Source: Styela clava
Taxonomy: Eukaryota
NCBI RefSeq assembly: GCF_964204865.1
Contig: NC_135262.1
Span: forward strand, 11,966,001 to 12,030,000
Length of the DNA: 64,000 nt
Direction of reading: 5' to 3'
Positions 1-64,000 of the stretch are shown here, in pieces (positions within the stretch are counted from its first letter, which is position 1; every line of letters begins with the position of its first letter). A program made the position numbers and the translations under genes. The notes under the pieces were generated by a model. It was not told the DNA's origin. It saw only the letters and a program-made list of their open reading frames with translations, and did not search any database.

Positions 1-1532
1 TTGGTGTTGGTTGATGACCGCTATAAATACTTATTCAACCACGGCGAAGTCCCAATTTGGTCGCCATGCAGAGACATAGGGATTTCAGTGCAGAAATCTC
101 CCATTGAAAGCGCATTACAAGAGTGTACTATTTTGAAACGGAGCCATGAATTAGCAATAATTATTAGGAACAGAGATCTAAATCTAAAAACAGTGTCATT
201 TTACGTCTAACTCATGCAGTAATTTCAGTATTCAAGTCTATTTTACTTTGCAATCAAACTATCCTGCCATTGGCCCATTACTGACTTTACAACCCAAAAA
301 GCTTAATAATGTTAAAAAAAAACTAACAACAAGCAACTACTGAAGCTAGGATTAACTTTGCAGGTTCAAATTAACAAATAGTCTACTGGCTTAAAGGTAA
401 AATGGGGTTTAATTTTACCAATCAAATTTCTGAAACCAATTACCAATGGCTACAGGCCGACCCAGATTTTTTTGATGGCTGAATTTAATAATAACTGAGT
501 AATTAAATACTAAAATCCAAATACATACTTATATAAACAGTATTCTCAACTGAAAATACTTAATTACTGAAAATATGAAAACCTACAGGCCAGTATATCA
601 AAAAATCACAGTCTGAGCAAACTGAAAATTTTGTACCCCTTGATGCATGATGTGCCAAATTTGTCACATGCCTTACCACCCAAATTTTTCGAAATGCTGA
701 AGAAATAGGTAAAAGCTGCTAAGGTAGGCCTCTTCATTGCTAAATTACCCACTACTACGAATTTTTGCACCTCCCCCATCCCAACTGACACAAGATCACA
801 ATCAAACAGGGATAGCCTATCAGCACAGCAACCCAGCGCGAAGGCTGCAACCTTCTCATGAAATTCGGAAAATTTCCTCCGTTTATCACGCAATAGAGAA
901 AATGCGTCGTGGACGCATAGTAACCAAGTTACTAAACAGCGTAACCAAGTGGAGCAATATAAAAAACAACACGTGACCAAAATAGAAGGTGTTTTCCCTG
1001 ATTGACCCGCCATGCATTAAAGGGCTAAACATCATGTCATATAGCTAAGGTTAGTTGGAGTCCGGATAAATGATTTGCGTAGTTTCAAATATTGCAATAA
1101 ATAATACCATATTATAAATGCAGAATATTCGATATAACACCCTTAATCTTGAATTATGCTTGTTTCGTTTAGATGCATACTAACTCAAAAATCTTAGAAA
1201 ATAAGAAACTAAAAATAAATTATTGAAAATGATTCCATTGTAAAACTATCAAACGCATTAAAATGAAATCTGTCAATTCATGACAATATTCACTTAAGAA
1301 CGAATCAACAGATCTGAATCTTGTATCTGAAGACATCACAGTCGAAAACCATTAGTTATTAGTTTGATATAATATATATCAGGGGTGGCCAACAAGTCCA
1401 ATCGCCACGTCTCGAGCGGTCGATTGCGTCTGATGTTGAGTTAATTTTCTTGAAATAATAATTGTCTCGAACCAGTTGTTTGTTTTACACCAGGAAGAAT
1501 ACAGTACTTTACATGCACAAAATACAATATAT

Positions 1533-1905
1533 GTATTTTTTTAGTGCAGGTAATTAAAATACAATCACCAATTTATTTATCTTTCAAATCCCATTGTTGT
1601 GATTTGTTATGTTGCCATGACACCCATTTTATGAATGTGCATGAAACTTTCATGTGTTTTTTAATTTTAAATATTTAAACTTAGTGTTGTTAATTAAATT
1701 TTCAATCACCACCTACATGAGTTGGTTAACTCACATTGTTATGATATTGTTTTGTTGCCACGGCACCCATTGTATAAATATGCTTGCAATTGCTGTTCTT
1801 GCTTTAGTTGAAATATGTATGTCTGAGGAAGTTTGACCGTGGTCAGACGAAACGTTACAGAAATATATTTGTGTTAGTGTGCAGCAAGACTATTTATTGA
1901 ATTAC
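1533..1905 (+). mobile_element. Insertion carrying a hammerhead motif; probable Penelope-like (pLTR) remnant
   Basis: Absent from copy 2, which reads ...ACAATATATACATACGG... at ~9558-9574. Contains an internal direct repeat (TTGCCAYGRCACCCATT twice) and a minimal hammerhead core. Family assignment is inferred from the hammerhead type. Confidence 0.55.
1811..1870 (+). ncRNA. Minimal type I hammerhead ribozyme motif (Penelope-like)
   Basis: CUGAGGA (1823-1829), A, stem II GUUUGAC-CGUG-GUCAGAC, GAAA, CG, UU (palindromic ACGU stem III), then ACAGAAAUAU, which pairs 8/10 with the upstream AUAUGUAUGU as stem I. Confidence 0.7.
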
Positions 1906-4368
1906 ACATACGGTATTTGAGTCTGGGCAAGCCCGATAAAGCATATTGTGACGTAACGAATGCACGTTTGACCGCTGCCAGGGTTTAAAAATGGAGTGCC
2001 GAGACTGAAAAACGATCCTACAACAACTTCCGCAGCATGCGAAAGTTATTGTCTCACTCTAACACTCTAAAAGTAGTGTGATAAATTTCATTCGCAATTT
2101 CTAATTCTAAGCAAGCGAAGAATCGCATTCAGAGTACTTCGAATTGTAAATTAGATACTGAAGTTTGAGCAGTAATGTGCATTCATGGTTTGGAAATATT
2201 TATTTTTTGCTATTCAGATACATGAATACATGGTAAGGTTTCTTGAGGAATTTTCAACACTTACGACTAAAAATTAGGCAGGCCATATACTTGAATTGTA
2301 TGATTTGAATAAATTTTAAATAAATGATGAAACATTTACTTCGGGTGACTAGATTGACGGGTACTCGCATCCGAGAACCAAAAACCCGATTTGCAAAAAA
2401 AACATCTTCCTTTTGCCTGGTCGCCTTGCCAAATTTAGCACGGATTAGTTTTGTGTCAAATGTTCATTTGTTCCCGAAACCCTGAATATACTTTCGTATC
2501 AAGTTTCTTGACGCGCAACGATATCTGACTCCGACTGCGCTTTCGAACTAAAGTGCTCTCGGTTGCCTAATCCTAAATGAGTTTCTAGTCTAACAGACAA
2601 GATTAGACCATGCACATGAAAATATGAGACTATTCATTCAAGTATTTGTATACTCGTAATAGATGACACACATTCATCATCTATATTTTGCGAAGTAATT
2701 GCAATTTAAAAAAATAGAATGGGCTATTTTATCGAGGTCAAACTGTAAGCTTAAAAGAGATCTAATAGCGATAATTTGAGAGTTTGAGTTTTGAAAACCA
2801 CATGACAAAAAGTCCATAATTTCATAAATTGGATTATCTGTTAAATGACTTGTTGCTGAAACTTACGAAGTCGTGAGTTAAACTTTAAACATATATAAAT
2901 CAGCGAATTTTCAGTCAAACTTAATTTTTTTTGCATCAGTCGATATTGGAATTTTGTATTCATATCTTAGGGGAATGGTTTCAATTAAATATTTGACCTT
3001 TAATCCCAAAATGGAAAATTTGTAATATTGCATTTGGATTGCAATTTTTAGTATATTCGGATAGATTTCAACATAAGAAAGCTAAAAATGTTATTATCGA
3101 TAAAATTCCAAAAAATTGGATTTTAAATTTATTTTTTTATCGTTTTTTGGCCATAACTTTTGATATATTAAATGAAAACCAATGATGTTAATACCAATCA
3201 ATGGTATTTCAGAGACGCATACCACAATACTTGATGAGATTGAATTCTTAGAAAACGAATTGAGAATTTTGAGGTTCGCAAATGAATGTGGTTAGAAAAC
3301 TAATGATCGCATATCGAAGTTAATATAGGGTTTCATCGATTATCTCAATTTTGTGTGTTGGATGTCGCTTTTTTTGTTGTCAAATATTTTTGACTATAAT
3401 AAGTGTATTACACGTGCTTTACATTAGTTTTAGGCAAAAAAATCTAGAAATTATTGATTCATGATGGTCAGGATTTCGAAATCGCCATAAATATTAAGTT
3501 GTCTTGCGATAATTTATTGTATTAGCAACTAAAAGTATTTATATTAGCAAGTTAAAACTACACGTAGTATTTTGGTACTTCCCACCCTTAAATCGAACCA
3601 TCACCTGAATAATTAACCGTTCTTTAAAATAAAATATATTCTTTCAAATATAGTTGCCATTTCTAAAAAACTTTTACCATTACCAGAAACTTTTTCCAAT
3701 AAATGCAATATTTCGTGTTCTGATGACCGTAAGTTGCATAATTATATAATTAAAACTGGAGAACAAAGGGAATGAGGGTGGAGTTGCCGTACATAAACGT
3801 GTCCTAATTCCTACGTTGCCACAAGTCTCAGCAACCAGTTCTACCGCATTTGTTTAATTAGGAATGCTGTCGCTAAAAGAATAACATGATTTTTTGAATG
3901 TGCCACAAGTCCAGTTTGTTAAAATGGATTTCGGAGCTAATTAGATCTTTTTAATCTGAATTTCAACTGTGCGTTCAATTTTCGATTTCAAGCAATATAT
4001 TTATCTGAGTGGGAGGGGTCCAAATTAGCTCACAGTGTATAGGGCAATGGTTCCCAAACTTTTTGAAAAAATTCCATGACGGACCCCTTGCATTTTTTTT
4101 TTAATTTTAATGATTGTTGCAGCGTTAGATACAGCTCTGTAGTTAGTGAAATTGTGGTGGCTTGAATTAAACTCACTCTCTCTCTCTGTGATAGCACAGG
4201 CCCACAGCTCTGTGACACCACAATGGGGCAGGGCGATCGAAACAGATAGTAAGAATCAGTGTCCCCAGCAGTGATTGCGAAGCAGCAAAAAGCGACAAAT
4301 GTGTATTTGGAAATTTAAGCACTTTATTACTTATGGATTTAAATCGGTAAGTATGTTGATAGGAGGTA

Positions 4369-4641
4369 NNNNNNNNNNNNNNNNNNNNNNNNNNNNNNNN
4401 NNNNNNNNNNNNNNNNNNNNNNNNNNNNNNNNNNNNNNNNNNNNNNNNNNNNNNNNNNNNNNNNNNNNNNNNNNNNNNNNNNNNNNNNNNNNNNNNNNNN
4501 NNNNNNNNNNNNNNNNNNNNNNNNNNNNNNNNNNNNNNNNNNNNNNNNNNNNNNNNNNNNNNNNNNNNNNNNNNNNNNNNNNNNNNNNNNNNNNNNNNNN
4601 NNNNNNNNNNNNNNNNNNNNNNNNNNNNNNNNNNNNNNNNN
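4369..4641. other. Assembly gap (273 N)
   Basis: Run of N. Confidence 1.
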
Positions 4642-4974
4642 GCATGTGCATTCCTCATATCTTGTAACAGAAGCCTATTGATTTTGGGCGAATTATGTCG
4701 TTTAATTATCGAGTTATTAATTAATTAGTGATGGGACACAATGTGTCACTATGGAGTAAAAGCGCTGTTTTGGGGATCCCCTAACTTTCGATCGATAAGT
4801 TTTCGGCCTCTGACCAATATTCTCGTTTTTGTATTATCAAGCTATTAGCGGTCGCCGCGTTTGCGCATTGGTGAAAATAGCCTATAATGACGTTTTCTTG
4901 TAGCGTACTATTCAATAACTACGTGAATTCAAACTGTCTTTAAATTTTAATCTAATTGTGTTCAACTCGCAATT

Positions 4975-5118
4975 GCGTCCACCATAAAAGAACATTACTT
5001 TATACATAATAAGGCGACACCAAAAGACGCCCTTAAGACGCCCCCCCCCCCAAAAAAAAAAAATCAGGCCAAAAATTTTTGTATACAAAAGCGACTTATT
5101 CGCCAGGATATACAGTAT
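4975..5118. mobile_element. One end of a Tc1/pogo-like non-autonomous element
   Basis: Ends ...GCGACTTATTCGCCAGGATATACAG|TA with internal TAAGACGC/TAAGGCG motifs. No partner end identified. Confidence 0.4.
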
Positions 5119-6612
5119 ATTGATGAATCTAAAATTGATCAATGCTAGAATGTACAGAACTGATTGGTTTGAAAATCTTAATATTTAATGCCTAAAACAA
5201 AAATTAATCAGGTGTCTACAAAACTAATGATATTTGACATTTAACGAATTTGACAAGTAACGAATGGAACTTTGGCAACTTCATTCACAAGTTGTGGCAA
5301 ACAGTGATTCATAGCCGGTCGTTGAAATAAAACTATTATTATGCAACTTACTAAATATTAGTTGGCAGAACAAAACAACACAATAAAGTTTTTATATATG
5401 ATCCACTGATATGATATATCGGCAAACCCTGAAAAGAAACTCAATTTCTAATAATATCACAAAAAGACTTTATTCTATCGCTCTGGAGAGGATTATCATG
5501 CTCCATATATTCTCATGGCTGCCATAATTAGATAGTGAGATATTTTGCACACTTGAAGTGATATCCCCATCAATTCGAATAATTATGGGAAATTCTTGCC
5601 AAGTACGGTAAGGCGAGCAAGATCCTTATGCACAAACTGAATTCATCCTTTATTTGGATCGATAGCTAAAACCGACTTCTCATCGCTCCTGACTAAGCAG
5701 ATACATACTATATATGACGTAATAGGTCCAGTCTGCAGGTTTGCACACTTATGGTGAAATTTACCATTACAGTATCCCAAGTTCCAGATATGTTTCTGGC
5801 GAATTATTGAAATACAATACGATAGCGAATTTTTATTCCTGTCAATCCTCAAATTCTTGTTAAAAGATAACAGGGTTTAAGAGGAGAAATCAAGATATAT
5901 TATATTTGTAGCCCCAACTTAACAAAAATAACTGCTGGATAGATAGCTGAGCCTAGAAACTGTCGGCAAAAACAAGAATCACACAAAGTTTTAGAATTTT
6001 TTGCTCAAGGGATTCCTAAAGAAAATAAAGCCCAAGGCGTCTATTCAACTAGTGGAACAATTGCTTCAAAATTTTCAGTGGGTAAAAATTGTTGTCGTAG
6101 CTTGAATTCTATTGTTTTTATTTAGTTCAACAAGCTACGAAGGCTCTACGGGATTATTTTTTGTGCGTGGTGACGCTGTCAAAATTAAAAATTGCGCTCC
6201 TGGTGGCCGTTCGCGTTTGCGATCTGGTAGCCAGTCCAAGGTGGTAAGACTACGGTACTTGTAGTCCCATACCCGTACTACTTCATTTTGGACTGCGTGT
6301 CTATATTTTGAGCATATATCTCTTGTTTTATTTGCACTCTAAGAAAAGATGAACGTTGCAGATGCAGTACAAATAAGCGATAATTTAAATGCCTTTGTGG
6401 CGGGTTGAAGCGCGCGTGCTTCGTTTCGGAATTCGTATGATAAAGTTGGGGGTTAGTTAATGATTAATGCAATTTCTGCCGGCGTTCAAATATGCAATAC
6501 ATGTTCAAACACGGTTGTAAATATATTAGGTCAAATAGTTGTAACTTGACTAGCTACTATTTTCTAAGTCGAGATTGCAGTGGACTGTGATAATCAAGCA
6601 AGACGACATAAA

Positions 6613-8485
6613 ATGAAGGTGATATGTGCAGGAATGTCAAAATGTGGAACGAAAAGTATGCATTCTGCTTTAGAAGAACTCGGATTCGAAGTGCATGACT
6701 TCCCAGAAGCATATTACAATTTTGAATCGAAATATCTCAAATTCATTTCCAGAGGATGGACCTCTAGGGAGTTCCAAGTAATGTACAATAATGTCGATGC
6801 TGTGGTGGACGCTCCAACTTATTACTACTGGGAAGAATTGATGGAGGCTTTTCCGGAAGCAAAGGTTGGATATATTTACATTACTTTTGGTAATTCAGCA
6901 TTTCATATACTTGTATGAACTTGTACTCGATGAAGTTGGTTAAAATTAAATGACGTTTTGTTTTTTCTGTTTGCAAAATTAGAAGGCAGGTGAAATTATA
7001 TATAAATAGACCTTCTTTCTGAATATCTTATGATTTCTGACTCCAACAAACAAGTTAAAAGCACAACATCAATGAAATCTAACTAAAAATTTATAATCTC
7101 TCATATGCGACACGTTGCAAACGTTGACAGTTTGGTCCAGCATATGTCAATCTTTGAAAAGGCAAGGCAAAAATGCTCTTGTCTATGACTATAGGTTCCT
7201 TTAAATCACCCATATTGTAACAAGAAGATTAAATTGGGTTCCACAACACTTTCTTGCAAAGATTTCTTCAAACAAGTCAGAAAGATTTGCTAATTTGCCT
7301 ATTCAACAGGTAATTCTAATGACTAGGGACGACGAAGAAATTTGGTTTGAAAGTATTAAAAAACAGCTGCTTTCAGTTAATGGATTGCATAGTTACTACT
7401 ATCAACTTTTTTCGCCAACCTGGAGAAAATTTTGGAAATTTGCAATAAATTGTTGTAAGTAACATTAAATTCTTTTGAAAAACATTTTTCTCAATTTTTC
7501 ATCAAGAAAATTTTTTCTATCGAGGTTTGCCAAGATAAGCAGCTCTATTTTAAATAAGTTTTTTAATGATCATTTCAAAAATGCATTGGTGCAATAAGCT
7601 AAGTTAGATAATCAGAATTTTCCAATTTTCAGTTATCAAATATAAAATGGGGAAAATAATAAACATTTGCTATAATGCAACATATTCACATAAAAAATGA
7701 GATACTACATTTTTAGTTTGCTAAACTAGCTCAAAACATTCCTCATTGCAATAAATTGAATCAACCACGAAAGTTGTATTGCATTTGCGACTTGAACATA
7801 CAATATTCATTTTAATATTTAGGTAACCTTGCTTTTGGACGAGAACAATATAGTTGTATGTACTTTGGAGAGAAAGACCCCCCTAAACTCCCTTACGTGC
7901 TGGCGTATAAAAAGCACATTGCTCATCTAATTCAGGTACGTTGAATTCACAAACGGCTTATGGGGAAAATAGCAACATTTGGATGTTGCAAAATGTTTTA
8001 GTGTTATAGACTATTAATTTACTTTAATTAGATTAGTATCTATTAGATTTGCCTAAATCGCCTTGTAAACTTCTTAGTTGTTGCAGCACGCAAACAACTA
8101 TTAATTAAATGCATTGGATAAAATATCAACTCGAGGTTTCAAATATAAAACAACAAAAAAATATATTCCATGCGGTATTTAGAAAAAAACATACGAACAA
8201 ACTAAAATGACCTAACTTAAAAAAAATGAACCATATTTCATAATTCAGAGATGCCCAAAAGATCGTCTTCTAATTTACAACTGCAAAAGTGGATGGAAAC
8301 CTCTGTGTAAATTTCTTGGAAAGGACGTACCAAGAAAGGATTTTCCCTGGATAAACAAAAACTGTGAATTGGCAAACATGCTTTGGGAAATGCCAATGTT
8401 CAAGAAAGCTAAAAATGAAATGTTAACAAATTCTACTCTGTTGTTTGCTGGTATTATATTCGCTGGATATTACTTTGTAAAATAA
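6613..8485 (+). CDS. ST1: Sulfotransfer_4-like P-loop sulfotransferase, 248 aa, C-terminal hydrophobic tail
   Basis: Exons 6613-6864, 7310-7454, 7823-7935, 8249-8485. All introns GT-AG, phases 0/1/0, open frame. Motifs KVICAGMSKCGTKS...ALEELG, DAVVDAP...WEELMEAFPEAKVIL..RD...W..S, CPKDRLL...GWKPLCKFLG..P...FPWIN. Tail STLLFAGIIFAGYYFVK. Confidence 0.88.
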
Positions 8486-8516
8486 GGTTGGAATTAAATA
8501 AGCTGCATGTGCTATT

Positions 8517-8782
8517 AATACAAGAGAGCTACGCCAAGATATATGGACACGTCTGTTCGCAGTACAGTATGGTTTACCGTACCGTCAGATCACAGTGTAC
8601 AAAAATATTCACACTAAGCGATGCAGTACAGTCGGACACAAAATGGCGTCCGATGCCCGCAAAACGTTCGATGAAAAGCTACTTTCAGATTTTCCACTAG
8701 GTGTCCAAAAAGGTCAAAGAACAAGAACAACAACAACAACATAATATTAAAACGATCGCTATGTACACTACGTGTCCAATAA
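8517..8782 (-). mobile_element. Helentron-associated (HINE/DINE-1-like) non-autonomous element just downstream of the ST1 stop
   Basis: Asymmetric subterminal inverted repeats TGGACACGT/ACGTGTCCA, an (AAC)n microsatellite, a short terminal hairpin remnant, A/T ends and no TSD. Confidence 0.55.
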
Positions 8783-9048
8783 CTTGAAGGTGATTGTAAT
8801 GTATACCTCCGTTGTTAAAACACGCTTTCCTATATTTCTTGAAACATATGACACATAAATAAAACGCAAATAAAACATATTGTTACATTATTTTTCAATA
8901 TATTTCATGCAACACATATTATTCATCAAAGAAAAAAAACATATAAAGTATTTATGAAAATAATAAATTTTTCGTACCGGTATTGCAAACTGTTATTCGC
9001 TTATGTGGAAACTCCAGTAGCGCGATAGAAACGTGTGATCGGGCATGT

Positions 9049-11033
9049 TAAACATCATGCCATATACCTAAGGTTAGGTGGAGTCAGGATAAATGATTTG
9101 CGTAGTTTCAAATATTGCAATAAATAATACCATATTATAAATGCAGAATATTCGATATAACACCCTTAATCTTGAATTATGCTTGTTTCGTTTAGATGCA
9201 TACTAACTCAAAAATCTTAGAAAATAAGAAACTAAAAATAAATTATTGAAAATGATTCCACTTTGCATTGTAAAACTATCAAACGCATTAAAATGAAATC
9301 TGTCAATTCATGACAATATTAACTTAAGAATGAATCGACAGATCTGAATCTTGTATCTGAAGACATCACAGTCGAAAACCATTAGTTATTAGTTTGATAT
9401 ATATAATATATATCAGGGGTGGCCAACAAGTCCAATCGCCACGTCTCAGGCGGTCGATTGCGTCTGATGTTGAGTTAATTTTCTTGAAATAATAATTGTC
9501 TCGAACCAGTTGTTTGTTTTACACCAGGAAGAATACAGTACTTTACATGCACAAAATACAATATATACATACGGTATTTGAGTCTGGGCAAGCCCGATAA
9601 AGCATATTATGACGTAACAAATGCACGTTTGTCCGCTGCCAGGGTTTAAAAATGGAGTGCCGAGACTGAAAAACGATCCTTCCGCAGCATGCGAAAGTTA
9701 TTGTCTCACTCTAACACTCTAAAAGTAGTGTGATAAATTTCATTCGCAATTTCTAATTCTAAGCAAGCGAAGAATCGCATTTAGAGGACTTCGAAATTGT
9801 AAATTAGATACTGAAGTTTGAGCAGTGATGTTCATTCATGGTTTGGGAATACTTATTTTTTGCTATTCAGATACATGAATACTTGGTAAGGTTTCTTGAG
9901 GAATTTTCAACACTTACGACTAAAAATTAGGCAGGCCATATATTTGAATTGTATGATTTGAATAAATTTTAAATAAATGATGAAACATTTACTCCGGGTG
10001 ACTAGATTGACGGGTACTCGCATCCGAGAACCAAAAACCCGATTTGCAAAAAAAAACATCTTCCTTTTGTCTGGTCGCCTTGCCAAATTTAGCACGGATT
10101 AGTTTCGTGTCAAATGTTCATTTGTTCCCGAAACCCTGCAAGTTTCTTGACGCGCAACGATGTCTGACTCCGACTGCGCTTTCGAACTAAAGTGCTCTCG
10201 GTTGCCTAATCCTAAATGAGTTTCAGGTCTAACAGACAATATTAGACCATGCACATGAAAATATGAGACTATTCATTTAAGTATTTTTATACTCGTAATA
10301 TATGACACACATTAAGAAAATAACAAAATGACAGTATCCATACTGAAAAGTATTTATTAGTGTTGCAGTGTATCTGATTTGTTCAGAACTCAAATCTTAT
10401 CGTTTACAAAATTATATTTTGCCAAGTAATTGCAATTTAAAAAAATAGAATAGGATATTTTATTGAGGTGAAAGTGTAACCTGAAAAGAGATCTCACAGC
10501 AATTTTTTGAGAGTTGTTCATAGTGGAGTTTTGAATACCACATAACAAAATGTACATAATTTCATAAATTGGATTATCTGCTAATGTTAAATTTCAATTG
10601 AATATTTGACCTTTCACCCCAAAATCGAAAATTTGTAATATTGCATTTGGATTGCAATTTTTAGTATATTCAAATAGATTTCAACATAAGGAAGCTAAAA
10701 ATGTTATTATCGATAAAAATCGGAAAAATTGGATTATAAATTTGGTTTTTTTTTTTATCGTTTTTTGATATATTTAATGAAAACCAATGATGTTAATACC
10801 AATCAATGGTATTTCAGTGACGCATACAACGATACTTGATGAGATTGAATTCTTAGAAAAGAAATTGAGAAATTTGAGGTTCGCAAATAAATGGGGTTAG
10901 AAAACTAATTATCGCATATCGAAGTTACTATAGGGTTTCATCGATTATCTCAAGTTTGTGCGTTCGATGTCGTTTTTTTGTTTTATTCAAATATATTTGA
11001 CTATAATATGTGTATTACACGTGCTTTACATTA
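9049..11033. repeat. Direct duplication, copy 2 (partner 1026-3426)
   Basis: Colinear near-identity with 1026-3426 apart from indels. Confidence 0.92.
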
Positions 11034-11036
11034 CTT

Positions 11037-11123
11037 TAGGGACATATCGGAATTGCGATTTTGGAAGGGACATAGCCATTTTAGTAGGGACATAGCAAGC
11101 ATATGGGACATAGCCATTTTATA
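11037..11123. repeat. Short GGGACATA(GC) motif cluster, probable DNA-transposon end remnant
   Basis: GGGACATA occurs four times in 90 bp, at the junction between two different duplicated blocks. Confidence 0.45.
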
Positions 11124-11798
11124 ACTACCCCAAATTGAATACCCGGCGTCGAAGACAGACTTGCAACAGCTGCGCAGTATTGTTTTTCATTGGATCGACT
11201 TTTTATTTTTATCACGGTCTCATACATTTCGTTGTAATCCAAACTAATTCTATTTGTTGTGAATTTTTTTTTGTCTTTTAAGACTAATTAGTCACGTCAA
11301 ATGTTTTATAATTTTCGAAAGTTCGGTGCGCGTCTGATTCTGTCACTCGTCAAATGCAAACAAAAATTTTCAACTCAGCTTTTCATAAAGAGTATATTAG
11401 GCTGAAAACAAATTCGAAAATAATTATTGAAATACGAAAGAATTTTAAAACAGCAAGCTAGTCTAAACTCTTTGCTTATTGATTCTTCATAACCCTCGGA
11501 CAAATTGAAAAAATAATAATGTTTGCGTTGACAAGTATATGACAGTTATTTTTGAATTGGCCTATTAATCACAAACCTGAAATGCAAATTTATAAATTTT
11601 TCATCCCGTTCACCACAGAATAGCGAACAAAGAGAGTCAGCAGCTTAAAGTCAATATCAAGTATTTCACAAAGAGGCCTGTCTGGCAATAACAAATTATA
11701 TTTATTGTTTTTACGCTTTTATTGAAATTGCGAGCAATTAGACATCAGACGTATTAATGTTTTGCAATGCATAATATATATCTCACGAAGCACGCTAT

Positions 11799-14381
11799 TC
11801 ACCGAAATTTAAATAAATACACTCCGAAGAACATGGAAGTAACAAGAAGCGTAGCTGCAGTTGTTAACATTTCCCTTCGAGCCTTTTTGATAATTGGCAT
11901 ATTCCACATCATGTCACTTAATTCACCGTTTCTATTAATGAACGGGAAAATTTTAGTGGGCATTGGTTTACCAAGAAACTCACACAGAGGCCTCCATCCG
12001 TTTTTGCAATTGTATATAAGAAGTCGATCTTTAGGACATTTCTAAATATAATATTAAAATAATGAAAATATTATTGCAACAATATGTTTAATGTTAAAAT
12101 ATTATTTAACTGAAAAAGACAAATTGCCCTTCTAGAATGGAAATACAGAGCATAGCACGTGGAATATATTAGCATATTTACATAAGTTACTGGTGCTGTT
12201 ATCTGCTTGAAAAAAAAACGATCGTGTCCACCATACATGTTTTAAACTATAGTTTTATTCATGCATGTGAAAGAAATGTTTTCTCATTTAAACTGTGGGC
12301 ACTAGGTTGTATTCTTGAAAAGACTTTCGCTTTGTGTATTTTCCGCAGTCTTGGCAGCCTTGCGATAAACATTTAATTTGGCAGTAGTGCAGTAGATTCA
12401 TATATGGTTGAATGATTTGTTTTTCTATCCAACATTTGATACTAATAATAATTAATTTCATGTAAGATTCCCATGCTTTATAACACTCAAGTTCTAATGA
12501 GCCAACTTGGCTGTCTAATCAATAATCTGGCATCCGTGAGTTTGCTCGCAGGTCGCCCTTTTATTTCTGTGATTTTAGTGAGCGCACCTCTGTCATTAAG
12601 GTCAGTAATTTTATTTATTTGTAAGTTCTATTTTTCGTGTTTGTTTTGTTTATTTATCTAATATTTGAAGTGATGGCCATATGAATAGATTAATTTGTGT
12701 GTATCTGCCGGAATAAACTGTCCAACTGATGACCTTTACTCCAGTAGTCAACGTCACAGCAACGAACGTTGAATGGTCTAATGTGGATCGAGCTTTTGAA
12801 GTGTTTTTGGTGTTACCCGCACATTGCATCGCACAATGGCACTCTATATTCGTAGTTGGTGATAGCACCAGTTATCACTTACGACCTATTTGCATGATCA
12901 TTTTGAAAATTCTTATCGAATTACAAATATTTTTTTCAGAATTCAGAAATAGAATTTAAAACGATCATTTCAACTTACGTGAAGTACATAAGCAATATGT
13001 TTTCTATAGGCCAGCTTGTAAGGAAGTGTCGGTGGAGCAACGTGGATAATATCAAAAATGGTTGGTGTTTTACATCCAAAAGCAAGCTTACCTACAAAAA
13101 AACACATTGAGATTTAGTATGAAGAGCATTATTTCAGTATGAAAATTAAAACCTTGTGTTATGAACAAGGTATGGATAAAAACGCTTTGTTTGTTTAATT
13201 GCTTTTGGCACATTGGGAGTAAACAAACTATTTGAATAATTTCAACTCATGTGGACAGTGTATAACTTTAGCATATAATTGTGCTATTAAACATGCATTA
13301 TAAAGTTTATCTAATATATTTTTCAACATTTGTTGAATCCAGAAGATTTTATTTATCTATTTTTATGCTCTTACATGGATGTGTCGCAAAATTGAAGAAC
13401 TTTCTCCAAGTTGACGAAAGAAATTGATAGTAGTAAGAATGCAATCCATTGAAAGAAAGTATTTGTTTTCTAATACTTTTGTACCAAATTTCATCATCAT
13501 CTCTTTTCATCAATATAATCTTAATTGAAAATGACTGAGATTTAATCAACACTTATTTTGTAAAAAAATAACATGGAAAGTTGAACATTTTTCTGGATTT
13601 CCATTGTAAGAAATGATCTGGAGATAAGTTGAAATTGCTCTCTATCATTCTAGCAATAAATCACAAGCAAAGTCGCTCTATCTTTGGGAAAGCAGATAAA
13701 GCCATTTTGCGAACTGAAGTTTCAAACCGTGATTCTTGTTTAAGTTTTCTATATCCTTGTTCATGCAATCTTTTTTTCCTAGTTTGCAAGACACTCCAAA
13801 TTGTCAGTCGTCTTTCTAAATTCTATCAATTCACTAAGGATGATAGATGAATCATTTTCACTTCTATATTAAATTGTCTGAAATAGATAATTAGTAGAAG
13901 CGTGAACAAAGTCAATTTGCTTAATTTCTTTAACATCACTCGAAATTCCTGTTCAGTACTCTCATTCCAAGTTGATAATTCTATGATAAAATATTTTATT
14001 TATGTTCAGATCGCTGATCTCGCGACTGACACTGATAACGCTACACCATTCCGTCCACATCGTTATTTACGAAACTTTATTAACGATCGAGCATGCTAGA
14101 ATACCATTAAATCTCTATTTACAACTGACCTTGGCATCTGGAAAAGCTTCCATCAATTCGTCCCAGAAGTAATAGGTTGGAGCATCCACCACTGCATCAA
14201 TATCTTTGTACATATGATGAAAGTCTTCTGAATTCCACCCTTCGGTTGCGCACTTTCTATAATGTTTTTCAAAATGAGTATATGCGTCTGGAAAGTCGTG
14301 TACCATATAACCAAGCTCTTCCAATGCAACATGCATAGACTTTGTTCCACATTTTGACATTCCTGCGCAAATTATCTTCAT
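11799..14381 (-). CDS. ST2: Sulfotransfer_4-like sulfotransferase, 250 aa
   Basis: Exons 14381-14130, 13519-13375, 13091-12979, 12041-11799. GT-AG introns, exon sizes 252/145/113/243 with the same phases as paralogs. Tail TAATLLVTSMFFGVYLFKFR. Confidence 0.88.
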
Positions 14382-15122
14382 TTTCTACTTTCACAATATT
14401 GTCACCACTGAAAATGTTTATTTTATTATCACTCTTGACAAACACCGAGTGGTATAATAGTTTTGGTAGTTATAGCTACATTCAATTGTACTAAAATTAT
14501 TAGAAAATCCGGAATAAATGATAAAAGATAAGTATATATTACGTGACCTTGGAAATTTGAATTTTGCTTCATGATCAGCTCCTGTTTTAGAAAATAAGAT
14601 AAGAACCTAAAAATCTTACAGTACTTTCTTAACAAGTACCAGCTGGTGATAAGTAAAACTAATTGCCGGTTTTGTTTCATTTTCCTGGTAAATCAGTATT
14701 AATTTGAAATTGTAATGATTCCGATGTTGTGTGTTTTGACATAAACGAAGCTGATAAGTAGTAGGATATTTTCAGTCTGACGGTTGTTGATTGTGTAATT
14801 CAAAATGCCTGGGATACAGAATTACCTTGTATTGAAATTATTAATTACAGAAAGTATATTTCATTTCTTTTAATTAATTGCGCATCCATCAAATCTTCTA
14901 ATATTATGACATTCATTATATCCATGTTTTATCAGAATCTTTGTAACTTGACTCAAATATGGCCTACTCCGACAATTTCTGTTTTCAACGTTCTATACTC
15001 AATCTAATATTGTATAACAAAACACTGCCAATTTTTAATTGTTACTAAACACTGTAATTTTCTTGGTGAACGCACTATTGTTGGTGCTAAACTTCAAGAT
15101 CGGTAATGCAAGCTGAGCTTAG

Positions 15123-15540
15123 TTAAGCGTGGGTAAATTTCACATAATTCGATTTAAAATCGTCATATACTTTTGGGATTCCATGTTCTTCGAACCAGAA
15201 TTCCTCTAAAGCAGAATGCATATTTTTCGATCCATGTTTATTTGTGCACATATCAACTTCATTTTTTGTCGTCTTACTCATACAGTCAACCGCAAGTAAT
15301 CTCAAAAAAGTATAGTAGCTAACCACAATTCAACTGTATCTAACCCAGGTTGAACACAGTTCAACTCTTTGACCTAATATTTATTTAAAATCGTGATCCA
15401 ATATGTAAGTTAAATATTTGAACGTCAGCAGAACTTTAATCAATCATTAACAAACCCTCGACATAATCATATGCTTATATTTCCGAGGCGAAGCACAAGC
15501 GCTGCCGCTCGCACAAAGTTATTTAAATTTTAGCTTATTG
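15123..15540 (-). pseudogene. Decayed inverted copy of the ST1 upstream region and 5' half of exon 1
   Basis: Remnant ...KNMHSALEEFWFEEHGIPKVYDDFKSNYVKF with indels in the P-loop. The flank aligns by eye with ~6380-6612. No further exons seen. Confidence 0.8.
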
Positions 15541-16002
15541 AATTTATCGATTATAAGCCAAAATCTAAATCCATCTATCTGAATAAGTTTTTTGGTAGAA
15601 GTAATCTCTAAGTCTAGAGCGTAATAGAAGCATATTACTAATAAAGCTGACAAAAAATTTCAGTAGCCATATGACCGAGCTAGGCCTCTGTTTGGACATT
15701 TTGCACATACATTGAGTATTATACATTACACAGTGTAATATTCATATTCATTCTATACCATTTAAAATTTGGTCATTTTTTATTTAGCTTAAATGAAGAG
15801 GGATCGATGCATTCGTCGTTTAAATGAGATTAAAAGCATAGTGAAATTATGGGACTTTTGATGACTTTCAAATCAGCATTCAAGAAAATATTCTAATGCT
15901 TAGTGTTTAAGCTTTCATAAACAAAGATTGATCTGACAATTTTTTTAATAAATCACTTCTTACCAGCATTACATCTTGCCTCACATCTTCCAAACTAGAG
16001 AT

Positions 16003-16805
16003 TCAATTAATCAAGTTTATTTTTTCCAATCAGTGAAAAATAAATAAATAACACAGGCACGAATTACAAGAAAATAATAAAGTACACAGCTTTACTGGGG
16101 AAGGGAAGTTACGGGGAACCAAAAATGGTTATCAAGCAGCGACACCCGAAGTACCACTGTTATTATTGGATGAACAATTAATAAGGTGAACACTAAACAC
16201 AATAAATTAGGTGAACACTAAAAACATATACGTTGAACACTTGAGATTTGGGAAAAAATTATAGAGCATGAACATAGCAGCAATACAATAATAATATAAC
16301 TTGAATACGTAAGGAAGTAAACCTCTTTTTTCATCTATCCATAGCCATTAAGTAGATGAATTTTTAATTTTAACTAAATGTTGCGAGTGAGTATTCTTTA
16401 ATATTAGACGGAATTTTTCCCAAAATTAGAATGCCTTAAATCCTTTTTGTAACACTCCTTGTTGCATGACTATGGATGGTTGCAATTTTTGTAAAAAAGT
16501 TATGAAATATAGGGGGTAGCATATGATTTTCAAAGCGATACATAAATTTGGCAAAAGCTTTCAGTTGTAAAACTCCACACTGCTTGTATAAGAGTGAGTT
16601 ATGAACATGCTGTGAATCTGCAGATAGCATGCAGCGAATTGCCTTGTTATGCAGAATTACTAGTGGTTTTAGCCTAGTTTTATTAGTTCCTTCCCAACTT
16701 ATAATGCCATATTTCAGATGAGAGTATATAAGACTATAGTATACAATTTTTATTGCATCGATACCGAGGATTCTAAGTAATTTATACAATATTCCGAGTG
16801 ATTGT
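16003..16805 (-). mobile_element. 3' fragment of an L2/CR1-group LINE
   Basis: ORF 16436-16789 (YYSLIYSHLKYGIISW...LHNKAIR...KFMY...LP..F..FF......H.H.TR) matches the post-RT region of this group. It is followed by a 3' UTR ending AATAAACTTGATTAATTGAA. Confidence 0.75.
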
Positions 16806-16810
16806 GAAAC

Positions 16811-17244
16811 TAGAGGCTACCATAGCTTAAAAAACAAAATCCCTGACAAAATTTAAAGATCCACTTTGACCAATTTCGCAGCCAAAGCATTTATATCATG
16901 GTATAAATTCACGATGCATCCAAAGTAAACTAGCTGCCGTCGCTATTTCGTGTTTATATAATAAATAGGAACAAAACCAAGGGTGCGACCAAAATACAGA
17001 CAATTCAAGACATATGTGACATCACAATCATCTGAATGCGATGCAATCTGTGTTGCATAACAAAGCCTGCATGTGACAGAAAAACATCTCTGATAAAATA
17101 TATTTTGTGGATGCGCAATATCCTAAAACTCCAGGATTTGCAGCAGGGATTCAATGTACTCAAAAATTTCTGACATTTATACACTTTAAAATATTTTTCC
17201 CTGACGCAAATTTGACAATCAAAACCTGACGTATGGCAACCCTA
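16811..17244. mobile_element. Degenerate MITE (AGGGTTGCCATA-type ends)
   Basis: Imperfect inverted ends AGGCTACCATA / TATGGCAACCCT, with AAACTAGA present at both borders. Confidence 0.4.
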
Positions 17245-17999
17245 AACTAGATATTTATGAATTTTAAGTAGCATAGCATCTAATTATATGGCTATTCTTG
17301 TTATCGTTGTCAATGCAGTGAAGATCGGGTTCCTTGTACTGTATAGGCGATATATTCCAGAATGCATTGGCTCGGCTTTTCTTTAAAAGCTATATATATA
17401 GAACCATTTAGGTCAGCAATTTTAAGTGCTCAATATCTTGACGAAATTTATTCTGTTCTGAATTTTTCTAAAATATAATAATCAAAGTCTGGGACATTCT
17501 CATTAGCCATGAACCATGCCAAATATTGTTTGGCAATAGACAGAAGTGGCAGACAGGAGATTTGGTTCAGTTGATAGACAGTGAAATTTCTGATATAGGC
17601 ACTATCAGTTGAAAGAACAGGAAACCTCCGTGATGGCCATAATTCCTAAATGGGGTGTGTTAGGAGGAAACAACATAATAACAAGACGATCCATAGTTAC
17701 AATTCATGTCCCATAAAATAGGCAATTGAATAAACTTATTAATATCTCTGTTTATTAGTGAAATGCACAATACAATATAATTTTGTGACAGTATTATATA
17801 ATAGTTATGTATGTTCGATAATATCATAAATTTTTCAAATCGTGATATTAAAAACTTTTGTTGAATCTTCGTTTTTTCAACATCCCACATAATTCTAATA
17901 ACTAACTTTGTCCTATATTTTTTAAATCAGCATGCTCAAATTTTTGTTTGTCATCAAAATCTTCGTTTCTGCTTATTTAAATTGTAAAGTTTCAAAAGT

Positions 18000-19465
18000 T
18001 CAATATATATTTATATGACTACTAAACAATTAAAAGTTCAATCCTTTTAGTTTACTTGCTATAAAAACATAGCCAGAAAATTTGCATCTCCCATTGGAAA
18101 ATCAGATTTATGATCCAAACCTGTAGCCTAGTGGTTCCGTGTCTTTGAATATGGGGCCCGGAGTATTTTTTCTCCTCGTTTGAATAATTTCAAGATCGAA
18201 AACGTTATAGATAGTGACCTGTCCACAGAAATAGTCATGAAATGACGTCTTCAGCATCGCATTCCATCTTGAGGGGAATTTCTTTGTATTCCTTCGTTTT
18301 CGAGGATTAAATACAGAAAAATTACTTTGTATTTGGTATAGTTCACTAATAGCGTTTAGTTTATTATTATTATTATATTAAATATTTAAAATGTAGTACC
18401 TATATGTTTTTCTACATTACTGAAAACTGAAAACGATAGTTTTAATCATTTTCCAAACTTATGCGATATGATGAGATTGTACCATCATATGACGTTGTAT
18501 TATTTTTTTAATGACTAGCTTATCACTTAATGGAATATTCATTACTTAGTAAAATTACCAATTATTTCGGCCACCCAAATCCTGAAAGCAAAATGTTTCT
18601 ATTTTACACACATATAAATTACCCCAAATAATTATTTCTTTTTTATATCCATATGTTGAAAAATGTATTGGATACCACTTTAATATTGACAATTCAACAC
18701 TCCAGTCAAACACTTAGTTGCTTTGAAGAGAGTCTAGTACTTTTGTACAATACAATTCAGCTGGTCTTTATATTTAAGCTGTTCTGGTAGCATTGGGTTT
18801 GTGGTGTTATTCCTACCTATGCTGTACTTAATAGTGCAGCATAATATTTTTCACATGATCTATTGCATAATCATGTCTTACCTGCGTTACATCATCTTTA
18901 TGTTTACGTCATATGTTCCACGTAATATAAGAAATTACGTTAACGCACGATGGAAACTACCCATATCTTCAATAATCAAAAGAGTAAGCATAAATATAAG
19001 CTTTATTTATTTGAAAGCTCGTTTATGCGGTCAATATCTCTATTTCGCCACGTCCATTAATTTTTGGTCAGGTATAAATATGAATTGGATATGAAAATAC
19101 ATTCAAAGCTAAAAAGCTTTTGACTCAGAGAGTTGCAATATTTTTTCGTATGTACCCGTTTCGCACTTTCGTACTTCGTTCGTACTGATTTTGTACACGG
19201 AATATTTATGGGGATTTTATGCCAAAAAGCAATGTCAACATTGTGCCACAAAATTTTAAATTTCGTTTTTGCATATGCGATGTCAACATTTAAAAACACC
19301 ATGAGACTTCTCACATGTTCAATTTCTATTAATCATCCTTTAAATTCCCTCTCTAAATGAAATATTTTATTTAAAAAAATATTGATATATGACAGGATGT
19401 TAAGTTATGGAGTTTCCGAGATGATTTATTCTTTAAAAACCCAAGGTCGTTCGTAATATATATAC
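18000..19465 (+). promoter_or_regulatory. Orphan copy of the WAP-gene upstream region, with no WAP gene following
   Basis: Homologous (inverted) to 40010-40708 plus 43652-44340, and to the corresponding block upstream of WAP3. Homology stops at about the TATA position. Retains GGGGATTTT (19210-19218) and TGGAGTTTCC (19408-19417). Confidence 0.8.
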
Positions 19466-20063
19466 ATAAATATAAATATTCAGTCTGTAGAATATAAATA
19501 TAGATCGTATTGTATATCACCACGCTTCAGTAACCCCAGCACAAAGTTGCGATTCGTGCAAAAATACCAAAATTACGAACGCGTTCAGCCGAGCAATACA
19601 TAGTTGTAAAATATCCCTAGGCTCTTTATACTCTTCGAATTTCATTATATTCAGTTATTGTAATGCTAAATATTATGCTTCGAAAAATGCTTATTCTAGC
19701 AGTTCTGCGTTTCAATAGAAAGACAAGATGAAGATCATGGACGATCAGGATGTTTAGCACTTACAATATTAATTCAACAATAAAATGATAGTGTTTAGTA
19801 ATCCACGAACAATGACAGTGTTGTGTCATACAATATTGAAATGAGTATAAAATGTACGGAAATTGTTAGATTATGTATCAAGTTTGAGTCGAATTATAAA
19901 GATTGTGACAAAACATAGGTTCAAAAAGAATGAATGCCATAATAATAAAAAAATTGTTAGGTGCGCAATTGACAGAAAATGCAATATACTTTCCGCAATT
20001 AATGCTTTCATAATACAAAATATATATTTTCAGCGATGACATACATCATAGTGAAATTAGAAA

Positions 20064-22257
20064 ATGAAAATAATATGCGCAGGAATGTCAAAATGTGGAA
20101 CAAAGTCTGTGCATGTTGCATTGGAAGAGCTTGGTTATATGGTATACGACTTCCCAGACGCATATACTCATTTTGAAAAAGATTATAAAAAGTGCGCAAC
20201 CGAAGGGTGGAATTCAGAAGACTTTCATTGTATGTACAAAGATATTGATGCAGTGGTGGATAGTCCAACCTATTACTTCTGGGAAGAATTAATGGAAGCT
20301 TTTCCGAAAGCCAAGGTGAGTTGTAAATAGAAAATTAACGTTATTCTAGCAAGTTGGTAAGAATATCATCTGAACTATATTGTTGCAAGAGATCAGCAAT
20401 ACGGACATTTTATAATAAAAATAAATTTGGAAATCATTAAATATTTTCTTCCTAAAATTGAGTAATATAATCGAAGCGTGATAAGCTACAACTTGAACCC
20501 AACGTCTGCCAAACGTCTGTTCTTTTCAATTTGGCAATATATCAACTAGAACATAGTATTATCAATTCATCAACATGAAATTAGTACCGACAAGAATTGC
20601 AACTGGTTTTGACGAAAATATGCATATGGACTTTCCTTAACGCCTCTATGAATTTGCCTATTTAATACAATTTAATATAGCAGTCGAAATGAATCATCCA
20701 TCATCCATAATTGCTTTGGATAACAAAGGACGACTAACATTTTAGAGTGTCTTCTCAAGCTTGGCAATCTAAGTTGCATATCCAAGGATATGGAAAACTT
20801 CAACAAGAGTCGAGGTTTGAAACTTTAGTTCGCAAAGAGGTCTTTAGCTGTTTTAAGTAATAAATAACTGTCGCATGTAAAACTGTCAAATTCGAAATCA
20901 TACGAGTGGTATTGCTCGAAGAAATACCATAGGCTTTGCTTCGGGTTTGTAAGTACTAAATTGTTGAGGTTGAAAATTGAAGATTTGAACACTTTAACTT
21001 AACAAATAGTGTAAAAATTTGTTGCTTCAATAAGAGGAAGCAATTTCAATTCTTCCCATTTTTATTTTTGTACAAAACTATGTGTAAACCAAATTTCAAC
21101 TAATTTTAATCAAAGTTATATTGATGACAAGAGATGATGATGAAATTTGGTACAAAAGTATTAGAAAACAACTACTTGCTTTCAATGGGTTGCATTCTTA
21201 CTACTATCAATTTCTTTCGTCAACTTGGAGAAACTTCTTCAATTTTGCAAAACATACGTGTAAGAGCATAAAAGTAGTTGAATGAAATCATCTAGATTAA
21301 CCAAATGTTGAAAATTGTAATAACAAATTTTGAATCTATATGTTTGCTCAAAACCATAGTTAAGTGCCAGACATTGTCAACATTGGTTGAAAATAATTAG
21401 CTAGTTTTTAGCAATAAAACAAACAAATATTATATTTATACCTTGTTCATACCACAAAATTTTAATTTTCATATTGAAATATTGCTCTTCATACTGAATC
21501 TCAATGTAGCTTTCGTTGTAGGTATGCTTGCTTTTGGACCGAAATCACCAACCATTTTTGATATTATCTACGGTGCTCCACCGACACTTCCTTACAAGCT
21601 GGCCTATAGAAAACATATTGCTCATGTAGTGCACGTGAGTAAAAATGATTGTTTTTAAATTTTATTGGCGAATTTCTGAAAAAAATTGAAACTTTATATG
21701 GAATTTCTAAACGATCATGCGAATATGTGTACAAAAATTACGATGATTTCAAAATAAAATGAACCCAACCCAACAAGTGTGAGTAGTAATTATAATTTGA
21801 TAAGTTGTGACACATCTAAGACATATATACTAGACGAGACCATTTATATTCAAGCAGATAACAACAACAATAACTTATATATGATATTCCACATGCTGTG
21901 CTCTAAATTTTAATTCTAGAAGGATAATTTGACCTATTCTGGGCAAATATTATTTTAACTTTGAATATATTAATGCATAATCTTTTTATCATTATATTTT
22001 ATTATTAAATTTAGAGATGCCCTAAAGATAGACTTCTTATTTACAATTGCAAAAATGAATGGGAGCCTCTGTGTGAATTTCTCGGTAAATCAAAGCCTAC
22101 TAAAACATTTCCGTGGATAAATAAAAACGGTGAATTAAGTAACATGATATGGAATATGCCAATTATCAAACGAGCTCGAAGGGAAATGTTGACAACTGCA
22201 GCTACGCTTCTTGTTGGTTTTACGTTATTTGGAGTGTATTTATCTAAGTTTCGATGA
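20064..22257 (+). CDS. ST3: Sulfotransfer_4-like sulfotransferase, 250 aa if spliced; exon 2 acceptor is AA, so possibly a pseudogene
   Basis: Exons 20064-20315, 21115-21259, 21522-21634, 22015-22257. All frames are open, but intron 1 ends TCAAA|GTT instead of AG. Confidence 0.75.
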
Positions 22258-25200
22258 GTAGAGTGTTTCATGAGCTGTATTTTATACATTGCAATACATC
22301 AATACTTGAGATGTCTAATTGCTCGCAATTTTAATAAAAGCATGAAAAATATATAAATATAATTTGTTTTTACCAAGTAAACATCTCTGTGAAGTACTTG
22401 GTACTGATTTAAAGCTGATGTTCTCTTCTCGTTATTCTGTAGTGAACGCCATATAAAATTTAGAAAACTTGCATTTTAGGCCTGTGGTTTAATAGCTTAT
22501 AAAGAAGATGGTGCAGACGCTCAAATCCTGAAAAAAATTTCACGCGTTTTTGTTAGCCTGATTCAAAAATAAATGTCAAACTTGGCAAACAAACTTTTTT
22601 TTAAAGTTCAGCAAGATGTTGTCCGAGGGTTATAAATAATCAATAAGCAAAGAGTTTAGTCCTTGCTTATGCATTTGTGAAAAAATGCTTGGTAGAAACA
22701 GAGGCACCCCACAAGTTTTGGGAATTAGAAGAAAAAAATGGCGTGGACAACTATCACTAAAATGCAAGAGGAAATTTACAATAAAATTATTATAAAATAT
22801 AAATTGTTGGATTACAATTAAATTTATGAGATTGACATTATACCGGAAACTAAATATAATGTCGACATAATAATAAACAATACTGCACGTATATGCAAGA
22901 CTGTCTCCAACGCCAAGTATGCAATCTGTATATATTCTGGAGAAACATACCTTTTATGCAATTCGTCCTAGATTAGGAAAGTTTGGGGTACAATAGAACT
23001 TTAACAGAAATTCAGTTGTGAATAAAATATAGAAAATTTTCATATTCTTGTACTAGTTATTGAGAAATTTATGGGTTTTGTTTTTGGGTCAGTCACCCTT
23101 TATGTTAATTAATAAAATAGACTCACAATCAAACTTCGAAAGTGAATATTGAACGCTCAGATTTATAAAAAGCATTCTTGAGATCAAAAGACATACATAG
23201 ATTTGAAAATACTAATGGAGAAATCATTCAAAATTAATTGAATATTTTCATCGCGGACTTGAGTGATGGAATAATTAGACAAGTATTGGCAAACTACACC
23301 CGACCACCAACGACTGGTATTCGCCCGTTTCTTTAGGACCAGAATATACTTAAGACACGATATAAAATTATGCCTGTGTCAGATAATTTACCATCAATGA
23401 CCAATGTCATTGTAGAATTATACTCTGCATATTTCGGGTTTTACCCACCAATAAAAATAACCACTACTTAGCAATCTAATATCGGTGAGATTCTTCAGTT
23501 GATCCCAAAACAAGATACGTGTTCCTATGGTTTTTATGTCAAGCAACGTGTACAACGCGAAGTAATTCAAATTAAAGTAGTATTATAATACTCATATTCA
23601 GCCAATCTTACCAGTATATGTGGGCAAATAATATTGGCATAAACTATAAATAAAATACATATGCACTAAATGAAGTTATATTGAACCAAGTGAAATAAAT
23701 TTCGCTTACCTCATATATAGTATATGCATATCACTTGGCTATACGCATATCAATTCTATTAGAAATTGTAGTATAGTTTATAAACAGAAAATGATCAAAA
23801 TGGTTAGTCCAAATCAGTGCTGTGAAGTTGAGAAAATTATACAATTGACTCCGACTTTAAATCCCGAATTAAAAATACGTTAATTTTCCGACCCAGAATA
23901 CTAAAATGATTTCTAGACTAAATCAAATTTTGATAATGAAATTGTTGAATTATGCAAGTCTTCTTCAGTATTAAAAATCCTAAGTTAACTTAATTATACT
24001 TTTTGTAAAAATTTCGACTTTGATTATTACAATTGAAAGTCTGAAATTCTGACTCGACTCAATAAAAATTAAACATTTCGATTCCGGGTTCCGACTCCCG
24101 AGAGTTTACGACTCCGGCTCAAATGAAGAAAGTTTAATATCGATTTCGCAATTCTGGCCTCACGCGATAGTTTTAGCTTTCACCACCACCATTTTCCCCC
24201 TTCCGGAAACACTACAACAGACAAACAATTAATCAAGCAAACGAAAATTGTAAGCAACAAATATCTTTAATAAAAAAAGTTAACATTTTGAAAGTGTGCC
24301 TCACTCAATACCGGAATTGCTTTGATCATTTTCAATTTCATGAACTGAAAAGCATATACTAGTAAATTGGCTTAGCCTGAATTAAATATTTAATCATTCG
24401 CAATACATTTTGAAATAATATTCTCGAATATGTAATATCAAAGACGTTCAAATTCGATCATATTCAATAGAGATTCGAACAAGTTTATAGAAATGGTCTT
24501 GGTAAATATGCATAATAGATTTGGTAAATGTTGTTTTGATTTATTTTCTATAGGGTCACAAGTTGAGTAAAAATACACATTTTTAAATCAAACTGTTCTG
24601 CACTATTGTTAATTTTCAATCAATTCAAATATTAGTGTTTTTTGTTCTGGACAGTATGACAGCAGTCATGAACATGTAATTGCTGAATTAATTGATACCC
24701 GTGATTTCAAAGCCATATTTGTCAAACTACAATTTATTAACGGAGCAACATCACCCCTTTTTTCCCAGTCCCCAGCTTATCTTGATTTAGTAATCAGATA
24801 CTAACGTTTCAAAGCTAGAGCTGTAGAGAGGGCATATTGTACTGTATTTCCATTTCTGGATTTTCCGGTTTACGGATAAATTGGAAATTGGATAAACTGG
24901 AAACTGAAATCAAGCTCTGGCTGGGTTAAGTATCCACAGACGTAACATGGATAACATGGATTCGTCGGTGAATCAGTTTATCGACACCATTTCTCAATTT
25001 ACCCTTCAAAATGACGGTAAAATTTACCGAACATTTCTTATAGTGTAACTTTTTATGTTGTTTACTTCCTGTTACGTAGGGTATGCTCTATTGTAACGAA
25101 ACAATAAAGTTACACACTACTTGCTGCGATTTCGCAAACTGCAATTTCTTTATAGAATGAACTGATCTGAGTGACCTTGAGTGATGGATTCAGTATTTCA

Positions 25201-25429
25201 AAAAAATCAGTCAGAGATGAGGAAAAAAGATTGACATTGTCTTTATTCTTTAGGCCTACAGGCTTCCACACTTCTGAAGCATAAAGTACATATTAACGAC
25301 CACAAAAACGAATTTTATTTGAAGGCAACAACTTGTTTTTGTCTAAGTGCTCCATGTGTTTATTCCCCGATAATTTGGCGCCGTACGAACAAAAATTTTG
25401 TAATCCGCTGTCTTAGTATGGGTTCCATT

Positions 25430-26120
25430 ATCTTTGAACCCGCGTACATTTGCACCCGTACATCTGAACCCGTAATTTGAACCCAGAACAATTGCACCTG
25501 TATACTATTGCACCTATGGACATTTGCACCTACGGACATTTGAACCCATACGTTTCCACCCATGGATTTTAGCACCCACATATAGATTGAACCCGCGGAC
25601 ATTTGAACCCGTGTACGTTTGCACCCGCGTACATTTGAACCCATGTACATTTGCACCCGCGGACATTTGAACCCGTGTACGTTTGCACCCGCGTACATTT
25701 GAACCCATGTACATTTGCACCGCGGACATTTGAACCCGTGTACGTTTGCACCCGCGTACATTTGAACCCATGTACATTTGCACCCGCGGACATTTGAACC
25801 CGTGTACGTTTGCACCCGCGTACATTTGAACCCATGTACATTTGCACCTGCGGACATTTGAACCCATGTACATTTGAACCCACGAACATTTGCACCCTGG
25901 ACATTTGCACCCGCGGACATTTGAACCCATGTACATTTGAACCCACGAACATTTGCACCCGCGGACATTTGAACCCATGTATATTTCCACCCACAGACAT
26001 TTGAACCCAGGTATATTTGAACCTGCGTACATTTGAACCCACGGACATTTGAACCCGCGTATATTTGAACCAACGTATATTATATTTGAACTCGCGTACA
26101 TTTGAACCCACGCACATTTT
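25430..26120 (+). repeat. Left arm minisatellite: ~16-bp units (ACATTTG[A/C]ACCC...) with a 64-bp higher-order repeat
   Basis: GACATTTGAACCCGTG-TACGTTTGCACCCGCG-TACATTTGAACCCATG-TACATTTGCACCCGCG repeats about four times from ~25598. Confidence 0.95.
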
Positions 26121-26263
26121 CACAAAAAATGTTTGCCCCAACAGCAAATTCCAGTCGCAAATAATTTTCATGTTACAGGCGCAAGCTCAATATTCTAAAT
26201 TTCAACACTGTTTCATTTGTAGTTAGTTTTGGTGTATATGCATTTACCCGCTTCTACGAAGCT

Positions 26264-27354
26264 AACGTTATATCTACATTCGTTGTTGTACGGGGTACCC
26301 AGCGTAAGATGAGAACGTACAATCCTATAGTTATACATAGAAATTTGGTGCAGAAGTTTGGAACACTAAAATCGGTACGTGTGCTTGGTTCTGGGGATTT
26401 GAAAATTGAATGTTCAAACGAAAAGCAAGTTAAACTATTGTTGGAATGTGATGATATCGGCGGTAGCACAACCAACATTCCAGTGAAGACCGAATTGTTT
26501 GTAAACAATGATCAAAATACTAGAGTAGTAATTAGCGATGTGCCAACTGACATGGCCGATAATGAATTGTTGGACGCATTATCTGGACAACGTGTTGTCT
26601 TTGTAAAAAGGCTTAATAGAAAAATCGAAGGCAAGTTTGTGCAGAGTAAATCAGTTCTATTTTGTTTTAACACATGCATTGTACCATCAATCGTGACTAT
26701 CGGCTATATGCGATTCAGGACCAGAGTGTATAACCCTCCACCGATTCGTTGTTTTAATTGCAATAGATTTGGCCATGTAGCTAAAAATTGTCGATGTAAA
26801 GTTCGCTGTGCCAAGTGCGGTAGAAACCACGAATATAATAAATGTGATTCCGAAACTACAAGATGTTGTAATTGTGGACAAGAACACAGCGCCGCATATG
26901 GTGGCTGCGAAGTATATAAACGGGAACGGTTGATTCAAAAAACAATGGCGAGTACTAGACCACCGTATGAGGAGGCAAAGAACCACATTAAGCAAACTAT
27001 TTCAGAAACTGCGCAATTTTCGGCAAATGATTTTCCGGCTCTTCCCAGTAAAGTTCCTTTTCAAGGAAGTACACCTGTCCTTATGATTAGAAAGTCGAAA
27101 GATATATTGTCATCAGACAAGTCATCTCAACAAGCGCCTATTATAGGCCAATATAGTCGCCCCAATCTCTGGACCCAATACATTTTTTCGCATTTATCGC
27201 AGAAGTCATAAAAAATACGCTAGAGGTTTCTCAAAGTGGAAAAGAATGTGATGTTTACGCTATTGTCTCGATGTCCGCTGGCGCTCAATTTGGATTCGAT
27301 GTCGACGCTGGCAACCTTAATAATGCAATAAAACAACATTCAACCAAAAAGTAA
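26264..27354 (+). pseudogene. LINE ORF1 (gag-like, CCHC zinc knuckles), 5'-truncated, probable frameshift near 27150-27170
   Basis: CFNCNRFGHVAKNC, CAKCGRNHEYNKC, CCNCGQEHSAAYGGC. The frame is open back to the TSD. A likely true C-terminus (DPIHFFAFIAEVIK...STKK*) lies in another frame and ends at 27354. Confidence 0.82.
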
Positions 27355-30300
27355 AATTAACTATCATCCAATGGAATTGCCGTAGTATATACCGGAAACT
27401 AGGTGAATTGAAAAACTTTATTAGTGCTTCACACCCGAAACCTGACGTAATAGCCATCCAAGAAAGCAATCTCACACCAAAGTATAATCCTAGCATACCA
27501 GGGTATACCCTAGTACGCAAAGATAGATTGATTAGTAAAGGTGGTGGCATCTTATTTGTTATAAAAAATAATATATCTTTTGTTGAAATACCTTTACAAC
27601 TTTTAAATGGCGCAGAAGCTCAAAGTGTTAGTTTGGGAAATCTTAAGATAGTCAATGTATACGTCCCACCTGATGTTAGAATTTCTCAATATGCCTTCGA
27701 ACGATTTTTTGATCAATTTTCACGACAAACAGTCTTTTGTGGGGATTTTAATTCACATCATTTCTTGTGGGGTAGCCCAACAAACAATCAACGAGGACTA
27801 GCTCTTGCTGGAGCTATTGACAGCACAGATTTAGTAGTACTTAACACCTCTGTTCCCACTAGGATAAATTTATCCCATAACAGAGTAAATAATTGGTCGG
27901 TATTGGATTTAACAATAGCATCTCCTGATGTTGCCCATAGATGTAATACAATTGTGACCAACGAGTTACTGGGAAGTGATCACGTAATGGTTAAAACTTA
28001 TTTTAACGTAACACAAGTCGGTGACACAAGTAATTACATGGAATCATGGCGACTCGATAAAGCAAATTGGGATAAGTTCTCGGAATTATGTAAAACGCGC
28101 ATCAGTGAGAATATAGTCACAAGCGATATAAATGAATTCAATGATTTTCTTACAAATGCGATTATCTCAGCAGCAAATGAATCAATACCACGAACAAAAT
28201 CCTACACAAAAAATGGCATCCCATGGTGGAATGCTGATTGCGACAAAGCCATACGGCTAAGAAAAGCGGCGTTCCTTAAAATGAAAAGGTCGATGTCCAT
28301 CGAAAATGTGATAATGTATAAAAAACGTAGATCTGAAGCAAGAAGAATAATATTGAAGGCTAAAAGGCAGAGTTGGCATGATTACTGTAGCTCACTGGAC
28401 AAGAATGAAAAACTCAGCAACGTATGGAAAATGGTTAGGCGCTTCACTAAAAGCAAGGTATACGAACAAATCCCCGGCCTTAAACACAATGGTATAACAG
28501 CAATCGAAGATTCCGAAAAAGCTGAGCTTCTGGCGAGTTCGTTCTCGGCGGTCAGTAGCAATGAAAACTACACTCCGAAATTTCTTCAAAGAAAGATCGC
28601 ATTCGAATCCTCACATGACGTAACAATCTTCAAGGCTAATCACAAATTGGATAAAAATATCACAATGAAAGAACTCAATCAAGTTTTAAAACCAAGAAAA
28701 AGCACTGCTCCAGGACTAGACAAGATTTGCTACGCGATGCTTATAAAATTGCCCGCAGAATGTAAAGACATATTACTCAAATTGTTCAATTTGATTTTGA
28801 ACAAAGGGAGTATTCCAGATACCTGGAAACGCTCTGTTGTAGTTCCGTTTCTTAAATCCAATAAACAAAAAGACCAACCATCTTCATATAGGCCTATATC
28901 TTTAACTAGCAATTTATGTAAGGTCTTGGAAAGAATTATAGTTCGCAGACTGAAGTGGTTTGTTGAAAAAAAATGGCATATTATGTAGAGAACAGAGCGG
29001 TTTTAGGTGGAGGAGATCTACAACTGATGCATATCTAAAATTACACGATGACATATATAAAGCTTTACCAAGTAAAAGATCTGTACTTGGCATTTTCTTG
29101 GACATGGAAAAAACGTATGACATGGTATGGAAAGGAGGACTTTTATACAAACTATATAACATTGGTGTCACCGGGAAAATTTGGATTTTTGTTGCATCTT
29201 TTCTGACAAATCGTTCATTTCAGGTTAGAGTAGGCAGTCGTCTTTCAAGTATATTCTCATTGGAAAACGGAATTCCTCAAGGGAGCGTAATCAGTCCACT
29301 GCTATTCAATATAATGATAAACGATATGCCTAGTACTATTTCATCAGATAATGTTGGATTGTTTGCAGACGATAGCGCTCTATGGCACATTGGTCTCAAT
29401 ATTGAAGATTTAATCATTTCCTCTCAGAACTCGTTGGATTGCATTCAGTCCTGGTGCAATCAATGGGGTTTTAAGATCTCGGTCACAAAATCAATAGTTG
29501 TACTCTTCACCCGAAAGAGAAAATTACCACCAATACAACTACACATAAACGGTGTAATACTCCCAGTCAGGAATGAAGTAAGATACCTCGGAGTCTATTT
29601 CGATAGGCGCTTAAATTATAAGAGACATATCGAATATGTTGTACAAAAATGTAGTAAACGGATTAATCTGCTGCGTTTGCTTATTGGAACTAGCTGGGGA
29701 GCTAACAAATCACCCCTTTTGTCATTGTACAGATCCCTAGTTCGACCCATTATTGAATATGGTATGGAAGCCTATTTTTCAGCATCAATAAATGCCATAA
29801 GAAAAATCGAAATTATCCAATCTCAATGTCTACGCATCGCTGCAGGTGGCATGATGAGTACGCCTAAAATTGCTTTACAAGTTTGTTGTAATGAGATGCC
29901 ATTGAGTATACGACGACTACAATTATGCCTCTTATATAAGGCTAAACTGCTAACATTTGTTGACCATCCTTGCCACGAAGTCATCGAACACTCATGGCAT
30001 GAAATATTTCCCAACTCTCCAGCATTTCGTACATTTGGTATGATTGCAAGGACTTTCGATATTGACAAATTGGATATTAGTATTATTAAAGCCGAAGAAA
30101 TTCCCCCATGGTATTTGGACGAAATTAATATCGACGATGCATTATCGAATATACTTTTTCCTTGGTATACGCCCGACCAAACAAAAGCTATAAGTTTGGA
30201 ATATATAAATGAATCCTATCAATCACACGTGCATATCTATATCGATGGGTCAAAAATTGATGACAAATGCGGTGCTGCGGTTTATGTTCCATATAATAAT

Positions 30301-31071
30301 TCTCGTATGTGTTTTAGGCTAGACAAAGACTGTTCCTCGTTTGATTGCGAAGTTTTTGTAATATATAGTGCCCTTACATGGTCAAAAAATAACTATAAAA
30401 GGAATATACTTGTCATATCGGATTGTATGTCTGCTATACACGCTATAAATAATAACTCGGATCAAATTAGTAATATATCTTCAAATATTCAGACTTGTCT
30501 TTTTGAGTTACAGGAACAAGGATGCAAAATCACACTAATATGGGCTCCAGGGCATGTTGGCATTCCGGGTAACGAAGTCGCCGACAAAATAGCAAAGGTA
30601 TCAGCGGCGAAAGTCGATGTGGACAAAAGATTATCCCAATCACAAAACAAAGTCAAATCACAAATTCGACAATTCTGCGCTAATAAATGGGATCAACATT
30701 TTATACAAAGTGACCAAGCGTTTCATAACACGACAATTTTCCCCTCAATTGAAGACAGCATCAAAAATTCCACTTGGTCACCACGAATAATGGACAAAAT
30801 TTTATTTCGACTTCAGACGGGACATTGCCGTTTAAATGGGCACCTCCATAAAATAGGATGCCATAATAATGGACTTTGCGATTTCTGTAATGATCCAGAG
30901 ACAGTAGAACATTTTCTAATGAACTGTCGTGCATATAGAAATGAAAGACGCATACTAAAGATGAAATGCCGCGATTATGGCATTGAATTTCAACTCAAAG
31001 CTATCTTACGCGACCCTAGCATTTTCCCTGCTCTTGTTGATTTTGTGAAATCTACCAAGAGAGTACTATAG
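27324..31071 (+). pseudogene. LINE ORF2 (APE endonuclease, RT, RNase H, CCHC) split by one frameshift at an A8 run (28966-28973)
   Basis: QWNCRS, IQES, GDFNSH, SDH; YRPISLTS, PQGS, FADD; YIDGSK, SDC, PGHVGIPGNEVAD; CDFC...EHFLMNC. Removing one A joins ORFs 27408-28988 and 28960-31071. Confidence 0.92.
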
Positions 31072-32212
31072 GCATATACAAAATTTTGATTTAAATTGTC
31101 TGGCGCAAAAGACTCAAATTGTTTAAAGCGCCATATATTACCATACCACACACACACACGAAGCAAGCATTTTTGAGTGTCATTGTAGTCCCTAGTCCGA
31201 GGGATAAACGTCTCTTAACGATATAAACAACATTGTTCTGCCAAGGTCTTTTTTCTTTTGCTGTTTTTTTTACATTGATATTTGTAAATCCTTATCTCCT
31301 TCGTTAGCCGCGATCTCCAAAACAGACGATGACCTAGAAAGCGGTATTTCGTTGAAATACCTGAAACAAGGGCTAATACGGAACAAATATCTCACAGACC
31401 AATGAAGTCTTAAATGCGGGTCTTACTAAAACTAGCTTTACAGTAATATTTTTAGTGGTCAACTCCTATAAATTTGTTCTGAAATTATTGCACCGAAAAC
31501 GCCTACTATGATATCCCGCCTAGCATGAGATTTGGGAGCTCTGTGGCCACTTCATGTTTTCTTGCTAGCATGTTTACAAAATTGTTATATGTATGCATAC
31601 ACGACCACGCTTTACTGTTGAAAATGAGTGTTGTCTCAAATCAGGTTTTGCCAATTTTCCTAAAATCAATCTATATATTGAATACTATTGTCTGTATATA
31701 AATAAATAAACGCACAGATTCGTCGTTTCTAAGAAAATATGAAATTAAGATAATGAAACTATGTCATTTTTGTAACAACATGTTCATAGCCAAATGCCAG
31801 TTTTATTGAAGTATTAGTTCATTAGAATGTCAGAACAAAACTATACATAGAAATCGTAAGTCATGTAAATATGTTGAATATTCGAAAGTGAAGAAGTTTT
31901 AAAATCATTATCGTGGCCAAAAATGGTTTTTGCTGTTTACACTATTTAGAGTAAATCGAACATATTCAGCTAATATGGTCTGTTAAATATGATATTGCAA
32001 TTTACAAACGACGTCATAGGTTACGGATTACATTTATTTTAATATCTCAATAAAGTTATCACTCACAAATTTGTGTCGAATGGGCGATCAATTTTGAGAT
32101 AGAGTAGCTATGGACGTTTTACAAAATAGGAATTTATCAATTATGATACAATAGTTAAACAACAAATCAAAATAATGACGATAAACGAAATTTTACGATA
32201 TCACGATCAAAG

Positions 32213-33598
32213 TCAAATAGGCTGCATTTGAGCTATTGAGTGGAGATACCTCAGCTTGTCGGTTTCAGTTCCATATGAAAAAACTTTAACTGACAACCTA
32301 ACAGCAAGTTGTACATACTTTGATCTTTGGTGGGCCGTAACTCCTACATGAGCATTTGCCGCAGTCAGTTTGTAGACCGCAATGTCTTTTCGTAGGCCAT
32401 TCAGCAAACCCCATATACTCGGATGTTTGCATCGGAACATTCCTTGTAAGGCGTTGTGAAATCCTCATACAGCGTTTGTTGTTCTTGGGGCCGAAGGCAT
32501 CATTTCAATCTCTTTGGCATAGTTCCACAACCGAGGGGGAAATCTTGCTTCTCTTGGACGTGAACCCACTTGAGGTCCACGAATGTAGGTAGATTCAAAA
32601 TATTGCAAAAGTTGATTGCATTCGGGCGAATCTTCGAAGGTGTCGCAAAGCAAGGTGAAGACCTCGGCAACCTCGTTAATGGGAACAAAAGCCAGAGCTG
32701 CCAAACTCCTAATTTTCAGATTGAAAGAGGGTAAACATTCAAACTTCTCTTTCAATCCGATAGAACCAACTTTTTGAATTTTAGCTTGTGACAGGTGAAA
32801 ATAACATCCTTTAATATCGGCCAGAGGAAATTGTGCATGGAATGCATTGATAGCTGCTATTTCAAAATCAACAATGATTTTGGTAGGGTTAGCATTTGGG
32901 AAAATGATTTTCAACACTTCCCACATCTGAACGTATGTTTCTTGTCGCTTGTCTCGTAGGAAAAATACGCATGGTGGATAGGATGCGCCCACTTTACAGT
33001 GAATTGTATACAACTGGAAGAAAATACCGGGCACCACATCAAATGTACCGTCGCCAAGATATGTGACACTATCTAGATGTGCAAGTAGTGATCGATCTCC
33101 AATGGCCATTATCCGATGACGATCCTCCGGGCCAGTGTCATGCAAAATGATATCTAAATATTCGCTCGGAATATCAAAGCTTGCACTTGTAGGATTCGTA
33201 CGTGAACAATTTTTCTGTCGCCTTACTCTGCGTATATTGGCCTCCAGAGTCGACTTGCCTGGCAAGCGCATTAGTACATCTCTTGATCTATTATTCAATA
33301 CTTCACCTAAAATATATCTTGTCGATGTATTTGATGATGTTGATGCTGCTTCTTTTAATGTTGCACGGATGATCCCAACTTCAGTCTTAATGCTGTCGCC
33401 AGAATGACTGTGATATCCTAGTTCTTTTATTACATTTTCACCGATCGTAACAACAGTCGATTTACATCGAAATTTCCTAAACTGACGGCAGCGCCAATGA
33501 GTAGCATCTGAAACCCGATCCTTTCGCTTACAATATTCGTGGCCTTTGTAAATCAGTAAGTCGTTTCCTCTTGTGGTCTTGGAAAATGTAGACGCCAT
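32213..33598 (-). pseudogene. FLYWCH-MULE transposase, 461 codons with one in-frame TGA at 32465-32467
   Basis: N-terminal YKGHEY...WRC...CKS...HSH; DGTF, FFQLYTIH, DFE, GCYFHL, then RTTNAV*GFHN...KHPSIW. The two track ORFs are in the same frame. Confidence 0.9.
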
Positions 33599-33672
33599 GT
33601 TTCAAACTTATTTTCGCAAAGGGACTTGTCATCTTCGCTGCTGCAACGTCCTGAAGAAACAGTTTGGAATTG

Positions 33673-33784
33673 TCTGCGAGGGAAAAAGGGCATTGATGCG
33701 AGGAAAAACTTTGCGCGGGATCGAACTATCTGCGAGGGAAAAAGGGCATTGATGCGAGGAAAAACTTTGCGCGGGATCGAACTA
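33673..33784. repeat. Perfect 56-bp tandem duplication upstream of the transposase ATG
   Basis: TCTGCGAGGGAAAAAGGGCATTGATGCGAGGAAAAACTTTGCGCGGGATCGAACTA occurs twice in tandem. Confidence 0.95.
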
Positions 33785-33981
33785 ACACATCAGTTAAAAT
33801 CCTTGCTCGCGCTCTTCAAGAGTCGTCGACCGTTCAAAGCACAAATCATACTCCCCAATTTTGGGTCGCATTCTACAGCGGAACATTTTGTCCATTGAGT
33901 CTTATGATATCGACAACTGCGATGACAATGACAGACGGAGTATAATATAAATATATAATATAATTTAAATATTTAGAAAAT

Positions 33982-34165
33982 GGTGACCGTACATTTGAAC
34001 CCACGTACATTTGAACCCATGTGTATATCCACGGGTTTAATCTATATGCGGGTGCTAAAACCCATGGGTTAGGGCTAGTATGGGTTCAACTATCCGAGAA
34101 ACAAAAAAAATATCATAGGTGCAATAGCATACAGGTGCAATTGTCATGGGTTCAAATGTACAGCC
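33982..34165. mobile_element. Miniature derivative of the same MULE family nested inside it
   Basis: Begins GGTGACCGTACATTTGAACC and ends GGTTCAAATGTACAGCC, sharing arm motifs with the host element. No clear TSD. Confidence 0.6.
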
Positions 34166-34264
34166 TTCGAGTATATAGTCGAGAATTCCATGGTAATATT
34201 GATTGTTTTCGCAACGTATGCATTTGGAGAAAGAATCCTAAGTGTACCTTCCAATCCTATATAC

Positions 34265-34602
34265 CAGGGCTACTCAACTATTTTCACCAAAGCTCCGTTT
34301 ACGAAACTTCAAAATTACTGGGGTCCGGACATTACAGAAAATTTATTTCATCAAATAAGCGAAACTTCAAATTCAATATTGAATTAAATACAAGAGCAAT
34401 GAATGGCTCGCAAATATGGACACACATGTCGCACATCGGTACCAGTACGACAAACTGTACAGCTGTGTATTTAAATTGTATCAAAATCATTTAAAACTAT
34501 AAAACGATGCTTATGCTGCTAAAATAAACAAGCAAACGCGGTCCAAATTTTATGGTCGAAAGGTCCGGATTCGGACCGCGGTCCGCCAGTTGAGTAGCCC
34601 TG
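34265..34602. mobile_element. hAT-type MITE nested in the MULE
   Basis: 15-bp TIR CAGGGCTACTCAACT and 8-bp TSD CTATATAC at 34257-34264 and 34603-34610. Confidence 0.9.
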
Positions 34603-34669
34603 CTATATACTATAGTATATAGCATGGAAGGATAAGGGTGTATATGTAAAGACGCTGATATCCGTAAAT

Positions 34670-35022
34670 GCAAATGCCCATGGGTGTAGATGTTCATGGG
34701 TGCAAATGTCTGTGGGTACAATTGTACGCGGGTGTAAAAGTACGCGGGTGTAAATGTATGTAGGTTCAAATGTCCGCGGGTGCAAATGTACATGGGTTCA
34801 AATGTCCGCGGGTGCAAATGTTCGTGGGTTCAAATGTACATGGGTTCAAATGTCCGCGGGTGCAAATGTACATGGGTTCAAATGTACGCGGGTGCAAACG
34901 TACACGGATTCAAATGTCCGCGGGTGAAAATGTCCATAGGTGCAATAGTATACAGGTGCAATTGTCCGGGGTTCAAATTACGGGTTCAGATGTACGGGTT
35001 CAAATGTACGTAGGTTCAAATG
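34670..35022 (-). repeat. Right arm minisatellite of the MULE (inverted relative to 25430-26120)
   Basis: GGGT[T/G]CAAATGT units; reverse complement of the left arm but shorter. Confidence 0.93.
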
Positions 35023-35333
35023 TGCTGTCACCCTTAGTATGTATTCAGAACTATGCAAATATATGATATAAATTGTACACTTCATTGCAGGACTACTCGG
35101 TATATTTAGTCTTTGTTCAGTGATTCATCCGGGACATTAGTGGATGTACACTGCACAGATGTATATATATACGACAACAAATGTAACAAAGGCTTGAATT
35201 TGACATATGGACGAAAATTGATATTTTGCAGTATCTATTTTGTAAATCGCAGCCTATTAAATGATTTAGAAGTAATACGACTCGTACATTTTGGAAATTT
35301 ACTTCCGAATTGATAGATAGACAAGTCTCAGAT

Positions 35334-37208
35334 ATGAAGGTGATATGTGCAGGAATGTCTAAATGCGAAACAAAGTCTATGCATTCTGCATTGGAAGAAC
35401 TGGGGTATACAGTATGCGACTATATCGACGTGTTTGTTCACTTGGAGAAGAATTACATGAAATTCACTATCGAAGGTTGGAATTCTGAATTTCTATCAAT
35501 TTATAAAGATTACGATGCGTGTGTTGCCAGTCCGGCATATTATTTTTGGGAGGAATTGGTGGAGGTGTTCCCAGAAGCAAAGGTTAGAAATCATACATTC
35601 ATTCTAAAATTGTAAACATGGAAACGTTAATTAAGTGGCTTATCACTCTCATCATCAGCATATAAAATTCAGCATATAATTCTACATCAATATTAAAACT
35701 TTGGTTTTACTTCTACTATATAGCTAAAACAACTTTATTTCATTCAGTTTTTTGTTTTCCTAGGTTATATTGATGGTGAGAGACAATGATGAAATTTGGT
35801 ACAAAAGTATGAAGAAACAAATGATTGCGAGCGGTAGATTGCGTCGTTTCTACTATTCCCTTTTGTCGTCAACCTGGAGAAAATTTGCTGCATATTTGAA
35901 TAATCCATGTGAGATTTAAAGTTAGGATATTAAGTACTATACCGAGATAAACATATTGAAATTTGAACAAAAGTCGTTATTCCACACGTTGGAGAACGAG
36001 TGATATTGATAGTTCTATAATCTGATTGTATATGAATTTATACATTTGCAGGTTATCTTGCGTTTGGGCATAAAACAACCGGTATGTTCAATTTCACCTT
36101 GATCGATACACCAGTACTGCCTTTCAAGTTAGTTTATAGAAAACATATTGCTCATGTCATTCATGTAAGTAAAATAGTTTCTTTATCAAGTACATTACAG
36201 AAAATTATATACCTTCGGAATATACAATTGTTTCAAACGGACTCGACGTGTTTGGTATCGTGCCATACATATACAGTCAACCAAGTATACAAATACATCC
36301 ATTTGGGTGATGTACAAATACTGCCAATTCACAAGCATATTTCCCGTGTTAAGAACGATCAGCTGTTGTAAGGCATTATGACTTCATAGATTGCAATTTA
36401 GTGACATTCCTAACGGCTTACAATTACATTGAAACAATATAAATATAACAATATAGACTCTCGGATTTGAATGTTAATTTACGGAACCCCTGTACAGTCT
36501 TGGTGCAACAGGTTGAAAACCACTCGTCTAAACAAAAATCTCGTGTTGGAACAATCTGTATCACATAATCATAGTTTTGAGTCACTTTGCCAGGATTAGA
36601 ATATATATAATGCTCAAAATACATTTGTCAATATTAAAATGTTTTGGAGTTATATATTAACACAGCTTTTATGTATCGTTATGGCAACATCATTTTGAGG
36701 ATTACCGCTGAATGATGCTTAAAATCATAATAATGTTTTACATCTACTACACTTATCGTAAGCAACTTTGATCAATAGCAGTGTTGGAATTTCTGTAAGC
36801 ATTCATAACGCACTAATTATATCAGGTGTTGTGGGGCAATATGACTTCCCAGATTGCGACTTCCTATATATTCGTCCATTCGCCACGAGCAGCGCACGAG
36901 TAACGACCATAAGCAGTATCAGTTATATTTTCATCTGAATATTACTATTTATGCTTTTATTCTAGCATTGTCCAAAAAATCGACTTCTAATAATCCAATG
37001 CAAAAGTGATTGGAAACCGTTATGTGAATTTCTTGGTAAACCCATACCAACAAAACCATATCCATGGATAAACAAGGATGGTGAACTAGCGAATATGCTG
37101 TGGGAAATGCCTATTTTCAAGCAAGCTCAAAGAGAAATGTTAACAAATGTCACTATATTATTAGCTGGCATTCTGTGCTTGGGAATATATGTAGCAAAGA
37201 TGAAATGA
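35334..37208 (+). CDS. ST4: Sulfotransfer_4-like, 249 aa, P-loop G12E, possibly inactive
   Basis: Exons 35334-35582, 35764-35908, 36052-36164, 36966-37208, all GT-AG. Has SKCETKS and a one-codon deletion relative to ST5. Confidence 0.82.
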
Positions 37209-38318
37209 ATGATATGTTTCATTTTTGATATTGTTTTTATTTGTTGGCGTGTTTAGTTTATCTAGTTTGAATTATTCGCCAGAAAATTGTCTGTATTGAA
37301 AGAAGTCATATTTGTAGTGGATTAAAATTCCCTTTCAATACAGTATCTCGGAAATGCAGAAAACATAATTCAGAATAACTTTAAATGATTAGATTAGTTC
37401 ATTTCGAATTAATTCACATTAGAAATTTCTACAGTGGTACATTATCTTTCCGCATTTTTATATTGTAGTACATTGATTGTTTTATAATATACAATACCAA
37501 AACATTGTAAAATAGACAAACATTTTTATCTGAATTTAGTTCTCATATTGTCTAATTTGTCGGATGTAATCGTTTACCTACATTTTGTACTGTTTATTTG
37601 CATTTGCGTATGATCAATAAACGTAATTAAGAAGTTAAGAACCTTTGTTCCCAGAATGGATATCAGATCTAGTATTAGAAATCTGATAATCATTATGTAC
37701 TTCAACAACACTTTCGATGCGATATTTCGAAATAACGAAAATTCTTAAAGTTTGTGAGTGGATATGATATTATTCACGATAGTTTCTGTTCTTTTCAGAC
37801 AAAACTGTCACACCCTTGCAGTAATATTATATTGATATAATATAAGGGTTAATTGTATAAAACATAATATTAATAAACATAATAATATAAAACATTTTTG
37901 TTTGCCTGCAACTTTGTGAAAGTGAACTTGTTTTTCTTTGTGATATCAATAATCAAAGTCCTCATAAGTTCAGCCAGAAATATATACTGGTGTTGCGGGG
38001 ATCTATAAAAAACTAAAGCTCAATTGGACCTTCAAGAAGAATCTTAGAGACTTAAAATTATGAATCTATGCTGTTAATTGGCTCCATAAATGTTTTTTAG
38101 AAGTATTGATTTTTGTTTAAGTTATAATATTATTCGAATGTAAGCGCGCAAAATATTTTCGATACTAATTTTTTATTTAGGCGATTTGTAGACTTGCCCA
38201 TATCATCGTTCTGTCACTGTAAAAATTTACCATTACCTATGGTCTATATCTACATACTAGAGCAAAGTTTAAAAATGCATGTTTCATATAATATTTTATA
38301 ATTTTTTCCACAAATTAA

Positions 38319-39893
38319 TTAATATGGTATAAATGGAGGATATTGGCACTGAGTACCACATCCATTTGAACAACAAATTAATCCTTCCGTGCAGTCTACA
38401 TTTGATTTACATTCATTTGAGCAGATTCCAACTCTGTCGTCAACTGGAGGACATCGTGGGTCTGTAACTAAATTGAAGTGAATTAATAAACAATAATATT
38501 AATAGAAGATGTTGTCATCAGTTTTTTTGTTTGATTTTTTTTCAAAACATATTTATAAACTTGGAGCTAGAGTTGTGAAAAACTTCGTAGTTTGCCACTG
38601 CTCACGTAATGCCCTTCTTGCATGCCTTTATGGAGAAATTCTAAACAATAGTTTATCGAATCTGTTTGAATTGTTTCGCCGCATTTTTTTAAATCGACAT
38701 TCTTTAAAATATCAATAAAATCTTCAAACGGGTGCTTTGTGAAATATATTTAAAAATAATTTTTTCCGAAATAATATATATAAATGATTGAGAGATACAT
38801 TACAATTTCATGTTAGGCTACATACCGTTTTTAATCAGTATTCTATACCTCGTAGTATGAGCAAATGAGAGGAAAAGTACTTAAAAACTAAATTTATGTA
38901 GAAAGAAATCTTACATGGTGGTGAGATGCATCTTTGATGGCAACCATTATAGCAACATATATCTCCATTCTTGCATTGGTCATTACTGTAGCATGATGGT
39001 GGAAGACACAATATTCTTTTACGGAGTTCTAACATTCTTGGATTTATTGGCGGGCATCGTTCATCTGAAATTTGAAAGTAAATCCATGTTTTAGAACAAG
39101 AGTATGGGACTTTTTCATTCTATATTTTTAGAAAATATTATTTCTTGTATGAGCTCAATTATAATACTGCAAGAATTTGTCAGTTTTTTTGGGAACGACA
39201 AACAAATCTAAAGACCAATGATCACACACTCTCAAACTTGATAATTTTCCATTGTCTTGGATTTCCTCGTACTTAAAATATATTTGTTTCCTATTTTAAA
39301 TTTATATCTCGATACAGATTTGGTCAACTGCCCCATTCTTTCATTTAATTGAATTAGATAAATGGATTCAAATTATTATAAATTTGAAAGGAACAATCCC
39401 ATACCAAGTGGTGCTTTTACACATTGACTTCCACAGCCGTTCGAACAACATATTCTTCCGTAATTACAATCATTGTTTGAGTAACAATTATGAATACAAA
39501 CTCCTATTTGACCGGTTGCATAAGTGGCAGGACATTTTGGATCCCATCTCGGAAATAATCTGATCCCTAAAAGATGATAAATTAACTGTTAGTAATAATA
39601 TTATATTGTAACGCTTTATAATTTAATCAGATTTTATTGTCATTTTACTTTTTTATACATATAAAGTATTTCATCAAATACAGTTTATTGCTTTAAAAGA
39701 AATTCGTATTTTTACTAGGTTAGAAGATTTCAGTTAGTTATTATCCAGCAATCATAGGATATCACATGTTTCAATAATCGGAAATGCCTTGAAATAAAAA
39801 TTGAATTAAATTAACCAATTTCTAATAGTACAAACCTGCATTGACATAGGTGAAGTATAGAGCAAAAAAGATCACACTGGCAACTTTCATCAT
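38319..39893 (-). CDS. WAP1: secreted protein with three WAP (four-disulfide core) domains, 170 aa
   Basis: Exons 39893-39836 (signal peptide MMKVASVIFFALYFTYVNA), 39566-39405, 39064-38915, 38461-38319. All introns phase 1. Each domain exon has 8 Cys in the pattern C..C-x3/4-C-x5-C-x5-CC-x3-C-x3-C. Confidence 0.9.
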
Positions 39894-40708
39894 ACTGTCG
39901 TTGTTTTTCTTTTAAAATTTTCGAAAATCTTTGTTCAATATTGTTTCTTGAAGGTGCAATTTTCAATCTGATTTGAGAACATAAGGAAACGGAGTCATAT
40001 ATATAGGCTATATTGCGAACGACCTTGAGTATTTAATGAATAAATCATCTTGGAAACTCCATATCTTAACATCCTGTCAAAATTCAAGAGTTAATATTTT
40101 ATTAAAGAAATGATTTCATTGAAGGAGAAAATTTGAAAAGTGAATAATAGAATTGAACACGGGAGAAGTCTTATAGTGTTTTAATCGTATATACAAAATT
40201 TAAGATATCCAAATGATGCAACAATCATGACATTGCTTTTTGACATAAAATCCCCATAAATATTTCGTGTACAAAATAAGAAGCTCGTCGTGACAAACTC
40301 ATACTACCTGATTTCGATGGTGCAATTGACATCCCATTGCCCGCGGGTACATACGTACAACCATTGCAACTCACTGAGTCGAAAGCTTTTTAGCTTTGAA
40401 TAACAGGTATATTTATATACAATTAAAATTTATACCGAATACCAAAAATCAATGGACGTGACGAAATAGAGATTGTGGATTGTCTCATTGAAAAAGATGA
40501 CTTTTGACCAGATAAACCTCCTTCAAATAAATGAAGATAATATTAAGCTTACAATTTTGATTATCAAAGATATAGGTAGTTTCCATCGTGCGCTAACGGA
40601 GCATTTGTTTTTATTACGTGGAACATATGACGTGAGCATGGTGATGATGTAACGCGGGTATGATATGTTTACGTAATAGATCATGTGAAAAATATTGTAC
40701 TGCACTAT

Positions 40709-43648
40709 TAGGCCGCGAGCCGAGGCCCTGAAAAACGCCTAGAAAGTGAGTTTCGTAGCGCACATCAGGTAACTACCTAAAAATGATTTTAAAATGTTCC
40801 TTAAAAATTTAGTAACAAATATTGCCTTGTTCCCACTTCCAAAAGTTGCACGTTTTACGGAAAAGACGCTTTTACTACAAGAAATATGTGCTACGATCTG
40901 TCCTATATTCTCTACATTTTCGGCAATGAACAATGACTTCTGCATGACGTAACAATTGAATCGGATCAGCTGTTAGCGAGCGGATGAATATTAGTTATTA
41001 CTGCTCGACCTTGCGTTGAGTTGGGCAGCCTTTCCATAGCCCTGTTTAGTTAATATTAGTTAAGTTATGCTAAGACGTTGTTGAAAAATGTATAAGTAAG
41101 TTTTTAAACACTTGTAGATCCTTACCGCGGATATGGGCCGTGAGACGAAGCCTTGAACACGCCCAGAAAATGAGTTTCGTAGCGCACATCTGGTAACTGA
41201 ATAAATTTTTCAGTTTTGTGTGAAAATGAACATACTGAACGCATTACAGCTTGTTCCACAATCCTGATGCGAAATTGAATATAAAGAGGTTCCCGGAAAT
41301 TCAATAACCATAAGTTTACAACACATACATAAGAACTATGCAATTCGAGAGCCCTACAGCACACTAACACAAATGTATTCCTGTAATGTTTTGCCTGACC
41401 AAAATCGGACTTCCTCAGTCAATCATAATTTATTAGGTAGATTAAGAAAAATATGGCATACATGTAACCAACAACAAAAAATACTTTAATTGTGTGACAA
41501 GAGTCGCGAGTGACCTCGAAAGCAGCGACACCAACAATGCTGATTCACATTAGCGAATTAATTTTATGTAATAACCACAAGCAGTTTACAACAAGAACAG
41601 CATAAAAAGCTACATCCATTTTATAGAAGCTATCAAACGTATTTATTTTTGGGCCATGAAGTCACAAATTAACATCGTGAGCACGAAAACACAAATAAAT
41701 CAGTTATTTCTCACTTGGAAATTTACCGGAAAAGTCAAGAAAATTAAATGAATGTACAATATGTACATAACATAGTGAACAGAAATATTACAATTAGTCT
41801 TTTTTTAGTTTATGTGGTTATGTATTTGAACAAAGGCAATATCATTTCTAGAAACAGGACTACGACACTAACAAATGTCCGAAAAAAATAAAATAAATGA
41901 TACTTATTAAATCAACTACAATATCTAATTCACTTTCTTCTGAATTGTTTTCGAAATCCACTATCTCGAAATGTGATTTTTGCAGTCAATACAAAAACAA
42001 AAATCTGTGCAATTTAAGTTGATTTTGGCACACTTGCATATATTATTTTGACTATTTTTCTTACACTTGCAGTTTGCCAACTCAAGAACTGATTTGAGGG
42101 CCACATGCTTCGTCAGTGAATCATTGTTGGGTGATAGAGTATAATCCTTACGTTTGTCAGTGTTAAATAGACGTGCCCTGGTATCATTTACATTCTTCAT
42201 ATTCTCTTCATACAGTGAACAAACAAATTCCTCAGCTTTATTTAATAATGCCTCGTTAAGTAACCATAGATCTTCATAGTTGAGAAAAAATGAATTGAAA
42301 ACCTCAATGAAGTCTCCAACATGAGTTTGATGGGCAGTTCCAATTGCAAAAAAGTGCTAAAGTATTTCAATATGAATAGCCCATCTGAGCTGTTTGCAAC
42401 TATTATGATTCTCATATACCTTTACTCTTCAAGACTTCTTGTTTAATCCATTTTATAGCACTGATAGCAGCAGGGATTAGAGCCTGCGTTAGGTCGGATT
42501 GATGAATAATTGCCGTTTTCTTTCGTAGTACAGTAGTCTATCTAAAATGAGAAAGAAAATCATATTTGGAACAGTATGAGTGAAAATGCCACTAAATACT
42601 AACTAATACCTTGAATACATAATGCATTTTATCTGATGAACTCAATGAGCGTATATATGCTCATTGCATGTAGCCTACTACAGTCCAGCAGTGTTTGCAT
42701 ACCAGTACTAGACAATATCTACACTAAATTTTGATATAGCCTATCACAGTCTGAAATGCCCTATGACAGTATGAGTATGGACTATAGACTATATTAAAAC
42801 ATCAACTGTCTGTCTACAACTTGATTTCTCACCTCTCAATCGTTTCCAATGCTACTTTTCTTTCCACTCGGGCATAACTTATCATTGCTTCCCAGGTTCT
42901 TGTCGACTCTATGAATTTAGATTTAGACCAACCGACATTAGTAAAATTGATTAATTCCTTCTCTTTCACACAACCGTGCATCACAGAAACAGCCATTAAT
43001 TTCTATTTTCAAATATGCTGTGGCCTATATAGTAGTATAAGTCTGCTGAATAGTCAAGAAGAGTCATTAAATTAATCATAAACATTTCATGCAAGCCAGA
43101 AAATATCGTTGTTTGTGACATATTATTCTAGGTCTACCCTTCCTTGGAGTTACCGCACCGTACCTGTTTAACAACGTCTTATGAGCTAGTGCTCAACTAA
43201 AATTGCTATTTATGGTAAGGATATACAAGTGTTTAATATCTTACTTATATTTTTCAACACCTCCTTAGAATAACTGAACTAATAATAACTGAAAAAAACT
43301 ATGGAAAGGCTACTCAACGCAAAAGCGAGCAGCAGTAGTAGTACATCTGATATTCATCCGACCACTGGGGATTCACCTACAGCTGACTAATTTGATTGTT
43401 ACGTCATGCATGAGTCTGCGTTCATTGGCCCGTGATACCGGAAAAGCAGAGAAAATAGGACAGATGGTAACACATAATTACTGTAGTAAAAGCGTCTTGT
43501 AAAACGTTGTAAAACGTGCAACTTTTGGAAGTGGGAACAAGGCAATATTTGTTACTAAATTTCTAAGGAACATTTTAAAATCATTTTCAGGTAGTTACCT
43601 TATGTGCGCTACGAAACTGAAAGATAAATGGCCTCGGCTCGCGGCCTA
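40709..43648 (-). mobile_element. Academ-like DNA transposon, internally deleted
   Basis: Terminal TAGGCCGCGAGCCGAGGCC inverted repeat extended by ~400 bp of imperfect TIR. TSD TAT (40706-40708, 43649-43651), empty site at 54622-54624. Internal remnant 41961-42200 (R..LF...L.P..DSL..H, then LELANCKCKK...CKCAK..LNCTDFCFC..C.N) resembles the Cys-rich C-terminus of Academ transposases. Confidence 0.8.
41355..41420 (-). ncRNA. Degenerate homolog of the hammerhead motif at 1811-1870
   Basis: Minus strand CTGAGGAAGTCCGATTTTGGTCAGGCAAAACATTACAGGAATACATTTGTGTTAGTGTGC aligns with 1823-1882. GAAA is mutated to AAAA. Confidence 0.6.
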
Positions 43649-45170
43649 TATTAATGAACAAGGGTAGAATAACAATAACTCCATGTTACTAAAAACGCTT
43701 TGAGTGGCAAAAATGATTGGCGACTTCTTCTAGGACTGAAGGGTCATTCTATTTTAGTAAGCGACAAACTGGGTGTTAAAAAGATATTACACTGCTATAT
43801 GGTGGGTAAAATTTCATCCGACCATATTTCATAAAAAGTGGAAAATTGAGAAATTCCTTGTTTTCAGTTTACAGTGTACAATTGATTGTATTAGCTAATG
43901 CTTCAATCAAGTAATCTAGAAAAAATATATGTACTACATATTATTAAATATGTAATATAATACCATTACAAAACTAAACGATATTAAAAAACTATATCAA
44001 ATACAAAGTAATTTTTTTGCATTTACACCTCGAAAAAACAACACCCTCAGCTGCGAAGGAATTCATATCCGCATGGGAAGCGATGCAAAAGACCTTATAA
44101 CAAGACTATTTAGGACCTTAGGTGGACAGGTCACGGTATAAAACGTTTTCGAGCTTGAAATAATTTTTGTATCCTATTCAAATGGAGAAAAGAAATACTA
44201 CGGACCCTCGGCTGGGTGACACGTACCCGATAGGCCACAGGTTTGGACAAGAAATGTGATATTTTGATGGGACATGCAAATTTTCTGGTACTGTCTTCAT
44301 AGCAAGTAAATCAAAAAGATAGATTTAAACAAAACTTTGTTCATCAAAACTTATATTTATTATGATAGAAAATCATATAAATGTACTAACTGTAAGTGAG
44401 GACTCCAACGCACAATTAGGCATGAATCAAAATCACAGATTCATCTAATACCAATCCTTTAATAGAAATGAAGAACATTTGGATGAGTTTTTGAAATAAT
44501 TCGGGCTGGTTTGAGTCAGCACTCACTTCCAACAGAGAAAAGGAAAACTTTGGACGTTTACATGCGCTGATAGACAAAAAGCCTCACTTGACTACATAAT
44601 AGGTGATTATGAATAGTGCTAAAAATTGCGAATCTTATCACTTCAGAGAAAGAATCTCGTCGAATCATCGCATAATCATATTTAAAATCAAATTCAGACT
44701 ACGAGCAAACAAGTTGAGCACATCGGCAACTACAACTTTTCTTTTGAAAATTTTTGAATTATGACAGGATGTTAAGTTATGGAGTTTCCCAGATAATTTA
44801 TACTTTAAAAACTCAAGGTCGTTCGCAATATAGCCTATATATATGACTCTTTTCCCTATGTCCTCAATTGAGTTAGAAAGTTGTATCTTCAAAAAGCAAT
44901 ATTGAACAAAGATATTTGAATCTTTGAGAAAGAAAAACAACGACAATATAATGAAAATTGACAGTGTAATCTTTTTTGCTGTATACTTCGCCAATGTCGA
45001 TGCAGGTTTGTGCAATTAGAAGTTGTTTTATTCGAATTTAATTAGTAATTCTATTCAATATTATTTCGTGCTTATTCATCATCTTTTAGGGATCCGATTA
45101 CTTCCGAGATGGGATCCAAAATGTCCTGTCACTTATGCAACCGATAAAATAGGAATTTGTATTCATCGTT

Positions 45171-45387
45171 GGGTGCTCCCGAAGTATGCTCACCAAGATG
45201 GCGGACATCGGAACGTAACATGGGTAATTTTTTTCCAAATTTCCTTATTTTAGTCCTATTATCAGTTCGAAGACTAGCCAAGAGCCTCCCGTAGTATTCA
45301 TACCTAAAATTATGGCCTAACCCTAACCTAGTACACATGTTACATTCCGATGTCCGCCATCTTGGTTCGCATACTTCGGAAGCCCCC
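45171..45387. mobile_element. 217-bp MITE with ~50-bp TIRs and a 7(-8)-bp TSD; superfamily unassigned
   Basis: TIR GGG[T/G]GCT[C/T]CCGAAGTATGC..ACCAAGATGGCGGACATCGGAA. TSD CATCGTT at 45164-45170 and 45388-45394. The site is uninterrupted in WAP4 (~58803). Contains an internal CCTAACCCTAACCT. Confidence 0.92.
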
Positions 45388-46210
45388 CATCGTTGTTACT
45401 CAAACAATGATTGTAATTACGGAAGAATATGTTGTTCGACCGGATGTGGAAGTCAATGTGCAAGAGCACCACTTGGTATGTGGTTATTCTGTTTACATTT
45501 TTAGTTCCACTGCGTTCAATTATACTAATCTTATTATTATTCAATTAAATCAGAAAATGGGGCTGTTGACTAAATCTGTATCGAAACAGAAAATTAAAAT
45601 ATAAACCAAATAATTCAAGTACGAGACTTTAAATGATCATATTGGCTTTTACTTTCGACGTGACAGCGCATTCCAGCAATAAAAAAATCCTGTCATTGTA
45701 CAAGGAAATCCAACATAACGTAAAGGCATCAAGTTTTTGAAAGGATCATTGGTGTTAGAACTTATTTGTAGCTCTTAACAAAACTGACACATCTTTGCAG
45801 TATTATATTCAAGCTCCTATAAAAAAAACAATCATCTCTCAAAAGCTGGTATAAAAAAAGTCCATAGTTTTGTTCTGATTCGAAAACATAGACTTACTTT
45901 TATATTTCAGATGAACGATGCCCGCCAATAGATCCAAGGATGTTGGAACTCCGTCCAAGAAGATTGTGTCTTCCTCCATCATGCTACAGCAATGATCAAT
46001 GCAAGAATGGAGATAAATGTTGCTATGATAGTTGCCGTCAACGATGCATCTCACCACCATGTACGGTTTCTTTCTACATTTTTTTCTTTCTACAAGTTTT
46101 GAATAATTTTTACATTTCAAGTTTTTCACCTATTTCCTCATACTACGATGAATAAGAACCCTGGTGACAAGCATTATGTACATGAACTTGTAATGTAGCT
46201 CCCAATTATT

Positions 46211-46214
<4 letters not shown>

Positions 46215-46248
<34 letters not shown>
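46215..46248. repeat. (TA)n microsatellite in WAP2 intron 3
   Basis: TA run; a shorter version is present at ~59620-59636 in WAP4. Confidence 0.9.
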
Positions 46249-46253
<5 letters not shown>

Positions 46254-47119
46254 TCGGAAAAGTTCGTTTTTTTATAAATCTTTCACGAAGCACCCGTTCC
46301 TATGCGACACTATGGCAAACTATACGAGTAATGGTAAACTACAAAGTTTTTCACTATCCTAGATCCAAGTGTATGAATATATCTTCATAAAAATCAAACA
46401 AAATAAACTTATGACGAGATCTTTATTTTATATTATTGTTTATTAAGTCACTTTATAATTTAGTTACAGACGCGCGATGTCCTCCAGTTGAAGACAGAGT
46501 TGGAATCTGCTCAAATGAATGTAAATCAAATATAGACTGCACAGGAGGATTGATTTGTTGTTCAAATGGATGTGCTACTCAGTGCCAATATCCTCCATTT
46601 ATACCATATTATTGAATTTGTGTAAAAAATAAAAAAAAATATTATGTAAAACTTGCGTTCTCGAACTTTGCATTAGTATGGATACTATTGGCAATGGTAA
46701 ATATTTACAGTGGCAGTATGATGATACGCGGGAGCCTACGAAATCGCTCGAATAAAAGATTATCGCTGAAGGGATTTTGCGAGCATACATTAGTATATAT
46801 AATATTACGGCCTAAATGAAAAACAATGCCTCCACAAAACATCTATGGGACCTATTAGTAGCAGAGATTCATAATTTTTACAAAGTCATCTTATAAATGA
46901 TTGTTGTTGAACGTCTGATTAGGCTTCAGTTTTTCAATGGCCCACGCAAACGAAGTATATATTTCTGGTGGAATTTATGAGGTCTTTAGACAATTGATTT
47001 TTCTAAAAGAAAAATTTATTGGAGGTGTGAAAAACTGTTGCAAAGTATCAGTGAATGTGCTAACGTATAGAGTCCAGGATCCAAAACATCATTATGTGGT
47101 TTCAAAGCGCCATCTATCA

Positions 47120-48010
47120 GAGGGTGGTCCAAACCCAGGCCCGGCTTCATTATCTGTTGCCCGCGTCGCCATTGCGGGAGGGTAAACAAAATTTGCATTT
47201 GGTGTTGTTTCGTCATAAAAATAACCAGAAAATTCTTTTGACATAATGTTACATCACTAATGTCATGGAATTGACTAGTGTTATGGATAGCTGAGACAAC
47301 TAGCGAAGTTGAATAATGTGCTTGGCAAGTCTAAATTGTTAACAGGCTTTCTATCTTTTTGGTCGGGAATATATGCTAACAAAATAGGCTTCATAGAAAA
47401 CTGAAAATCGATTGCAGAATCTAGTAGCCTAGGTCGACTATGCCTGATAACTAAATATTATTGTTATGGCCGAACAATATAATTCCTGCTGGGTGTTTTT
47501 TTCAACCAGCCTAAACAGTACTACAAAAAATTCTGTCTATTGGCCTGAAAATTCAGTAATTACTCTCCTGTATTTCAAATTTGGTAAAATTCGGTATTCA
47601 ATCAATCCGCAGTTGTTTATTTTGTAAACAAGAGTTTGAAAAGAAAGCTGACCAATTCAACCAGATTTTTGACTGGACATGAGAAGAAAAATACCACAAT
47701 ACTTGTTTGATATGTCTGCAAGTTGTGTCGGTGACAATCTAAAACCCTTTTTTTTCCTTACGGCACTTTCTCCGTTATGAAGAGTTCGAAATTTTACACT
47801 AAATGTAGTTATAGTAAGATTTTTTGTACGTTGTAGTGAGTTTTTGGGTGGTTTTAGCTTGAAAAATGACAAATAATGTTCTATGTGTTTGGACAATAAA
47901 AGTGTTTGTTTCGTATTGCACTGTTTGCCTATTCTTAACACTTTTCTGACCCGCGAACACATCAAGAATAATAGTGTGGCCCGCGAGGCCGTCAACATTG
48001 GACCACCCTG
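47120..48010. mobile_element. hAT-type non-autonomous element
   Basis: TIR (G/C)AGGGTGGTCCAA; flanks ATCTATCA / TTCTATCA (7/8 match); subterminal GGCCCG motifs. Confidence 0.75.
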
Positions 48011-49199
48011 TTCTATCACATGGCTTTATCGCGTAGTCACGACGGTCCTGAAATGTGCTGCAGTGTGTTATGCAGTTTTTCAAAACATTTTTTTTAGTTC
48101 ACTTTACTTTATGCACTTTACAGCTATTAGAATTGCCACACGTTATTCATGTTGATAAATTTCATTTTGACTAATCCATTTTTACATGGGGGAACTGACT
48201 CTGATGACCGTGTGGTCGTATCGCTCCCCCAGTTTATACCGAAAACTTTGCGTATGTTATTATTGTGTGTATGTTTGTTATTGTTGCAACTCATAGCGCT
48301 CGTTTTTCTGGTTTTCGAAAAAATAAATCTCTCTCCGTCCTCATAAACCAGAGAAATGTCTACATTATTAAACTGAATTATTTGAACAGAATTATTTGCT
48401 TTTTTTTTTTGGGGGGGGGGGATTTTTTATATTAAACTATAAAATTCAGCAATGCGATACACTGAAACTCGGAAAGTTTCTCAATTTACCCCCCAAAATG
48501 ACTGTAAAATTTACCGAACATTTCTTATAGTGTAACTTTTTATTATGTTTACTTTCTGTTACGTAGGGTATGCTCTATTGTAACGAAACAATGAAGTTAC
48601 ACACTACTTGCTGCGATTTCGCGAACTGCAATTTCTTTATAGACTGAACTGATCTGAGTGACCTTGAGTGATTGTTTCAGTATTTCAAAAAAATCAGTCA
48701 GAGATGAGGAAGAAGGATTGACATTGTCTTCATTCTTTAGACCTACAGGCTTCCACACTTTTGAAGCATAAAGTACATATTAACGATCACAAAAATGAGT
48801 TTTATTTTAAGGCAACAACTTTTTTTTGTCTAAGTGCTCCATGTGTTTATTCCCCGATAATTTGGCGCCGTACGAACAAAAATTTTGTAATCCGCTGTCT
48901 TAGTATGTATTCAGAACTATGCAAATGTATGATATAAATTGTACACTTCATTGCAGGACTACTCGGTATATTTAGTCTTTGTTCAGTGATTCATCCGGGA
49001 CATTAGTGGATGTACACTGCACAGATGTATATATATACGACAACAAATGTAACAAAGGCTTGAATTTAAAATATGGACGAAAATTGATATTTTGCAGTAT
49101 CTATTTTGTAAATCGCAGCCTATTAAATGATTTAGAAGTGATACGACTCGTACATTTTTGAAATTTACTTCCGAATTGATAGATAGACAAGTCTCAGAT

Positions 49200-51124
49200 A
49201 TGAAGGTGATATGTGCAGGAATGTCTAAATGCGGAACAAAGTCTATGCATTCTGCATTGGAAGAACTGGGGTATACAGTATGCGACTATATCGACGTGTT
49301 TGTTCACTTGGAGAAGAATTACATGAAATTCACTATCGAAGGTTGGAATTCTGATGAATTTCTATCAATTTATAAAGATTACGATGCGTGTGTTGCCAGT
49401 CCGGCATATTATTTTTGGGAGGAATTGATGGAGGTGTTCCCCGAAGCAAAGGTTAGAAATCATACATTCATTCTAAAATTGTAAACATGGAAACGTTAAT
49501 TAAGTGGCTTATCACTCCCATCATCACCATATAAAATTCAGCATATAATTCTACATCAATATTAAAACTTTGGTTTTACTTCTACTATATAGCTAAAACA
49601 ACTTTATTTCATTCGGTTTTTTGTTTTCCTAGGTTATATTGATGGTGAGAGACAATGATGAAATTTGGTACAAAAGTATGAAGAGGCAAATGATTGCGAG
49701 CGGTAGATTGCGTCGTTTCTACTATCCCCTTTTGTCGTCGACCTGGAGAAAATTTGCTGCATATTTGAATAACCCATGTGAGATTTAAAGCTAGGATATT
49801 AAGTACTATACCGAGATAAATATATTGAAATTTGAACAAAAGCCGTTATTCCACACGTTGGAAAACGAGTGATATTGATAGTTCTAAAATTTGAGGAATT
49901 GTATATGAATTTATACATTTGCAGGTTATCTTGCGTTTGGGCATAAAACAACCGGTATGTTCAATTTCACCTTGATCGATACACCAGTACTGCCTTTCAA
50001 GTTAGTTTATAGAAAACATATTGCTCATGTCATTCATGTAAGTAAAATAGTTTCTTTATCAAGTACATTACAGGAAATTATATTCCTTCGTAATATACAA
50101 TTGTTTCAAACTGACTCGACGTGTTTGGTATCGTGCCAAACATATACAGCCAACCAAGTATACAAATACAGCCATTTGGGTGATGTACAAATACTGCCAA
50201 TTCACAAGCATATTTCCCGTGTTAAGAACGATCAGCTGTTGTAAGGCATTATGACTTTATAGATTGCAATTTATTGACATTCCTAAAGGCTTACAACTAT
50301 ATTTAAACAATATAAATATAACAATATAGACTCTCGGATTTGAATGTTAATTTACGGAACCCCTGTACAGTCTTGGTGCAACCCAGGTTGAAAACCACTC
50401 GTCTAAACAAAAATCTCGTGTTGGAACAATCTGTATCACATAATCATAGTTTTGTGTCACTTTGCCAGGATAATATATATAATGCTCAAAATACATTTGT
50501 CAATATTAAAATGTTTTGGAGTTATATATTCAATCAAGTAAAATACTTACAAACACAGCTTTTATGTATCATTATGGCAACATCATTTTGGTGATTACCG
50601 CTGAATGATGCTCAATATCATAATAATTTATTACATGTACTTTTACACTTATCGTGAGCAACTTGGATCAATAGCAGTTTTGGAGTTTCTGTAAGCATTT
50701 TTAACGCACTAATTATATCAAATGTTGTGGGGCAATATGACTTCCTATATATCCGCCCATTCGTCACGAGCAGCGGATTGTTAATGCAACGTTACCAACT
50801 GACTAGTAATTAATTGTAGCGACCATTAGCAGTATCAGTTATATTTTCATATGAATATTACTATTTTTTCTTTTATTCTAGAATTGTCCAAAAAATCGAC
50901 TTCTAATAATCCAATGCAAAAGTGATTGGAAACCGTTATGTGAATTTCTTGGTAAACCCATACCAACAAAACCATATCCGTGGATAAACAAGGATGGTGA
51001 ACTAGCGAATATGCTATGGGAAATGCCTATTTTCAAGCAAGCTCAAAGAGAAATGTTAACAAATGTCACTATATTATTAGCTGGCATTCTGTGCCTGGGA
51101 ATATATGTAGCAAAGATGAAATGA
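49200..51124 (+). CDS. ST5: Sulfotransfer_4-like sulfotransferase, 250 aa, intact
   Basis: Exons 49200-49451, 49633-49777, 49925-50037, 50882-51124, all GT-AG. Tail VTILLAGILCLGIYVAKMK. Confidence 0.88.
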
Positions 51125-52218
51125 ATGATATGTTTTATTTTTGATATTGTTTTTATTTGTTGGCGTGTTTAGTTTATCTAGTTTGAATTATTCGCCAGAA
51201 AATTGTCTGTATTGAAAGAAGTCATATTTGTAGTGGATTAAAATTCCCTTTCAATACAGTATCTCGGAAATGCAGAAAACATAATTCAGAATAACTTTAA
51301 TGATTAGATTAGTTCATTTCGAATTAATTCACAGTGGTACATTACCTTTCCACATTTTTATATTGTAGTACTTTGATTGTTTTATAATATACAATACCAA
51401 AACATTGTAAAATAAACAAACATTTTTATCTAAATTTAGTTCTCATATTGTCTAATTTGTCGGATGTAATCGTTTGCCTACATTTTGTACTGTTTATTTG
51501 CATTTGCGTATGATCAATAAACGTGATTAAGAAGTTAAGAACCTTTGTTCCCAGAATGGATGTCAGATCTAGTATTAGAAATCTGATAATCATTATGTAC
51601 TTCAACAACACTTTCGATGCGATATTTCGAAATAACGAAAATTCTTGAAATTTGTGAGTGGATATGATATTATTCACGATAGTTTCTGTTCTTTTCAGAC
51701 AAAACTGTCACACCCTTGCAGTAATATTATATTGATATAATATAAGGGTTAATTGTATAAAACATACGTTAATAATAATAAACATAATAATATAAAACAT
51801 TTTTGTTTGCCTGCAACTTTGTGAAAGTGAAATTGTTTTTCTTTGTGATATCAATAATCTAAAGTCCTCATAGGTTCAGCCAGAAATATATACTGGTGTT
51901 GCGGGGATCAATAAAAAACTAAAGCTCAATTGGACCTTCAAGAGGAATCCTAGAAACTTAAAATTATGAATCTATGCTGTTAATTGGCTCCATAAATGTT
52001 TTGTAGAAGTATTGATTTTTGTTTAAGTTATAATATTATTCGAATGTAAGCGCGCAAAATATTTTCGATACTAATATTTTATTTAGGCGATTTGTAGACT
52101 TGCCCATATCATCGTTCTGTCACTGTAAAAATTTACCAATACCTATGGTCTATATCTACATACAAAGTTTAAAAATGCATGTTTCATATAATATTTTATA
52201 ATTTTTTCCACAAATTAA

Positions 52219-53790
52219 TTAATATGGTATAAATGGAGGATATTGGCACTGAGTACCACATCCATTTGAACAACAAATTAATCCTTCCGTGCAGTCTACA
52301 TTTGATTTACATTCATTTGAGCAGATTCCAACTCTGTCGTCAACTGGAGGACATCGTGGGTCTGTAACTAAATTGAAGTGAATTAATAAACAATAATATT
52401 AATTGAAGATGTTGTCATCAGTTTTTTTGTTTGATTTTTTTTAAGACATATTTATAAACTTGGAGCTAGAGTTGTGAAAAACTTCGTAGTTTGCCACTGC
52501 TCACGTAATTCCCTTCTTGCATGCCTTTATGAAGTAATTCTAAACAATAGTTTATCGAATCTGTTCGAATTGTTTCGCCGCATTTTTTAACATCGACATT
52601 CTTTAAAATATCAATAAAATCTTCAAACGGGTGCTTTGTGGAATATATTAAAAAATAATTTTTTCCGAAATAATATATATAAATGATTGAGAGATACATT
52701 ACAATTTCATGTAGGCTACATACCGTTTTTCATCAATATTCTATACCTCGTAGTATGAGCAAATGAGAGGAAAATTATTTAAAAACTAAATTTATGTAGA
52801 AAGAAATCTTACATGGTGGTGAGATGCATCTTTGATGGCAACCATTATAGCAACATATATCTCCATTCTTGCATTGGTCATTACTGTAGCATGATGGTGG
52901 AAGACACAATATTCTTTTACGGAGTTCTAACATTCTTGGATCTATTGGCGGGCATCGTTCATCTGAAATTTGAAAGTAAATCCATGTTTTAGAACAAGAG
53001 TATGGGACTTTTTCATTCTATATTTTTAGAAAATATTATTTCTTGTATGAGCTCAATTATAATACTGCAAAAATTTGTCAGTTTTTTGGGAACGACAAAT
53101 AAATCTAGAGACCAATGATCACTCACTCTCAAACTTGATAATTTTCCATTGTCTTGGATATCCTCGTACTTAAAATATATTTGTTTCATATTTTAATTTT
53201 ATATCTCGATACAGATTTGGTCAACTGCCCCATTTTTTCATTTAATTGATTTAGATAAATGGATTCAAATTATTATAAATTTGAAAGGAACAATCCCATA
53301 CCAAGTGGTGCTTTTACACATTGACTTCCACAGCCGTTCGAACAACATATTCTTCCATAATTGCAATCATTGTTTGAGTAACAATTATGAATACAAACTC
53401 CTATTTGATCGGTTGCATAAGTGGCAGGACATTTTGAATCCCATCTCGGAAATAATCTGATCCCTAAAAGATGATAAATTAACTGTTAGTAATAATATTA
53501 TATTGTTACGCTTCATGATTTAATCAGATTTTATTGTCATTTTACTTTTTTATACATATAAAGTATTTCATCAAAAACAGTTTATTGCTTTAAAAGAAAT
53601 CCGTATTTTTACTAGATTAGAAGATTTCAGTTAGTTATTATCCAGCAATCATAGCAAATCACATGTTTCAATAATCGGAAATGCCTTGAATTAAAAATTG
53701 AATTAAATTAACCAATTTCTAATAGTACAAACCTGCATTGACATTGGTGAAGTATAGAGCAAAAAAGATCACACTGGCTACTTTCATCAT
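52219..53790 (-). CDS. WAP3: secreted three-WAP-domain protein, 170 aa
   Basis: Exons 53790-53733, 53463-53302, 52962-52813, 52361-52219; near-identical to WAP1. Confidence 0.9.
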
Positions 53791-55200
53791 ACTGTCGTTG
53801 TTTTTCTTTTAAAATTTTCGAAAATCTTTGTTCAATATTGTTTCTTGAAGGTGCAATTTTCAATCTGATTTGAGAACATAAGGAAACGGAGTCATATATA
53901 TAGGCTATATTGCGAACGACCTTGAGTATTTAATGAATAAATCATCTTGGAAACTCCATACCTTAACATCCTGTCGAAATTCAAAATTTAATATTTTATT
54001 AAAGAAATGATTTCATTGAAGGAGAAAATTCGAAAAGTGAATAATAGAATTGAACACGGGAGAAGTCTTATAGTGTTTTAATCGTATATACGTATACAAC
54101 GTATAAACAAAAATTAAGATATCCAAATGATGCAACAATCATGACATTGCTTTTTGACATAAAATCCCCATAAACATTTCGTGTACAAAATAAGAAGCTC
54201 GTCGTGACAAACTCATACTACCTGATTTCGATGGTGCAATTGACATCCTATTGCCTGCGGGTACATACGTACAACCATTGCAACTCACTGAGTCGAAAGC
54301 TTTTTTAGCTTTGAATATCAGGTATATTTATATACAATTAAAATTTATACCGAATACCAAAAATCAATGGACGTGACGAAATAGAGATTGTGGCTTGTCT
54401 CATTGAAAAAGATGACTTTTGACCAGATAAACCTTCTTCAAATAAATGAAGATAATATTTATGCTTACAATTTTGATTATTAAAGATATAGGTAGATTCC
54501 ATCGTGCGCTAACGGAGCATTTGTTTTTATTACGTGGAACATATGACGTAAGCATGGTGATGATGTAACGCGGGTATGATATATTTAAGTAATAGATCAT
54601 ATGAAAAATATTGTGCTGCACTATTAATAAACAAGGGTGAGAATAACAACAACTCCATGTTACTAAAAAAGCTTTGAGTGGCAAAAATGATTGGCGACTT
54701 CTTCTAGGACTGAAGGGTCATTCTATTTTAGTAAGCGACAAACTGGGTGTTAAAAAGATATTACACTGCTATATGGAGGGTAAAATTTCATCCGACCATA
54801 TTTCATAAAAAGTGGAAAATTGAGAAATTCATTGTTTTCAGTTTACAGTGTACAATTGATTGTATTAGCTAATGCTACAATCAAGTAATCTAGAAAAAAT
54901 ATATGTATTACATAATATTAAATATGTATTATAACAACGTTACAAAACTAAACGATATTAGAAATCTATACCAAATACAAAGTAATTTTTCTGCGTTTAC
55001 ACCTCGAAAAAGAACACCCTCATCTGCAAAGGAATTCATATCCGCATGGGAAGCGATGCAAAAGACCTTATAACAAGACTATTCAGGTGGACAGGTCACA
55101 GTATATAACGTTTACGAGCTTAAATTAATTTTTGTATCTTATTCAAATTAGGAGAAAGAAATACTACGAACCCTCGGCTGGGTGACATGACCCCCTAGGC

Positions 55201-56671
55201 CATAGGTTCTCAAAGTGCTCCGTACGGAGCCCCAGGGCTCCGCAAGAGAAACCCAGGGGCTCAGCGAGCTATTCGATTACTTTTCAAAATACTGACTTGG
55301 CTAATTTAAAAATGTTTCTAGAAGCAAAAACTGCTTTGATAAAATTTTACAACAATATAGCCTCCAAACATGGCAAAGGGGCGGACTTAAAAAATGACAT
55401 TATTTATAAGCAGGAGCGCAGCCAGGATTCTTAAGAGGAAGGAGGTTCAAATTTGGAATCGGAAATTTACGCGCAACATTTTTGGCGATTCAGGAAAAAG
55501 ATAACGAGATTTCTGTTGCGTAAAATATATAATTCATGACCAATGCGAACATTTAAAGTGTCTTGTCTTAATAATTTGATTGTGCTCATCGTTACTAACG
55601 CTCGATTCGAGATTACTATTAGGATTACTAAAATAAAAGAATACTATTCTAAAATAGCATAAACTGCGTGATAAACTGCCAACTATAAATGAATTGGAGT
55701 CGTATTTTTGCGATCTTGGGATTTGTTAAACCTGATTGGTTCTTTCGCACTCGAGATTATTTTTAAGCAAGATATCGCCGTTTGAAAAATCACAAGGTCT
55801 TGGCAAAATACGAACGATTGAAATTTATCTTAGTGCATGCGGCTCCGTCGGTAGTTTCAGAGTGAAAAAATGGTATATCGCGCGCATAATTAATTGACTG
55901 TGTTTCAATTTCGCAGTTACCACGATGAATAACCGTGGAAAACTCAACATAACATCAAATTTTGTGATTTACATTGTCTATAGAAGCGTTTTTATTCTGA
56001 CGTGAGTGTGCTGAAACAAAACGTATAGTGTTATCCTTCATTTTAAGTTTTAGTTCTAATATTTTAGAATGCCACTTTTTTAATTTATTTGAATTGTGGA
56101 TTTACCTCTTTATTAGCTATTATTTCTAGCATTTCGTCGCCGATGATTATAGTTTGGTAACATGTTTTTCACATTAAACTCATAATTCCCCACGAGAACG
56201 AAAAAGCAATTATCGTCGTCATTGTGGAACAATACATGTATATGCCGAAGGAAATTTTCGATTTAGGGAGAATAAACACCGGCGTGAAGATGTTTGAGGT
56301 TTAAAAACACGCCATGCTGACGAAAACAATCGGCGATTGTAACAAAATGCAATCGCGCACGATATTAGCGGCCTTTTAAGTCTTCCAAAAATGTCAAGAG
56401 GGGAAAAGATTCGACCCCTAATTTATTAATATGTTTGTCATGTGTCAAATTTACAGCTTTATAATATACAATTTATCTTTGAAATTTAGATTTATTTATA
56501 ACTTGTATTAACCCTATTAAAAGGGTTTGCCATTTAAATTGAGTAAAGTACGTTTAACTTACTCAGGAATATTAATCGGAAAGTAACAGTTTTAACATTT
56601 ATTTTGGGGCTCCGTGAATAATAGTCAACCTTTTCAAGGGCTCCGCAACGCCAAAAGTTTGAGAACCCCTG
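55201..56671. mobile_element. hAT-type non-autonomous element
   Basis: TIR CA[T/G][A/G]GGTTCTCAAA and 8-bp TSD CCCTAGGC at 55193-55200 and 56672-56679. The site is empty at ~44228 and ~18125. Confidence 0.9.
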
Positions 56672-56879
56672 CCCTAGGCCACAGGTTGGGACAAGAAATG
56701 TGATATTTTGATGGGACATGCAAATTTTCAGGTACTGTTTTCATAGCAAGTGAACTAAAAAGATAGATTTAAACAAAGCTTTGTTCATTAAAACTTATAT
56801 TTTTTATGGTAGTAAATTATATAAATATACTAACTGTAAGGGAAGTCTTCAACGCACAATTAGGCATGAATCAAAATCA

Positions 56880-57720
56880 CAGATTCACTTAATATCAATC
56901 CTTTAATAGAAATGAAGAACACTTGGATGAGTTTTTGAAAGAATTCGGGCTGGTTTGCGTCAGCATTCACTTCCAACAGGGAAACGGAAAACTTAGGACG
57001 TTTACATGCGCTGATAGACAAAAGCCCCACTTGACTACATAATAAGTAATTATGAATAGTGCTAAAAATTGCGAATCTTACTTCAGATGAAGAATCTCAT
57101 CGGATCATCGCATAGTCACGTTAAAAATCAAATTCAGACTACGAGCAAACAAGTTGAACCCATCGGCAACTGCAACGCGTATAAAAACTTTGTCAAGGCT
57201 CATATGGAACCTACAGAATTATCGATTACAAAAAATGTAAAAGTAAAAGGAAAATTGCCCAGGAAAAACGTAATAATTCGGGATAAAAAAAAAAAGGAAT
57301 TTGCAAAAATAATAAAACACCACCTCCAGCAGAATCAACATCAAAAAGCATGAAGATGCTCAGAAAGATCTTGAAGCTACAAACCTCGAAAAGCAGCGGA
57401 ACTATCTTCACTCTGAAATTTCCACAGAAAGCAATCAATCATCACTTGAATGGAAAACTGTCAATTAAATTATTGGTATGCAAAGAGTTACCAAAGCTAA
57501 AATCAAAGCTTAGAGTCAAGAAGATCGTTTGAATAAGTGGAAATGTAATTTTCAAGAATCAACTTGGTAAAGATATTCCCATACAAATCAATCGCGAGCA
57601 TGAATAAGTAATAAAGACCGGGCCATTTAATGAAAACGAATTGGAAATTGTTCTGAAGAAACTAAGAAACAAGAGACATTAAGCATATTTAATCAATTTC
57701 AAATTTTATGCAATAAGATG
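56880..57720 (+). mobile_element. Decayed LINE remnant (APE endonuclease C-terminus, RTE-like); shorter copy at ~44430-44736
   Basis: Broken frames give ...LDEFLKEFGL...HFQ...GKL.TF...LDYI...SAKNCESY...SSDHRIVTLKIKFRLRANK. Confidence 0.6.
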
Positions 57721-58220
57721 GGATGAGAGTTGACCATATAGCGGTGCAATATCTTTTAACACCCAGTTTTGACACGTACTGGAATGTGGGAAATAAAATG
57801 AACATTCAGTTCTAGGAGAAGTCGCGAATCATTTTTTCATATGAACTCGTGCGTAAACATAACATACCCGCGTTACATCATCAACCTATTTACGTCATAC
57901 GTTCCACGTCATAAAAAATGCAATACTAGCGCATAAGCATAAATATGAGCTTCATTGATTTGAAAGGAGGTTTACGTGGTAAAAATCAATCATTTGAATT
58001 TTTCTTATTAATCTTTAATCGTGCTGCTGAAAGAAATTCGGTATGAATATAGTTTGTATATAAAATTACCGGATATTCAAAGCTAAAAAACTTTTTAACT
58101 CAGTTAGTTGCAATAGTTTTACGTATGTACCCGCAGGCAATAGGATGTCAATTGCACCATCGAAATCAGTAGTATAAGTTTGTCACGACGAGCTTCTTAT
58201 TTTGTGCACGGAATATTGAT

Positions 58221-58482
58221 GGGGATTTTATGCCAAAAAGCCATGTCATAATTGTGACACCAAACTTTAAACTTTGTTTTTGCGTATGCGATGTGAACAT
58301 ATTAAAATATCATGAGACTTCACACATGTTCAAGTTCTATTAATCATCCTTTAAATTTTCTCTCCAAATGAAATATTTGCTTTTAAAAAATATTGGATTA
58401 TGACAGGATGTTAAGTTATGGAGTTTCCAAGATGATTTATTCTTTAATAACTCAAGGTCGTTCGCAATATAGCCTATATATA
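58221..58482 (+). promoter_or_regulatory. WAP4 proximal promoter: kappaB-like motifs and TATA-like box
   Basis: GGGGATTTT at 58221-58229, TGGAGTTTCC at 58419-58428 and TATATATA at 58475-58482, ~105 bp before the ATG. The motifs are conserved in paralogs; factor identity is inference. Confidence 0.5.
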
Positions 58483-58585
58483 TGACTCCTTTCCCTATGT
58501 CCTGAATTGAGTTAGAAAGTTGTATCATCAAGAAGCAATATTGAACAAAGATATTTGAATCGTTGAAAAAGAAAACAACGACAAT

Positions 58586-59997
58586 ATGATGAAAACTGCC
58601 ATTGTGATCTTTTTTGCTGTATACTTCGTCAACGTCAATGCAGGTTTGTGCAATTAGAGGTTGTTTTATTTAAAGTTGATTAGTAATTTTATTCAATAGT
58701 ATTTTGTTGTTAATTCATCATCTTTTAGGGATCCGATTACTTCCGAGATGGGATCCAAAATGTCCTATCACTTATGCAACCGATCAAATAGGAATTTGTA
58801 TTCATCGTTGTTACTCAAACAATGATTGTAATTACGGAAGAATATGTTGTTCGACCGGATGTGGAAGTCAATGTGCAAGAGCACCACTTGGTATGTGTTT
58901 ATTCCGTTTAAATTTTTAGTTCCACTGCGTTCAATTATACTAATCTTACTATTATTCAATTAAACCAGAAAATGGGGCTGTTGACTAAATCTGTATCGAA
59001 ATAGAAAATTAAAATATAAACCAAATAATTCAAGTACGAGACTTTAAATGATCATATTGGCTTTTACTTTCGAAGTGACAGCGCATTACAGCAATAAAAA
59101 AATCTTGTCATTGTACAAGGAGATCCAAGATAACGTTAAGGCATCAAGTTTTTGAAAGGATCATTTGTGTTAGAACTTATTTGTAGCTCTTAACAAAACT
59201 GACACATCTTTGCAGTATTATATTCAAGCTCCTATAAAAAAAACAATCATCTCTCAAAAGCTGGTGTAAAAAAAGTCCATAGTTTTGTTCTGATTCGAAA
59301 ACATAGACTTACTTTTATATTTCAGATGAACGATGTCCACCAATAGATCCAAGGATGTTGGAACTCCGTCAAAGAATATTGTGTCTTCCTCCATCATGCT
59401 ACAGCAATGATCAATGCAAGAATGGAGATATATGTTGCTATGATGGTTGCCGTCAACGATGCATCTCACCACCATGTACAGTTTCTTTCTACATTTTTTA
59501 AGTTTTGAATAATTTTTACATTTTAAGTTTTTCACCTATTTCCTCATACTACGATGAATAGGAACCCTGGTGACGAGCAGTATGTACATGAACTCGTAAT
59601 GTAGCTCCCAATTATTTACATATATATATATATATATTGTTTCGGAAAAGTTCGTTTTTTATAAATCTTTCACGAAGCAGCCGTTACTATGGGATACTAT
59701 GGCAAACTATACGAGCAATGGTAAACTACAAAGTTTTTCACTATCCTAGATCCAAGTGTATGAATATATCGTCATAAAAATAAAACAAAAGAGAGTCATG
59801 ACGAGATCTTTATTTTATATTATTGTTTATTAATTCATTTTAATTTAGTTACAGACCCACGATGTCCTCCAGTTAAAGAGAGAGTTGGAATCTGCTCAAA
59901 TGAATGTAAATCAAACATAGACTGCACAGAAGGATTAATTTGTTGTTCAAATGGATGCGGTACTCAGTGTCAATATCCTCCGTTTATACCATTTTGA
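58586..59997 (+). CDS. WAP4: secreted three-WAP-domain protein, 170 aa, intact
   Basis: Exons 58586-58643 (MMKTAIVIFFAVYFVNVNA), 58729-58890, 59326-59475, 59855-59997. GT-AG, phase 1. Confidence 0.9.
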
Positions 59998-60239
59998 TAG
60001 ATTTGTGTGAAAAATTATAAAATATTATACGCAAAATGCATTGTTAAACTTTCTCTAGTACGAATATCATTTTCCACAAATAGTTCTAAGATATCAGTGA
60101 ATTTGCTGACTTATAACGTCTGGGATACCAAAACATCACTATGTGGTCCCATAGCGTCATCTCGCAGTTGAAACGATGCAATCAATGATTTGTAAAAATT
60201 ATGGTGATCAACTAACTCAAAAATGCTTTATCATCTGAC

Positions 60240-61078
60240 ATGAAAGATTATAAAGAAGCAATTTTTTTGCAATTTGACCTAAGAAATGAATAATAGTAGT
60301 GGTGTAAGCCCATGAAACTATTCATCTGATTCTTTTCACTCTTGTATCAAATTTCAACCTTTTCTTTCACCATCCATGTAACCTAATGTGTCAAAAACTA
60401 AGTAACATTAAAGTAACCATATGAATATTTTGTAAAATGAATTTCAGATTAAATGGGTTTTATGTTAAACTTCACAATTTCAGTAAAAACGGAATCAATA
60501 ATGACAATTTCGTATATATGGAAGTCGGACAGGTGCCTCGGCCAATACGCAAATTAAAATGTTAAATATATTAGTATAGTTGAATTGCAAATAATTAAAT
60601 AAACGTATATAGAATTTACTCTGCCAGCCAATTAACAAAAATCTGTAAACACATTGCTTATGTAACGCAAATTTTAGTTAGTCAATTTATTTCAATATTC
60701 TGATGATAGTGTTAGAAGATCAACGTCCAAGATTATGCATGTGTGAGGGCTAGTTCTTGATTTTGGTGTATAATTCCAGACCTCTCGATACTAACAATTT
60801 CTCATTGTTACGTTATGAAGAATAGTAATTGTATCAAACATTTATTTCCGGAAACACTTCCATCCAGTCCTCCCGAAAGTAATACACTGAACTGGCAACA
60901 ACTGCATCGAAATCTTTATACATTGATCTAAATTACCCCGAACTTCCGTCATCAATGGCGCAATTAGTATGCAAGGGGCGAAACCCGTCAGAAAAATTGC
61001 ATACTGTATAACTAAGTTCTTCTAGTGCAGAATTCATAGACTTCCAGATTTGGACATTCCTGCACATTTCACTTTCAT
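60240..61078 (-). pseudogene. ST6: sulfotransferase pseudogene (exons 1-2 only)
   Basis: 61078-60840 reads MKVKCAGMSKSG/SMNSALEELSYTVC...*...YKDFDAVVASSVYYFREDWMEVFPE. 60382-60240 reads VTWMVKEKVEI*YKS...GLHHYYYSFL. Stops and frameshifts present; not in the ORF track. Confidence 0.85.
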
Positions 61079-61278
61079 TTTCATTCTATTTTGTTTTGTT
61101 TACCATAATATTGATCGAAATAAAGACTCCAAAATAGAAGAATAAATGGAACTTCAGAAGCTGAAGCAAAGAATATTGCTTCAGCTTCATTCAAACATTG
61201 CTGATTTATAAAACATAGTCAAAAAAGTGCACGTCAGCAAAAAGCTATAAATTAAATTTTGTTAGTACAAGTCTAAGA

Positions 61279-61804
61279 CAGCGGTTCCCAAACTTTCCGC
61301 GACTCCAATTTTCGTGAAAATTAAAATTATAGATATTCGCGATCCCATAACAAAGAAAGCTCAGCAATTATCAGTGGGATACAATGAAATAAGCCTAGTG
61401 AGTCCAACTCTCGATTATATATCAACTATTAACTCCTAGCAACGTGTCTTCACAGATCTCATTTCAACATGAGAATCGAAGATAAAAAAATTTTAAAAGT
61501 TAAACCATGGCTGTCAAAATCGTGCAAACTCGCAGAAAAAGTAGTAAAAAAACTCTCCACCCTTTGGTTTTACTCAAATTATGGAATAACCCTCAATCTA
61601 GAAAACGACAACTCAAAAAAGGCAAGAGATTATTGGCATGTAAATGTCATTTATTATTTAAAAAAAATAGCAAATTTTACTTTCGCGCCTTCAAATCCGA
61701 GGAACTTATTTGCGTCGTATTTTAAGTTCTGCAGATATTAGGCAACCCCGGAAAATCTTCAAGCCACCCAACTCGGTGTCGCGACCTACAGTTTGGAGCC
61801 ACTG
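61279..61804. mobile_element. hAT-type MITE
   Basis: CAGCGGTTCCCAAACT ... AGTTTGGAGCCACTG, with flanks GTCTAAGA / GCCTAAGC (6/8 match). Confidence 0.7.
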
Positions 61805-61940
61805 GCCTAAGCAAAGGGCATTTGTGAGAAAAATCTTTATCAAATATTTGTAGATTTCGTGTCACTTAACCAGAACTGGAGTATATATAACACTAATAAT
61901 ATATGCTTTTTCAAACAAACAAAATACTAATATATATTAA

Positions 61941-62736
61941 CCCTTTTTAAGCCTCTAGCCCTGCCCATTTTATGGGTATTTTTAAACTTATTTTTTATGT
62001 CAACCATTAATCCCTAAAGCTTTATTCATGGGTTTTTAAAAGCCTCTGCTAGAGTTCTATTCAGCAATATATCTTTAAAACACACCCCTCGAAAAAAATT
62101 TTTGCAAAAAAATTTCAAAAATTTCTAAAAAAAAAATTGGACTTTGAGATATTCTGTGTACAGTAGAGGGTTAATAATTAATTCCTAATTAATTAATTTT
62201 TTCTTCAACGTTTTCGTCAAGTTTTTCCTAACATAACAATACCAAAACGACTATTATAGCATAAATGGTTATCACTCTGAAATTCACAATTGTATTTACA
62301 GTATTGTCAAGTTCAAGGTCAAATTACCGATACTGATGACGTCACAGCTCTTATTATTACTGCACAGACCACCCCCAATGCAAAAAAATTAAATTTTTTC
62401 GACGGAAATGCGCGTAGAACGGCGTAACCAATCTCATACGCGCATTTACGCGTTAAAATTACCATTAATTTTACGTTTTTTTTACATACAAAAAATCTCC
62501 ATACCTCTGCCAACTATGGAGCATTCGAAATCATATTTATCAAAACAACACAGCGCCAGGGATGGTCAGGGATAGTTAGTATGACTGAAAATACATGCTA
62601 AAACAATAATAAGTCGTTATAAAGGAGTATTTCCTGTCTGAAGGGAGTCACATTTTTCAGACGTCTGACAGGTGATTTTGAAATCCAGGATATTTATAGG
62701 ATTCGCACTTTGCGTCACGGCTGGAAGGTAGAAGGG
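61941..62736. mobile_element. piggyBac-like non-autonomous remnant(s)
   Basis: TTAA|CCCTT... and ...AAGGG|TTAA, with a second AGAGGG|TTAA end at 62165-62174. TIRs are short and imperfect. Confidence 0.45.
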
Positions 62737-62914
62737 TTAAATATAAAATGGAATTTTATAAATGTTGGTTGTGAATGTTGAAATCAAACTAATTTAAATT
62801 CGGAATGATCGTGCCCCCGTGTAACACTTCATAATATGATTTTTGAAATGAACACTTCGGTAAAAATTATCGTCATTTGTGTATTTCGTGTTGTGAGTTT
62901 CTGGACCGAGTGAA

Positions 62915-63620
62915 AATATGCGGCTCGCCAGACTTTTAGTGCGGCTCTTCTCGCTAACATAAATTATTATCCAAATTTCAACTAAGAGAAAAACTTTAAT
63001 GTAAACTCTTTTAATTTCGTAAGTCGTAAAGAAGTTTTCGTCAATGATTAAGACAAATTATGTTTTAGTATGAAAATCGCTGTAGCGTTGAATTTAAGTC
63101 AGTCAAGTCAGCAAATCTTTCGTCACAATGGACAATGTTTATTGATGCGTCGGCGGTATTGCAGCTTAATTGCGGTTAGTTAGTCTAAGTTACTGTGCGA
63201 TATGTCCTCAATTAAGAAACGAAAGTACGAAGATGAAAACAGAGTTGTCAAGTCAGAGTGGGAAGAAGAATACGCATTTACCAGTCAGAAGAATAAACCT
63301 TTGTGCATAACCTGCCATAAGCTACTAAGTCAGAATAAAGTCAGCAATGTTAAACGGCACCATGAAACAAATCATGAAAACTTTTTACGAGACTAACCTT
63401 GTAAATCAGCTACAAGGAAACACAAATTAAATGAGCTCAAATTATGCATATATTTGAGCATAGCTGCCTTGTTTATCTATTTATTGTTATTAGACTCTTG
63501 TGTGAATTTCTTTTCTGTTCATGGTATTTTGATAATAATGATAAGTTCACAAATTCTGCGGTACTTTTAAAGTTCTGACTTGCAGCATGCGGCTCTTATA
63601 CTGAAAAATTGTGCCCCCCC
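62915..63620 (+). mobile_element. Deleted hAT element (Buster/SPIN/GTF2IRD2-like) with N-terminal transposase remnant
   Basis: ORF 63202-63396 MS..KKRK...ENR....EWEEEYAF......PLCITC......NK.SNVKRHHETNH (BED-like finger), then a stop. GCGGCTC subterminal motifs on both sides. Confidence 0.75.
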
Positions 63621-64000
63621 CCCCCCCCCCCCACCCCCGACATAGCCAAACCAAACTTTCTAAAATTATATAGATCTTATAACAAATGAATGATACACAA
63701 GGTCGTGCGCGTCACAGATAAGCGATCAAATTTATTTATGTATTGATTTTAAACGTTACACACCCTAAACATATCCCTGATCTTCCAATTAGAAATCTTA
63801 CAACAAGCATTTTATTAAAATAATATGGTATTCATTTATTTTTGCTACATATATTCCCACGAACAGAATGCCAGCTAATAATATAGTGACATTTGTCAAC
63901 ATTTCTTTCCGAGCTCGCTTAAGTATAGGCATTTGCCACAGCGTATTCGCTATTTCACTATCCTTGTTTAACCACAGATATGGTTTTGTTGGTAATGGTT

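Follow-up and report, generated by a model that had tools for sequence, protein, structure and literature searches.

Neighbouring sulfotransferase and triple-WAP genes in Styela clava: one tandem segmental duplication, probably passive

In the stretch of the Styela clava genome explored here (the window, 64,000 nt of contig NC_135262.1), tail-anchored Sulfotransfer_4 (PF17784) genes form a tandem array, alongside which lie four triple-WAP (PF00095) genes, of which three are intact. Our findings support a model where the two families were simply carried along as neighbours: passive co-duplication under birth-and-death evolution, with the products acting apart, is in our judgement the probable explanation, and the observations do not need a co-regulated defence locus. 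No more than one co-duplication of a sulfotransferase (ST) and a WAP gene can be demonstrated. The first-pass annotation had described the families as repeatedly copied together and had moved from there to a linked defence module. That step is unsupported, since its two convergent pairs, ST4/WAP1 and ST5/WAP3, form one duplicated block and go back to one event, while its other two examples fail homology tests. Overall, we picture an unstable neighbourhood, rich in transposons, that houses two multigene families unrelated to each other, and we infer the following order of events: a triple-WAP gene would have come to lie beside one member of an older Sulfotransfer_4 tandem array and would then have duplicated head-to-head alone; a tandem duplication spanning about 12 kb would recently have copied the ST, the WAP on the minus strand, WAP(-), its inverted partner, WAP(+), and the spacers, with one copy now decaying.

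The two gene families

Five ST genes were modelled in the window. ST1 (6613-8485, +) is an intact paralogue of 248 aa; ST2 (11799-14381, -), also intact, yields a model identical to P0004 (RefSeq LOC120333049); ST3 (20064-22257, +) is an inverted paralogue of ST2 (dS 0.18) whose modelled exon-2 acceptor reads AA instead of AG; ST4 (35334-37208, +; four exons, 249 aa) yields a model identical to P0001 (RefSeq LOC144431376); and ST5 (49200-51124, +; four exons, 250 aa) is an intact Sulfotransfer_4 gene encoding a C-terminal hydrophobic helix. A pseudogene scrap, consisting of an ST1-like exon 1 fragment with upstream DNA, lies at 15132-15539 (-). The main paralogue groups are separated by dS of about 1-1.3. 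The initial assignment of the two families was borne out by Pfam, with PF17784 matched by 5/5 ST pieces, four above the curated cut-off, and PF00095 by 6/6 WAP exons. Full-length scores for PF17784 reach 169.6 bits in P0001 (ST4) and 176.2 bits in P0004 (ST2), against a gathering threshold of 22.8 bits, and all four full-length S. clava proteins match the whole domain (E 1e-49, for P0001, to 3e-53). The domain (IPR040632) is shared with the schistosome oxamniquine-activating sulfotransferase SmSULT (4MUA) and with Cpz8 (9KF1) and SgdX2 (8Y9P) of Streptomyces, which are the PDB sequence matches (3e-11, 2e-19, and 2e-17, respectively) and also head the fold search. In the latter, run with a predicted model of medium confidence (pLDDT 64), every one of the 19 best Foldseek matches (E<=0.001) is a sulfotransferase of this type (TM 0.5-0.6). 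Like their PF17784 relatives, the S. clava proteins carry an N-terminal G-x-x-K-x-G-T PAPS loop; the 5'-PSB signature (G-x-x-K/R-x-G-T/S) is intact in ST1, ST2, ST3, and ST5 and broken in ST4. Unlike the three solved enzymes, the ascidian STs continue past the Pfam domain into a terminal hydrophobic helix, also found in 100 of 118 full-length relatives, and in ST4 the loop glycine is replaced by glutamate. The STs are predicted to be PAPS-dependent small-molecule sulfotransferases held at the membrane via the C-terminal helix. They would face the cytosol at the ER and act on lipophilic acceptors, such as alkyl alcohols, sterols, phenolics, or xenobiotics. Proteins fusing the two families were also sought elsewhere and rejected: no WAP is joined to an ST in 150 ST relatives by Cys pattern, nor in eight long ones by Pfam.

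The triple-WAP genes comprise WAP1 (38319-39893, -; four exons, 172 aa, 24 Cys), which has a signal peptide exon followed by one WAP domain per exon; WAP2 (44948-46615, +), a probable pseudogene; WAP3 (52219-53790, -), intact and identical to WAP1 at 168 of 172 aa; and WAP4 (58586-59997, +), an open triple-WAP gene that is the inverted (head-to-head) paralogue of WAP3. The WAP4 model is identical to P0009 (RefSeq LOC120333282), in which Pfam finds three WAP stretches. All nine domains of the three intact genes hold eight Cys and the core C-x5-C-x5-CC-x3-C-x3-C, and the N-terminus has a hydrophobic stretch (Kyte-Doolittle), a putative signal peptide. Elafin, SLPI, WFDC2/HE4, WFDC5, crustins, and waprins are likewise built of 8-Cys domains behind a signal peptide. 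In elafin and the C-terminal domain of SLPI, the C1-C2 and C2-C3 spacings are 6 and 8 (PMC11408880, in part), a pattern that the S. clava domains do not follow: in domains 1, 2, and 3 these spacings are 11/3, 15/4, and 9/3, with three domains per protein. Net charge is +12 in SLPI and +3 in elafin (PMC11408880, in part) but near zero in the mature S. clava proteins (+1.7, -0.3, and +1.6), domain 1 by itself having +2 to +3. The WAPs are most plausibly secreted, disulfide-rich three-domain proteins with non-elafin spacing, whose extracellular role may be protease modulation, surface binding, or host defence; they may still inhibit proteases, as WFDC2 does without elafin spacing. No solved structure is related to the triple-WAP protein at E<0.001, and the Atlas clusters closest to it consist of chordate WAP proteins (score 0.91). 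A word-seeded search, insensitive for such sequences, gave no close relative outside S. clava; among five candidates, it yielded only the protein itself and one unnamed double-WAP protein. The triple-WAP family is previously undescribed, and the tail-anchored Sulfotransfer_4 branch is uncharacterised so far.

A single tandem segmental duplication

The convergent pairs stand tail-to-tail about 1.1 kb apart, as first annotated, with ST4(+) and WAP1(-) separated stop-to-stop by 1,110 nt and ST5(+) and WAP3(-) by 1,094 nt. Both lie inside one colinear block, so that a single event accounts for both. Copy 1 (24990-47115, +) contains ST4, WAP1, and the WAP2 pseudogene and corresponds, in colinear blastn blocks, to copy 2 (48477-60162, +), which contains ST5, WAP3, and WAP4 as three open frames. 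A unit of about 12 kb, comprising the ST, both WAPs, and all spacer DNA, was copied whole; in copy 1 it now amounts to about 10 kb of its own DNA and two large insertions. As in tandem segmental duplication generally, the copies are colinear through non-coding DNA and pseudogenisation came later. The duplicates are also alike in age (dS 0.045 [0.01-0.09] for ST and 0.026 [0-0.06] for WAP). The ST and WAP(-) portion (35033-40710 vs 48899-54626) retains 95% identity with gaps (blastn) and shows 148 substitutions per 5,635 aligned nt (2.6%), whereas the WAP(+) side diverges more (184/2,777, 6.6%; p 1e-17), and the upstream 431 nt differ by 4.9%. One might then ask whether two haplotypes of a single ST-WAP-WAP locus were set in tandem by the assembly, with no co-duplication at all. 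The left block does come near the 1.72% heterozygosity of S. clava (PMC7540406, in part), but the right part and the upstream DNA exceed it, five structural differences separate the copies, and the sole N run of the window (4369-4641) lies away from the copy 1/copy 2 junction, making a partial artefact highly improbable.

The structural differences include transposons. A MULE-type insertion of 9.6 kb (25421-35032), with a 9-bp target-site duplication, an ORF of FLYWCH and MULE type, and a nested LINE, ends 301 nt before the ATG of ST4 and is absent in copy 2; an inverted-repeat element of 2.9 kb, TA-flanked, occupies the WAP1-WAP2 spacer (40711-43646) and is likewise missing from copy 2. Conversely, copy 1 does not have the 1.5-kb element of the WAP3-WAP4 spacer (55201-56671), which is flanked by an 8-bp target-site duplication and which we take, by the rule for such 8-bp sites, to be hAT-like. 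These insertions matter for one observation that goes against passive co-duplication and would favour a selected module: the ST and WAP(-) block is more alike between copies than the WAP(+) side, as expected if it were homogenised by concerted evolution. The edges of the block, however, fall at transposon insertions, where any conversion tract would be expected to stop in either case.

Copy 1 is decaying, with independent lesions in both families. ST4, which has the 9.6-kb transposon on its upstream side, differs from ST5 by a one-codon deletion and by G12E in the PAPS loop, where 136 of 140 stretches matched in relatives have G and one has E; the enzyme is probably impaired. In WAP2, exon 2 carries a 224-nt MITE (about 45167-45390, inverted ends of 56 nt), about 1.2 kb of the promoter is deleted, and the first ATG reads ATA, with the second ATG intact.

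The mirror pair and the upstream relic

The first-pass annotation had seen the pairing recur in mirror image beyond WAP4, and once more between ST2 and ST3. WAP4(+) indeed faces an ST pseudogene, ST6psi (60254-61078, -), of which exons 1-2 only persist, with frameshifts and stops; that it copies the ST4/WAP1 module, however, is refuted by the tree, the AU test, and the alignments. ST6psi is sister to P0003 (LOC120332892) with support 99/97, a group of ST4, ST5, and ST6psi is rejected (p-AU 0.027), and intron 1 and the 5' flank cannot be aligned to ST4 (86/200 and 19/200 shuffles reach the score). ST6psi is thus ruled out as the mirror co-duplicate of ST4. The WAP inversion is alignable to about 390 nt beyond the WAP stop and no further, the remaining ST4-WAP1 spacer having no mirror counterpart (39/60 and 64/100 shuffles reach the score, against 0/200 in each of seven positive controls); no ST tail accompanies the inverted WAP copy. 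A neutral-clock test also rejects the ST4/ST6psi mirror (d up to 0.27, p 2e-4). This test counts for little in our judgement: conversion seems to have distorted dS in the WAP coding sequences, where WAP2/WAP4 (0.137) is close to WAP1/WAP4 (0.148), and clock arguments are correspondingly weak.

Two passive co-duplications could nonetheless be envisaged, an older inversion having made an ST>-<WAP / WAP>-<ST arrangement in which the mirror ST is ST7 or the ST6/P0003 lineage. In this scheme, the ST arms would have diverged but the central WAPs would have stayed similar through arm-to-arm conversion, and the linkage would again be passive. ST7 is an additional ST gene of which only the 3' end (63830-64000, -) lies within the window; this end is 88% identical to exon 4 of ST4/5. 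ST7 is on the minus strand beyond WAP4, as is ST6psi, and its tail falls in the ST4/5/P0002 group (40/54 aa identical to ST5). Its dS to ST5 (0.21 [0.06-0.41], 55 codons) overlaps in range that of the WAP inversion (0.15-0.18), and the WAP exons do bear signs of conversion. Yet nothing resembling the 3' flank of ST4 turns up in 60163-63829 or beside ST7 (39/60 and 91/200 shuffles reach the score), the 3' flank of ST7 not aligning to that of ST4, unlike in the ST2/ST3 inversion, whose introns and flanks can still be aligned at a comparable dS (0/200 shuffles). ST6psi and ST5, moreover, share 261 of 377 nt in exons 1-2, compared with 476 of 519 nt shared by the WAP1 and WAP4 coding sequences. 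We therefore hold a second, older co-duplication to be unlikely.

Between ST2 and ST3, a WAP upstream region is present, as first annotated (18038-19460, +), but not as part of a co-copied pair: there is no WAP coding DNA and no gene of ST4/5 type. The relic ends at a TATA-like box, without 5' UTR, and search with WAP4 exon 1 and its 5' UTR detected no WAP exon (160/200 shuffles reach the score). The ATG of ST3 follows 604 nt downstream of it, in the same orientation; as a third ST-WAP module the relic was discarded, ST3 itself being distant from ST4/5 (dS about 1.2). Thus, with the mirror pair and the relic failing, no independent or repeated origin of the pairing, such as would mark a functional cluster, is found. 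Within the window each family has also duplicated alone, ST2/ST3 without WAP coding DNA and WAP(-)/WAP(+) without an ST, and no WAP coding neighbour occurs beside ST1-ST3.

Regulation, possible roles, and known systems

In the proposed defence module, STs would sulfate antimicrobial, or detoxify, small molecules and WAPs would be secreted as antimicrobials or antiproteases, under co-regulation and a linkage kept by selection. Defence roles are described for many WFDC proteins (PMC11408880, in part), the WAP promoter copy near ST3 could serve such a link, and dN/dS <1 in both families alike indicates purifying selection, and so that the genes matter to the animal. On the other hand, there is just one demonstrated co-duplication, with separate duplications elsewhere in the window; the WAPs do not have elafin spacing and do not appear strongly cationic, and the convergent layout gives no shared promoter. 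The upstream regions of ST5 and WAP3 do not align (165/200 and 133/200 shuffles reach the score). Their sharing of 8-mers slightly exceeds shuffles (4/300), in one of five ST-WAP comparisons and as the single marginal case among eight comparisons, mostly through AT-rich words, and is not repeated with the WAP4 upstream region (126/300); overall, comparison of the promoters shows next to nothing in common. No NF-kB-like site occurs in six upstream regions. None of the six LOC identifiers occurs in the main texts examined for expression records, and the portions available of the supplements of PMC9953650, PMC10980280, and PMC11988888 hold nothing relevant on their expression. Overall, a selected module seems improbable, and passive co-duplication, with ST and WAP products most likely functioning independently, is the reading we prefer.

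A literature search found no published report of WAP genes within a sulfotransferase array. Local, lineage-specific WAP duplication is known from the human chromosome 20 WFDC cluster and the mammalian trappins (PMC11408880, PMC2831891, both in part); the S. clava WAPs show a similar local birth-and-death but, unlike that cluster, sit inside a sulfotransferase array. Tandem expansions, for example of Hsp70, ficolins, and CYP2U1, are described in the S. clava genome, about 46% of which is transposons (PMC7540406, in part), and the present duplication resembles them; neither 'sulfotransferase' nor 'WAP' occurs in the main text of that paper. As best explained, the case is of little weight, a clean, small instance of neighbours duplicated passively, with birth-and-death, in a tunicate genome rich in transposons, that is, ordinary gene-family turnover. 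It does caution that gene pairs 'recurring' within one segmental duplication are no independent evidence. Were co-regulation and conserved linkage true, this would be a rarity, a chordate defence cluster built of non-homologous genes. The lasting value rests with the parts, the triple-WAP family and the tail-anchored Sulfotransfer_4 branch. Antimicrobial alkyl sulfates are known from stolidobranch ascidians, and this branch is a reasonable candidate for their source. A more specific proposal, which we regard as a long shot, is an emerging co-regulated locus of sulfated small molecules and secreted WAPs, where the STs make antimicrobial alkyl sulfates, conversion homogenised the block, and ST3, having captured a WAP promoter, is switched on with the WAPs; if true, it would make the locus an animal defence cluster of non-homologous genes and point to candidate enzymes by which ascidians synthesise alkyl sulfates.

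Tandem duplication of the ST and WAP genes

Five sulfotransferase (ST) genes, ST1 to ST5, each of four exons with open frames, lie in the window together with a two-exon ST pseudogene (ST6), a scrap resembling ST1 exon 1, the 3' end of ST7 and four triple-WAP genes, WAP1 to WAP4, each of four exons. The spliced models of ST4, ST2 and WAP4 match RefSeq letter for letter (LOC144431376, LOC120333049 and LOC120333282). In Pfam, the HMM check proposed by the first-pass annotation, the STs match Sulfotransfer_4 and WAP4 shows three WAP domains, and the layout described there was accurate, with ST4/WAP1 and ST5/WAP3 convergent at 1,110 and 1,094 nt from stop to stop. Searching for homologues of ST5 exon 1 gave 8 proteins out of 11 candidates, all from Styela clava. 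The modelled exon-2 acceptor of ST3 (21113-21115) is AA, not AG, though the frame is open; thus ST3 is possibly mis-spliced or uses another acceptor. The sole assembly gap in the window is at 4369-4641 (273 N).

Window self-comparison revealed a colinear block, 35033-40710 versus 48899-54626 (148 substitutions in 5,635 aligned nt), which extends left past a 9.6-kb insertion (24990-25420 versus 48477-48907) and right across WAP2/WAP4, reaching 47115 and 60162. The duplicated unit therefore comprised an ST, a minus-strand WAP (WAP1/WAP3) and a plus-strand WAP (WAP2/WAP4), including all spacers. Synonymous divergence (dS) is 0.045 (0.01-0.09) for ST4/ST5 and 0.026 (0-0.06) for WAP1/WAP3. Both convergent pairs are products of one event, and neighbours within such a block co-duplicate regardless of function. 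The copies diverge by 2.6% in the block of ST and minus-strand WAP, by 4.9% in the upstream 431 nt and by 6.6% on the plus-strand WAP side (184/2,777; p 1e-17). The greater likeness of the first block counts against a passive reading and fits a conversion tract spanning exactly ST and WAP; its ends are the two transposon insertion sites, which would set such limits even in the absence of selection. The 2.6% is also close to the 1.72% heterozygosity reported for this species (PMC7540406, excerpt), as would suit a haplotype artefact of assembly, an explanation we regard as very improbable.

Inverted WAPs, the ST6 pseudogene and the relic beside ST3

Beyond layout, families and this one co-duplication, the first-pass annotation had proposed that STs and WAPs were repeatedly copied together, citing a mirror-image pair and a WAP upstream region among ST2/ST3; neither withstood homology tests. 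WAP4 does face the ST6 pseudogene (60254-61078, -), but this is no mirror copy of ST4/WAP1. The inverted WAPs align with WAP1/WAP3 over promoter, introns and ~390 nt of 3' flank only (to 37931 for WAP2, less for WAP4), and what is left of the ST4 3' flank (722 nt) has no counterpart in 60163-63829 (score reached by 39/60 shuffles) or 47116-48476 (64/100). In all seven positive controls, drawn from ST2/ST3 (intron, flanks) and from the WAPs (introns, flank), the real score exceeded that of every one of 200 shuffles. The ST6 pseudogene retains exons 1-2 alone and, with breaks read as X, is identical to P0003 (LOC120332892) at 78/118 positions versus 66/118 for ST5. In a tree of 16 proteins and 123 columns it is sister to P0003 (support 99/97), and grouping with ST4+ST5 is rejected (p-AU 0.027); its intron 1 (86/200 shuffles) and 5' flank (19/200) are unalignable with ST4.

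An older inverted duplication, followed by arm-to-arm conversion of the central WAPs, would accommodate the dS of 0.21 (0.06-0.41, over 55 codons) between the ST7 tail and ST5, and the coding dS of WAP2/WAP4 (0.137), about that of WAP1/WAP4 (0.148) despite much closer non-coding DNA, which points to exon conversion among WAPs. We consider it unlikely; if it occurred, it would be a second passive event. Inverted duplication seems to recur in the region: ST2/ST3 (11131-22928) is a head-to-head inverted duplication (dS 0.18), resembling the WAP inversion (dS 0.15-0.18) in approximate age and geometry. The ST7 frame continues beyond the ST4/ST5 stop position (63830-63850), so its C-terminus differs. 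WAP1, WAP2 and WAP3 carry an AATAAA/ATTAAA signal at +136 to +142; the corresponding stretch is deleted in WAP4, and the signal is absent from the 400 nt 3' of its stop (59998-60400).

The WAP upstream region is present at 18038-19460 (+), as ~1.4 kb of 72-78% match stopping exactly at a TATA-like box. The match is in tandem with ST3, whose ATG follows 604 nt further on; alignment with shuffles found no WAP exon 3' of the match, and ST3 stands at dS ~1.2 from ST4/ST5. This relic is a mark of rearrangement in the region, not a further copy of the ST-WAP pair. Its proximal part shares indels with the WAP4-type promoter, and WAP regulatory DNA possibly influences ST3 (regulatory capture). DNA behind ST1 (9049-11037) has a direct copy near the window start (1026-3430, 90-96%), which is a further tandem unit or else a repeat.

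Decay of the first copy and selection

Judged from sequence, the first copy (24990-47115) is decaying. ST4 differs from ST5 by G12E in the PAPS-binding loop and by one codon fewer. Such loops typically contain glycine and lysine (PMC11625862, excerpt), and glycine occupies this position in 136 of 140 covering stretches (23 of 163 lacked coverage) from the 150 best relatives, two S. clava proteins included, among 1.84 billion representatives searched; G12E would be expected to impair PAPS binding. A MULE-type element (25421-35032; 9-bp target duplication; minisatellite-rich ends 25433-26123 and 34669-35028) ends 301 nt 5' of the ST4 ATG, and contains a FLYWCH+MULE ORF (32465-33601, -) and a nested, nearly full LINE (26165-31071, +) with a zinc-knuckle ORF1 and an endonuclease-RT-RNase H ORF2 split across two frames. 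WAP2 has a 224-nt MITE inside exon 2 and an upstream deletion of 1.2 kb. MULE and LINE names come from Pfam, other transposon class names from general target-site rules. Within a 2.9-kb inverted-repeat element lies an open frame of 131 aa (41961-42356, -), Cys-rich at one end, which has no Pfam match and is likely a transposon remnant. Purifying selection on both families preceded this decay (Fisher tests: ST4/5, p 0.006; ST2/3, p 0.002; WAP1/4, p 0.016; WAP3/4, p 0.001), being not significant for WAP1/3 (p 0.20).

Protein families and the ST-WAP pairing

Among proteins of solved structure, those nearest to the STs by sequence search, and by fold of a medium-confidence predicted model, are Streptomyces Cpz8 and SgdX2 and schistosome SULTs; the Atlas neighbours of the STs are clusters from chordates and cnidarians. 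A hydrophobic stretch of 19 residues (KD 1.4-2.1) closes each of the five STs, and such an end is shared by 100 of the 118 relatives that are 225-320 aa long (the length limits excluded 32 of 150). We infer tail-anchored, cytosol-facing, PAPS-dependent enzymes acting on lipophilic small molecules. P0109, a distant Sulfotransfer_4 relative, is fused with a domain of the UAA-transporter family, to which PAPS transporters belong, and P0013 has a trypsin-like stretch; these extra domains may be gene-model fusions. Antibacterial alkyl sulfates are described from Halocynthia hepatopancreas (PMC6780655, in an excerpt that does not mention Styela) and are one plausible candidate product of the STs.

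In the WAPs the N-terminus is signal-like and the cysteines number 24, spaced 11/3, 15/4 and 9/3 instead of the 6/8 of elafin and SLPI-C (PMC11408880, excerpt), with a mature charge of -0.3 to +1.7; they thus do not look like canonical elastase inhibitors and are probably not antimicrobials of the strongly cationic kind, and other defence roles are possible.

The literature searched, largely outside subscription journals, contained no description of an ST-WAP pairing, six LOC ids did not occur in its main texts, and the searched contents of supplements to PMC9953650, PMC10980280 and PMC11988888 offered nothing relevant. A secreted WAP and a membrane-tethered cytosolic ST have no obvious common step. 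The upstream regions of ST5 and WAP3 give no local alignment; their 64 common 8-mers versus 43 expected (4/300 shuffles), one of eight comparisons made, count against a passive reading, and the excess did not repeat with WAP4 (126/300). A co-regulated ST and WAP defence locus is improbable in our estimation. Quite probably these genes belong, as uncharacterised members, to two known families, and an ordinary segmental duplication copied their adjacency a single time.
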